DNA from: Auanema rhodensis
Taxonomy: Eukaryota > Animalia > Nematoda
DNA length: 64,000 nt
Reading direction: 5' to 3'
Assembly: GCA_964057225.1 (NCBI GenBank)
Contig: OZ059899.1
Location: 10,106,001 to 10,170,000, forward strand
A program made the translations under genes and the position numbers. The first letter of the stretch is position 1. Every line of letters begins with the position of its first letter. The notes under the pieces were generated by a model. The model saw only the letters and a program-made list of their open reading frames with translations. It did not search any database and was not told the origin of the DNA. Shown one piece after another: positions 1-64,000 of this stretch.

Positions 1-5
1 GGTCG
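1..5 (+). tRNA. tRNA-Arg(ACG): 3' end (last 5 nt, GGTCG) of a tRNA-Arg(ACG) cut by the window edge
   Basis: GGTCG is followed by TAAA, a T-run and the same trailer seen after every complete copy. Confidence 0.8.
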
Positions 6-1205
6 TAAATTTTTTTTATTTCACTTGTCATTTATAAAAATCGAATTTATCTTCTTCAACAATTATTTTTGCAATGTGTCATAAGAATTTCATAGTTGAA
101 CAAAACGTTTTTTAAGAAGTTTTTTTGTTGTCAATATATATATTTTCCTGGAATTCGAAAGCATTTGGGATGGAAATTAGAAAGAAAAGAACTAGTTTTT
201 CCTACTTTAAAACAAACAATAAGAAATAAAATGAAAAAGATTGTTAGATATCCAATTTAAACTTATACATTTACTTCGATAAAGAGCCTATTAGTTTGAA
301 ATTTTATGTCTTACAGTTCTCCAACAGAACAGACTGATCCTGATTTTTCTACGATTACATAAAACCCTCGTTTGATATAAAAGCATATTGGATAGAAATT
401 TCGAAAGCATTTTGGAATGGAAATTAGAAAGAAAAGAACTAGTTTCTCCTATTTTAAAACAAACAATAAGAAATAAAATGAAGAAGATTGTTAGATATCC
501 AATTTGAACTTATACATTTACTTTGATAAAAAGCCTATTAGATTGGAATTTTCTGTCTTACAGTACTCCAACAGAACAGACTGATCCTGATTTCTCTACG
601 ATTACATTAGCCTCTCGTTTGATATAAAAAAAGAAGAGGGATAACGTTTCCAGGATATCAATGATATCGAATCTAGTGATATTGTAGAAAAATGTAATGT
701 CAGCTCCATAGTTTTTCTCTTAATTTCTCTCATCACAATAGTCTTAGTTTTTTTTCATAAGAGTTTCTGAAATCTTAGTTGAACAAAGCAGTATATATTT
801 CTTTCTGGAATTCGAAAGCATTTGGGATGAAAATTAGAAAGAAAAGAACTAGTTTTTCCTACTTTAAAACAAAAATTAAGAAATAAAATAAAAAAGATTG
901 TTAGATATCCAATTTAAACTTATACATTTACTTCGATAAAGAGCCTATTAGTTTGAAATTTTATGTCTTACAGTTCTCCAACAGAACAGACTGATCCTGA
1001 TTTCTCTATGATTACATAAAACTCTCGTTTGATATAAAAAAAGGAGAGGAATAACGTTTCCAGGATATCAATGATATCCAATTTAGTGATATTGTAAAAA
1101 AATGTAATGTCAGCTCCATAGGTTTTCTCTTAATTTCTCTCATCACAATTGTCTTAGTTTTTTTTCTCATAAGAGTTTCTGAAATCTTAGTTGAACAAGG
1201 CCGCG

Positions 1206-1216
1206 TGGCGCAATGG
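1206..1216 (+). promoter_or_regulatory. Pol III type-2 internal promoter A box (example; present in every tRNA copy)
   Basis: TGGCGCAATGG matches TRGCNNARYGG. Confidence 0.9.
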
Positions 1217-1249
1217 ATAACGCGTCTGCCTACGGAGCAGAAGATTGTA

Positions 1250-1260
1250 GGTTCGAATCC
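1250..1260 (+). promoter_or_regulatory. Pol III B box (example; present in every tRNA copy)
   Basis: GGTTCGAATCC matches GGTTCRANNCC. Confidence 0.9.
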
Positions 1261-1275
1261 TGCCGTGGTCGTAAA

Positions 1276-1282
1276 TTTTTTT
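1276..1282 (+). terminator. Pol III oligo-dT terminator (example; T7-T9 after most copies)
   Basis: tRNA end, then TAAA, then TTTTTTT. Confidence 0.85.
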
Positions 1283-2866
1283 CATTTCACTTGTCATTTA
1301 TAAAAATCGAATTTATCTTCTTCAACGATTATTTTTGCAATGTGTCATAAGAATTTCATAGTTGAACAAAACGTTTTTTAAGAAGTTTTTTTGTTGTCAA
1401 CATATATATTTTCCTGGAATTCGAAAGCATTTGGGATGGAAATTAGAAAGAAAAGAACTAGTTTTTCCTATTTTAAAACAAACAATAAGAAATAAAATGA
1501 AAAAGATTGTTAGATATCCAATTTAAACTTATACATTTACTTTGATAAAGAGCCTATTAGATTGAAATTTTATGTCTTACAGTTCTCCAACAGAACAGAC
1601 TGATCCTGATTTTTCTACGATTACATAAAACTCTCGTTTGATATAAAAGCATATTGGATAGAAATTTCGAAAGCATTTTGGATGGAAATTAGAACGAAAA
1701 GAACTAGTTTTTTCTATTTTAAAACAAACAATAATAAACAGAATGAAAAGATTGTTAGATATCCAATTTTAACTCATACATTTACTTCGATGAAGAGCCT
1801 ATTAGATTGAATTTTTATGTCTTACAGTTCTCCAACAGAACAGACTGATCCTGATTTTTCTACGATTACATAAAACTCTCGTTTGATATACAAAAAGGAG
1901 AGGAATAACGTTTCCAGGATATCAATGATATCGAATCTAGTGATATTGTAGAAAAATGTAATGTCAGCTCCATAGATTTTCTCTTAATTTCTCTCATCAC
2001 AATAGTCTTAGTTTTTTTTCATAAGAGTTTCTGAAATCTTAGTTGAACAAGGCCGTATATATTTTCCTAGAATTCGAAAGCATTTGGAATGGAAATTAGA
2101 AAGAAAAGAACTAGTTTCTTCTATTTTAAAACAAACAATAAGAAATAAAATGAAGAAGATTGTTAGATATCCAATTTGAACTTATACATTTACTTTGATA
2201 AAAAGCCTATTAGATTGGAATTTTCTGTCTTACAGTACTCCAACAGAACAGACTGATCCTGATTTCTCTACGATTACATTAGCCTCTCGTTTGATATAAA
2301 AAAAGAAGAGGGATAACGTTTCCAGGATATCAATGATATCGAATCTAGTGATATTGTAGAAAAATGTAATGTCAGCTCCATAGTTTTTCTCTTAATTTCT
2401 CTCATCACAATAGTCTTAGTTTTTTTTCATAAGAGTTTCTGAAATCTCAGTTGAACAAGGCCGTATATATTTTCCTAGAATTCGAAAGCATTTGGAATGG
2501 AAATTAGAAAGAAAAGAACTAGTTTCTCCTATTTTAAAACAAACAATAAGAAATAAAATGAAGAAGATTGTTAGATATCCAATTTGAACTTATACATTTA
2601 CTTTGATAAAAAGCCTATTAGATTGGAATTTTCTGTCTTACAGTACTCCAACAGAACAGACTGATCCTGATTTCTCTACGATTACATTAGCCTCTCGTTT
2701 GATATAAAAAAAGAAGAGGGATAACGTTTCCAGGATATCAATGATATCGAATCTAGTGATATTGTAAAAAAATGTAATGTCAGCTCCATAGTTTTTCTCT
2801 TAATTTCTCTCATCACAATAGTCTTAGTTTTTTTTCATAAGAGTTTCTGAAATCTTAGTTGAACAA

Positions 2867-2939
2867 GGCCGCGTGGCGCAATGGATAACGCGTCTGCCTA
2901 CGGAGCAGAAGATTGTAGGTTCGAATCCTGCCGTGGTCG
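2867..2939 (+). tRNA. tRNA-Arg(ACG): tRNA-Arg(ACG), copy 2
   Basis: Identical to copy 1; T-run follows. Confidence 0.97.
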
Positions 2940-3472
2940 TAAATTTTTTTTATTTCACTTGTCATTTATAAAAATCGAATTTATCTTCTTCAACAATTAT
3001 TTTTGCAATGTGTCATAAGAATTTCATAGTTGAACAAAACGTTTTTTAAGAAGTTTTTTTGTTGTCAACATATATATTTTCCTGGAATTCGAAAGCATTT
3101 GGGATGGAAATTAGAACGAAAAGAACTAGTTTTTTCTATTTTAAAACAAACAATAATAAACAGAATGAAAAGATTGTTAGATATCCAATTTTAACTTATA
3201 CATTTACTTCGATGAAGAGCCTATTAGATTGAATTTTTATGTCTTACAGTTCTCCAACAGAACAGACTGATTCTGATTTTTCTATGATTACATAAAACTC
3301 TCGTTTGATATACAAAAAGGAGAGGAATAACGTTTCCAGGATATCAATGATATCGAATCTAGTGATACTGTAGAAAAATATAATGTCAGCTCCATAGTTT
3401 TTCTCTTAATTTCTCTCATCACAATAGTCTTAGTTTTTTTTCATAAGAGTTTCTGAAATCTTAGTTGAACAA

Positions 3473-3545
3473 GGCCGCGTGGCGCAATGGATAACGCGTC
3501 TGCCTACGGAGCAGAAGATTGTAGGTTCGAATCCTGCCGTGGTCG
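3473..3545 (+). tRNA. tRNA-Arg(ACG): tRNA-Arg(ACG), copy 3
   Basis: Identical to copy 1. Confidence 0.97.
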
Positions 3546-4324
3546 TAAATTTTTTTCATTTCACTTGTCATTTATAAAAATCGAATTTATCTTCTTCAAC
3601 GATTATTTTTGCAATGTGTCATAAGAATTTCATAGTTGAACAAAACGTTTTTTAAGAAGTTTTTTTGTTGTCAATATATATATTTTCCTGGAATTCGAAA
3701 GCATTTGGGATGGAAATTAGAAAGAAAAGAACTAGTTTTTCCTACTTTAAAACAAACAATAAGAAATAAAATGAAAAAGATTGTTAGATATCCAATTTAA
3801 ACTTGTACATTTACTTCGATAAAGAGCCTATTAGTTTGAAATTTTATATCTTACAGTTCTCCAACAGAACAGACTGATCCTGATTTTTCTACGATTACAT
3901 AAAACTCTCGTTTGATATAAAAGCATATTGGATAGAAATTTCGAAAGCATTTTGGATGGAAATTAGAACGAAAAGAACTAGTTTTTTCTATTTTAAAACA
4001 AACAATAATAAACAGAATGAAAAGAATGTTAGATATCCAATTTTAACTTATACATTTACTTCGATGAAGAGCCTATTAGATTGAATTTTTATGTCTTACA
4101 GTTCTCCAACAGAACAGACTGATTCTGATTTTTCTATGATTACATAAAACTCTCGTTTGATATACAAAAAGGAGAGGAATAACGTTTCCAGGATATCAAT
4201 GATATCGAATCTAGTGATACTGTAGAAAAATATAATGTCAGCTCCATAGTTTTTCTCTTAATTTCTCTCATCACAATAGTCTTAGTTTTTTTTCATAAGA
4301 GTTTCTGAAATCTTAGTTGAACAA

Positions 4325-4397
4325 GGCCGCGTGGCGCAATGGATAACGCGTCTGCCTACGGAGCAGAAGATTGTAGGTTCGAATCCTGCCGTGGTCG
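4325..4397 (+). tRNA. tRNA-Arg(ACG): tRNA-Arg(ACG), copy 4
   Basis: Identical to copy 1. Confidence 0.97.
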
Positions 4398-5585
4398 TAA
4401 ATTTTTTTCATTTCACTTGTCATTTATAAAAATCGAATTTATCTTCTTCAACGATTATTTTTGCAATGTGTCATAAGAATTTCATAGTTGAACAAAACGT
4501 TTTTTAAGAAGTTTTTTTGTTGTCAATATATATATTTTCCTGGAATTCGAAAGCATTTGGGATGGAAATTAGAAAGAAAAGAACTAGTTTTTCCTACTTT
4601 AAAACAAACAATAAAAAATAAAATGAAAAAGATTGTTAGATATCCAATTTAAACTTGTACATTTACTTCGATAAAGTGCCTATTAGTTTGAAATTTTATG
4701 TCTTACAGTTCTCCAACAGAACAGACTGATCCTGATTTTTCTACGATTACATAAAACTCTCGTTTGATATAAAAGCATATTGGATAGAAATTTCGAAAGC
4801 ATTTTGGATGGAAATTAGAACGAAAAGAACTAGTTTTTTCTATTTTAAAACAAACAATAATAAACAGAATGAAAAGATTGTTAGATATCCATTTTTAACT
4901 TATACATTTACTTCGATGAAGAGCCTATTAGATTGAATTTTTATGTCTTACAGTTCTCCAACAGAACAGACTGATCCTGATTTTTCTACGATTACATAAA
5001 ACTCTCGTTTGATATACAAAAAGGAGAGGAATAACGTTTCCAGGATATCAATGATATCGAATCTAGTGATATTGTAGAAAAATGTAATGTCAGCTCCATA
5101 GTTTTTCTCTTAATTTCTCTCATCACAATAGTCTTAGTTTTTTTTCATAAGAGTTTCTGAAATCTTAGTTGAACAAGGCCGTATATATTTTCCTAGAATT
5201 CGAAAGCATTTGGAATGGAAATTAGAAAGAAAAGAACTAGTTTCTCCTATTTTAAAACAAACAATAAGAAATAAAATGAAAAGATTCTTAGATATCCAAT
5301 TTGAACTTATACATTTACTTTGATAAAAAGCCTATTAGATTGGAATTTTCTGTCTTACAGTACTCCAACAGAACAGACTGATCCTGATTTCTCTACGATT
5401 ACATTAGCCTCTCGTTTGATATAAAAAAAGAAGAGGGATAACGTTTCCAGGATATCAATGATATCGAATCTAGTGATATTGTAAAAAAATGTAATGTCAG
5501 CTCCATAGGTTTTCTCTTAATTTCTCTCATCACAATTGTCTTAGTTTTTTTTCTCATAAGAGTTTCTGAAATCTTAGTTGAACAA

Positions 5586-5658
5586 GGCCGCGTGGCGCAA
5601 TGGATAACGCGTCTGCCTACGGAGCAGAAGATTGTAGGTTCGAATCCTGCCGTGGTCG
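5586..5658 (+). tRNA. tRNA-Arg(ACG): tRNA-Arg(ACG), copy 5
   Basis: Identical to copy 1. Confidence 0.97.
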
Positions 5659-6439
5659 TAAATTTTTTTCATTTCACTTGTCATTTACAAAAATCGAATT
5701 TATCTTCTTCAACCATTATTTTTGCAATGTGTCATAAGAATTTCACAGTTGAACAGAACGTTTTTTAAGAAGTTTTTTTGTTGTCAACATATATATTTTT
5801 CTGGAATTCGAAAGCATTTGGGATGGAAATTAGAAAGAAAAGAACTAGTTTTTCCTACTTTAAAACAAACAATAAGAAATAAAATGAAAAAGATTGTTAG
5901 ATATCCAATTTAAACTTATACATTTACTTCGATAAAGAGCCTATTAGTTTGAAATTTTATGTCTTACAGTTCTCCAACAGAACAGACTGATCCTGATATT
6001 TCTACGATTACATAAAACTCTCGTTTGATATAAAAGCATATTGGATAGAAATTTCGAAAGCATTTGGGATGGAAATTAGAAAGAAACAAACTAGTTTTTC
6101 CTACTTTAAAACAAACAATGAGAAACAAAATGAAAAGATTGTTAGATATCCAATTTTAACTTATACATTTACTTCGATGAAGAGCCTATTAGATTGAATT
6201 TTTATGTCTTACAGTTCTCCAACAGAACAGACTGATCCTGATTTTTCTACGATTACATAAAACTCTCGTTTGATATACAAAAAGGAGAGGAATAACGTTT
6301 CCAGGATATCAATGATATCGAATCTAGTGATATTGTAGAAAAATGTAATGTCAGCTCCATAGGTTTTCTCTTAATTTCTCTCATCACAATTGTCTTAGTT
6401 TTTTTTCTCATAAGAGTTTCTGAAATCTTAGTTGAACAA

Positions 6440-6512
6440 GGCCGCGTGGCGCAATGGATAACGCGTCTGCCTACGGAGCAGAAGATTGTAGGTTCGAATC
6501 CTGCCGTGGTCG
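6440..6512 (+). tRNA. tRNA-Arg(ACG): tRNA-Arg(ACG), copy 6
   Basis: Identical to copy 1. Confidence 0.97.
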
Positions 6513-7700
6513 TAAATTTTTTTCATTTCACTTGTCATTTATAAAAATCGAATTTATCTTCTTCAACGATTATTTTTGCAATGTGTCATAAGAATTTCAT
6601 AGTTGAACAAAACGTTTTTTAAGAAGTTTTTTTGTTGTCAACATATATATTTTCCTGGAATTCGAAAGCATTTGGGATGGAAATTAGAAAGAAAAGAACT
6701 AGTTTTTCCTATTTTTAAACAAACAATAAGAAATAAAATGAAAAATATTGTTAGATATCCAATTTAAACTTATACATTTACTTTGATAAAGAGCCTATTA
6801 GATTGAAATTTTATGTCTTACAGTTCTCCAACAGAACAGACTGATCCTGATTTTTCTACGATTACATAAAACTCTCGTTTGATATAAAAGCATATTGGAT
6901 AGAAATTTCGAAAGCATTTTGGATGGAAATTAGAACGAAAAGAACTAGTTTTTTCTATTTTAAAACAAACAATAATAAACAGAATGAAAAGATTGTTAGA
7001 TATCCAATTTTAACTTATACATTTACTTCGAAGAAGAGCCTATTAGATTGAATTTTTATGTCTTACAGTTCTCCAACAGAACAGACTGATCCTGATTTTT
7101 CTACGATTACATAAAACTCTCGTTTGATATACAAAAAGGAGAGGAATAACGTTTCCAGGATATCAATGATATCGAATCTAGTGATATTGTAGAAAAATGT
7201 AATGTCAGCTCCATAGTTTTTCTCTTAATTTCTCTCATCACAATAGTCTTAGTTTTTTTTCATAAGAGTTTCTGAAATCTTAGTTGAACAAGGCCGAATA
7301 TATTTTCCTAGAATTCGAAAGCATTTGGAATGGAAATTAGAAAGAAAAGAACTAGTTTCTCCTATTTTAAAACAAACAATAAGAAATAAAATGAAAAGAT
7401 TCTTAGATATCCAATTTGAACTTATACATTTACTTTGATAAAAAGCCTATTAGATTGGAATTTTCTGTCTTACAGTACTCCAACAGAACAGACTGATCCT
7501 GATTTCTCTACGATTACATTAGCCTCTCGTTTGATATAAAAAAAGAAGAGGGATAACGTTTCCAGGATATCAATGATATCGAATCTAGTGATATTGTAAA
7601 AAAATGTAATGTCAGCTCCATAGGTTTTCTCTTAATTTCTCTCATCACAATTGTCTTAGTTTTTTTTCTCATAAGAGTTTCTGAAATCTTAGTTGAACAA

Positions 7701-7773
7701 GGCCGCGTGGCGCAATGGATAACGCGTCTGCCTACGGAGCAGAAGATTGTAGGTTCGAATCCTGCCGTGGTCG
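7701..7773 (+). tRNA. tRNA-Arg(ACG): tRNA-Arg(ACG), copy 7
   Basis: Identical to copy 1. Confidence 0.97.
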
Positions 7774-8554
7774 TAAATTTTTTTCATTTCACTTGTCATT
7801 TACAAAAATCGAATTTATCTTCTTCAACCATTATTTTTGCAATGTGTCATAAGAATTTCACAGTTGAACAGAACGTTTTTTAAGAAGTTTTTTTGTTGTC
7901 AACATATATATTTTTCTGGAATTCGAAAGCATTTGGGATGGAAATTAGAAAGAAAAGAACTAGTTTTTCCTACTTTAAAACAAACAATAAGAAATAAAAT
8001 GAAAAAGATTGTTAGATATCCAATTTAAACTTATACATTTACTTCGATAAAGAGCCTATTAGTTTGAAATTTTATGTCTTACAGTTCTCCAACAGAACAG
8101 ACTGATCCTGATTTTTCTACGATTACATAAAACTCTCGTTTGATATAAAAGCATATTGGATAGAAATTTCGAAAGCATTTGGGATGAAAATTAGAAAGAA
8201 AAGAACTAGTTTTTCCTACTTTAAAACAAACAAAAAGAAATAAAATAAAAAAGATTGTTAGATATCCAATTTAAACTTATACATTTACTTTGATAAAGAG
8301 CCTATTAGAATGAAATTTTATGTCTTACAGTTCTCCAACAGAACAGACTGATCCTGATTTCTCTATGATTACATAAAACTCTCGTTTGATATAAAAAAAG
8401 GAGAGGAATAACGTTTCCAGGATGTCAATGATATCGAATCTAGTGATATTGTAGAAAAATGTAATGTCAGCTCCATAGTTTTTCTCTTAATTTCTCTCAT
8501 CACAATAGTCTTAGTTTTTTTTTCATAAGAGTTTCTGAAATCTTAGTTGAACCA

Positions 8555-8627
8555 GGCCGCGTGGCGCAATGGATAACGCGTCTGCCTACGGAGCAGAAGA
8601 TTGTAGGTTCGAATCCTGCCGTGGTCG
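8555..8627 (+). tRNA. tRNA-Arg(ACG): tRNA-Arg(ACG), copy 8
   Basis: Identical to copy 1; 5' flank GAACCA. Confidence 0.97.
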
Positions 8628-10637
8628 TAAATTTTTTTCATTTCACTTGTCATTTACAAAAATCGAATTTATCTTCTTCAACCATTATTTTTGCAATGTG
8701 TCATAAGAATTTCACAGTTGAACAGAACGTTTTTTAAGAAGTTTTTTTGTTGTCAACATATATATTTTCCTGAAATTCGAAAGCATTTGGGATGAAAATT
8801 AGAAAGAAAAGAACTAGTTTTTCCTACTTTAAAACAAACAATAAGAAATAAAATGAAAAAGATTGTTAGATATCCAATTTAAACTTATACATTTACTTCG
8901 ATAAAGAGCCTATTAGTTTGAAATTTTATGTCTTACAGTTCTCCAACAGAACAGACTGATCCTGATATTTCTACGATTACATAAAACTCTCGTTTGATAT
9001 AAAAGCATATTGGATAGAAATTTCGAAAGCATTTGGGATGGAAATTAGAAAGAAACAAACTAGTTTTTCCTACTTTAAAACAAACAATGAGAAACAAAAT
9101 GAAAAGATTGTTAGATATCCAATTTTAACTTATACATTTACTTCGATGAAGAGCCTATTAGATTGAATTTTTATGTCTTACAGTTCTCCAACAGAACAGA
9201 CTGATCCTGATTTTTCTACGATTACATAAAACTCTCGTTTGATATACAAAAAGGAGAGGAATAACGTTTCCAGGATATCAATGATATCGAATCTAGTGAT
9301 ATTGTAGAAAAATGTAATGTCAGCTCCATAGGTTTTCTTTTAATTTCTCTCATCACAATTGTCTTAGTTTTTTTTCTCATAAGAGTTTCTGAAATCTTAG
9401 GTGTACAAGGCCGTATATATTTTCCTGGAATTCGAAAGGATTTGGGATGGAAATTAGAAAGAAAAGAACTAGTTTTTCCTACTTTAAAACAAACAATAGG
9501 AGATAAAATGAAAAAGATTGTTAGATATCCAATTTAAACTTATACATTTACTTCGACAAAGAGCCTATTAGTTTGAAATTTCATGTCTTACAGTTCTCCA
9601 ACAGAACAGACTGATCCTGATTTCTCTATGATTACATAAAACTCTCGTTTGATATAAAAAAAGGAGAGGAATAACGTTTCCAGGATATCAATGATATCGA
9701 ATCTAGTGATATTGTAAAAAAATGTAATGTCAGCTCCATAGGTTTTCTCTTAATTTCTCTCATCACAATTGTCTTAGTTTTTTTTCATAAGAGTTTCTGA
9801 AATCTTAGTTGAACAAAGCAGTATATATTTTTTTCTGGAATTCGAAAGCATTTGGGATGAAAATTAGAAAGAAACAAACTAGTTTTTCCTACTTTAAAAC
9901 AAACAATGAGAAACAAAATGAAAAGATTGTTAGATATCCAATTTTAACTTATACATTTACTTCGATGAAGAGCCTATTAGATTGAATTTTTATGTCTTAC
10001 AGTTCTCCAACAGAACAGACTGATCCTGATTTTTCTACGATTACATAAAACTCTCGTTTGATATACAAAAAGGAGAGGAATAACGTTTCCAGGATATCAA
10101 TGATATCGAATCTAGTGATATTGTAGAAAAATGTAATGTCAGCTCCATAGGTTTTCTTTTAATTTCTCTCATCACAATTGTCTTAGTTTTTTTTCTCATA
10201 AGAGTTTCTGAAATCTTAGGTGTACAAGGCCGTATATATTTTCCTGGAATTCGAAAGGATTTGGGATGGAAATTAGAAAGAAAAGAACTAGTTTTTCCTA
10301 CTTTAAAACAAACAATAGGAGATAAAATGAAAAAGATTGTTAGATATCCAATTTAAACTTATACATTTACTTCGATAAAGAGCCTATTAGTTTGAAATTT
10401 CATGTCTTACAGTTCTCCAACAGAACAGACTGATCCTGATTTCTCTATGATTACATAAAACTCTCGTTTGATATAAAAAAAGGAGAGGAATAACGTTTCC
10501 AGGATATCAATGATATCGAATCTAGTGATATTGTAAAAAAATGTAATGTCAGCTCCATAGGTTTTCTCTTAATTTCTCTCATCACAATTGTCTTAGTTTT
10601 TTTTCTCATAAGAGTTTCTGAAATCTTAGTTGAACAA

Positions 10638-10710
10638 GGCCGCGTGGCGCAATGGATAACGCGTCTGCCTACGGAGCAGAAGATTGTAGGTTCGAATCCT
10701 GCCGTGGTCG
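10638..10710 (+). tRNA. tRNA-Arg(ACG): tRNA-Arg(ACG), copy 9
   Basis: Identical to copy 1. Confidence 0.97.
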
Positions 10711-12718
10711 TAAATTTTTTTCATTTCACTTGTCATTTATAAAAATCGAATTTATCTTCTTCAACGATTATTTTTGCAATGTGTCATAAGAATTTCATAG
10801 TTGAACAAAACGTTTTTTAAGAAGTTTTTTTGTTGTCAACATATATATTTTCCTGGAATTCGAAAGCATTTGGGATGGAAATTAGAAAGAAAAGAACTAG
10901 TTTTTCCTATTTTAAAACAAACAATAAGAAATAAAATGAAAAAGATTGTTAGATATCCAATTTAAACTTATACATTTACTTTGATAAAGAGCCTATTAGA
11001 TTGAAATTTTATGTCTTACAGTTCTCCAACAGAACAGACTGATCCTGATTTTTCTACGATTACATAAAACTCTCGTTTGATATAAAAGCATATTGGATTG
11101 AAATTTCGAAAGCATTTTGGATGGAAATTAGAACGAAAAGAACTAGTTTTTTCTATTTTAAAACAAACAATAATAAACAGAATGAAAAGATTGTTAGATA
11201 TCCAATTTTAACTTATACATTTACTTCGATGAAGAGCCTATTAGATTGAATTTTTATGTCTTACAGTTCTCCAACAGAACAGACTGATCCTGATTTTTCT
11301 ACGATTACATAAAACTCTCGTTTGATATACAAAAAGGAGAGGAATAACGTTTCCAGGATATCAATGATATCGAATCTAGTGATATTGTAGAAAAATGTAA
11401 TGTCAGCTCCATAGTTTTTCTCTTAATTTCTCTCATCACAATAGTCTTAGTTTTTTTTCATAAGAGTTTCTGAAATCTTAGTTGAACAAGGCCGTATATA
11501 TTTTCCTAGAATTCGAAAGCATTTGGAATGGAAATTAGAAAGAAAAGAACTAGTTTTTCCTACTTTAAAACAAACAATAGGAGATAAAATGAAAAAGATT
11601 GTTAGATATCCAATTTAAACTTATACATTTACTTCGACAAAGAGCCTATTAGTTTGAAATTTCATGTCTTACAGTTCTCCAACAGAACAGACTGATCCTG
11701 ATTTCTCTATGATTACATAAAACTCTCGTTTGATATAAAAAAAGGAGAGGAATAACGTTTCCAGGATATCAATGATATCGAATCTAGTGATATTGTAAAA
11801 AAATGTAATGTCAGCTCCATAGGTTTTCTCTTAATTTCTCTCATCACAATTGTCTTAGTTTTTTTTCATAAGAGTTTCTGAAATCTTAGTTGAACAAAGC
11901 AGTATATATTTTTTTCTGGAATTCGAAAGCATTTGGGATGAAAATTAGAAAGAAACAAACTAGTTTTTCCTACTTTAAAACAAACAATGAGAAACAAAAT
12001 GAAAAGATTGTTAGATATCCAATTTTAACTTATACATTTACTTCGATGAAGAGCCTATTAGATTGAATTTTTATGTCTTACAGTTCTCCAACAGAACAGA
12101 CTGATCCTGATTTTTCTACGATTACATAAAACTCTCGTTTGATATACAAAAAGGAGAGGAATAACGTTTCCAGGATATCAATGATATCGAATCTAGTGAT
12201 ATTGTAGAAAAATGTAATGTCAGCTCCATAGGTTTTCTTTTAATTTCTCTCATCACAATTGTCTTAGTTTTTTTTCTCATAAGAGTTTCTGAAATCTTAG
12301 GTGTACAAGGCCGTATATATTTTCCTGGAATTCGAAAGGATTTGGGATGGAAATTAGAAAGAAAAGAACTAGTTTTTCCTACTTTAAAACAAACAATAGG
12401 AGATAAAATGAAAAAGATTGTTAGATATCCAATTTAAACTTATACATTTACTTCGATAAAGAGCCTATTAGTTTGAAATTTCATGTCTTACAGTTCTCCA
12501 ACAGAACAGACTGATCCTGATTTCTCTATGATTACATAAAACTCTCGTTTGATATAAAAAAAGGAGAGGAATAACGTTTCCAGGATATCAATGATATCGA
12601 ATCTAGTGATATTGTAAAAAAATGTAATGTCAGCTCCATAGGTTTTCTCTTAATTTCTCTCATCACAATTGTCTTAGTTTTTTTTCTCATAAGAGTTTCT
12701 GAAATCTTAGTTGAACAA

Positions 12719-12791
12719 GGCCGCGTGGCGCAATGGATAACGCGTCTGCCTACGGAGCAGAAGATTGTAGGTTCGAATCCTGCCGTGGTCG
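12719..12791 (+). tRNA. tRNA-Arg(ACG): tRNA-Arg(ACG), copy 10
   Basis: Identical to copy 1. Confidence 0.97.
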
Positions 12792-13979
12792 TAAATTTTT
12801 TTCATTTCACTTGTCATTTATAAAAATCGAATTTATCTTCTTCAACGATTATTTTTGCAATGTGTCATAAGAATTTCATAGTTGAACAAAACGTTTTTTA
12901 AGAAGTTTTTTTGTTGTCAACATATATATTTTCCTGGAATTCGAAAGCATTTGGGATGGAAATTAGAAAGAAAAGAACTAGTTTTTCCTATTTTAAAACA
13001 AACAATAAGAAATAAAATGAAAAAGATTGTTAGATATCCAATTTAAACTTATACATTTACTTTGATAAAGAGCCTATTAGATTGAAATTTTATGTCTTAC
13101 AGTTCTCCAACAGAACAGACTGATCCTGATTTTTCTACGATTACATAAAACTCTCGTTTGATATAAAAGCATATTGGATTGAAATTTCGAAAGCATTTTG
13201 GATGGAAATTAGAACGAAAAGAACTAGTTTTTTCTATTTTAAAACAAACAATAATAAACAGAATGAAAAGATTGTTAGATATCCAATTTTAACTTATACA
13301 TTTACTTCGATGAAGAGCCTATTAGATTGAATTTTTATGTCTTACAGTTCTCCAACAGAACAGACTGATCCTGATTTTTCTACGATTACATAAAACTCTC
13401 GTTTGATATACAAAAAGGAGAGGAATAACGTTTCCAGGATATCAATGATATCGAATCTAGTGATATTGTAGAAAAATGTAATGTCAGCTCCATAGTTTTT
13501 CTCTTAATTTCTCTCATCACAATAGTCTTAGTTTTTTTTCATAAGAGTTTCTGAAATCTTAGTTGAACAAGGCCGTATATATTTTCCTAGAATTCGAAAG
13601 CATTTGGAATGGAAATTAGAAAGAAAAGAACTAGTTTCTCCTATTTTAAAACAAACAATAAGAAATAAAATGAAAAGATTCTTAGATATCCAATTTGAAC
13701 TTATACATTTACTTTGATAAAAAGCCTATTAGATTGGAATTTTCTGTCTTACAGTACTCCAACAGAACAGACTGATCCTGATTTCTCTACGATTACATTA
13801 GCCTCTCGTTTGATATAAAAAAAGAAGAGGGATAACGTTTCCAGGATATCAATGATATCGAATCTAGTGATATTGTAAAAAAATGTAATGTCAGCTCCAT
13901 AGGTTTTCTCTTAATTTCTCTCATCACAATTGTCTTAGTTTTTTTTCTCATAAGAGTTTCTGAAATCTTAGTTGAACAA

Positions 13980-14052
13980 GGCCGCGTGGCGCAATGGATA
14001 ACGCGTCTGCCTACGGAGCAGAAGATTGTAGGTTCGAATCCTGCCGTGGTCG
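13980..14052 (+). tRNA. tRNA-Arg(ACG): tRNA-Arg(ACG), copy 11
   Basis: Identical to copy 1. Confidence 0.97.
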
Positions 14053-14833
14053 TAAATTTTTTTCATTTCACTTGTCATTTACAAAAATCGAATTTATCTT
14101 CTTCAACCATTATTTTTGCAATGTGTCATAAGAATTTCACAGTTGAACAGAACGTTTTTTAAGAAGTTTTTTTGTTGTCAACATATATATTTTTCTGGAA
14201 TTCGAAAGCATTTGGGATGGAAATTAGAAAGAAAAGAACTAGTTTTTCCTACTTTAAAACAAACAATAAGAAATAAAATGAAAAAGATTGTTAGATATCC
14301 AATTTAAACTTATACATTTACTTCGATAAAGAGCCTATTAGTTTGAAATTTTATGTCTTACAGTTTTCCAACAGAACAGACTGATCCTGATTTTTCTACG
14401 ATTACATAAAACTCTCGTTTGATATAAAAGCATATTGGATAGAAATTTCGAAAGCATTTGGGATGAAAATTAGAAAGAAAAGAACTAGTTTTTCCTACTT
14501 TAAAACAAACAAAAAGAAATAAAATAAAAAAGATTGTTAGATATCCAATTTAAACTTATACATTTACTTTGATAAAGAGCCTATTAGAATGAAATTTTAT
14601 GTCTTACAGTTCTCCAACAGAACAGACTGATCCTGATTTCTCTATGATTACATAAAACTCTCGTTTGATATAAAAAAAGGAGAGGAATAACGTTTCCAGG
14701 ATGTCAATGATATCGAATCTAGTGATATTGTAGAAAAATGTAATGTCAGCTCCATAGTTTTTCTCTTAATTTCTCTCATCACAATAGTCTTAGTTTTTTT
14801 TTCATAAGAGTTTCTGAAATCTTAGTTGAACCA

Positions 14834-14906
14834 GGCCGCGTGGCGCAATGGATAACGCGTCTGCCTACGGAGCAGAAGATTGTAGGTTCGAATCCTGCCG
14901 TGGTCG
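14834..14906 (+). tRNA. tRNA-Arg(ACG): tRNA-Arg(ACG), copy 12
   Basis: Identical to copy 1; 5' flank GAACCA. Confidence 0.97.
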
Positions 14907-16097
14907 TAAATTTTTTTCATTTCACTTGTCATTTACAAAAATCGAATTTATCTTCTTCAACCATTATTTTTGCAATGTGTCATAAGAATTTCACAGTTGA
15001 ACAGAACGTTTTTTAAGAAGTTTTTTTGTTGTCAACATATATATTTTCCTGAAATTCGAAAGCATTTGGGATGAAAATTAGAAAAAAAAGAACTAGTTTT
15101 TCCTACTTTAAAACAAACAATAAGAAATAAAATGAAAAAGATTGTTAGATATCCAATTTAAACTTATACATTTACTTTGATAAAGAGCCTATTAGAATGA
15201 AATTTTATGTCTTACAGTTCTCCAACAGAACAGACTGATCCTGATATTTCTACGATTACATAAAACTCTCGTTTGATATAAAAGCATATTGGATAGAAAT
15301 TTCGAAAGCATTTGGGATGGAAATTAGAAAGAAACAAACTAGTTTTTCCTACTTTAAAACAAACAATGAGAAACAAAATGAAAAGATTGTTAGATATCCA
15401 ATTTTAACTTATACATTTACTTCGATGAAGAGCCTATTAGATTGAATTTTTATGTCTTACAGTTCTCCAACAGAACAGACTGATCCTGATTTTTCTACGA
15501 TTACATAAAACTCTCGTTTGATATACAAAAAGGAGAGGAATAACGTTTCCAGGATATCAATGATATCGAATCTAGTGATATTGTAGAAAAATGTAATGTC
15601 AGCTCCATAGGTTTTCTTTTAATTTCTCTCATCACAATTGTCTTAGTTTTTTTTCTCATAAGAGTTTCTGAAATCTTAGGTGTACAAGGCCGTATATATT
15701 TTCCTGGAATTCGAAAGGATTTGGGATGGAAATTAAAAAGAAAAGAACTAGTTTTTCCTACTTTAAAACAAACAATAGGAGATAAAATGAAAAAGATTGT
15801 TAGATATCCAATTTAAACTTATACATTTACTTCGATAAAGAGCCTATTAGTTTGAAATTTTATGTCTTACAGTTCTACAACAGAACAGACTGATCCTGAT
15901 TTCTCTATGATTACATAAAACTCTCGTTTGATATACAAAAAGGAGAGGAATAACGTTTCCAGGATATCAATGATATCGAATCTAGTGATATTGTAGAAAA
16001 ATGTAATGTCAGCTCCATAGGTTTTCTCTTAATTTCTCTCATCACAATTGTCTTAGTTTTTTTTCTCATAAGAGTTTCTGAAATCTTAGTTGATCAA

Positions 16098-16170
16098 GGC
16101 CGCGTGGCGCAATGGATAACGCGTCTGCCTACGGAGCAGAAGATTGTAGGTTCGAATCCTGCCGTGGTCG
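16098..16170 (+). tRNA. tRNA-Arg(ACG): tRNA-Arg(ACG), copy 13
   Basis: Identical to copy 1; 5' flank GATCAA. Confidence 0.97.
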
Positions 16171-16318
16171 TAAATTTTTTTCATTTCTCTTGTCATTTAC
16201 AAAAATCGAATTTATCTTCTTCAACCATTTTTTTTGCAATGTGTCATAAGAATTTCACAGTTGAACAGAACGTTTTTTAAGAAGTTTTTTTGTTGTCAAC
16301 ATATATATTTTTCTGGAA

Positions 16319-16925
16319 TTCGAAAGCATTTGGGATGGAAATTAGAAAGAAAAGAACTAGTTTTTCCTACTTTAAAACAAACAATAAAAAATGAAATGAA
16401 AAAGATTGTTAGATATCCAATTTAAGCTTATACATTTACTTCGATAAAGAGCCTATTAGTTTGAAATTTTATGTCTTACAGTTCTCCAACAGAACAGACT
16501 GATCCTGATTTCTCTATGATTACATAAAACTCTCGTTTGATATACAAAAAGGAGAGGAATAACGTTTCCAGGATATCAATGATATCGAATCTAGTGATAT
16601 TGTAGAAAAATGTAATGTCAGCTCCATAGTTTTTCTCTTAATTTCTCTCATCACAATAGTCTTAGTTTTTTTTCATAAGAGTTTCTGAAATCTTAGTTGA
16701 ACAAGACCGCGTGGCGCAATGGATAACGCGTCTGCCTACGGAGCAGAAGATTGTAGGTTCGAATCCTGCCGTGGTCGTAAATTTTTTTCATTTCACTTGT
16801 CATGTACAAAAATCAAATTTATCTTCTTCAACGATTATTTTTGCAATGTGTCATAAAAATTGCACAGTTGAACAAAACGTTTTTTAAGAATTTTTTTTGT
16901 TGTCAACATATATATTTTCCTGGAA
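16319..16925 (+). repeat. Example T monomer (607 bp): core + 3' module + tRNA-Arg + trailer
   Basis: TTCGAAAG at 16319 to the next TTCGAAAG at 16926; contains the tRNA at 16705-16777. Confidence 0.93.
16705..16777 (+). tRNA. tRNA-Arg(ACG): tRNA-Arg(ACG), copy 14, G2A isodecoder
   Basis: Begins GACCGCG, so A2:U71 replaces G2:U71; rest identical. Confidence 0.96.
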
Positions 16926-17171
16926 TTCGAAAGCAGTTGGGATGGAAATTAGAAAGAATAGAACTAGTTTTTCCTACTTTAAAACAAACAATAAGAAATA
17001 AAATGAAAAAGATTGTTAGATATCCAATTTAAACTTATACATTTACTTCGATAAAGAGCCTATTAGTTTGAAATTTTATGTCTTACAGTTTTCCAACAGA
17101 ACAGACTGATCCTGATTTTTCTACGATTACATAAAACTCTCGTTTGATATAAAAGCATATTGGATAGAAAT
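16926..17171 (+). repeat. Example S monomer (246 bp): core only, ending GATATAAAAGCATATTGGATAGAAAT
   Basis: TTCGAAAG at 16926 to the next at 17172; lacks the GAGGAATAACG...GAACAAGGCCG module. Confidence 0.93.
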
Positions 17172-17558
17172 TTCGAAAGCATTTGGGATGAAAATTAGAA
17201 AAAAAAGAACTAGTTTTTCCTACTTTAAAACAAACAAAAAGAAATAAAATAAAAAAGATTGTTAGATATCCAATTTAAACTTATACATTTACTTTGATAA
17301 AGAGCCTATTAGAATGAAATTTTATGTCTTACAGTTCTCCAACAGAACAGACTGATCCTGATTTCTCTATGATTACATAAAACTCTCGTTTGATATAAAA
17401 AAAGGAGAGGAATAACGTTTCCAGGATGTCAATGATATCGAATCTAGTGATATTGTAGAAAAATGTAATGTCAGCTCCATAGTTTTTCTCTTAATTTCTC
17501 TCATCACAATAGTCTTAGTTTTTTTTTCATAAGAGTTTCTGAAATCTTAGTTGAACCA

Positions 17559-17631
17559 GGCCGCGTGGCGCAATGGATAACGCGTCTGCCTACGGAGCAG
17601 AAGATTGTAGGTTCGAATCCTGCCGTGGTCG
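17559..17631 (+). tRNA. tRNA-Arg(ACG): tRNA-Arg(ACG), copy 15
   Basis: Identical to copy 1. Confidence 0.97.
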
Positions 17632-18412
17632 TAAATTTTTTTCATTTCACTTGTCATTTACAAAAATCGAATTTATCTTCTTCAACCATTATTTTTGCAA
17701 TGTGTCATAAGAATTTCACAGTTGAACAGAACGTTTTTTAAGAAGTTTTTTTGTTGTCAACATATATATTTTCCTGAAATTCGAAAGCATTTGGGATGAA
17801 AATTAGAAAGAAAAGAACTAGTTTTTCCTACTTTAAAACAAACAATAAGAAATAAAATGAAAAAGATTGTTAGATATCCAATTTAAACTTATACATTTAC
17901 TTCGATAAAGAGCCTATTAGTTTGAAATTTTATGTCTTACAGTTCTCCAACAGAACAGACTGATCCTGATATTTCTACGATTACATAAAACTCTCGTTTG
18001 ATATAAAAGCATATTGGATAGAAATTTCGAAAGCATTTGGGATGGAAATTAGAAAGAAACAAACTAGTTTTTCCTACTTTAAAACAAACAATGAGAAACA
18101 AAATGAAAAGATTGTTAGATATCCAATTTTAACTTATACATTTACTTCGATGAAGAGCCTATTAGATTGAATTTTTATGTCTTACAGTTCTCCAACAGAA
18201 CAGACTGATCCTGATTTTTCTACGATTACATAAAACTCTCGTTTGATATACAAAAAGGAGAGGAATAACGTTTCCAGGATATCAATGATATCGAATCTAG
18301 TGATATTGTAGAAAAATGTAATGTCAGCTCCATAGGTTTTCTTTTAATTTCTCTCATCACAATTGTCTTAGTTTTTTTTCTCATAAGAGTTTCTGAAATC
18401 TTAGTTGAACAA

Positions 18413-18485
18413 GGCCGCGTGGCGCAATGGATAACGCGTCTGCCTACGGAGCAGAAGATTGTAGGTTCGAATCCTGCCGTGGTCG
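18413..18485 (+). tRNA. tRNA-Arg(ACG): tRNA-Arg(ACG), copy 16
   Basis: Identical to copy 1. Confidence 0.97.
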
Positions 18486-19673
18486 TAAATTTTTTTCATT
18501 TCACTTGTCATTTATAAAAATCGAATTTATCTTCTTCAACGATTATTTTTGCAATGTGTCATAAGAATTTCATAGTTGAACAAAACGTTTTTTAAGAAGT
18601 TTTTTTGTTGTCAACATATATATTTTCCTGGAATTCGAAAGCATTTGGGATGGAAATTAGAAAGAAAAGAACTAGTTTTTCCTATTTTAAAACAAACAAT
18701 AAGAAATAAAATGAAAAAGATTGTTAGATATCCAATTTAAACTTATACATTTACTTTGATAAAGAGCCTATTAGATTGAAATTTTATGTCTTACAGTTCT
18801 CCAACAGAACAGACTGATCCTGATTTTTCTACGATTACATAAAACTCTCGTTTGATATAAAAGCATATTGGATTGAAATTTCGAAAGCATTTTGGATGGA
18901 AATTAGAACGAAAAGAACTAGTTTTTTCTATTTTAAAACAAACAATAATAAACAGAATGAAAAGATTGTTAGATATCCAATTTTAACTTATACATTTACT
19001 TCGATGAAGAGCCTATTAGATTGAATTTTTATGTCTTACAGTTCTCCAACAGAACAGACTGATCCTGATTTTTCTACGATTACATAAAACTCTCGTTTGA
19101 TATACAAAAAGGAGAGGAATAACGTTTCCAGGATATCAATGATATCGAATCTAGTGATATTGTAGAAAAATGTAATGTCAGCTCCATAGTTTTTCTCTTA
19201 ATTTCTCTCATCACAATAGTCTTAGTTTTTTTTCATAAGAGTTTCTGAAATCTTAGTTGAACAAGGCCGTATATATTTTCCTAGAATTCGAAAGCATTTG
19301 GAATGGAAATTAGAAAGAAAAGAACTAGTTTCTCCTATTTTAAAACAAACAATAAGAAATAAAATGAAAAGATTCTTAGATATCCAATTTGAACTTATAC
19401 ATTTACTTTGATAAAAAGCCTATTAGATTGGAATTTTCTGTCTTACAGTACTCCAACAGAACAGACTGATCCTGATTTCTCTACGATTACATTAGCCTCT
19501 CGTTTGATATAAAAAAAGAAGAGGGATAACGTTTCCAGGATATCAATGATATCGAATCTAGTGATATTGTAAAAAAATGTAATGTCAGCTCCATAGGTTT
19601 TCTCTTAATTTCTCTCATCACAATTGTCTTAGTTTTTTTTCTCATAAGAGTTTCTGAAATCTTAGTTGAACAA

Positions 19674-19746
19674 GGCCGCGTGGCGCAATGGATAACGCGT
19701 CTGCCTACGGAGCAGAAGATTGTAGGTTCGAATCCTGCCGTGGTCG
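19674..19746 (+). tRNA. tRNA-Arg(ACG): tRNA-Arg(ACG), copy 17
   Basis: Identical to copy 1. Confidence 0.97.
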
Positions 19747-20526
19747 TAAATTTTTTTCATTTCACTTGTCATTTACAAAAATCGAATTTATCTTCTTCAA
19801 CCATTATTTTTGCAATGTGTCATAAGAATTTCACAGTTGAACAGAACGTTTTTTAAGAAGTTTTTTTGTTGTCAACATATATATTTTTCTGGAATTCGAA
19901 AGCATTTGGGATGGAAATTAGAAAGAAAAGAACTAGTTTTTCCTACTTTAAAACAAACAATAAGAAATAAAATGAAAAAGATTGTTAGATATCCAATTTA
20001 AACTTATACATTTACTTCGATAAAGAGCCTATTAGTTTGAAATTTTATGTCTTACAGTTTTCCAACAGAACAGACTGATCCTGATTTTTCTACGATTACA
20101 TAAAACTCTCGTTTGATATAAAAGCATATTGGATAGAAATTTCGAAAGCATTTGGGATGGAAATTAGAAAGAAAAGAACTAGTTTTTCCTACTTTAAAAC
20201 AAACAATAAAAAATGAAATGAAAAAGATTGTTAGATATCCAATTTAAGCTTATACATTTACTTCGATAAAGAGCCTATTAGTTTGAAATTTTATGTCTTA
20301 CAGTTCTCCAACAGAACAGACTGATCCTGATTTCTCTATGATTACATAAAACTCTCGTTTGATATACAAAAAGGAGAGGAATAACGTTTCCAGGATATCA
20401 ATGATATCGAATCTAGTGATATTGTAGAAAAATGTAATGTCAGCTCCATAGTTTTTCTCTTAATTTCTCTCATCACAATAGTCTTAGTTTTTTTTCATAA
20501 GAGTTTCTGAAATCTTAGTTGAACAA

Positions 20527-20599
20527 GACCGCGTGGCGCAATGGATAACGCGTCTGCCTACGGAGCAGAAGATTGTAGGTTCGAATCCTGCCGTGGTCG
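20527..20599 (+). tRNA. tRNA-Arg(ACG): tRNA-Arg(ACG), copy 18, G2A isodecoder
   Basis: Begins GACCGCG. Confidence 0.96.
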
Positions 20600-21380
20600 T
20601 AAATTTTTTTCATTTCACTTGTCATGTACAAAAATCAAATTTATCTTCTTCAACGATTATTTTTGCAATGTGTCATAAAAATTGCACAGTTGAACAAAAC
20701 GTTTTTTAAGAATTTTTTTTGTTGTCAACATATATATTTTCCTGGAATTCGAAAGCAGTTGGGATGGAAATTAGAAAGAATAGAACTAGTTTTTCCTACT
20801 TTAAAACAAACAATAAGAAATAAAATGAAAAAGATTGTTAGATATCCAATTTAAACTTATACATTTACTTCGATAAAGAGCCTATTAGTTTGAAATTTTA
20901 TGTCTTACAGTTTTCCAACAGAACAGACTGATCCTGATTTTTCTACGATTACATAAAACTCTCGTTTGATATAAAAGCATATTGGATAGAAATTTCGAAA
21001 GCATTTGGGATGAAAATTAGAAAAAAAAGAACTAGTTTTTCCTACTTTAAAACAAACAAAAAGAAATAAAATAAAAAAGATTGTTAGATATCCAATTTAA
21101 ACTTATACATTTACTTTGATAAAGAGCCTATTAGAATGAAATTTTATGTCTTACAGTTCTCCAACAGAACAGACTGATCCTGATTTCTCTATGATTACAT
21201 AAAACTCTCGTTTGATATAAAAAAAGGAGAGGAATAACGTTTCCAGGATGTCAATGATATCGAATCTAGTGATATTGTAGAAAAATGTAATGTCAGCTCC
21301 ATAGTTTTTCTCTTAATTTCTCTCATCACAATAGTCTTAGTTTTTTTTTCATAAGAGTTTCTGAAATCTTAGTTGAACCA

Positions 21381-21453
21381 GGCCGCGTGGCGCAATGGAT
21401 AACGCGTCTGCCTACGGAGCAGAAGATTGTAGGTTCGAATCCTGCCGTGGTCG
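21381..21453 (+). tRNA. tRNA-Arg(ACG): tRNA-Arg(ACG), copy 19
   Basis: Identical to copy 1. Confidence 0.97.
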
Positions 21454-22643
21454 TAAATTTTTTTCATTTCACTTGTCATTTACAAAAATCGAATTTATCT
21501 TCTTCAACCATTATTTTTGCAATGTGTCATAAGAATTTCACAGTTGAACAGAACGTTTTTTAAGAAGTTTTTTTGTTGTCAACATATATATTTTCCTGAA
21601 ATTCGAAAGCATTTGGGATGAAAATTAGAAAGAAAAGAACTAGTTTTTCCTACTTTAAAACAAACAATAAGAAATAAAATGAAAAAGATTGTTAGATATC
21701 CAATTTAAACTTATACATTTACTTCGATAAAGAGCCTATTAGTTTGAAATTTTATGTCTTACAGTTCTCCAACAGAACAGACTGATCCTGATATTTCTAC
21801 GATTACATAAAACTCTCGTTTGATATAAAAGCATATTGGATAGAAATTTCGAAAGCATTTGGGATGGAAATTAGAAAGAAACAAACTAGTTTTTCCTACT
21901 TTAAAACAAACAATGAGAAACAAAATGAAAAGATTGTTAGATATCCAATTTTAACTTATACATTTACTTCGATGAAGAGCCTATTAGATTGAATTTTTAT
22001 GTCTTACAGTTCTCCAACAGAACAGACTGATCCTGATTTTTCTACGATTACATAAAACTCTCGTTTGATATACAAAAAGGAGAGGAATAACGTTTCCAGG
22101 ATATCAATGATATCGAATCTAGTGATATTGTAGAAAAATGTAATGTCAGCTCCATAGGTTTTCTTTTAATTTCTCTCATCACAATTGTCTTAGTTTTTTT
22201 TCTCATAAGAGTTTCTGAAATCTTAGGTGTACAAGGCCGTATATATTTTCCTGGAATTCGAAAGGATTTGGGATGGAAATTAGAAAGAAAAGAACTAGTT
22301 TTTCCTACTTTAAAACAAACAATAGGAGATAAAATGAAAAGATTGTTAGATATCCAATTTTAACTTATACATTTACTTCGATAAAGAGCCTATTAGTTTG
22401 AAATTTTATGTCTTACAGTTCTACAACAGAACAGACTGATCCTGATTTCTCTATGATTACATAAAACTCTCGTTTGATATACAAAAAGGAGAGGAATAAC
22501 GTTTCCAGGATATCAATGATATCGAATCTAGTGATATTGTAGAAAAATGTAATGTCAGCTCCATAGGTTTTCTCTTAATTTCTCTCATCACAATTGTCTT
22601 AGTTTTTTTTCTCATAAGAGTTTCTGAAATCTTAGTTGATCAA

Positions 22644-22716
22644 GGCCGCGTGGCGCAATGGATAACGCGTCTGCCTACGGAGCAGAAGATTGTAGGTTCG
22701 AATCCTGCCGTGGTCG
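22644..22716 (+). tRNA. tRNA-Arg(ACG): tRNA-Arg(ACG), copy 20
   Basis: Identical to copy 1. Confidence 0.97.
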
Positions 22717-23250
22717 TAAATTTTTTTCATTTCTCTTGTCATTTACAAAAATCGAATTTATCTTCTTCAACCATTTTTTTTGCAATGTGTCATAAGAATT
22801 TCACAGTTGAACAGAACGTTTTTTAAGAAGATTTTTTGTTGTCAACATATATATTTTTCTGGAATTCGAAAGCATTTGGGATGGAAATTAGAAAGAAAAG
22901 AACTAGTTTTTCCTACTTTAAAACAAACAATAAAAAATGAAATGAAAAAGATTGTTAGATATCCAATTTAAGCTTATACATTTACTTCGATAAAGAGCCT
23001 ATTAGTTTGAAATTTTATGTCTTACAGTTCTCCAACAGAACAGACTGATCCTGATTTCTCTATGATTACATAAAACTCTCGTTTGATATACAAAAAGGAG
23101 AGGAATAACGTTTCCAGGATATCAATGATATCGAATCTAGTGATATTGTAGAAAAATGTAATGTCAGCTCCATAGTTTTTCTCTTAATTTCTCTCATCAC
23201 AATAGTCTTAGTTTTTTTTCATAAGAGTTTCTGAAATCTTAGTTGAACAA

Positions 23251-23323
23251 GACCGCGTGGCGCAATGGATAACGCGTCTGCCTACGGAGCAGAAGATTGT
23301 AGGTTCGAATCCTGCCGTGGTCG
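23251..23323 (+). tRNA. tRNA-Arg(ACG): tRNA-Arg(ACG), copy 21, G2A isodecoder
   Basis: Begins GACCGCG. Confidence 0.96.
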
Positions 23324-24103
23324 TAAATTTTTTTCATTTCACTTGTCATGTACAAAAATCAAATTTATCTTCTTCAACGATTATTTTTGCAATGTGTCAT
23401 AAAAATTGCACAGTTGAACAAAACGTTTTTTAAGAATTTTTTTTGTTGTCAACATATATATTTTCCTGGAATTCGAAAGCAGTTGGGATGGAAATTAGAA
23501 AGAATAGAACTAGTTTTTCCTACTTTAAAACAAACAATAAGAAATAAAATGAAAAAGATTGTTAGATATCCAATTTAAACTTATACATTTACTTCGATAA
23601 AGAGCCTATTAGTTTGAAATTTTATGTCTTACAGTTTTCCAACAGAACAGACTGATCCTGATTTTTCTACGATTACATAAAACTCTCGTTTGATATAAAA
23701 GCATATTGGATAGAAATTTCGAAAGCATTTGGGATGAAAATTAGAAAGAAAAGAACTAGTTTTTCCTACTTTAAAACAAACAAAAAGAAATAAAATAAAA
23801 AAGATTGTTAGATATCCAATTTAAACTTATACATTTACTTTGATAAAGAGCCTATTAGAATGAAATTTTATGTCTTACAGTTTTCCAACAGAACAGACTG
23901 ATCCTGATTTCTCTATGATTACATAAAACTCTCGTTTGATATAAAAAAAGGAGAGGAATAACGTTTCCAGGATGTCAATGATATCGAATCTAGTGATATT
24001 GTAGAAAAATGTAATGTCAGCTCCATAGTTTTTCTCTTAATTTCTCTCATCACAATAGTCTTAGATTTTTTTCATAAGAGTTTCTGAAATCTTAGTTGAA
24101 CCA

Positions 24104-24176
24104 GGCCGCGTGGCGCAATGGATAACGCGTCTGCCTACGGAGCAGAAGATTGTAGGTTCGAATCCTGCCGTGGTCG
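24104..24176 (+). tRNA. tRNA-Arg(ACG): tRNA-Arg(ACG), copy 22
   Basis: Identical to copy 1. Confidence 0.97.
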
Positions 24177-25366
24177 TAAATTTTTTTCATTTCACTTGTC
24201 ATTTACAAAAATCGAATTTATCTTCTTCAACCATTATTTTTGCAATGTGTCATAAGAATTTCACAGTTGAACAGAACGTTTTTTAAGAAGTTTTTTTGTT
24301 GTCAACATATATATTTTCCTGAAATTCGAAAGCATTTGGGATGAAAATTAGAAAGAAAAGAACTAGTTTTTCCTACTTTAAAACAAACAATAAGAAATAA
24401 AATGAAAAAGATTGTTAGATATCCAATTTAAACTTATACATTTACTTCGATAAAGAGCCTATTAGTTTGAAATTTTATGTCTTACAGTTCTCCAACAGAA
24501 CAGACTGATCCTGATATTTCTACGATTACATAAAACTCTCGTTTGATATAAAAGCATATTGGATAGAAATTTCGAAAGCATTTGGGATGGAAATTAGAAA
24601 GAAACAAACTAGTTTTTCCTACTTTAAAACAAACAATGAGAAACAAAATGAAAAGATTGTTAGATATCCAATTTTAACTTATACATTTACTTCGATGAAG
24701 AGCCTATTAGATTGAATTTTTATGTCTTACAGTTCTCCAACAGAACAGACTGATCCTGATTTTTCTACGATTACATAAAACTCTCGTTTGATATACAAAA
24801 AGGAGAGGAATAACGTTTCCAGGATATCAATGATATCGAATCTAGTGATATTGTAGAAAAATGTAATGTCAGCTCCATAGGTTTTCTTTTAATTTCTCTC
24901 ATCACAATTGTCTTAGTTTTTTTTCTCATAAGAGTTTCTGAAATCTTAGGTGTACAAGGCCGTATATATTTTCCTGGAATTCGAAAGGATTTGGGATGGA
25001 AATTAGAAAGAAAAGAACTAGTTTTTCCTACTTTAAAACAAACAATAGGAGATAAAATGAAAAGATTGTTAGATATCCAATTTTAACTTATACATTTACT
25101 TCGATAAAGAGCCTATTAGTTTGAAATTTTATGTCTTACAGTTCTACAACAGAACAGACTGATCCTGATTTCTCTATGATTACATAAAACTCTCGTTTGA
25201 TATACAAAAAGGAGAGGAATAACGTTTCCAGGATATCAATGATATCGAATCTAGTGATATTGTAGAAAAATGTAATGTCAGCTCCATAGGTTTTCTCTTA
25301 ATTTCTCTCATCACAATTGTCTTAGTTTTTTTTCTCATAAGAGTTTCTGAAATCTTAGTTGATCAA

Positions 25367-25439
25367 GGCCGCGTGGCGCAATGGATAACGCGTCTGCCTA
25401 CGGAGCAGAAGATTGTAGGTTCGAATCCTGCCGTGGTCG
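25367..25439 (+). tRNA. tRNA-Arg(ACG): tRNA-Arg(ACG), copy 23
   Basis: Identical to copy 1. Confidence 0.97.
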
Positions 25440-25973
25440 TAAATTTTTTTCATTTCTCTTGTCATTTACAAAAATCGAATTTATCTTCTTCAACCATTTT
25501 TTTTGCAATGTGTCATAAGAATTTCACAGTTGAACAGAACGTTTTTTAAGAAGATTTTTTGTTGTCAACATATATATTTTTCTGGAATTCGAAAGCATTT
25601 GGGATGGAAATTAGAAAGAAAAGAACTAGTTTTTCCTACTTTAAAACAAACAATAAAAAATGAAATGAAAAAGATTGTTAGATATCCAATTTAAGCTTAT
25701 ACATTTACTTCGATAAAGAGCCTATTAGTTTGAAATTTTATGTCTTACAGTTCTCCAACAGAACAGACTGATCCTGATTTCTCTATGATTACATAAAACT
25801 CTCGTTTGATATACAAAAAGGAGAGGAATAACGTTTCCAGGATATCAATGATATCGAATCTAGTGATATTGTAGAAAAATGTAATGTCAGCTCCATAGTT
25901 TTTCTCTTAATTTCTCTCATCACAATAGTCTTAGTTTTTTTTCATAAGAGTTTCTGAAATCTTAGTTGAACAA

Positions 25974-26046
25974 GACCGCGTGGCGCAATGGATAACGCGT
26001 CTGCCTACGGAGCAGAAGATTGTAGGTTCGAATCCTGCCGTGGTCG
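25974..26046 (+). tRNA. tRNA-Arg(ACG): tRNA-Arg(ACG), copy 24, G2A isodecoder
   Basis: Begins GACCGCG. Confidence 0.96.
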
Positions 26047-27404
26047 TAAATTTTTTTCATTTCACTTGTCATGTACAAAAATCAAATTTATCTTCTTCAA
26101 CGATTATTTTTGCAATGTGTCATAAAAATTTCACAGTTGAACAAAACGTTTTTTAAGAATTTTTTTTGTTGTCAACATATATATTTTCCTGGAATTCGAA
26201 AGCATTTGGGATGGAAATTAGAAAGAATAGAACTAGTTTTTCCTACTTTAAAACAAACAATAAGAAAAAAAATGAGAAAGATTGTTAGATATCCAATTTA
26301 AACTTATACATTTACTTCGATAAAGAGCCTATCAGTTTGAAATTTTATGTCTTACAGTTCTCCAACAGAACAGACTGATCCTGATTTCTCTATGATTACA
26401 TAAAACTCTCGTTTGATATAAAAAAAGAAGAGGAATAACGTTTCCAGGATGTCAATGATATCGAATCTAGTGATATTGTAGAAAAATGTAATGTCAGCTC
26501 CATAGGTTTTCTCTTAATTTCTCTCATCACAATTGTCTTAGTTTTTTTTCTCAAAAGAGTTTCTGAAATCTTAGGTGAACAAGGCCGTATATATTTTTTT
26601 CTGGAATTCGAAAGCATTTGGGATGGAAATTGGAAAGAAAAGAACTAGTTTTTCGTACTTTAAAACTAACAATGAGAAATAAAAAAAAAAGATTGTTAGA
26701 TATCCAATTTAAACTTATACATTTACTTCGATAAAGAGCCTATTAGTTTGAAATTTTATGTCTTACAGTTCTCCAACAGAACAGACTGATCCTGATTTCT
26801 CTATGATTACATAAAACTCTCGTTTGATATAAAAAAAGAAGAGGAATAACGTTTCCAGGATGTCAATGATATCGAATCTAGTGATATTGTAGAAAAATGT
26901 AATGTCAGCTCCATAGGTTTTCTCTTAATTTCTCTCATCACAATTGTCTTAGTTTTTTTTCTCATAAGAGTTTCTGAAATCTTAGGTGAACAAGGCCGTA
27001 TATATTTTTTTCTGGAATTCGAAAGCATTTGGGATGGATATTAGAAGGAAAAGAACTAGTTTTTCCTACTTTAAAACAAACAATAAGAAATAAAATAAAA
27101 AAGATTGTTAGATATCCAATTAAAACGTATACATTTACTTTGATAAAGAGCCTATTAGATTGAAATTTTATGTCTTACAGTTCTCCAACAGAACAGACTG
27201 ATCCTGATTTCTCTATGATTACATAAAACTCTCGTTTGATATAAAAAAAGAAGAGGAATAACGTTTCCAGGATGTCAATGATATCGAATCTAGTGATATT
27301 GTAGAAAAATGTAATGTCAGCTCTATAGTTTTTCTCTTAATTTCTCTCATCACAATAGTCTTAGTTTTTTTTTCATAAGAGTTTCTGAAATCTTAGTTGA
27401 ACCA

Positions 27405-27477
27405 GGCCGCGTGGCGCAATGGATAACGCGTCTGCCTACGGAGCAGAAGATTGTAGGTTCGAATCCTGCCGTGGTCG
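27405..27477 (+). tRNA. tRNA-Arg(ACG): tRNA-Arg(ACG), copy 25 (interrupted terminator TTGTTTT)
   Basis: Gene body identical to copy 1. Confidence 0.97.
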
Positions 27478-28668
27478 TAAATTGTTTTCATTTCACTTGT
27501 CATTTACAAAAATCGAATTTATCTTCTTCAACCATTATTTTTGCAATGTGTCATAAGAATTTCACAGTTGAACAGAACGTTTTTTAAGAAGTTTTTTTGT
27601 TGTCAACATATATATTTTCCTGAAATTCGAAAGCATTTGGGATGAAAATTAGAAAGAAAAGAACTAGTTTTTCCTACTTTAAAACAAACAATAAGAAATA
27701 AAATGAAAAAGATTGTTAGATATCCAATTTAAACTCATACATTTACTTCGATAAAGAGCCTATTAGTTTGAAATTTTATGTCTTACAGTTCTCCAACAGA
27801 ACAGACTGATCCTGATATTTCTACGATTACATAAAACTCTCGTTTGATATAAAAGCATATTGGATAGAAATTTCGAAAGCATTCGGGATGGAAATTAGAA
27901 AGAAACAAACTAGTTTTTCCTACTTTAAAACAAACAATGAGAAACAAAATGAAAAGATTGTTAGATATCCAATTTTAACTTATACATTTACTTCGATGAA
28001 GAGCCTATTAGATTGAATTTTTATGTCTTACAGTTCTCCAACAGAACAGACTGATCCTGATTTTTCTACGATTACATAAAACTCTCGTTTGATATACAAA
28101 AAGGAGAGGAATAACGTTTCCAGGATATCAATGATATCGAATCTAGTGATATTGTAGAAAAATGTAATGTCAGCTCCATAGGTTTTCTTTTAATTTCTCT
28201 CATCACAATTGTCTTAGTTTTTTTTCTCATAAGAGTTTCTGAAATCTTAGGTGTACAAGGCCGTATATATTTTCCTGGAATTCGAAAGGATTTGGGATGA
28301 AAATTAGAAAGAAAAGAACTAGTTTTTCCTACTTTAAAACAAACAATAGGAGATAAAATGAAAAAGATTGTTAGATATCCAATTTAAACTTATACATTTA
28401 CTTCGATAAAGAGCCTATTAGTTTGAAATTTTATGTCTTACAGTTCTACAACAGAACAGACTGATCCTGATTTCTCTATGATTACATAAAACTCTCGTTT
28501 GATATACAAAAAGGAGAGGAGTAACGTTTCCAGGATATCAATGATATCGAATCTAGTGATATTGTAGAAAAATGTAATGTCAGCTCCATAGGTTTTCTCT
28601 TAATTTCTCTCATCACAATTGTCTTAGTTTTTTTTCTCATAAGAGTTTCTGAAATCTTAGTTGATCAA

Positions 28669-28741
28669 GGCCGCGTGGCGCAATGGATAACGCGTCTGCC
28701 TACGGAGCAGAAGATTGTAGGTTCGAATCCTGCCGTGGTCG
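28669..28741 (+). tRNA. tRNA-Arg(ACG): tRNA-Arg(ACG), copy 26
   Basis: Identical to copy 1. Confidence 0.97.
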
Positions 28742-30099
28742 TAAATTTTTTTCATTTCTCTTGTCATTTACAAAAATCGAATTTATCTTCTTCAACCATT
28801 TTTTTTGCAATGTGTCATAAGAATTTCACAGTTGAACAGAACGTTTTTTAAGAAGATTTTTTGTTGTCAACATATATATTTTTCTGGAATTCGAAAGCAT
28901 TTGGGATGGAAATTAGAAAGAAAAGAACTAGTTTTTCCTACTTTAAAACAAACAATAAGAAAAAAAATGAGAAAGATTGTTAGATATCCAATTTAAACTT
29001 ATACATTTACTTCGATAAAGAGCCTATCAGTTTGAAATTTTATGTCTTACAGTTCTCCAACAGAACAGACTGATCCTGATTTCTCTACGATTACATAAAA
29101 CTCTCGTTTGATATAAAAAAAGAAGAGGAATAACGTTTCCAGGATGTCAATGATATTGAATCTAGTGATATTGTAGAAAAATGTAATGTCAGCTCCATAG
29201 GTTTTCTCTTAATTTCTCTCATCACAATTGTCTTAGTTTTTTTTCTCAAAAGAGTTTCTGAAATCTTAGGTGAACAAGGCCGTATATATTTTTTTCTGGA
29301 ATTCGAAAGCATTTGGGATGGAAATTGGAAAGAAAAGAACTAGTTTTTCGTACTTTAAAACTAACAATGAGAAATAAAAAAAAAAGATTGTTAGATATCC
29401 AATTTAAACTTATACATTTACTTCGATAAAGAGCCTATTAGTTTGAAATTTTATGTCTTACAGTTCTCCAACAGAACAGACTGATCCTGATTTCTCTATG
29501 ATTACATAAAACTCTCGTTTGATATAAAAAAAGAAGAGGAATAACGTTTCCAGGATGTCAATGATATCGAATCTAGTGATATTGTAGAAAAATGTAATGT
29601 CAGCTCCATAGGTTTTCTCTTAATTTCTCTCATCACAATTGTCTTAGTTTTTTTTCTCATAAGAGTTTCTGAAATCTTAGGTGAACAAGGCCGTATATAT
29701 TTTTTTCTGGAATTCGAAAGCATTTGGGATGGATATTAGAAGGAAAAGAACTAGTTTTTCATACTTTAAAACAAACAATAAGAAATAAAATAAAAAAGAT
29801 TGTTAGATATCCAATTAAAACGTATACATTTACTTTGATAAAGAGCCTATTAGATTGAAATTTTATGTCTTACAGTTCTCCAACAGAACAGACTGATCCT
29901 GATTTCTCTATGATTACATAAAACTCTCGTTTGATATAAAAAAAGAAGAGGAATAACGTTTCCAGGATGTCAATGATATCGAATCTAGTGATATTGTAGA
30001 AAAATGTAATGTCAGCTCTATAGTTTTTCTCTTAATTTCTCTCATCACAATAGTCTTAGTTTTTTTTTCATAAGAGTTTCTGAAATCTTAGTTGAACCA

Positions 30100-30172
30100 G
30101 GCCGCGTGGCGCAATGGATAACGCGTCTGCCTACGGAGCAGAAGATTGTAGGTTCGAATCCTGCCGTGGTCG
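30100..30172 (+). tRNA. tRNA-Arg(ACG): tRNA-Arg(ACG), copy 27 (interrupted terminator TTGTTTTG)
   Basis: Gene body identical to copy 1. Confidence 0.97.
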
Positions 30173-31362
30173 TAAATTGTTTTGATTTCACTTGTCATTT
30201 ACAAAAATCGAATTTATCTTCTTCAACCATTATTTTTGCAATGTGTCATAAGAATTTCACAGTTGAACAGAACGTTTTTTAAGAAGTTTTTTTGTTGTCA
30301 ACATATATATTTTCCTGAAATTCGAAAGCATTTGGGATGAAAATTAGAAAGAAAAGAACTAGTTTTTCCTACTTTAAAACAAACAATAAGAAATAAAATG
30401 AAAAAGATTGTTAGATATCCAATTTAAACTTATACATTTACTTCGATAAAGAGCCTATTAGTTTGAAATTTTATGTCTTACAGTTCTCCAACAGAACAGA
30501 CTGATCCTGATATTTCTACGATTACATAAAACTCTCGTTTGATATAAAAGCATATTGGATAGAAATTTCGAAAGCATTTGGGATGGAAATTAGAAAAAAA
30601 CAAACTAGTTTTTCCTACTTTAAAACAAACAATGAGAAACAAAATGAAAAGATTGTTAGATATCCAATTTTAACTTATACATTTACTTCGATGAAGAGCC
30701 TATTAGATTGAATTTTTATGTCTTACAGTTCTCCAACAGAACAGACTGATCCTGATTTTTCTACGATTACATAAAACTCTCGTTTGATATACAAAAAGGA
30801 GAGGAATAACGTTTCCAGGATATCAATGATATCGAATCTAGTGATATTGTAGAAAAATGTAATGTCAGCTCCATAGGTTTTCTTTTAATTTCTCTCATCA
30901 CAATTGTCTTAGTTTTTTTTCTCATAAGAGTTTCTGAAATCTTAGGTGTACAAGGCCGTATATATTTTCCTGGAATTCGAAAGGATTTGGGATGGAAATT
31001 AGAAAGAAAAGAACTAGTTTTTCCTACTTTAAAACAAACAATAGAAGATAAAATGAAAAAGATTGTTAGATATCCAATTTAAACTTATACATTTACTTCG
31101 ATAAAGAGCCTATTAGTTTAAAATTTTATGTCTTACAGTTCTACAACAGAACAGACTGATCCTGATTTCTCTATGATTACATAAAACTCTCGTTTGATAT
31201 ACAAAAAGGAGAGGAATAACAATTCCAGGATATCAATGATATCGAATCTAGTGATATTGTAGAAAAATGTAATGTCAGCTCCATAGGTTTTCTCTTAATT
31301 TCTCTCATCACAATAGTCTTAGTTTTTTTTTCATAAGAGTTTCTGAAATCTTAGTTGAACCA

Positions 31363-31435
31363 GGCCGCGTGGCGCAATGGATAACGCGTCTGCCTACGGA
31401 GCAGAAGATTGTAGGTTCGAATCCTGCCGTGGTCG
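31363..31435 (+). tRNA. tRNA-Arg(ACG): tRNA-Arg(ACG), copy 28
   Basis: Identical to copy 1. Confidence 0.97.
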
Positions 31436-32625
31436 TAAATTTTTTTCATTTCACTTGTCATTTACAAAAATCGAATTTATCTTCTTCAACCATTATTTTT
31501 GCAATGTGTCATAAGAATTTCACAGTTGAACAGAACGTTTTTTAAGAAGTTTTTTTGTTGTCAACATATATATTTTCCTGAAATTCGAAAGCATTTGGGA
31601 TGAAAATTAGAAAGAAAAGAACTAGTTTTTCCTACTTTAAAACAAACAATAAAAAATAAAATGAAAAAGATTGTTAGATATCCAATTTAAACTTATACAT
31701 TTACTTCGATAAAGAGCCTATTAGTTTGAAATTTTATGTCTTACAGTTCTCCAACAGAACAGACTGATCCTGATTTCTCTATGATTACATAAAACTCTCG
31801 TTTGATATAAAAGCATATTGGATAGAAATTTCGAAAGCATTTGGGATGGAAATTAGAAAGAAACAAACTAGTTTTTCCTACTTTAAAACAAACAATGAGA
31901 AACAAAATGAAAAGATTGTTAGATATCCAATTTTAACTTATACATTTACTTCGATGAAGAGCCTATTAGATTGAATTTTTATGTCTTACAGTTCTCCAAC
32001 AGAACAGACTGATCCTGATTTTTCTACGATTACATAAAACTCTCGTTTGATATACAAAAAGGAGAGGAATAACGTTTCCAGGATATCAATGATATCGAAT
32101 CTAGTGATATTGTAGAAAAATGTAATGTCAGCTCCATAGGTTTTCTTTTAATTTCTCTCATCACAATTGTCTTAGTTTTTTTTCTCATAAGAGTTTCTGA
32201 AATCTTAGGTGTACAAGGCCGTATATATTTTCCTGGAATTCGAAAGGATTTGGGATGGAAATTAGAAAGAAAAGAACTAGTTTTTCCTACTTTAAAACAA
32301 ACAATAGAAGATAAAATGAAAAAGATTGTTAGATATCCAATTTAAACTTATACATTTACTTCGATAAAGAGCCTATTAGTTTGAAATTTTATGTCTTACA
32401 GTTCTACAACAGAACAGACTGATCCTGATTTCTCTATGATTACATAAAACTCTCGTTTGATATACAAAAAGGAGAGGAATAACAATTCCAGGATATCAAT
32501 GATATCGAATCTAGTGATATTGTAGAAAAATGTAAGGTCAGCTCCATAGGTTTTCTCTTAATTTCTCTCATCACAATAGTCTTAGTTTTTTTTTCATAAG
32601 AGTTTCTGAAATCTTAGTTGATCAA

Positions 32626-32698
32626 GGCCGCGTGGCGCAATGGATAACGCGTCTGCCTACGGAGCAGAAGATTGTAGGTTCGAATCCTGCCGTGGTCG
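32626..32698 (+). tRNA. tRNA-Arg(ACG): tRNA-Arg(ACG), copy 29
   Basis: Identical to copy 1. Confidence 0.97.
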
Positions 32699-33479
32699 TA
32701 AATTTTTTTCATTTCACTTGTCATTTACAAAAATCGAATTTATCTTCTTCAACCATTATTTTTGCAATGTGTCATAAGAATTTCACAGTTGAACAGAACG
32801 TTTTTTAAGAAGTTTTTTTGTTGTCAACATATATATTTTCCTGAAATTCGAAAGCATTTGGGATGGAAATTAGAAAGAAAAGAACTAGTTTTTCCTACTT
32901 TAAAACAAACAATAAAAAATGAAATGAAAAAGATTGTTAGATATCCAATTTAAACTTATACATTTACTTCGATAAAGAGCCTATTAGTTTGAAATTTTAT
33001 GTCTTACAGTTCTCCAACAGAACAGACTGATCCTGATTTCTCTATGATTACATAAAACTCTCGTTTGATATAAAAGCATATTGGATAGAAATTTCGAAAG
33101 CATTTGGGATGGAAATTAGAAAGAAACAAACTAGTTTTTCCTACTTTAAAACAAACAATGAGAAACAAAATGAAAAGATTGTTAGATATCCAATTTTAAC
33201 TTATACATTTACTTCGATGAAGAGCCTATTAGATTGAATTTTTATGTCTTACAGTTCTCCAACAGAACAGACTGATCCTGATTTTTCTACGATTACATAA
33301 AACTCTCGTTTGATATACAAAAAGGAGAGGAATAACGTTTCCAGGATATCAATGATATCGAATCTAGTGATATTGTAGAAAAATGTAATGTCAGCTCCAT
33401 AGGTTTTCTTTTAATTTCTCTCATCACAATTGTCTTAGTTTTTTTTCTCATAAGAGTTTCTGAAATCTTAGTTGATCAA

Positions 33480-33552
33480 GGCCGCGTGGCGCAATGGATA
33501 ACGCGTCTGCCTACGGAGTAGAAGATTGTAGGTTCGAATCCTGCCGTGGTCG
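33480..33552 (+). tRNA. tRNA-Arg(ACG): tRNA-Arg(ACG), copy 30, C40T variant
   Basis: GGAGTAGAAG instead of GGAGCAGAAG (T at 33519), giving a G30:U40 wobble in the anticodon stem. Confidence 0.94.
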
Positions 33553-35399
33553 TAAATTTTTTTCACTTCTCTTGTCATTTACAAAAATCGAATTTATCTT
33601 CTTCAACCATTTTTTTTGCAATGTGTCATAAGAATTTCACAGTTGAACAGAACGTTTTTTAAGAAGATTTTTTGTTGTCAACATATATATTTTTCTGGAA
33701 TTCGAAAGCATTTGGGATGGAAATTAGAAAGAAAAGAACTAGTTTTTCCTACTTTAAAACAAACAATAAAAAATGAAATGAAAAAGATTGTTAGATATCC
33801 AATTTAAACTTATACATTTACTTCGATAAAGAGCCTATTAGTTTGAAATTTTATGTCTTACAGTTCTCCAACAGAACAGACTGATCCTGATTTCTCTATG
33901 ATTACATAAAACTCTCGTTTGATATAAAAAAAGAAGAGGAATAACGTTTCCAGGATGTCAATGATATCGAATCTAGTGATATTGTAGAAAAATGTAATGT
34001 CAGCTCCATAGGTTTTCTCTTAATTTCTCTCATCACAATTGTCTTAGTTTTTTTTCTCAAAAGAGTTTCTGAAATCTTAGGTGAACAAGGCCGTATATAT
34101 TTTTTTCTGGAATTCGAAAGCATTTGGGATGGAAATTGGAAAGAAAAGAACTAGTTTTTCCTACTTTAAAACAAACAATGAGAAATAAAATGAAAAAGAT
34201 TGTTAGATATCCAATTTAAACTTATACATTTACTTCGATATAAAGCCTATTAGATTGAAATTTTATGTCTTACAGTTCTCCAACAGAACAGACTGATCCT
34301 GATTTCTCTATGATTACATAAAACTCTCGTTTGATATAAAAAAAGAAGAGGAATAACGTTTCCAGGATGTCAATGATATCGAATCTAGTGATATTGTAGA
34401 AAAATGTAATGTCAGCTCCATAGGTTTTCTCTTAATTTCTCTCATCACAATTGTCTTAGTTTTTTTTCTCAAAAGAGTTTCTGAAATCTTAGGTGAACAA
34501 GGCCGTATATATTTTTTTTCTGGAATTCGAAAGCATTTGGGATGGAAATTGGAAAGAAAAGAACTAGTTTTTCCTACTTTAAAACAAACAATGAGAAATA
34601 AAAAAAAAAAGATTGTTAGATATCCAATTTAAACTTATACATTTACTTCGATAAAGAGCCTATTAGTTTGAAGTTTTATGTCTTACAGTTCTCCAACAGA
34701 ACAGACTGATCCTGATTTCTCTATGATTACATAAAACTCTCGTTTGATATAAAAAAAGAAGAGGAATAACGTTTCCAGGATGTCAATGATATCGAATCTA
34801 GTGATATTGTAGAAAAATGTAATGTCAGCTCCATAGGTTTTCTCTTAATTTCTCTCATCACAATTGTCTTAGTTTTTTTTCTCATAAGAGTTTCTGAAAT
34901 CTTAGGTGAACAAGGCCGTATATATTTTTTTCTGGAATTCGAAAGCATTTGGGATGGATATTAGAAGGAAAAGAACTAGTTTTTCCTACTTTAAAACAAA
35001 CAATAAGAAATAAAATAAAAAAGATTGTTAGATATCCAATTAAAACTTATACATTTACTTTGATAAAGAGCCTATTAGATTGAAATTTTATATCTTACAG
35101 TTCTCCAACAGAACAGACTGATCCTGATTTCTCTATGATTACATAAAACTCTCGTTTGATATAAAAAAAGAAGAGGAATAACGTTTCCAGGATGTCAATG
35201 ATATCGAATCTAGTGATATTGTAGAAAAATGTAATGTCAGCTCTATAGGTTTTCTCTTAATTTCTCTCATCACAATTGTCTTAGTTTTTTTTCTCATAAG
35301 AGTTTCTGAAATCTTAGGTGAACAAGGCCGTATATATTTTTTTCTGGAATTCGAAAGCATTTGGGATGGAAATTAGAAAGAAAAGAACTAGTTTTTCCT

Positions 35400-38300
35400 A
35401 CTTTAAAACAAACAATAAGAAATAAAATAAAAAAGATTGTTAGATATCCAATTTAAACTTATACATTTACTTCGATAAAGAGCCTATTAGTTTGAAATTT
35501 TATGTCTTACAGTTCTCCAACAGAACAGACTGATCCTGATTTCTCTATGATTACATAAAACTCTCGTTTGATATAAAAAAAGAAGAGGAATAACGTTTCC
35601 AGGATGTCAATGATATCGAATCTAGTGATATTGTAGAAAAATGTAATGTCAGCTCCATAGGTTTTCTCTTAATTTCTCTCATCACAATTGTCTCAGTTTT
35701 TTTTCTCATAAGAGTTTCTGAAATCTTAGGTGAACAAGGCCGTATATATTTTTTTCTGGAATTCGAAAGCATTTGGGATGGAAATTAGAAGGAAAAGAAC
35801 TAGTTTTTCCTACTTTAAAACAAACAATAAGAAATAAAATAAAAAAGATTGTTAGATATCCAATTTAAACTTATACATTTACTTCGATAAAGAGCCTATT
35901 AGTTTGAAATTTTATGTCTTACAGTTCTCCAACAGAACAGACTGATCCTGATTTCTCTATGATTACATAAAACTCTCGTTTGATATAAAAAAAAGAAGAG
36001 GAATAACGTTTCCAGGATGTCAATGATATCGAATCTAGTGATATTGTAGAAAAATGTAATGTCAGCTCCATAGGTTTTCTCTTAATTTCTCTCATCACAA
36101 TTGTCTTAGTTTTTTTTCTTATAAGAGTTTCTGAAATCTTAGGTGAACAAGGCCGTATATATTTTTTTCTGGAATTCGAAAGCATTTGGGATGGATATTA
36201 GAAGGAAAAGAACTAGTTTTTCCTACTTTAAAACAAACAATAAGAAATAAAATAAAAAAGATTGTTAGATATCCAATTAAAACTTATACATTTACTTCGA
36301 TAAAGAGCCTATTAGTTTGAAATTTTATGTCTTACAGTTCTCCAACAGAACAGACTGATCCTGATTTCTCTATGATTACATAAAACTCTCGTTTGATATA
36401 CAAAAAGGAGAGGAATAACGTTTCCAGGATGTCAATGATATCGAATCTAGTGGTATTGTAAAAAAATGTAATGTCAGCTCCATAGGTTTTCTCTTAATTT
36501 CTCTCATCACAATTGTCTTAGTTTTTTTTCTCATAATTGTTTCTGAAATCTTAGGTGAACAAGGCCGTATATATTTTTTTCTGGAATTCGAAAGCATTTG
36601 GGATGGAAATTAGAAGAAAAGAACTAGTTTTTCCTACTTTAAAACAAACAATAAGAAATAAAATAAAAAAGATTGTTAGATATCCAATTTAAACTTATAC
36701 ATTTACTTCGATAAAGAGCCTATTAGTTTGAAATTTTATGTCTTACAGTTCTCCAACAGAACAGACTGATCCTGATTTCTCTATGATTACATAAAACTCT
36801 CGTTTGATATAAAAAAAGAAGAGGAATAACGTTTCCAGGATGTCAATGATATCGAATCTAGTGATATTGTAAAAAAATGTAATGTCAGCTCCATAGGTTT
36901 TCTCTTAATTTCTCTCATCACAATTGTCTTAGTTTTTTTTCTTATAAGAGTTTCTGAAATTTTAGGTGAACAAGGCCGTATATATTTTTTTCTGGAATTC
37001 GAAAGCATTTGGGATGGAAATTAGAAAGAAAAGAACTAGTTTTTCCTACTTTAAAACAAACAATAAGAAATAAAATAAAAAAGATTGTTAGATATCCAAT
37101 TTAAACTTATACATTTACTTCGATAAAGAGCCTATTAGTTTGAAATTTTATGTCTTACAGTTCTCCAACAGAACAGACTGATCCTGATTTCTCTATGATT
37201 ACATAAAACTCTTGTTTGATATAAAAAAAGAAGAGGAATAACGTTTCCAGGATGTCAATGATATCGAATCTAGTGATATTGTAGAAAAATGTAATGTCAG
37301 CTCCATAGGTTTTCTCTTAATTTCTCTCATCACAATTGTCTTAGTTTTTTTCTCATAAGAGTTTCTGAAATCTTAGGTGAACAAGGCCGTATATATTTTT
37401 TTCTGGAATTCGAAAGCATTTGGGATGGAAATTAGAAAGAAAAGAACTAGTTTTTCCTATTTTAAAACAAACAAAAAAAAAAATGAAAAAGTTTGTTAGA
37501 TATCCAATTTAAACTTATACATTTACTTCGATAAAGAGCCTATTAGTTTGAAATTTTATGTCTTACAGTTCTCCAACAGAACAGACTGATCCTGATTTCT
37601 CTATGATTACATAAAACTCTCGTTTGATATAAAAAAAGAAGAGGAATAACGTTTCCAGGATGTCAATGATATCGAATCTAGTGATATTGTAGAAAAATGT
37701 AATGTCAGCTCCATAGGTTTTCTCTTAATTTCTCTCATCACAATTGTCTTAGTTTTTTTTCTCATTAGAGATTCTGAAATCTTAGGTGAACAAGGCCGTA
37801 TATGTTTTTTTCTGGAATTCGAAAGCATTTGGGATGGACATTAGAAGGAAAAGAACTAGTTTTTCCTACTTTAAAACAAACAAAAAAAAATGAAATGAAA
37901 AAGATTGTTAGATATCCAATTTAAACTTATACATTTACTTCGATAAAGAGCCTATTAGTTTGAAATTTTATGTCTTACAGTTCTCCAACAGAACAGACTG
38001 ATCCTGATTTCTCTATGATTACATAAAACTCTCGTTTGATATAAAAAAAAAAGAGGAATAACGTTTCCAGGATGTCAATGATATGGAATCTAGTGATATT
38101 GTAAAAAAATGTAATGTCAGCTCCATAGGTTTTCTCTTAATTTCTCTCATCACAATTGTCTTAGTTTTTTTTCTTATAAGAGTTTCTGAAATTTTAGGTG
38201 AACAAGGCCGTATATATTTTTTTCTGGAATTCGAAAGCATTTGGGATGGAAATTAGGAAGAAAAGAACTAGTTTTTCCTATTTTAAAACAAACAAAAAAA

Positions 38301-41300
38301 ATAAAATGAAAAAGATTGTTAGATATCCAATTTAAACTTATACATTTACTTCGATAAAGAGCCTATTAGTTTGAAATTTTATGTCTTACAGTTCTCCAAC
38401 AGAACAGACTGATCCTGATATTTCTACGATTACATAAAACTCTCGTTTGATATAAAAGCATATTGGATAGAAATTTCGAAAGCATTTGGGATGGAAATTA
38501 GAAAGAAAAGAACTAGTTTTTCCTACTTTAAAACAAACAATAAGAAATAAAATAAAAAAGATTGTTAGATATCCAATTTAAACTTATACATTTACTTCGA
38601 TAAAGAGCCTATTAGTTTGAAATTTTATGTCTTACAGTTCTCCAACAGAACAGACTGATCCTGATTTCTCTATGATTACATAAAACTCTCGTTTGATATA
38701 CAAAAAGGAGAGGAATAACGTTTCCAGGATGTCAATGATATCGAATCTAGTGATATTGTAGAAAAATGTAATGTCAGCTCCATAGGTTTTCTCTTAATTT
38801 CTCTCATCACAATTGTCTCAGTTTTTTTTCTCATAAGAGTTTCTGAAATCTTAGGTGAACAAGGCCGTATATATTTTTTTCTGGAATTCGAAAGCATTTG
38901 GGATGGAAATTAGAAGGAAAAGAACTAGTTTTTCCTACTTTAAAACAAACAATAAGAAATAAAATAAAAAAGATTGTTAGATATCCAATTTAAACTTATA
39001 CATTTACTTCGATAAAGAGCCTATTAGTTTGAAATTTTATGTCTTACAGTTCTCCAACAGAACAGACTGATCCTGATTTCTCTATGATTACATAAAACTC
39101 TCGTTTGATATAAAAAAAGAAGAGGAATAACGTTTCCAGGATGTCAATGATATCGAATCTAGTGATATTGTAGAAAAATGTAATGTCAGCTCCATAGGTT
39201 TTCTCTTAATTTCTCTCATCACAATTGTCTCAGTTTTTTTTCTCATAAGAGTTTCTGAAATCTTAGGTGAACAAGGCCGTATATATTTTTTTCTGGAATT
39301 CGAAAGCATTTGGGATGGAAATTAGAAGGAAAAGAACTAGTTTTTCCTACTTTAAAACAAACAATAAGAAATAAAATAAAAAAGATTGTTAGATATCCAA
39401 TTTAAACTTATACATTTACTTCGATAAAGAGCCTATTAGTTTGAAATTTTATGTCTTACAGTTCTCCAACAGAACAGACTGATCCTGATTTCTCTATGAT
39501 TACATAAAACTCTCGTTTGATATAAAAAAAAGAAGAGGAATAACGTTTCCAGGATGTCAATGATATCGAATCTAGTGATATTGTAGAAAAATGTAATGTC
39601 AGCTCCATAGGTTTTCTCTTAATTTCTCTCATCACAATTGTCTTAGTTTTTTTTCTTATAAGAGTTTCTGAAATCTTAGGTGAACAAGGCCGTATATATT
39701 TTTTTCTGGAATTCAAAAGCATTTGGGATGGATATTAGAAGGAAAAAAACTAGTTTTTCCTACTTTAAAACAAACAATAAGAAATAAAATAAAAAAGATT
39801 GTTAGATATCCAATTAAAACTTATACATTTACTTCGATAAAGAGCCTATTAGTTTGAAATTTTATGTCTTACAGTTCTCCAACAGAACAGACTGATCCTG
39901 ATTTCTCTATGATTACATAAAACTCTCGTTTGATATACAAAAAGGAGAGGAATAACGTTTCCAGGATGTCAATGATATCGAATCTAGTGGTATTGTAAAA
40001 AAATGTAATGTCAGCTCCATAGGTTTTCTCTTAATTTCTCTCATCACAATTGTCTTAGTTTTTTTTCTCATAATTGTTTCTGAAATCTTAGGTGAACAAG
40101 GCCGTATATATTTTTTTCTGGAATTCGAAATCATTTGGGATGGAAATTAAAAGAAAAGAACTAGTTTTTCCTACTTTAAAACAAACAATAAGAAATAAAA
40201 TAAAAAAGATTGTTAGATATCCAATTTAAACTTATACATTTACTTCGATAAAGAGCCTATTAGTTTGAAATTTTATGTCTTACAGTTCTCCAACAGAACA
40301 GACTGATCCTGATTTCTCTATGATTACATAAAACTCTCGTTTGATATAAAAAAAGAAGAGGAATAACGTTTCCAGGATGTCAATGATATCGAATCTAGTG
40401 ATATTGTAAAAAAATGTAATGTCAGCTCCATAGGTTTTCTCTTAATTTCTCTCATCACAATTGTCTTAGTTTTTTTTCTTATAAGAGTTTCTGAAATTTT
40501 AGGTGAACAAGGCCGTATATATTTTTTTCTGGAATTCGAAAGCATTTGGGATGGAAATTAGAAAGAAAAGAACTAGTTTTTCCTACTTTAAAACAAACAA
40601 TAAGAAATAAAATAAAAAAGATTGTTAGATATCCAATTTAAACTTATACATTTACTTCGATAAAGAGCCTATTAGTTTGAAATTTTATGTCTTACAGTTC
40701 TCCAACAGAACAGACTGATCCTGATTTCTCTATGATTACATAAAACTCTCGTTTGATATAAAAAAAGAAGAGGAATAACGTTTCCAGGATGTCAATGATA
40801 TCGAATCTAGTGATATTGTAGAAAAATGTAATGTCAGCTCCATAGGTTTTCTCTTAATTTCTCTCATCACAATTGTCTTAGTTTTTTTCTCATAAGAGTT
40901 TCTGAAATCTTAGGTGAACAAGGCCGTATATATTTTTTTCTGGAATTCGAAAGCACTTGGGATGGAAATTAGAAAGAAAAGAACTAGTTTTTCCTATTTT
41001 AAAACAAACAAAAAAAAATAAAATGAAAAAGTTTGTTAGATATCCAATTTAAACTTATACATTTACTTCGATAAAGAGCCTATTAGTTTGAAATTTTATG
41101 TCTTACAGTTCTCCAACAGAACAGACTGATCCTGATTTCTCTATGATTACATAAAACTCTCGTTTGATATAAAAAAAGAAGAGGAATAACGTTTCCAGGA
41201 TGTCAATGATATCGAATCTAGTGATATTGTAGAAAAATGTAATGTCAGCTCCATAGGTTTTCTTTTAATTTCTCTCATCACAATTGTCTTAGTTTTTTTT

Positions 41301-44300
41301 CTCATTAGAGATTCTGAAATCTTAGGTGAACAAGGCCGTATATGTTTTTTTCTGGAATTCGAAAGCATTTGGGATGGACATTAGAAGGAAAAGAACTAGT
41401 TTTTCCTACTTTAAAACAAACAAAAAAAAATGAAATGAAAAAGATTGTTAGATATCCAATTTAAACTTATACATTTACTTCGATAAAGAGCCTATTAGTT
41501 TGAAATTTTATGTCTTACAGTTCTCCAACAGAACAGACTGATCCTGATTTCTCTATGATTACATAAAACTCTCGTTTGATATAAAAAAAAAGAGGAATAA
41601 CGTTTCCAGGATGTCAATGATATCGAATCTAGTGATATTGTAAAAAAATGTAATGTCAGCTCCATAGGTTTTCTCTTAATTTCTCTCATCACAATTGTCT
41701 TAGTTTTTTTTCTTATAAGAGTTTCTGAAATTTTAGGTGAACAAGGCCGTATATATTTTTTTCTGGAATTCGAAAGCATTTGGGATGGAAATTAGAAAGA
41801 AAAGAACTAGTTTTTCCTATTTTAAAACAAACAAAAAAAATAAAATGAAAAAGATTGTTAGATATCCAATTTAAACTTATACATTTACTTCGATAAAGAG
41901 CCTATTAGTTTGAAATTTTATGTCTTACAGTTCTCCAACAGAACAGACTGATCCTGATATTTCTACGATTACATAAAACTCTCGTTTGATATAAAAGCAT
42001 ATTGGATAGAAATTTCGAAAGCATTTGGGATGGAAATTAGAAAGAAAAGAACTAGTTTTTCCTACTTTAAAACAAACAATAAGAAATAAAATAAAAAAGA
42101 TTGTTAGATATCCAATTTAAACTTATACATTTACTTCGATAAAGAGCCTATTAGTTTGAAATTTTATGTCTTACAGTTCTCCAACAGAACAGACTGATCC
42201 TGATTTCTCTATGATTACATAAAACTCTCGTTTGATATACAAAAAGGAGAGGAATAACGTTTCCAGGATGTCAATGATATCGAATCTAGTGGTATTGTAA
42301 AAAAATGTAATGTCAGCTCCATAGGTTTTCTCTTAATTTCTTTCATCACAATTGTCTTAGTTTTTTTTCTCATAAGAGTTTCTGAAATCTTAGGTGAACA
42401 AGGCCGTATATATTTTTTTCTGGAATTCGAAAGCATTTGGGATGGAAATTAGAAGAAAAGAACTAGTTTTTCCTACTTTAAAACAAACAATAAGAAATAA
42501 AATAAAAAAGATTGTTAGATATCCAATTTAAACTTATACATTTACTTCGATAAAGAGCCTATTAGTTTGAAATTTTATGTCTTACAGTTCTCCAACAGAA
42601 CAGACTGATCCTGATTTCTCTATGATTACATAAAACTCTCGTTTGATATAAAAAAAGAAGAGGAATAACGTTTCCAGGATGTCAATGATATCGAATCTAG
42701 TGATATTGTAAAAAAATGTAATGTCAGCTCCATAGGTTTTCTCTTAATTTCTCTCATCACAATTGTCTTAGTTTTTTTTCTTATAAGAGTTTCTGAAATT
42801 TTAGGTGAACAAGGCCGTATATATTTTTTTCTGGAATTCGAAAGCATTTGGGATGGAAATTAGAAAGAAAAGAACTAGTTTTTCCTACTTTAAAACAAAC
42901 AATAAGAAATAAAATAAAAAAGATTGTTAGATATCCAATTTAAACTTATACATTTACTTCGATAAAGAGCCTATTAGTTTGAAATTTTATGTCTTACAGT
43001 TCTCCAACAGAACAGACTGATCCTGATTTCTCTATGATTACATAAAACTCTCGTTTGATATAAAAAAAGAAGAGGAATAACGTTTCCAGGATGTCAATGA
43101 TATCGAATCTAGTGATATTGTAGAAAAATGTAATGTCAGCTCCATAGGTTTTCTCTTAATTTCTCTCATCACAATTGTCTTAGTTTTTTTCTCATAAGAG
43201 TTTCTGAAATCTTAGGTGAACAAGGCCGTATATATTTTTTTCTGGAATTCGAAAGCATTTGGGATGGAAATTAGAAAGAAAAGAACTAGTTTTTCCTATT
43301 TTAAAACAAACAAAAAAAAATAAAATGAAAAAGTTTGTTAGATATCCAATTTAAACTTATACATTTACTTCGATAAAGAGCCTATTAGTTTGAAATTTTA
43401 TGTCTTACAGTTCTCCAACAGAACAGACTGATCCTGATTTCTCTATGATTACATAAAACTCTCGTTTGATATAAAAAAAGAAGAGGAATAACGTTTCCAG
43501 GATGTCAATGATATCGAATCTAGTGATATTGTAGAAAAATGTAATGTCAGCTCCATAGGTTTTCTCTTAATTTCTCTCATCACAATTGTCTTAGTTTTTT
43601 TTCTCATTAGAGATTCTGAAATCTTAGGTGAACAAGGCCGTATATGTTTTTTTCTGGAATTCGAAAGCATTTGGGATGGACATTAGAAGGAAAAGAACTA
43701 GTTTTTCCTACTTTAAAACAAACAAAAAAAAATGAAATGAAAAAGATTGTTAGATATCCAATTTAAACTTATACATTTACTTCGATAAAGAGCCTATTAG
43801 TTTGAAATTTTATGTCTTACAGTTCTCCAACAGAACAGACTGATCCTGATTTCTCTATGATTACATAAAACTCTCGTTTGATATAAAAAAAAAGAGGAAT
43901 AACGTTTCCAGGATGTCAATGATATCGAATCTAGTGATATTGTAAAAAAATGTAATGTCAGCTCCATAGGTTTTCTCTTAATTTCTCTCATCACAATTGT
44001 CTTAGTTTTTTTTCTTATAAGAGTTTCTGAAATTTTAGGTGAACAAGGCCGTATATATTTTTTTCTGGAATTCGAAAGCATTTGGGATGGAAATTAGAAA
44101 GAAAAGAACTAGTTTTTCCTATTTTAAAACAAACAAAAAAAATAAAATGAAAAAGATTGTTAGATATCCAATTTAAACTTATACATTTACTTCGATAAAG
44201 AGCCTATTAGTTTGAAATTTTATGTCTTACAGTTCTCCAACAGAACAGACTGATCCTGATATTTCTACGATTACATAAAACTCTCGTTTGATATAAAAGC

Positions 44301-45390
44301 ATATTGGATAGAAATTTCGAAAGCATTTGGGATGGAAATTAGAAAGAAAAGAACTAGTTTTTCCTATTTTAAAACAAACAAAAAAAAATAAAATGAAAAA
44401 GTTTATTAGATATCCAATTTAAACTTATACATTTACTTCGATAAAGAGCCTATTAGTTTGAAATTTTATGTCTTACAGTTCTCCAACAGAACAGACTGAT
44501 CCTGATTTCTCTATGATTACATAAAACTCTCGTTTGATATAAAAAAAGAAGAGGAATAACGTTTCCAGGATGTCAATGATATCGAATCTAGTGATATTGT
44601 AGAAAAATGTAATGTCAGCTCCATAGGTTTTCTCTTAATTTCTCTCATCACAATTGTCTTAGTTTTTTTTCTCATTAGAGATTCTGAAATCTTAGGTGAA
44701 CAAGGCCGTATATGTTTTTTTCTGGAAATCGAAAGCATTTGGGATGGACATTAGAAGGAAAAGAACTAGTTTTTCCTACTTTAAAACAAACAAAAAAAAA
44801 TGAAATGAAAAAGATTGTTAGATATCCAATTTAAACTTATACATTTACTTCGATAAAGAGCCTATTAGTTTGAAATTTTATGTCTTACAGTTCTCCAACA
44901 GAACAGACTGATCCTGATTTCTCTATGATTACATAAAACTCTCGTTTGATATAAAAAAAAAAGAGGAATAACGTTTCCAGGATGTCAATGATATCGAATC
45001 TAGTGATATTGTAAAAAAATGTAATGTCAGCTCCATAGGTTTTCTCTTAATTTCTCTCATCACAATTGTCTTAGTTTTTTTTCTTATAAGAGTTTCTGAA
45101 ATTTTAGGTGAACAAGGCCGTATATATTTTTTTCTGGAATTCGAAAGCATTTGGGATGGAAATTAGAAAGAAAAGAACTAGTTTTTCCTATTTTAAAACA
45201 AACAAAAAAAATTAAATGAAAAAGATTGTTAGATATCCAATTTAAACTTATACATTTACTTCGATAAAGAGCCTATTAGTTTGAAATTTTATGTCTTACA
45301 GTTCTCCAACAGAACAGACTGATCCTGATATTTCTACGATTACATAAAACTCTCGTTTGATATAAAAGCATATTGGATAGAAATTTCGAA
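35400..45390 (+). repeat. Nested tRNA-less higher-order repeats of ~3537, 2302 and 1068 bp (boundaries approximate)
   Basis: Variant monomers recur at fixed offsets: 35551->39088, 35919->39456, 36376->39913 (3537); 39913->42215, 41147->43449, 41495->43797 (2302); 43449->44517 (1068). Confidence 0.85.
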
Positions 45391-46181
45391 AGCATTTGGG
45401 ATGGAAATTAGAAAGAAACAAACTAGTTTTTCCTACTTTAAAACAAACAATGAGAAACAAAATGAAAAGATTGTTAGATATCCAATTTTAACTTATACAT
45501 TTACTTCGATGAAGAGCCTATTAGATTGAATTTTTATGTCTTACAGTTCTCCAACAGAACAGACTGATCCTGATTTTTCTACGATTACATAAAACTCTCG
45601 TTTGATATACAAAAAGGAGAGGAATAACGTTTCCAGGATATCAATGATATCGAATCTAGTGATATTGTAGAAAAATGTAATGTCAGCTCCATAGGTTTTC
45701 TTTTAATTTCTCTCATCACAATTGTCTCAGTTTTTTTTCTCATAAGAGTTTCTGAAATCTTAGGTGTACAAGGCCGTATATATTTTCCTGGAATTCGAAA
45801 GGATTTGGGATGGAAATTAGAAAGAAAAGAACTAGTTTTTCCTACTTTAAAACAAACAATAGGAGATAAAATGAAAAAGATTGTTAGATATCCAATTTAA
45901 ACTTATACATTTACTTCGGTAAAGAGCCTATTAGTTTGAAATTTTATGTCTTACAGTTCTACAACAGAACAGACTGATCCTGATTTCTCTATGATTACAT
46001 AAAACTCTCGTTTGATATACAAAAAGGAGAGGAATAACGTTTCCAGGATATCAATGATATCGAATCTAGTGATATTGTAGAAAAATGTAATGTCAGCTCC
46101 ATAGGTTTTCTCTTAATTTCTCTCATCACAATTGTCTTAGTTTTTTTTCTCATAAGAGTTTCTGAAATCTTAGTTGATCAA

Positions 46182-46254
46182 GGCCGCGTGGCGCAATGGA
46201 TAACGCGTCTGCCTACGGAGCAGAAGATTGTAGGTTCGAATCCTGCCGTGGTCG
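46182..46254 (+). tRNA. tRNA-Arg(ACG): tRNA-Arg(ACG), copy 31
   Basis: Identical to copy 1; isolated within the 412-bp satellite. Confidence 0.97.
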
Positions 46255-49200
46255 TAAATTTTTTTCATTTCTCTTGTCATTTACAAAAATCGAATTTATC
46301 TTCTTCAACCATTTTTTTTGCAATGTGTCATAAGAATTTCACAGTTGAACAGAACGTTTTTTAAGAAGATTTTTTGTTGTCAACATATATATTTTTCTGG
46401 AATTCGAAAGCATTTGGGATGGAAATTAGAAAGAAAAGAACTAGTTTTTCCTACTTTAAAACAAACAATAAAAAATGAAATGAAAAAGATTGTTAGATAT
46501 CCAATTTAAACTTATACATTTACTTCGATAAAGAGCCTATTAGATTGAAATTTTATGTCTTACAGTTCTCCAACAGAACAGACTGATCCTGATTTTTCTA
46601 CGATTACATAAAACTCTCGTTTGATATACAAAAAGGAGAGGAATAACGTTTCCAGGATGTCAATGATATCGAATCTAGTGATATTGCAGAAAAATGTAAT
46701 GTCAGCTCCATAGGTTTTCTCTTAATTTCTCTCATCACAATTGTCTTAGTTTTTTTTCTCAAAAGAGTTTCTGAAATCTTAGGTGAACAAGGCCGTATAT
46801 ATTTTTTTCTGGAATTCGAAAGCATTTGGGATGGAAATTGGAAAGAAAAGAACTAGTTTTTCCTACTTTAAAACAAACAATGAGAAATAAAATGAAAAAG
46901 ATTGTTAGATATCCAATTTAAACTTATACATTTACTTCGATAAAAAGCCTATTAGATTGAAATTTTATGTCTTACAGTTCTCCAACAGAACAGACTGATC
47001 CTGATTTCTCTATGATTACATAAAACTCTCGTTTGATATAAAAAAAGAAGAGGAATAACGTTTCCAGGATGTCAATGATATCGAATCTAGTGATATTGTA
47101 GAAAAATGTAATGTCAGCTCCATAGGTTTTCTCTTAATTTCTCTCATCACAATTGTCTCAGTTTTTTTTCTCATAAGAGTTTCTGAAATCTTAGGTGAAC
47201 AAGGCCGTATATATTTTTTTCTGGAATTCGAAAGCATTTGGGATGGAAATTAGAAGGAAAAGAACTAGTTTTTCCTACTTTAAAACAAACAATAAGAAAT
47301 AAAATAAAAAAGATTGTTAGATATCCAATTTAAACTTATACATTTACTTCGATAGAGAGCCTATTAGTTTGAAATTTTATGTCTTACAGTTCTCCAACAG
47401 AACAGACTGATCCTGATTTCTCTATGATTACATAAAACTCTCGTTTGATATAAAAAAAGAAGAGGAATAACGTTTCCAGGATGTCAATGATATCGAATCT
47501 AGTGATATTGTAGAAAAATGTAATGTCAGCTCCATAGGTTTTCTCTTAATTTCTCTCATCACAATTGTCTTAGTTTTTTTTCTCAAAAGAGTTTCTGAAA
47601 TCTTAGGTGAACAAGGCCGTATATATTTTTTTCTGGAATTCGAAAGCATTTGGGATGGAAATTGGAAAGAAAAGAACTAGTTTTTCCTACTTTAAAACAA
47701 ACAATGAGAAATAAAATGAAAAAGATTGTTAGATATCCAATTTAAACTTATACATTTACTTCGATAAAAAGCCTATTAGATTGAAATTTTATGTCTTACA
47801 GTTCTCCAACAGAACAGACTGATCCTGATTTCTCTATGATTACATAAAACTCTCGTTTGATATAAAAAAAGAAGAGGAATAACGTTTCCAGGATGTCAAT
47901 GATATCGAATCTAGTGATTTTGTAGAAAAATGTAATGTCAGCTCCATAGGTTTTCTCTTAATTTCTCTCATCACAATTGTCTCAGTTTTTTTTCTCATAA
48001 GAGTTTCTGAAATCTTAGGTGAACAAGGCCGTATATATTTTTTTCTGGAATTCGAAAGCATTTGGGATGGAAATTAGAAGGAAAAGAACTAGTTTTTCCT
48101 ACTTTAAAACAAACAATAAGAAATAAAATAAAAAAGATTGTTAGATATCCAATTTAAACTTATACATTTACTTCGATAGAGAGCCTATTAGTTTGAAATT
48201 TTATGTCTTACAGTTCTCCAACAGAACAGACTGATCCTGATTTCTCTATGATTACATAAAACTCTCGTTTGATATAAAAAAAGAAGAGGAATAACGTTTC
48301 CAGGATGTCAATGATATCGAATCTAGTGATATTGTAGAAAAATGTAATGTCAGCTCCATAGGTTTTCTCTTAATTTCTCTCATCACAATTGTCTTAGTTT
48401 TTTTTCTCAAAAGAGTTTCTGAAATCTTAGGTGAACAAGGCCGTATATATTTTTTTCTGGAATTCGAAAGCATTTGGGATGGAAATTGGAAAGAAAAGAA
48501 CTAGTTTTTCCTACTTTAAAACAAACAATGAGAAATAAAATGAAAAAGATTGTTAGATATCCAATTTAAACTTATACATTTACTTCGATAAAAAGCCTAT
48601 TAGATTGAAATTTTATGTCTTACAGTTCTCCAACAGAACAGACTGATCCTGATTTTTCTACGATTACATAAAACTCTCGTTTGATATACAAAAAGGAGAG
48701 GAATAACGTTTCCAGGATATCAATGATATCGAATCTAGTGATATTGTAGAAAAATGTAATGTCAGCTCCATAGGTTTTCTTTTAATTTCTCTCATCACAA
48801 TTGTCTCAGTTTTTTTTCTCATAAGAGTTTCTGAAATCTTAGGTGTACAAGGCCGTATATATTTTCCTGGAATTCGAAAGGATTTGGGATGGAAATTAGA
48901 AAGAAAAAAACTAGTTTTTCCTACTTTAAAACAAACAATAGGAGATAAAATGAAAAAGATTGTTAGATATCCAATTTAAACTTATACATTTACTTCGGTA
49001 AAGAGCCTATTAGTTTGAAATTTTATGTCTTACAGTTCTACAACAGAACAGACTGATCCTGATTTCTCTATGATTACATAAAACTCTCGTTTGATATACA
49101 AAAAGGAGAGGAATAACGTTTCCAGGATATCAATGATATCGAATCTAGTGATATTGTAGAAAAATGTAATGTCAGCTCCATAGGTTTTCTCTTAATTTCT

Positions 49201-49260
49201 CTCATCACAATTGTCTTAGTTTTTTTTCTCATAAGAGTTTCTGAAATCTTAGTTGATCAA

Positions 49261-49333
49261 GGCCGCGTGGCGCAATGGATAACGCGTCTGCCTACGGAGC
49301 AGAAGATTGTAGGTTCGAATCCTGCCGTGGTCG
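49261..49333 (+). tRNA. tRNA-Arg(ACG): tRNA-Arg(ACG), copy 32
   Basis: Identical to copy 1; part of a 3079-bp duplication that includes copy 31. Confidence 0.97.
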
Positions 49334-50299
49334 TAAATTTTTTTCATTTCTCTTGTCATTTACAAAAATCGAATTTATCTTCTTCAACCATTTTTTTTGC
49401 AATGTGTCATAAGAATTTCACAGTTGAACAGAACGTTTTTTAAGAAGATTTTTTGTTGTCAACATATATATTTTTCTGGAATTCGAAAGCATTTGGGATG
49501 GAAATTAGAAAGAAAAGAACTAGTTTTTCCTACTTTAAAACAAACAATAAAAAATGAAATGAAAAAGATTGTTAGATATCCAATTTAAACTTATACATTT
49601 ACTTCGATAAAGAGCCTATTAGATTGAAATTTTATGTCTTACAGTTCTCCAACAGAACAGACTGATCCTGATTTTTCTACGATTACATAAAACTCTCGTT
49701 TGATATACAAAAAGGAGAGGAATAACGTTTCCAGGATGTCAATGATATCGAATCTAGTGATATTGTAGAAAAATGTAATGTCAGCTCCATAGGTTTTCTC
49801 TTAATTTCTCTCATCACAATTGTCTTAGTTTTTTTTCTCAAAAGAGTTTCTGAAATCTTAGGTGAACAAGGCCGTATATATTTTTTTCTGGAATTCGAAA
49901 GCATTTGGGATGGAAATTGGAAAGAAAAGAACTAGTTTTTCCTACTTTAAAACAAACAATGAGAAATAAAATGAAAAAGATTGTTAGATATCCAATTTAA
50001 ACTTATACATTTACTTCGATAAAAAGCCTATTAGATTGAAATTTTATGTCTTACAGTTCTCCAACAGAACAGACTGATCCTGATTTCTCTATGATTACAT
50101 AAAACTCTCGTTTGATATAAAAAAAGAAGAGGAATAACGTTTCCAGGATGTCAATGATATCGAATCTAGTGATATTGTAGAAAAATGTAATGTCAGCTCC
50201 ATAGGTTTTCTCTTAATTTCTCTCATCACAATTGTCTCAGTTTTTTTTCTCATAAGAGTTTCTGAAATCTTAGGTGAACAAGGCCGTATATATTTTTTT

Positions 50300-53200
50300 C
50301 TGGAATTCGAAAGCATTTGGGATGGAAATTAGAAGGAAAAGAACTAGTTTTTCCTACTTTAAAACAAACAATAAGAAATAAAATAAAAAAGATTGTTAGA
50401 TATCCAATTTAAACTTATACATTTACTTCGATAGAGAGCCTATTAGTTTGAAATTTTATGTCTTACAGTTCTCCAACAGAACAGACTGATCCTGATTTCT
50501 CTATGATTACATAAAACTCTCGTTTGATATAAAAAAAGAAGAGGAATAACGTTTCCAGGATGTCAATGATATCGAATCTAGTGATATTGTAGAAAAATGT
50601 AATGTCAGCTCCATAGGTTTTCTCTTAATTTCTCTCATCACAATTGTCTTAGTTTTTTTTCTCAAAAGAGTTTCTGAAATCTTAGGTGAACAAGGCCGTA
50701 TATATTTTTTTCTGGAATTCGAAAGCATTTGGGATGGAAATTGGAAAGAAAAGAACTAGTTTTTCCTACTTTAAAACAAACAATGAGAAATAAAATGAAA
50801 AAGATTGTTAGATATCCAATTTAAACTTATACATTTACTTCGATAAAAAGCCTATTAGATTGAAATTTTATGTCTTACAGTTCTCCAACAGAACAGACTG
50901 ATCCTGATTTCTCTATGATTACATAAAACTCTCGTTTGATATAAAAAAAGAAGAGGAATAACGTTTCCAGGATGTCAATGATATCGAATCTAGTGATTTT
51001 GTAGAAAAATGTAATGTCAGCTCCATAGGTTTTCTCTTAATTTCTCTCATCACAATTGTCTCAGTTTTTTTTCTCATAAGAGTTTCTGAAATCTTAGGTG
51101 AACAAGGCCGTATATATTTTTTTCTGGAATTCGAAAGCATTTGGGATGGAAATTAGAAGGAAAAGAACTAGTTTTTCCTACTTTAAAACAAACAATAAGA
51201 AATAAAATAAAAAAGATTGTTAGATATCCAATTTAAACTTATACATTTACTTCGATAGAGAGCCTATTAGTTTGAAATTTTATGTCTTACAGTTCTCCAA
51301 CAGAACAGACTGATCCTGATTTCTCTATGATTACATAAAACTCTCGTTTGATATAAAAAAAGAAGAGGAATAACGTTTCCAGGATGTCAATGATATCGAA
51401 TCTAGTGATATTGTAGAAAAATGTAATGTCAGCTCCATAGGTTTTCTCTTAATTTCTCTCATCACAATTGTCTTAGTTTTTTTTCTCAAAAGAGTTTCTG
51501 AAATCTTAGGTGAACAAGGCCGTATATATTTTTTTCTGGAATTCGAAAGCATTTGGGATGGAAATTGGAAAGAAAAGAACTAGTTTTTCCTACTTTAAAA
51601 CAAACAATGAGAAATAAAATGAAAAAGATTGTTAGATATCCAATTTAAACTTATACATTTACTTCGATAAAAAGCCTATTAGATTGAAATTTTATGTCTT
51701 ACAGTTCTCCAACAGAACAGACTGATCCTGATTTCTCTATGATTACATAAAACTCTCGTTTGATATAAAAAAAGAAGAGGAATAACGTTTCCAGGATGTC
51801 AATGATATCGAATCTAGTGATATTGTAGAAAAATGTAATGTCAGCTCCATAGGTTTTCTCTTAATTTCTCTCATCACAATTGTCTTAGTTTTTTTTCTCA
51901 AAAGAGTTTCTGAAATCTTAGGTGAACAAGGCCGTATATATTTTTTTCTGGAATTCGAAAGCATTTGGGATGGAAATTGGAAAGAAAAGAACTAGTTTTT
52001 CCTACTTTAAAACAAACAATGAGAAATAAAAAAAAAAAGATTGTTAGATATCCAATTTAAACTTATACATTTACTTCGATAAAGAGCCTATTAGTTTGAA
52101 GTTTTATGTCTTACAGTTCTCCAACAGAACAGACTGATCCTGATTTCTCTATGATTACATTAAACTCTCGTTTGATATAAAAAAAGAAGAGGATCAACGT
52201 TTCCAGGATGTCAATGATATCGAATCTAGTGATATTGTAGAAAAATGTAATGTCAGCTCCATAGGTTTTCTCTTAATTTCTCTCATCACAATTGTCTCAG
52301 TTTTTTTTCTCATAAGAGTTTCTGAAATCTTAGGTGAACAAGGCCGTATATATTTTTTTCTGGAATTCGAAAGCATTTGGGATGGAAATTAGAAGGAAAA
52401 AAACTAGTTTTTCCTACTTTAAAACAAACAATAAGAAATAAAATAAAAAAGATTGTTAGATATCCAATTTAAACTTATACATTTACTTCGATAGAGAGCC
52501 TATTAGTTTGAAATTTTATGTCTTACAGTTCTCCAACAGAACAGACTGATCCTGATTTCTCTATGATTACATAAAACTCTCGTTTGATATAAAAAAAGAA
52601 GAGGAATAACGTTTCCAGGATGTCAATGATATCGAATCTAGTGATATTGTAGAAAAATGTAATGTCAGCTCCATAGGTTTTCTCTTAATTTCTCTCATCA
52701 CAATTGTCTTAGTTTTTTTTCTCAAAAGAGTTTCTGAAATCTTAGGTGAACAAGGCCGTATATATTTTTTTCTGGAATTCGAAAGCATTTGGGATGGAAA
52801 TTGGAAAGAAAAGAACTAGTTTTTTCTACTTTAAAACAAACAATGAGAAATAAAATGAAAAAGATTGTTAGATATCCAATTTAAACTTGTACATTTACTT
52901 CGATAAAAAGCCTATTAGATTGAAATTTTATGTCTTACAGTTCTCCAACAGAACAGACTGATCCTGATTTCTCTATGATTACATAAAACTCTCGTTTGAT
53001 ATAAAAAAAGAAGAGGAATAACGTTTCCAGGATGTCAATGATATCGAATCTAGTGATTTTGTAGAAAAATGTAATGTCAGCTCCATAGGTTTTCTCTTAA
53101 TTTCTCTCATCACAATTGTCTCAGTTTTTTTTCTCATAAGAGTTTCTGAAATCTTAGGTGAACAAGGCCGTATATATTTTTTTCTGGAATTCGAAAGCAT

Positions 53201-56200
53201 TTGGGATGGAAATTAGAAGGAAAAGAACTAGTTTTTCCTACTTTAAAACAAACAATAAGAAATAAAATAAAAAAGATTGTTAGATATCCAATTTAAACTT
53301 ATACATTTACTTCGATAGAGAGCCTATTAGTTTGAAATTTTATGTCTTACAGTTCTCCAACAGAACAGACTGATCCTGATTTCTCTATGATTACATAAAA
53401 CTCTCGTTTGATATAAAAAAAGAAGAGGAATAACGTTTCCAGGATGTCAATGATATCGAATCTAGTGATATTGTAGAAAAATGTAATGTCAGCTCCATAG
53501 GTTTTCTCTTAATTTCTCTCATCACAATTGTCTTAGTTTTTTTTCTCAAAAGAGTTTCTGAAATCTTAGGTGAACAAGGCCGTATATATTTTTTTCTGGA
53601 ATTCGAAAGCATTTGGGATGGAAATTGGAAAGAAAAGAACTAGTTTTTCCTACTTTAAAACAAACAATGAGAAATAAAATGAAAAAGATTGTTAGATATC
53701 CAATTTAAACTTATACATTTACTTCGATAAAAAGCCTATTAGATTGAAATTTTATGTCTTACAGTTCTCCAACAGAACAGACTGATCCTGATTTCTCTAT
53801 GATTACATAAAACTCTCGTTTGATATAAAAAAAGAAGAGGAATAACGTTTCCAGGATGTCAATGATATCGAATCTAGTGATATTGTAGAAAAATGTAATG
53901 TCAGCTCCATAGGTTTTCTCTTAATTTCTCTCATCACAATTGTCTTAGTTTTTTTTCTCAAAAGAGTTTCTGAAATCTTAGGTGAACAAGGCCGTATATA
54001 TTTTTTTCTGGAATTCGAAAGCATTTGGGATGGAAATTGGAAAGAAAAGAACTAGTTTTTCCTACTTTAAAACAAACAATGAGAAATAAAAAAAAAAAGA
54101 TTGTTAGATATCCAATTTAAACTTATACATTTACTTCGATAAAAAGCCTATTAGTTTGAAGTTTTATGTCTTACAGTTCTCCAACAGAACAGACTGATCC
54201 TGATTTCTCTATGATTACATTAAACTCTCGTTTGATATAAAAAAAGAAGAGGAATAACGTTTCCAGGATGTCAATGATATCGAATCTAGTGATATTGTAG
54301 AAAAATGTAATGTCAGCTCCATAGGTTTTCTCTTAATTTCTCTCATCACAATTGTCTTAGTTTTTTTTCTCATAAGAGTTTCTGAAATCTTAGGTGAACA
54401 AGGCCGTATATATTTTTTTCTGGAATTCGAAAGCATTTGGGATGGATATTAGAAGGAAAAGAACTAGTTTTTCCTACTTTAAAACAAACAATAAGAAATA
54501 AAATAAAAAAGATTGTTAGATATCCAATTAAAACTTATACATTTACTTTGATAAAGAGCCTATTAGATTGAAATTTTATGTCTTACAGTTCTCCAACAGA
54601 ACAGACTGATCCTGATTTCTCTATGATTACATAAAACTCTCGTTTGATATAAAAAAAGAAGAGGAATAACGTTTCCAGGATGTCAATGATATCGAATCTA
54701 GTGATATTGTAGAAAAATGTAATGTCAGCTCTATAGGTTTTCTCTTAATTTCTCTCATCACAATTGTCTTAGTTTTTTTTCTCATAAGAGTTTCTGAAAT
54801 CTTAGGTGAACAAGGCCGTATATATTTTTTTCTGGAATTCGAAAGCATTTGGGATGGAAATTAGAAAGAAAAGAACTAGTTTTTCCTACTTTAAAACAAA
54901 CAATAAGAAATAAAATAAAAAAGATTGTTAGATATCCAATTTAAACTTATACATTTACTTCGATAAAGAGCCTATTAGTTTGAAATTTTATGTCTTACAG
55001 TTCTCCAACAGAACAGACTGATCCTGATTTCTCTATGATTACATAAAACTCTCGTTTGATATAAAAAAAGAAGAGGAATAACGTTTCCAGGATGTCAATG
55101 ATATCGAATCTAGTGATATTGTAGAAAAATGTAATGTCAGCTCCATAGGTTTTCTCTTAATTTCTCTCATCACAATTGTCTCAGTTTTTTTTCTCATAAG
55201 AGTTTCTGAAATCTTAGGTGAACAAGGCCGTATATATTTTTTTCTGGAACTCGAAAGCATTTGGGATGGAAATTAGAAAGAAAAGAACTAGTTTTTCCTA
55301 CTTTCAAACAAACAATAAGAAATAAAATAAAAAAGATTGTTAGATATCCAATTTAAACTTATACATTTACTTCGATAAAGAGCCTATTAGTTTGAAATTT
55401 TATGTCTTACAGTTCTCCAACAGAACAGACTGATCCTGATTTCTCTATGATTACATAAAACTCTCGTTTGATATAAAAAAAGAAGAGGAATAACGTTTCC
55501 AGGATGTCAATGATATCGAATCTAGTGATATTGTAGAAAAATGTAATGTCAGCTCCATAGGTTTTCTCTTAATTTCTCTCATCACAATTGTCTCAGTTTT
55601 TTTTCTCATAAGAGTTTCTGAAATCTTAGGTGAACAAGGCCGTATATATTTTTTTCTGGAATTCGAAAGCATTTGGGATGGAAATTAGAAGGAAAAGAAC
55701 TAGTTTTTCCTACTTTAAAACAAACAATAAGAAATAAAATAAAAAAGATTGTTAGATATCCAATTTAAACTTATACATTTACTTCGATAAAGAGCCTATT
55801 AGTTTGAAATTTTATGTCTTACAGTTCTCCAACAGAACAGACTGATCCTGATTTCTCTATGATTACATAAAACTCTCGTTTGATATAAAAAAAAGAAGAG
55901 GAATAACGTTTCCAGGATGTCAATGATATCGAATCTAGTGATATTGTAGAAAAATGTAATGTCAGCTCCATAGGTTTTCTCTTAATTTCTCTCATCACAA
56001 TTGTCTTAGTTTTTTTTCTTATAAGAGTTTCTGAAATCTTAGGTGAACAAGGCCGTATATATTTTTTTCTGGAATTCGAAAGCATTTGGGATGGATATTA
56101 GAAGGAAAAGAACTAGTTTTTCCTACTTTAAAACAAACAATAAGAAATAAAATAAAAAAGATTGTTAGATATCCAATTTAAACTTATACATTTACTTTGA

Positions 56201-58600
56201 TAAAGAGCCTATTAGATTGAAATTTTATGTCTTACAGTTCTCCAACAGAACAGACTGATCCTGATTTCTCTATGATTACATAAAACTCTCGTTTGATATA
56301 AAAAAAGAAGAGGAATAACGTTTCCAGGATGTCAATGATATCGAATCTAGTGATATTGTAGAAAAATGTAATGTCAGCTCCATAGGTTTTCTCTTAATTT
56401 CTCTCATCACAATTGTCTTAGTTTTTTTTCTCAAAAGAGTTTCTGAAATCTTAGGTGAACAAGGCCGTATATATTTTTTTCTGGAATTCGAAAGCATTTG
56501 GGATGGAAATTGGAAAGAAAAGAACTAGTTTTTCCTACTTTAAAACAAACAATGAGAAATAAAAAAAAAAAGATTGTTAGATATCCAATTTAAACTTATA
56601 CATTTACTTCGATAAAGAGCCTATTAGTTTGAAGTTTTATGTCTTACAGTTCTCCAACAGAACAGACTGATCCTGATTTCTCTATGATTACATTAAACTC
56701 TCGTTTGATATAAAAAAAGAAGAGGAATAACGTTTCCAGGATGTCAATGATATCGAATCTAGTGATATTGTAGAAAAATGTAATGTCAGCTCCATAGGTT
56801 TTCTCTTAATTTCTCTCATCACAATTGTCTTAGTTTTTTTTCTCATAAGAGTTTCTGAAATCTTAGGTGAACAAGGCCGTATATATTTTTTTCTGGAATT
56901 CGAAAGCATTTGGGATGGATATTAGAAGGAAAAGAACTAGTTTTTCCTACTTTAAAACAAACAATAAGAAATAAAATAAAAAAGATTGTTAGATATCCAA
57001 TTAAAACTTATACATTTACTTTGATAAAGAGCCTATTAGATTGAAATTTTATGTCTTACAGTTCTCCAACAGAACAGACTGATCCTGATTTCTCTATGAT
57101 TACATAAAACTCTCGTTTGATATAAAAAAAGAAGAGGAATAACGTTTCCAGGATGTCAATGATATCGAATCTAGTGATATTGTAGAAAAATGTAATGTCA
57201 GCTCTATAGGTTTTCTCTTAATTTCTCTCATCACAATTGTCTTAGTTTTTTTTCTCATAAGAGTTTCTGAAATCTTAGGTGAACAAGGCCGTATATATTT
57301 TTTTCTGGAATTCGAAAGCATTTGGGATGGAAATTAGAAAGAAAAGAACTAGTTTTTCCTACTTTAAAACAAACAATAAGAAATAAAATAAAAAAGATTG
57401 TTAGATATCCAATTTAAACTTATACATTTACTTCGATAAAGAGCCTATTAGTTTGAAATTTTATGTCTTACAGTTCTCCAACAGAACAGACTGATCCTGA
57501 TTTCTCTATGATTACATAAAACTCTCGTTTGATATAAAAAAAGAAGAGGAATAACGTTTCCAGGATGTCAATGATATCGAATCTAGTGATATTGTAGAAA
57601 AATGTAATGTCAGCTCCATAGGTTTTCTCTTAATTTCTCTCATCACAATTGTCTCAGTTTTTTTTCTCATAAGAGTTTCTGAAATCTTAGGTGAACAAGG
57701 CCGTATATATTTTTTTCTGGAACTCGAAAGCATTTGGGATGGAAATTAGAAAGAAAAGAACTAGTTTTTCCTACTTTAAAACAAACAATAAGAAATAAAA
57801 TAAAAAAGATTGTTAGATATCCAATTTAAACTTATACATTTACTTCGATAAAGAGCCTATTAGTTTGAAATTTTATGTCTTACAGTTCTCCAACAGAACA
57901 GACTGATCCTGATTTCTCTATGATTACATAAAACTCTCGTTTGATATAAAAAAAGAAGAGGAATAACGTTTCCAGGATGTCAATGATATCGAATCTAGTG
58001 ATATTGTAGAAAAATGTAATGTCAGCTCCATAGGTTTTCTCTTAATTTCTCTCATCACAATTGTCTCAGTTTTTTTTCTCATAAGAGTTTCTGAAATCTT
58101 AGGTGAACAAGGCCGTATATATTTTTTTCTGGAATTCGAAAGCATTTGGGATGGAAATTAGAAGGAAAAGAACTAGTTTTTCCTACTTTAAAACAAACAA
58201 TAAGAAATAAAATAAAAAAGATTGTTAGATATCCAATTTAAACTTATACATTTACTTCGATAAAGAGCCTATTAGTTTGAAATTTTATGTCTTACAGTTC
58301 TCCAACAGAACAGACTGATCCTGATTTCTCTATGATTACATAAAACTCTCGTTTGATATAAAAAAAAGAAGAGGAATAACGTTTCCAGGATGTCAATGAT
58401 ATCGAATCTAGTGATATTGTAGAAAAATGTAATGTCAGCTCCATAGGTTTTCTCTTAATTTCTCTCATCACAATTGTCTTAGTTTTTTTTCTTATAAGAG
58501 TTTCTGAAATCTTAGGTGAACAAGGCCGTATATATTTTTTTCTGGAATTCGAAAGCATTTGGGATGGATATTAGAAGGAAAAGAACTAGTTTTTCCTACT
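50300..58600 (+). repeat. 5-mer (2060 bp) and 6-mer (2473 bp) higher-order repeats of the 412-bp monomer (boundaries approximate)
   Basis: 50919->52979 and 51743->53803 (2060); 54215->56688, 55039->57512 (GGAACTCG allele) and 55819->58292 (2473). Confidence 0.87.
50306..50717 (+). repeat. Example A monomer (412 bp): tRNA-less, junction GAACAA-GGCCG-TATATATTT
   Basis: TTCGAAAG at 50306 to the next at 50718. Confidence 0.93.
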
Positions 58601-61600
58601 TTAAAACAAACAATAAGAAATAAAATAAAAAAGATTGTTAGATATCCAATTAAAACTTATACATTTACTTCGATAAAGAGCCTATTAGTTTGAAATTTTA
58701 TGTCTTACAGTTCTCCAACAGAACAGACTGATCCTGATTTCTCTATGATTACATAAAACTCTCGTTTGATATACAAAAAGGAGAGGAATAACGTTTCCAG
58801 GATGTCAATGATATCGAATCTAGTGGTATTGTAAAAAAATGTAATGTCAGCTCCATAGGTTTTCTCTTAATTTCTCTCATCACAATTGTCTTAGTTTTTT
58901 TTCTCATAAGAGTTTCTGAAATCTTAGGTGAACAAGGCCGTATATATTTTTTTCTGGAATTCGAAAGCATTTGGGATGGAAATTAGAAGAAAAGAACTAG
59001 TTTTTCCTACTTTAAAACAAACAATAAGAAATAAAATAAAAAAGATTGTTAGATATCCAATTTAAACTTATACATTTATTTCGATAAAGAGCCTATTAGT
59101 TTGAAATTTTATGTCTTACAGTTCTCCAACAGAACAGACTGATCCTGATTTCTCTATGATTACATAAAACTCTCGTTTGATATAAAAAAAGAAGAGGAAT
59201 AACGTTTCCAGGATGTCAATGATATCGAATCTAGTGATATTGTAAAAAAATGTAATGTCAGCTCCATAGGTTCTCTCTTAATTTCTCTCATCACAATTGT
59301 CTTAGTTTTTTTTCTTATAAGAGTTTCTGAAATTTTAGGTGAACAAGGCCGTATATATTTTTTTCTGGAATTCGAAAGCATTTGGGATGGAAATTAGAAA
59401 GAAAAGAACTAGTTTTTCCTACTTTAAAACAAACAATAAGAAATAAAATAAAAAAGATTGTTAGATATCCAATTTAAACTTATACATTTACTTCGATAAA
59501 GAGCCTATTAGTTTGAAATTTTATGTCTTACAGTTCTCCAACAGAACAGACTGATCCTGATTTCTCTATGATTACATAAAACTCTCGTTTGATATAAAAA
59601 AAGAAGAGGAATAACGTTTCCAGGATGTCAATGATATCGAATCTAGTGATATTGTAGAAAAATGTAATGTCAGCTCCATAGGTTTTCTCTTAATTTCTCT
59701 CATCACAATTGTCTTAGTTTTTTTCTCATAAGAGTTTCTGAAATCTTAGGTGAACAAGGCCGTATATATTTTTTTCTGGAATTCGAAAGCATTTGGGATG
59801 GAAATTAGAAAGAAAAGAACTAGTTTTTCCTATTTTAAAACAAACAAAAAAAAAATAAAATGAAAAAGTTTGTTAGATATCCAATTTAAACTTATACATT
59901 TACTTCGATAAAGAGCCTATTAGTTTGAAATTTTATGTCTTACAGTTCTCCAACAGAACAGACTGATCCTGATTTCTCTATGATTACATAAAACTCTCGT
60001 TTGATATAAAAAAAGAAGAGGAATAACGTTTCCAGGATGTCAATGATATCGAATCTAGTGATATTGTAGAAAAATGTAATGTCAGCTCCATAGGTTTTCT
60101 CTTAATTTCTCTCATCACAATTGTCTTAGTTTTTTTTCTCATTAGAGATTCTGAAATCTTAGGTGAACAAGGCCGTATATGTTTTTTTCTGGAATTCGAA
60201 AGCATTTGGGATGGACATTAGAAGGAAAAGAACTAGTTTTTCCTACTTTAAAACAAACAAAAAAAAATGAAATGAAAAAGATTGTTAGATATCCAATTTA
60301 AACTTATACATTTACTTCGATAAAGAGCCTATTAGTTTGAAATTTTATGTCTTACAGTTCTCCAACAGAACAGACTGATCCTGATTTCTCTATGATTACA
60401 TAAAACTCTCGTTTGATATAAAAAAAAAAGAGGAATAACGTTTCCAGGATGTCAATGATATCGAATCTAGTGATATTGTAGAAAAATGTAATGTCAGCTC
60501 CATAGGTTTTCTCTTAATTTCTCTCATCACAATTGTCTTAGTTTTTTTTCTCATTAGAGATTCTGAAATCTTAGGTGAACAAGGCCGTATATGTTTTTTT
60601 CTGGAATTCGAACGCATTTGGGATGGACATTAGAAGGAAAAGAACTAGTTTTTCCTACTTTAAAACAAACAAAAAAAAATGAAATGAAAAAGATTGTTAG
60701 ATATCCAATTTAAACTTATACATTTACTTCGATAAAGAGCCTATTAGTTTGAAATTTTATGTCTTACAGTTCTCCAACAGAATAGACTGATCCTGATATT
60801 TCTACGATTACATAAAACTCTCGTTTGATATAAAAGCATATTGGATAGAAATTTCGAAAGCATTTGGGATGGAAATTAGAAAGAAAAGAACTAGTTTTTC
60901 CTACTTTAAAACAAACAATAAGAAATAAAATAAAAAAGATTGTTAGATATCCAATTTAAACTTATACATTTACTTCGATAAAGAGCCTATTAGTTTGAAA
61001 TTTTATGTCTTACAGTTCTCCAACAGAACAGACTGATCCTGATTTCTCTATGATTACATAAAACTCTCGTTTGATATAAAAAAAGAAGAGGAATAACGTT
61101 TCCAGGATGTCAATGATATCGAATCTAGTGATATTGTAGAAAAATGTAATGTCAGCTCCATAGGTTTTCTCTTAATTTCTCTCATCACAATTGTCTTAGT
61201 TTTTTTCTCATAAGAGTTTCTGAAATCTTAGGTGAACAAGGCCGTATATATTTTTTTCTGGAATTCGAAAGCATTTGGGATGGAAATTAGAAAGAAAAGA
61301 ACTAGTTTTTCCTATTTTAAAACAAACAAAAAAAAATAAAATGAAAAAGTTTGTTAGATATCCAATTTAAACTTATACATTTACTTCGATAAAGAGCCTA
61401 TTAGTTTGAAATTTTATGTCTTACAGTTCTCCAACAGAACAGACTGATCCTGATTTCTCTATGATTACATAAAACTCTCGTTTGATATAAAAAAAGAAGA
61501 GGAATAACGTTTCCAGGATGTCAATGATATCGAATCTAGTGATATTGTAGAAAAATGTAATGTCAGCTCCATAGGTTTTCTCTTAATTTCTCTCATCACA

Positions 61601-63129
61601 ATTGTCTTAGTTTTTTTTCTCATTAGAGATTCTGAAATCTTAGGTGAACAAGGCCGTATATGTTTTTTTCTGGAATTCGAAAGCATTTGGGATGGACATT
61701 AGAAGGAAAAGAACTAGTTTTTCCTACTTTAAAACAAACAAAAAAAAATGAAATGAAAAAGATTGTTAGATATCCAATTTAAACTTATACATTTACTTCG
61801 ATAAAGAGCCTATTAGTTTGAAATTTTATGTCTTACAGTTCTCCAACAGAACAGACTGATCCTGATTTCTCTATGATTACATAAAACTCTCGTTTGATAT
61901 AAAAAAAAAAGAGGAATAACGTTTCCAGGATGTCAATGATATCGAATCTAGTGATATTGTAAAAAAATGTAATGTCAGCTCCATAGGTTTTCTCTTAATT
62001 TCTCTCATCACAATTGTCTTAGTTTTTTTTCTTATAAGAGTTTCTGAAATTTTAGGTGAACAAGGCCGTATATATTTTTTTCTGGAATTCGAAAGCATTT
62101 GGGATGGAAATTAGAAAGAAAAGAACTAGTTTTTCCTATTTTAAAACAAACAAAAAAAATAAAATGAAAAAGATTGTTAGATATCCAATTTAAACTTATA
62201 CATTTACTTCGATAAAGAGCCTATTAGTTTGAAATTTTATGTCTTACAGTTCTCCAACAGAACAGACTGATCCTGATATTTCTACGATTACATAAAACTC
62301 TCGTTTGATATAAAAGCATATTGGATAGAAATTTCGAAAGCATTTGGGATGGAAATTAGAAAGAAACAAACTAGTTTTTCCTACTTTAAAACAAACAATG
62401 AGAAACAAAATGAAAAGATTGTTAGATATCCAATTTTAACTTATACATTTACTTCGATGAAGAGCCTATTAGATTGAATTTTTATGTCTTACAGTTCTCC
62501 AACAGAACAGACTGATCCTGATTTTTCTACGATTACATAAAACTCTCGTTTGATATACAAAAAGGAGAGGAATAACGTTTCCAGGATATCAATGATATCG
62601 AATCTAGTGATATTGTAGAAAAATGTAATGTCAGCTCCATAGGTTTTCTTTTAATTTCTCTCATCACAATTGTCTCAGTTTTTTTTCTCATAAGAGTTTC
62701 TGAAATCTTAGGTGTACAAGGCCGTATATATTTTCCTGGAATTCGAAAGGATTTGGGATGGAAATTAGAAAGAAAAGAACTAGTTTTTCCTACTTTAAAA
62801 CAAACAATAGGAGATAAAATGAAAAAGATTGTTAGATATCCAATTTAAACTTATACATTTACTTCGATAAAGAGCCTATTAGTTTGAAATTTTATGTCTT
62901 ACAGTTCTACAACAGAACAGACTGATCCTGATTTCTCTATGATTACATAAAACTCTCGTTTGATATACAAAAAGGAGAGGAATAACGTTTCCAGGATATC
63001 AATGATATCGAATCTAGTGATATTGTAGAAAAATGTAATGTCAGCTCCATAGGTTTTCTCTTAATTTCTCTCATCACAATTGTCTTAGTTTTTTTTCTCA
63101 TAAGAGTTTCTGAAATCTTAGTTGATCAA

Positions 63130-63202
63130 GGCCGCGTGGCGCAATGGATAACGCGTCTGCCTACGGAGCAGAAGATTGTAGGTTCGAATCCTGCCGTGGT
63201 CG
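63130..63202 (+). tRNA. tRNA-Arg(ACG): tRNA-Arg(ACG), copy 33
   Basis: Identical to copy 1; same context as copy 31, 16948 bp away. Confidence 0.97.
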
Positions 63203-64000
63203 TAAATTTTTTTCATTTCTCTTGTCATTTACAAAAATCGAATTTATCTTCTTCAACCATTTTTTTTGCAATGTGTCATAAGAATTTCACAGTTGAACAG
63301 AACGTTTTTTAAGAAGATTTTTTGTTGTCAACATATATATTTTTCTGGAATTCGAAAGCATTTGGGATGGAAATTAGAAAGAAAAGAACTAGTTTTTCCT
63401 ACTTTAAAACAAACAATAAAAAATGAAATGAAAAAGATTGTTAGATATTCAATTTAAACTTATACATTTACTTCGATAAAGAGCCTATTAGATTGAAATT
63501 TTATGTCTTACAGTTCTCCAACAGAACAGACTGATCCTGATTTTTCTACGATTACATAAAACTCTCGTTTGATATACAAAAAGGAGAGGAATAACGTTTC
63601 CAGGATGTCAATGATATCGAATCTAGTGATATTGTAGAAAAATGTAATGTCAGCTCCATAGGTTTTCTCTTAATTTCTCTCATCACAATTGTCTTAGTTT
63701 TTTTTCTCAAAAGAGTTTCTGAAATCTTAGGTGAACAAGGCCGTATATATTTTTTTCTGGAATTCGAAAGCATTTGGGATGGAAATTGGAAAGAAAAGAA
63801 CTAGTTTTTCCTACTTTAAAACAAACAATGAGAAATAAAATGAAAAAGATTGTTAGATATCCAATTTAAACTTATACATTTACTTCGATAAAAAGCCTAT
63901 TAGATTGAAATTTTATGTCTTACAGTTCTCCAACAGAACAGACTGATCCTGATTTCTCTATGATTACATAAAACTCTCGTTTGATATAAAAAAAGAAGAG

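What the first reader, a model, noticed from the sequence alone, without database searches (positions are those of the whole stretch)
1..64000. Satellite DNA carrying intact tRNA-Arg(ACG) genes, built from three nested modules
Seen: 33 complete co-oriented tRNA-Arg(ACG) genes with A box, B box and terminator sit in an array whose other monomers (A ~410 bp, S ~246 bp) are truncated forms of the same T unit. Inter-tRNA distances are therefore sums of modules (607, 854, 1261, 1431, 1668, 2083). Known: tandem tRNA arrays exist (Entamoeba tRNA-STR arrays, clustered tRNA repeats in Arabidopsis and vertebrates), and tRNA genes recruit TFIIIC/condensin and can act as chromatin barriers, e.g. at S. pombe centromeres. 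Inference: here the spacers are gene-less copies of the gene's own unit, so the density of Pol III/TFIIIC sites could change by unequal crossover. The array may be a dosage amplifier for one isoacceptor or a structural chromosome element. This is the best candidate for an undescribed system in the window.
Basis: partly seen in the sequence, partly recalled or inferred. Interest (0 to 1): 0.8.

Follow-up and report, generated by a model that had tools for sequence, protein, structure and literature searches.

The report
Germline-only tRNA-Arg gene satellite
This is the middle of a roughly 1.7-million-base tandem repeat at the centre of a chromosome of the roundworm Auanema rhodense. The repeat unit is an intact arginine tRNA gene, and most copies have lost the gene through one old deletion. 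The worm very probably discards the whole block from its body cells, so it is a real and tidy case, but a 2026 preprint already reported such arrays in outline.

Summary
The window holds 33 co-oriented, intact tRNA-Arg(ACG) genes and breaks down completely into 151 monomers: 33 T (606-609 bp, with the gene), 88 A (407-413 bp) and 30 S (245-246 bp). A and S each carry one uniform deletion junction. A keeps the first five tRNA bases, so the direction of change was T to A.

The genome is Auanema rhodense (180.9 Mb; the published FISH probes match). The window sits mid-array in a ~1.7-Mb block at the centre of a 21.5-Mb autosome. An August 2026 preprint says such central blocks are eliminated from somatic cells at the 12-cell stage. 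About 839 of the genome's 875 Arg-ACG genes lie in this family.

The tRNA segment varies 4-9 times less than its flanks and is identical to dispersed copies elsewhere. The genes therefore look usable and constrained, but they could serve only the germ line and earliest embryo. A role in somatic dosage or at a centromere barrier does not fit.

The preprint mentions tRNA arrays only in outline. The nested T/A/S architecture is not in its text. This scan has already reported the same system from other windows of this chromosome.

The parts
1..64000 (+). Uninterrupted stretch of the T/A/S tandem array. Partial units lie at 1-153 and 63763-64000; there are 151 whole units between them.
   Evidence: The window is G000:C7:10106001-10170000.
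1..33700 (+). tRNA-rich domain with 30 T, 23 A and 24 S units. Multi-unit blocks such as T-S and T-S-T-S-A are locally duplicated (lags 854, 2115, 6279 and 11973 bp).
33701..64000 (+). Gene-poor domain with 65 A (mostly 412 bp, mean 97.5% identical), 6 S and only 3 T units (tRNAs at 46182, 49261 and 63130).
2481..3087 (+). Example T unit (607 bp). It consists of a 245-bp core, the ~143-bp stretch shared with A units (the gene's 5' flank), the 73-bp tRNA and a ~147-bp 3' trailer.
2867..2939 (+). tRNA-Arg(ACG) gene, canonical sequence. The other 32 start at 1199, 3473, 4325, 5586, 6440, 7701, 8555, 10638, 12719, 13980, 14834, 16098, 16705, 17559, 18413, 19674, 20527, 21381, 22644, 23251, 24104, 25367, 25974, 27405, 28669, 30100, 31363, 32626, 33480, 46182, 49261 and 63130.
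   Evidence: The sequence is identical to six dispersed genes on C1, C3 and C6.
2944..2951 (+). T8 run, 4 nt after the tRNA 3' end. This is a Pol III terminator-type signal.
   Evidence: T7-T8 in 31 of 33 copies.
2073..2480 (+). Example A unit (408 bp). It equals a T unit minus tRNA nt 6-73 and nearly all of the trailer (~197 bp).
2459..2463 (+). GGCCG scar: the first five bases of the tRNA, joined directly to the TATATATTTTCC end of the trailer. This is the same junction in all 88 A units of the window.
   Evidence: The junction has 1,916 matches genome-wide and none before C7.
3694..3939 (+). Example S unit (246 bp). It is the core only, ending in a 21-nt diverged copy of the unit start. The junction is the same in all 30 S units.
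   Evidence: (the 24-bp 2.2-copy rows). There are 346 matches genome-wide, the first at C7:9,528,241.
16705..16777 (+). G2A variant tRNA (also at 20527, 23251 and 25974). It turns the G2-U71 wobble pair into A-U and scores higher on Rfam (60.5 bits).
33480..33552 (+). C40T variant tRNA. G30-C40 becomes G-U, so the pair is kept (55.0 bits).

Best explanation
The window is the middle of a chromosome-specific satellite of about 1.7 Mb at the centre of an Auanema rhodense autosome.

Origin. The founding repeat was a ~608-bp unit (T) holding one tRNA-Arg(ACG) gene with its 5' flank and terminator. One deletion of ~197 bp, running from tRNA base 6 to the end of the 3' trailer, made the gene-less A unit. 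A second single event made the short S unit.

Spread. Unequal exchange, gene conversion and duplication of multi-unit blocks then interleaved the three forms and expanded gene-less tracts. The density of tRNA genes now varies along the array.

The genes. The T copies still look like working Pol III genes, and their RNA-coding part is kept far more constant than the rest of the unit. They are most likely still used, or were until very recently.

Limit on function. The block lies in the central repeat region that this species removes from all somatic cells at the 12-cell stage. Any tRNA supply from it can therefore serve only the germ line and the first embryonic divisions. Somatic cells must rely on the few dispersed copies, and perhaps on small mixed arrays elsewhere.

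Shown here: anatomy, polarity, single origin of the junctions, census, chromosomal position, and relative conservation of the tRNA. Inferred: elimination of this particular block (taken from the preprint's general statement), transcription, and selection.
For: Anatomy and polarity:
- The window breaks down completely into 33 T, 88 A and 30 S units.
- A and S junctions are uniform.
- A keeps GGCCG, which is tRNA nt 1-5. An insertion origin would need those five bases to match by chance.

Census:
- 875 tRNA cores genome-wide, of which 36 are on C1, C3 and C6.
- 1,916 A junctions and 346 S junctions, none before C7.

Identity of the genome:
- Its size is 180,911,798 bp, against 180.9 Mb in the preprint.
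- The preprint's XR-1 and XT-1 FISH probes match 5,045 and 11,199 times, first on C8.
- Six break-motif cores lie 3,495 bp apart on C8, which recalls the preprint's X-linked motif copies spaced 3.5 kb apart; it reports five.

Position:
- C7 is 21,466,504 bp long.
- The AT-1 probe hits samples at 0.5 and 17.5 Mb.
- Sampled stretches of both arms lack tandem repeats.
- The satellite is present in samples from 9.25 to 10.75 Mb and absent at 9.0 and 10.9 Mb.

Constraint on the tRNA:
- In the 33 T units of the window, nucleotide diversity is 0.0038 in the tRNA against 0.031-0.057 in the other segments. It is the lowest of all 73-column windows.
- In 61 T units spread over 1.25 Mb, divergence from the consensus is 0.38% per site in the tRNA, 1.6% in the 5' flank and 3.6% in the 3' flank. 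Variable columns number 7 of 73 against 109 of 273.
- T units differ by up to 8% in their flanks.
- All five variant copies in the window keep their base pairs.
- The tRNA is identical to six dispersed genes with unrelated flanks, and to the copies in two unrelated arrays.
- A box, B box and terminator are present.

Exchange between unit types:
- Some A and T units are 99.7% identical over the shared 385 bp, and the tree needs nine A/T changes.
Against: - No expression, Pol III occupancy or coverage data could be examined, so neither transcription nor elimination of this block was shown here.
- I could not fix the break sites that bound the central block. The break-motif candidates on C7 (7.183, 13.636-13.701 Mb) show no change of composition.
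- The preprint reports H3K9me3 on the eliminated DNA in embryos and argues that eliminated regions are under weak selection. That favours a silent, passive array.
- Seven of 62 sampled T copies (11%) carry changes that break a pair or U33.
- Selection on single copies among about 840 should be weak.
- The copies are related, so the statistical tests overstate independence.
Confidence: 0.75

Rival explanations
1. Passive decaying satellite. The tRNA is only a passenger in germline-restricted junk DNA. The array is silent heterochromatin. The tRNA looks conserved because of recent amplification, or because short-tract or GC-biased conversion against the many other identical tRNA-Arg copies repairs only the 73-bp segment.
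For: - Gene-less units outnumber gene units by more than 2 to 1 genome-wide, and 65 to 3 in the right half of the window.
- 11% of sampled tRNAs carry disruptive changes.
- The preprint sees H3K9me3 on eliminated DNA and proposes weak selection there.
- Homology with the other arrays and the dispersed genes is limited to the tRNA. That is the tract such conversion would homogenise.
Against: - The tRNA and its flanks in one unit have the same age, yet the tRNA varies 4-9 times less.
- T units up to 8% apart in their flanks still share an identical tRNA.
- All window variants preserve pairing.
- A 73-bp homology tract is short for efficient ectopic conversion (established knowledge).
- No decayed T-length unit without a recognisable tRNA exists in the window.
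Confidence: 0.3
2. Structural chromosome element. The chromosome-specific block works in meiotic homologue recognition (pairing-centre-like) or in chromatin organisation through TFIIIC or condensin bound at the B boxes. The tRNA product itself would be irrelevant.
For: - The family is confined to C7 and later contigs.
- The preprint speculates that chromosome-specific central repeats may aid partner choice.
- By established knowledge, TFIIIC sites can recruit condensin.
Against:
- Most units lack the B box.
- Conservation covers the whole tRNA, not only the A and B boxes.
- Five other autosomes are reported to have unrelated central repeats, so no shared sequence feature is required.
Confidence: 0.1
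3. Assembly artefact. The nested module pattern would come from collapsed or mis-joined repeats.
For: The region has low read depth in the published data (about 29-fold) because it is germline-restricted.
Against: - The window has no N.
- Units differ by 3-8%, with orderly local blocks.
- The same junctions recur over more than 1 Mb.
- The assembly is from HiFi reads with a contig N50 of 16.4 Mb, and the authors report mostly unique mapping of reads in the repeats.
Confidence: 0.02

Closest known systems
Germline-restricted tandem repeats and tRNA arrays of Auanema rhodense (Gonzalez de la Rosa et al., bioRxiv 10.64898/2026.08.27.747507)
   Same: It is the same genome. The preprint reports chromosome-specific central repeat blocks on each autosome (AC-I to AC-VI, unit sizes 167-504 bp), 19,554 tRNA genes, and tandem arrays of 'several' tRNA loci in eliminated DNA.
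   Different: The text treats satellites and tRNA arrays as separate classes. It does not name tRNA-Arg, and it does not say that a central satellite is a tRNA gene unit with the gene deleted. Its Tables S3 and S4 could not be read.
Entamoeba tRNA gene arrays (my own knowledge, not checked here)
   Same: Long head-to-tail arrays whose unit holds intact tRNA genes, making up a sizeable share of the genome. A structural role has been proposed for them.
   Different: As far as I know, every Entamoeba unit keeps its genes and the spacers are short tandem repeats. There are no interleaved gene-less deletion derivatives and no somatic elimination.
Xenopus oocyte-type 5S rRNA genes and tandem tDNA repeats (my own knowledge)
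   Same: Thousands of tandem Pol III genes that serve the germ line or oocyte, alongside a small somatic set. This is the closest working analogy if the T copies are expressed.
   Different: In Xenopus the restriction to the oocyte is transcriptional. Here the DNA itself would be discarded from the soma. Expression here is untested.
Arabidopsis Ser/Tyr (SYY) tRNA gene cluster (PMC12308677, abstract seen)
   Same: A tandem tRNA gene cluster lying in heterochromatin, silent in most tissues and active in a restricted context.
   Different: It has a multi-gene unit, is much smaller, has no gene-less derivative monomers, and is retained in all cells.
tRNA-related tandem repeats of amphibians and fish (PolIII/TAN of the newt, OAX of Xenopus, Rana/PolIII; cited in PMC12054243; Harttia satellites, PMC11955569)
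   Same: Satellite families whose monomer derives from a tRNA.
   Different: Those are thought to start from retroposed, degenerate, SINE-like tRNA copies. Here the monomer is a genomic gene unit with its own flanks and terminator, the tRNA is identical to the functional genes, and the dominant monomer has lost the tRNA.

Membership tests
Tandem tRNA gene array | Intact cloverleaf tRNA in each gene-bearing unit | tested here: met
   ARAGORN finds 33 of 33. Rfam tRNA scores 55-60.5 bits against a gathering score of 29.
Tandem tRNA gene array | Internal A and B boxes and a downstream T-run terminator | tested here: met
   Read directly from the sequence. The T run is T7-T8 in 31 copies and TTGTTTT in 2.
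Tandem tRNA gene array | Transcription by RNA polymerase III | not testable with these tools
Satellite DNA | Head-to-tail monomers over hundreds of kilobases | tested here: met
   The family is present in samples from C7:9.25 to 10.75 Mb. There are 1,916 A junctions and 346 S junctions.
Satellite DNA | Monomers without a gene | tested here: met
   This holds for A and S units, which are 118 of the 151 units. Nothing in Rfam other than the tRNAs reaches the gathering score, and only two chance ORFs of 94 aa are found. T units do carry a gene.
A. rhodense autosomal-central germline-restricted repeat (AC type) | The genome is the published A. rhodense assembly | tested here: met
   The size matches. 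The FISH probes match thousands of times. The 3.5-kb spaced motif cluster on X is recovered.
A. rhodense autosomal-central germline-restricted repeat (AC type) | Lies in the central repeat block of an autosome and is specific to that chromosome | tested here: met
   The window lies 0.6 Mb from the contig midpoint. No junction match occurs on C1-C6. Contigs after C7 were not resolved.
A. rhodense autosomal-central germline-restricted repeat (AC type) | Lost from somatic cells (low somatic read depth, flanking break sites with telomere addition) | tested here: inconclusive
   Read depth cannot be tested here. Break-motif candidates on C7 were found at 4.740, 7.183, 13.636-13.701 and 16.204 Mb. 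The inner ones show no change of composition, so the bounds of the central block remain open.
SINE- or retroposon-derived tRNA satellite (PolIII/TAN type) | Monomer descends from a retroposed, degenerate tRNA copy (A-rich tail, no native flanks) | tested here: not met
   The tRNA is identical to the dispersed genes. It is followed by a Pol III terminator, not an A tail.

The most novel reading that the evidence does not exclude
Programmed DNA elimination splits tRNA gene dosage between germ line and soma. About 95% of the tRNA-Arg(ACG) genes (and, by extension, most of the 19,554 tRNA genes) would form a selectively maintained, germline-only reserve that feeds oogenesis and the first cleavages and is then thrown away. 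That would be an 'oocyte-type' Pol III gene set enforced by DNA loss rather than by transcriptional control. The T/A ratio of the array would be its adjustable dosage.
Probability: 0.3. Interest if true: 0.75.

Novelty: new variant of a known kind. Interest (0 to 1): 0.45.

Why it matters
The array shows, junction by junction, how a tandem gene array turns into non-coding satellite DNA. The founding gene is still present and still conserved in about a quarter of the units, so both states can be compared within one array.

Its setting, in DNA that the worm very probably deletes from every body cell, makes a question testable: is the huge tRNA gene excess of this species a germline resource or just tolerated junk? 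The array-specific leader and trailer give a direct molecular handle for that test.

Tried and rejected
1. Locating the break sites that bound the central block.
   - The preprint and the Oscheius papers give the break motif only as figures.
   - TTAGGCTNAGCC gives 37 hits against 2 for the control. Shorter forms are noisy.
   - The inner C7 candidates are weak palindromes and show no repeat/unique transition, so the bounds stay open.
I used 1.3-kb samples instead.
4. Weak Rfam Y_RNA matches in the A-specific segment (23.4 bits against a gathering score of 38, E = 0.42) were rejected as chance.
5. The two 94-aa ORFs in A units were rejected as chance.
6. A recombination origin of the T-to-A deletion between the two copies of the 5'-leader motif was rejected. 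The real junction removes more than that would, and shows no microhomology.
8. The contig is not human, so none of the operators' restrictions applied.
Full report
OBSERVATION

ARAGORN finds 33 tRNA-Arg(ACG) genes in the window, all on the + strand. Rfam's tRNA model matches all 33 well above its gathering score. Twenty-eight copies are identical, four carry G2A and one carries C40T.

Using the conserved start of the monomer as an anchor, bases 154-63762 break down without remainder into 151 units:
- 88 A units of 407-413 bp, 56.9% of the bases;
- 33 T units of 606-609 bp, 31.5%;
- 30 S units of 245-246 bp, 11.6%.

TRF independently reports periods of 245-247 and 407-412. There are no N, no other Rfam family at gathering score, and only two chance ORFs of 94 aa.

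ANATOMY AND POLARITY

A T unit has four parts:
- a 245-bp core;
- a ~143-bp segment that forms the gene's 5' flank;
- the 73-bp tRNA;
- a ~147-bp trailer that starts TAAA followed by a T7-T8 run.

The T run is T7-T8 in 31 of 33 copies; the other two have TTGTTTT. The A and B boxes are canonical.

All 88 A units share one junction, apart from point variants. The 5' flank and the first five tRNA bases (GGCCG) are joined to the last bases of the trailer. Those five bases complete the tRNA exactly, so an insertion origin would need a 1-in-1000 coincidence. The direction of change is therefore T to A, by one deletion of about 197 bp, with no microhomology at the junction.

All 30 S units also share one junction. 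The core is cut at about base 225 and followed by a 21-nt diverged copy of the unit start.

WHERE THIS IS

The window is C7:10,106,001-10,170,000 of a genome of 180,911,798 bp.
- The August 2026 preprint on this species reports an assembly of 180.9 Mb with 19,554 tRNA genes.
- Its XR-1 and XT-1 FISH probe sequences match G000 5,045 and 11,199 times, and the first matches are on C8.
- Six copies of the break-motif core lie exactly 3,495 bp apart on C8. This recalls the X-linked motif copies with 3.5-kb spacing that the preprint describes, though it reports five.

So G000 is that assembly, C8 is the X chromosome, and C7 is an autosome.

Sampling of C7 (21,466,504 bp) gave this layout:
- AT-1-type terminal repeats at both ends;
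- sampled stretches of the two arms without tandem repeats;
- the tRNA-Arg satellite in every sample from 9.25 to 10.75 Mb, and in none at 9.0 or 10.9 Mb.

This is the layout the preprint gives for every autosome. The preprint states that the central repeat block of each autosome is chromosome-specific and is eliminated from somatic cells, starting at the 12-cell stage. The window lies 0.6 Mb from the contig midpoint. Elimination of this particular block is my inference from those statements. I could not examine read depth.

CENSUS

- The 46-nt tRNA core matches the genome 875 times and the reversed control 0 times. Thirty-six matches are on C1, C3 and C6. The remaining 839 or so begin at C7:8,997,112.
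- The A junction matches 1,916 times and the S junction 346 times, and none of these lies before C7. S first appears at 9.528 Mb, and A already at 9.117 Mb.
- About 95% of the genome's Arg-ACG genes therefore belong to this family, and gene-less units outnumber them by more than 2 to 1.
- The right end of the array is inverted: the sample at 10.75 Mb reads on the other strand. That agrees with the 303 reverse A junctions and 100 reverse S junctions.

ARE THE GENES ALIVE?

Six dispersed Arg-ACG genes on C1, C3 and C6 have unrelated flanks and their own T-run terminators. Their 73-nt sequence is identical to the array copy. Two other arrays share nothing with the C7 unit except the tRNA: one with a Thr-TGT/Arg-ACG/Thr-CGT unit on C3, and one with a Glu-CTC/Arg-ACG unit on C6.

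Variation among T units points the same way:
- Among the 33 T units of the window, nucleotide diversity is 0.0038 in the tRNA against 0.031-0.057 in the other three segments. The tRNA is the least variable of all 73-column windows.
- Among 61 T units spread over 1.25 Mb, divergence from the consensus is 0.38% per site in the tRNA, 1.6% in the 5' flank and 3.6% in the 3' flank. Seven of 73 tRNA columns vary, against 109 of 273 flank columns.
- T units differ by up to 8% in their flanks.
- The five variant copies in the window all keep base pairing. G2A turns a G-U pair into A-U and scores higher on Rfam.

There are limits to this evidence. Across the wider sample, 7 of 62 copies (11%) carry a change that breaks a pair or U33, one of them at a transposon junction. 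The copies are related, so the tests overstate independence. Still, the tRNA and its flanks in one unit have the same age, so recency alone cannot explain a 4- to 9-fold contrast. I read this as constraint on the RNA-coding part, present now or until recently.

DYNAMICS

Over the 385 bp that A and T units share, some A/T pairs are 99.7% identical, while the mean is about 95%. A tree of that shared part needs nine A/T state changes even though the junction arose once. The presence or absence of the tRNA segment has therefore been moved between backgrounds by unequal exchange or conversion.

The left 33.7 kb of the window is tRNA-rich, with duplicated multi-unit blocks at lags of 854, 2115, 6279 and 11973 bp. 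The right 30 kb is a homogeneous tract of 412-bp A units (97.5% identical) with three T units.

MECHANISM AND RIVALS

Most likely (0.75 for the package) this is a germline-restricted satellite born from a tRNA-Arg gene array, with surviving and constrained gene copies.
- Shown here: anatomy, polarity, single-origin junctions, census, chromosomal position, relative conservation.
- Inferred: somatic elimination of this block, transcription, selection.

The main rival (0.3) is a silent, passive array. It would be kept uniform in the tRNA by ectopic or GC-biased conversion. The preprint's H3K9me3 signal on eliminated DNA and its argument for weak selection there fit this rival.

A structural or pairing role (0.1) is the preprint's own speculation for the central repeats and could not be tested. 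An assembly artefact is very unlikely (0.02).

Somatic dosage amplification is excluded if the block is eliminated. The centromere-barrier analogy does not apply to holocentric chromosomes (established knowledge).

COMPARISON AND NOVELTY

Tandem tRNA arrays and tRNA-derived satellites are known kinds:
- arrays: Entamoeba, Xenopus, and the Arabidopsis SYY cluster;
- tRNA-derived satellites: PolIII/TAN, OAX and the Harttia satellites.

The preprint already reports tRNA arrays in the eliminated DNA of this very genome. Three things are not in its text:
- this central satellite is itself a tRNA-Arg gene unit with the gene deleted;
- the T, A and S forms are interleaved;
- the surviving genes are conserved.

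Its supplementary tables could not be read. Earlier notes of this scan describe the same system from other windows of this chromosome, so this is not the first sighting within the scan. I rate it a new variant of a known kind, of moderate interest.

LIMITS

I could not fix the break sites around the central block. A core motif taken from a C7 site is strongly enriched (TTAGGCTNAGCC, 37 hits against 2 for the control). It marks plausible terminal boundaries at 4.740 and 16.204 Mb. The inner candidates at 7.183 and 13.636-13.701 Mb are weak and show no change of composition.

Noticed in passing
L058:465-3722 (C7:10,176,064-10,179,321, about 6 kb beyond the window end): A ~3.26-kb insertion interrupts the array. 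Its left end abuts the core at about base 137 and its right end abuts tRNA base 3, so about 270 bp of the unit are missing and that tRNA starts GCCCG. I confirmed only the insertion and its junctions. The longest ORFs are 138 and 131 aa.
   Followed up: partly
L046 (C7:10,750,001-10,751,300): The satellite reads on the opposite strand here, so the right end of the array is inverted. This fits the 303 reverse A junctions and 100 reverse S junctions, against at most 10 reverse tRNA cores.
   Followed up: partly
G000 genome-wide; C7:4,740,345 and 4,740,943; C8:14,217,207-14,234,692: The core TTAGGCT-N-AGCC (telomere seed plus palindrome) has 37 hits against 2 for the control and marks likely elimination break sites. 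On C7 a mirrored pair sits 598 bp apart at the left terminal boundary. On C8 (the X chromosome) six copies lie exactly 3,495 bp apart.
   Followed up: partly
L055 (C3:17,684,400-17,687,000) and L056 (C6:15,373,300-15,376,300): Two other tandem arrays carry the identical tRNA-Arg(ACG) in unrelated multi-gene units: Thr-TGT / Arg-ACG / Thr-CGT on C3 and Glu-CTC / Arg-ACG on C6. The C3 array lies about 0.37 Mb inside a candidate break site at 18.089 Mb, so it may be retained in the soma.
   Followed up: partly
window 16705, 20527, 23251, 25974: The G2A variant converts the G2-U71 wobble pair of the acceptor stem into A-U and scores higher on Rfam than the canonical copy (60.5 against 58.3 bits). 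It may be a neutral or slightly improved allele spreading within the array.
   Followed up: partly
window 3440-3472 and 3618-3643 (each T unit): The motif just upstream of the tRNA (TCATAAGAGTTTC...TAGTTGAACAA) recurs about 75 nt into the 3' trailer. This is possibly the trace of an older duplication of the gene's 5' flank. It is only marginally above chance: 13 of 300 shuffles reach the score.
   Followed up: partly
L037 (C7:8,250,001-8,251,300) and L017 (C7:8,500,001-8,504,000): Other repeats lie left of the Arg satellite in the central region: a GC-rich (53%) stretch with a 370-bp period and a 42%-GC stretch with a 60-bp period. Neither was identified.
   Followed up: no
L053 (C7:12,400,001-12,401,300): An open frame runs through the whole 1.3-kb sample, with a weak aspartyl-protease match (Pfam PF13650, 20.5 bits, below the cut-off). 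It is possibly a retroelement in the arm that looked free of tandem repeats.
   Followed up: no
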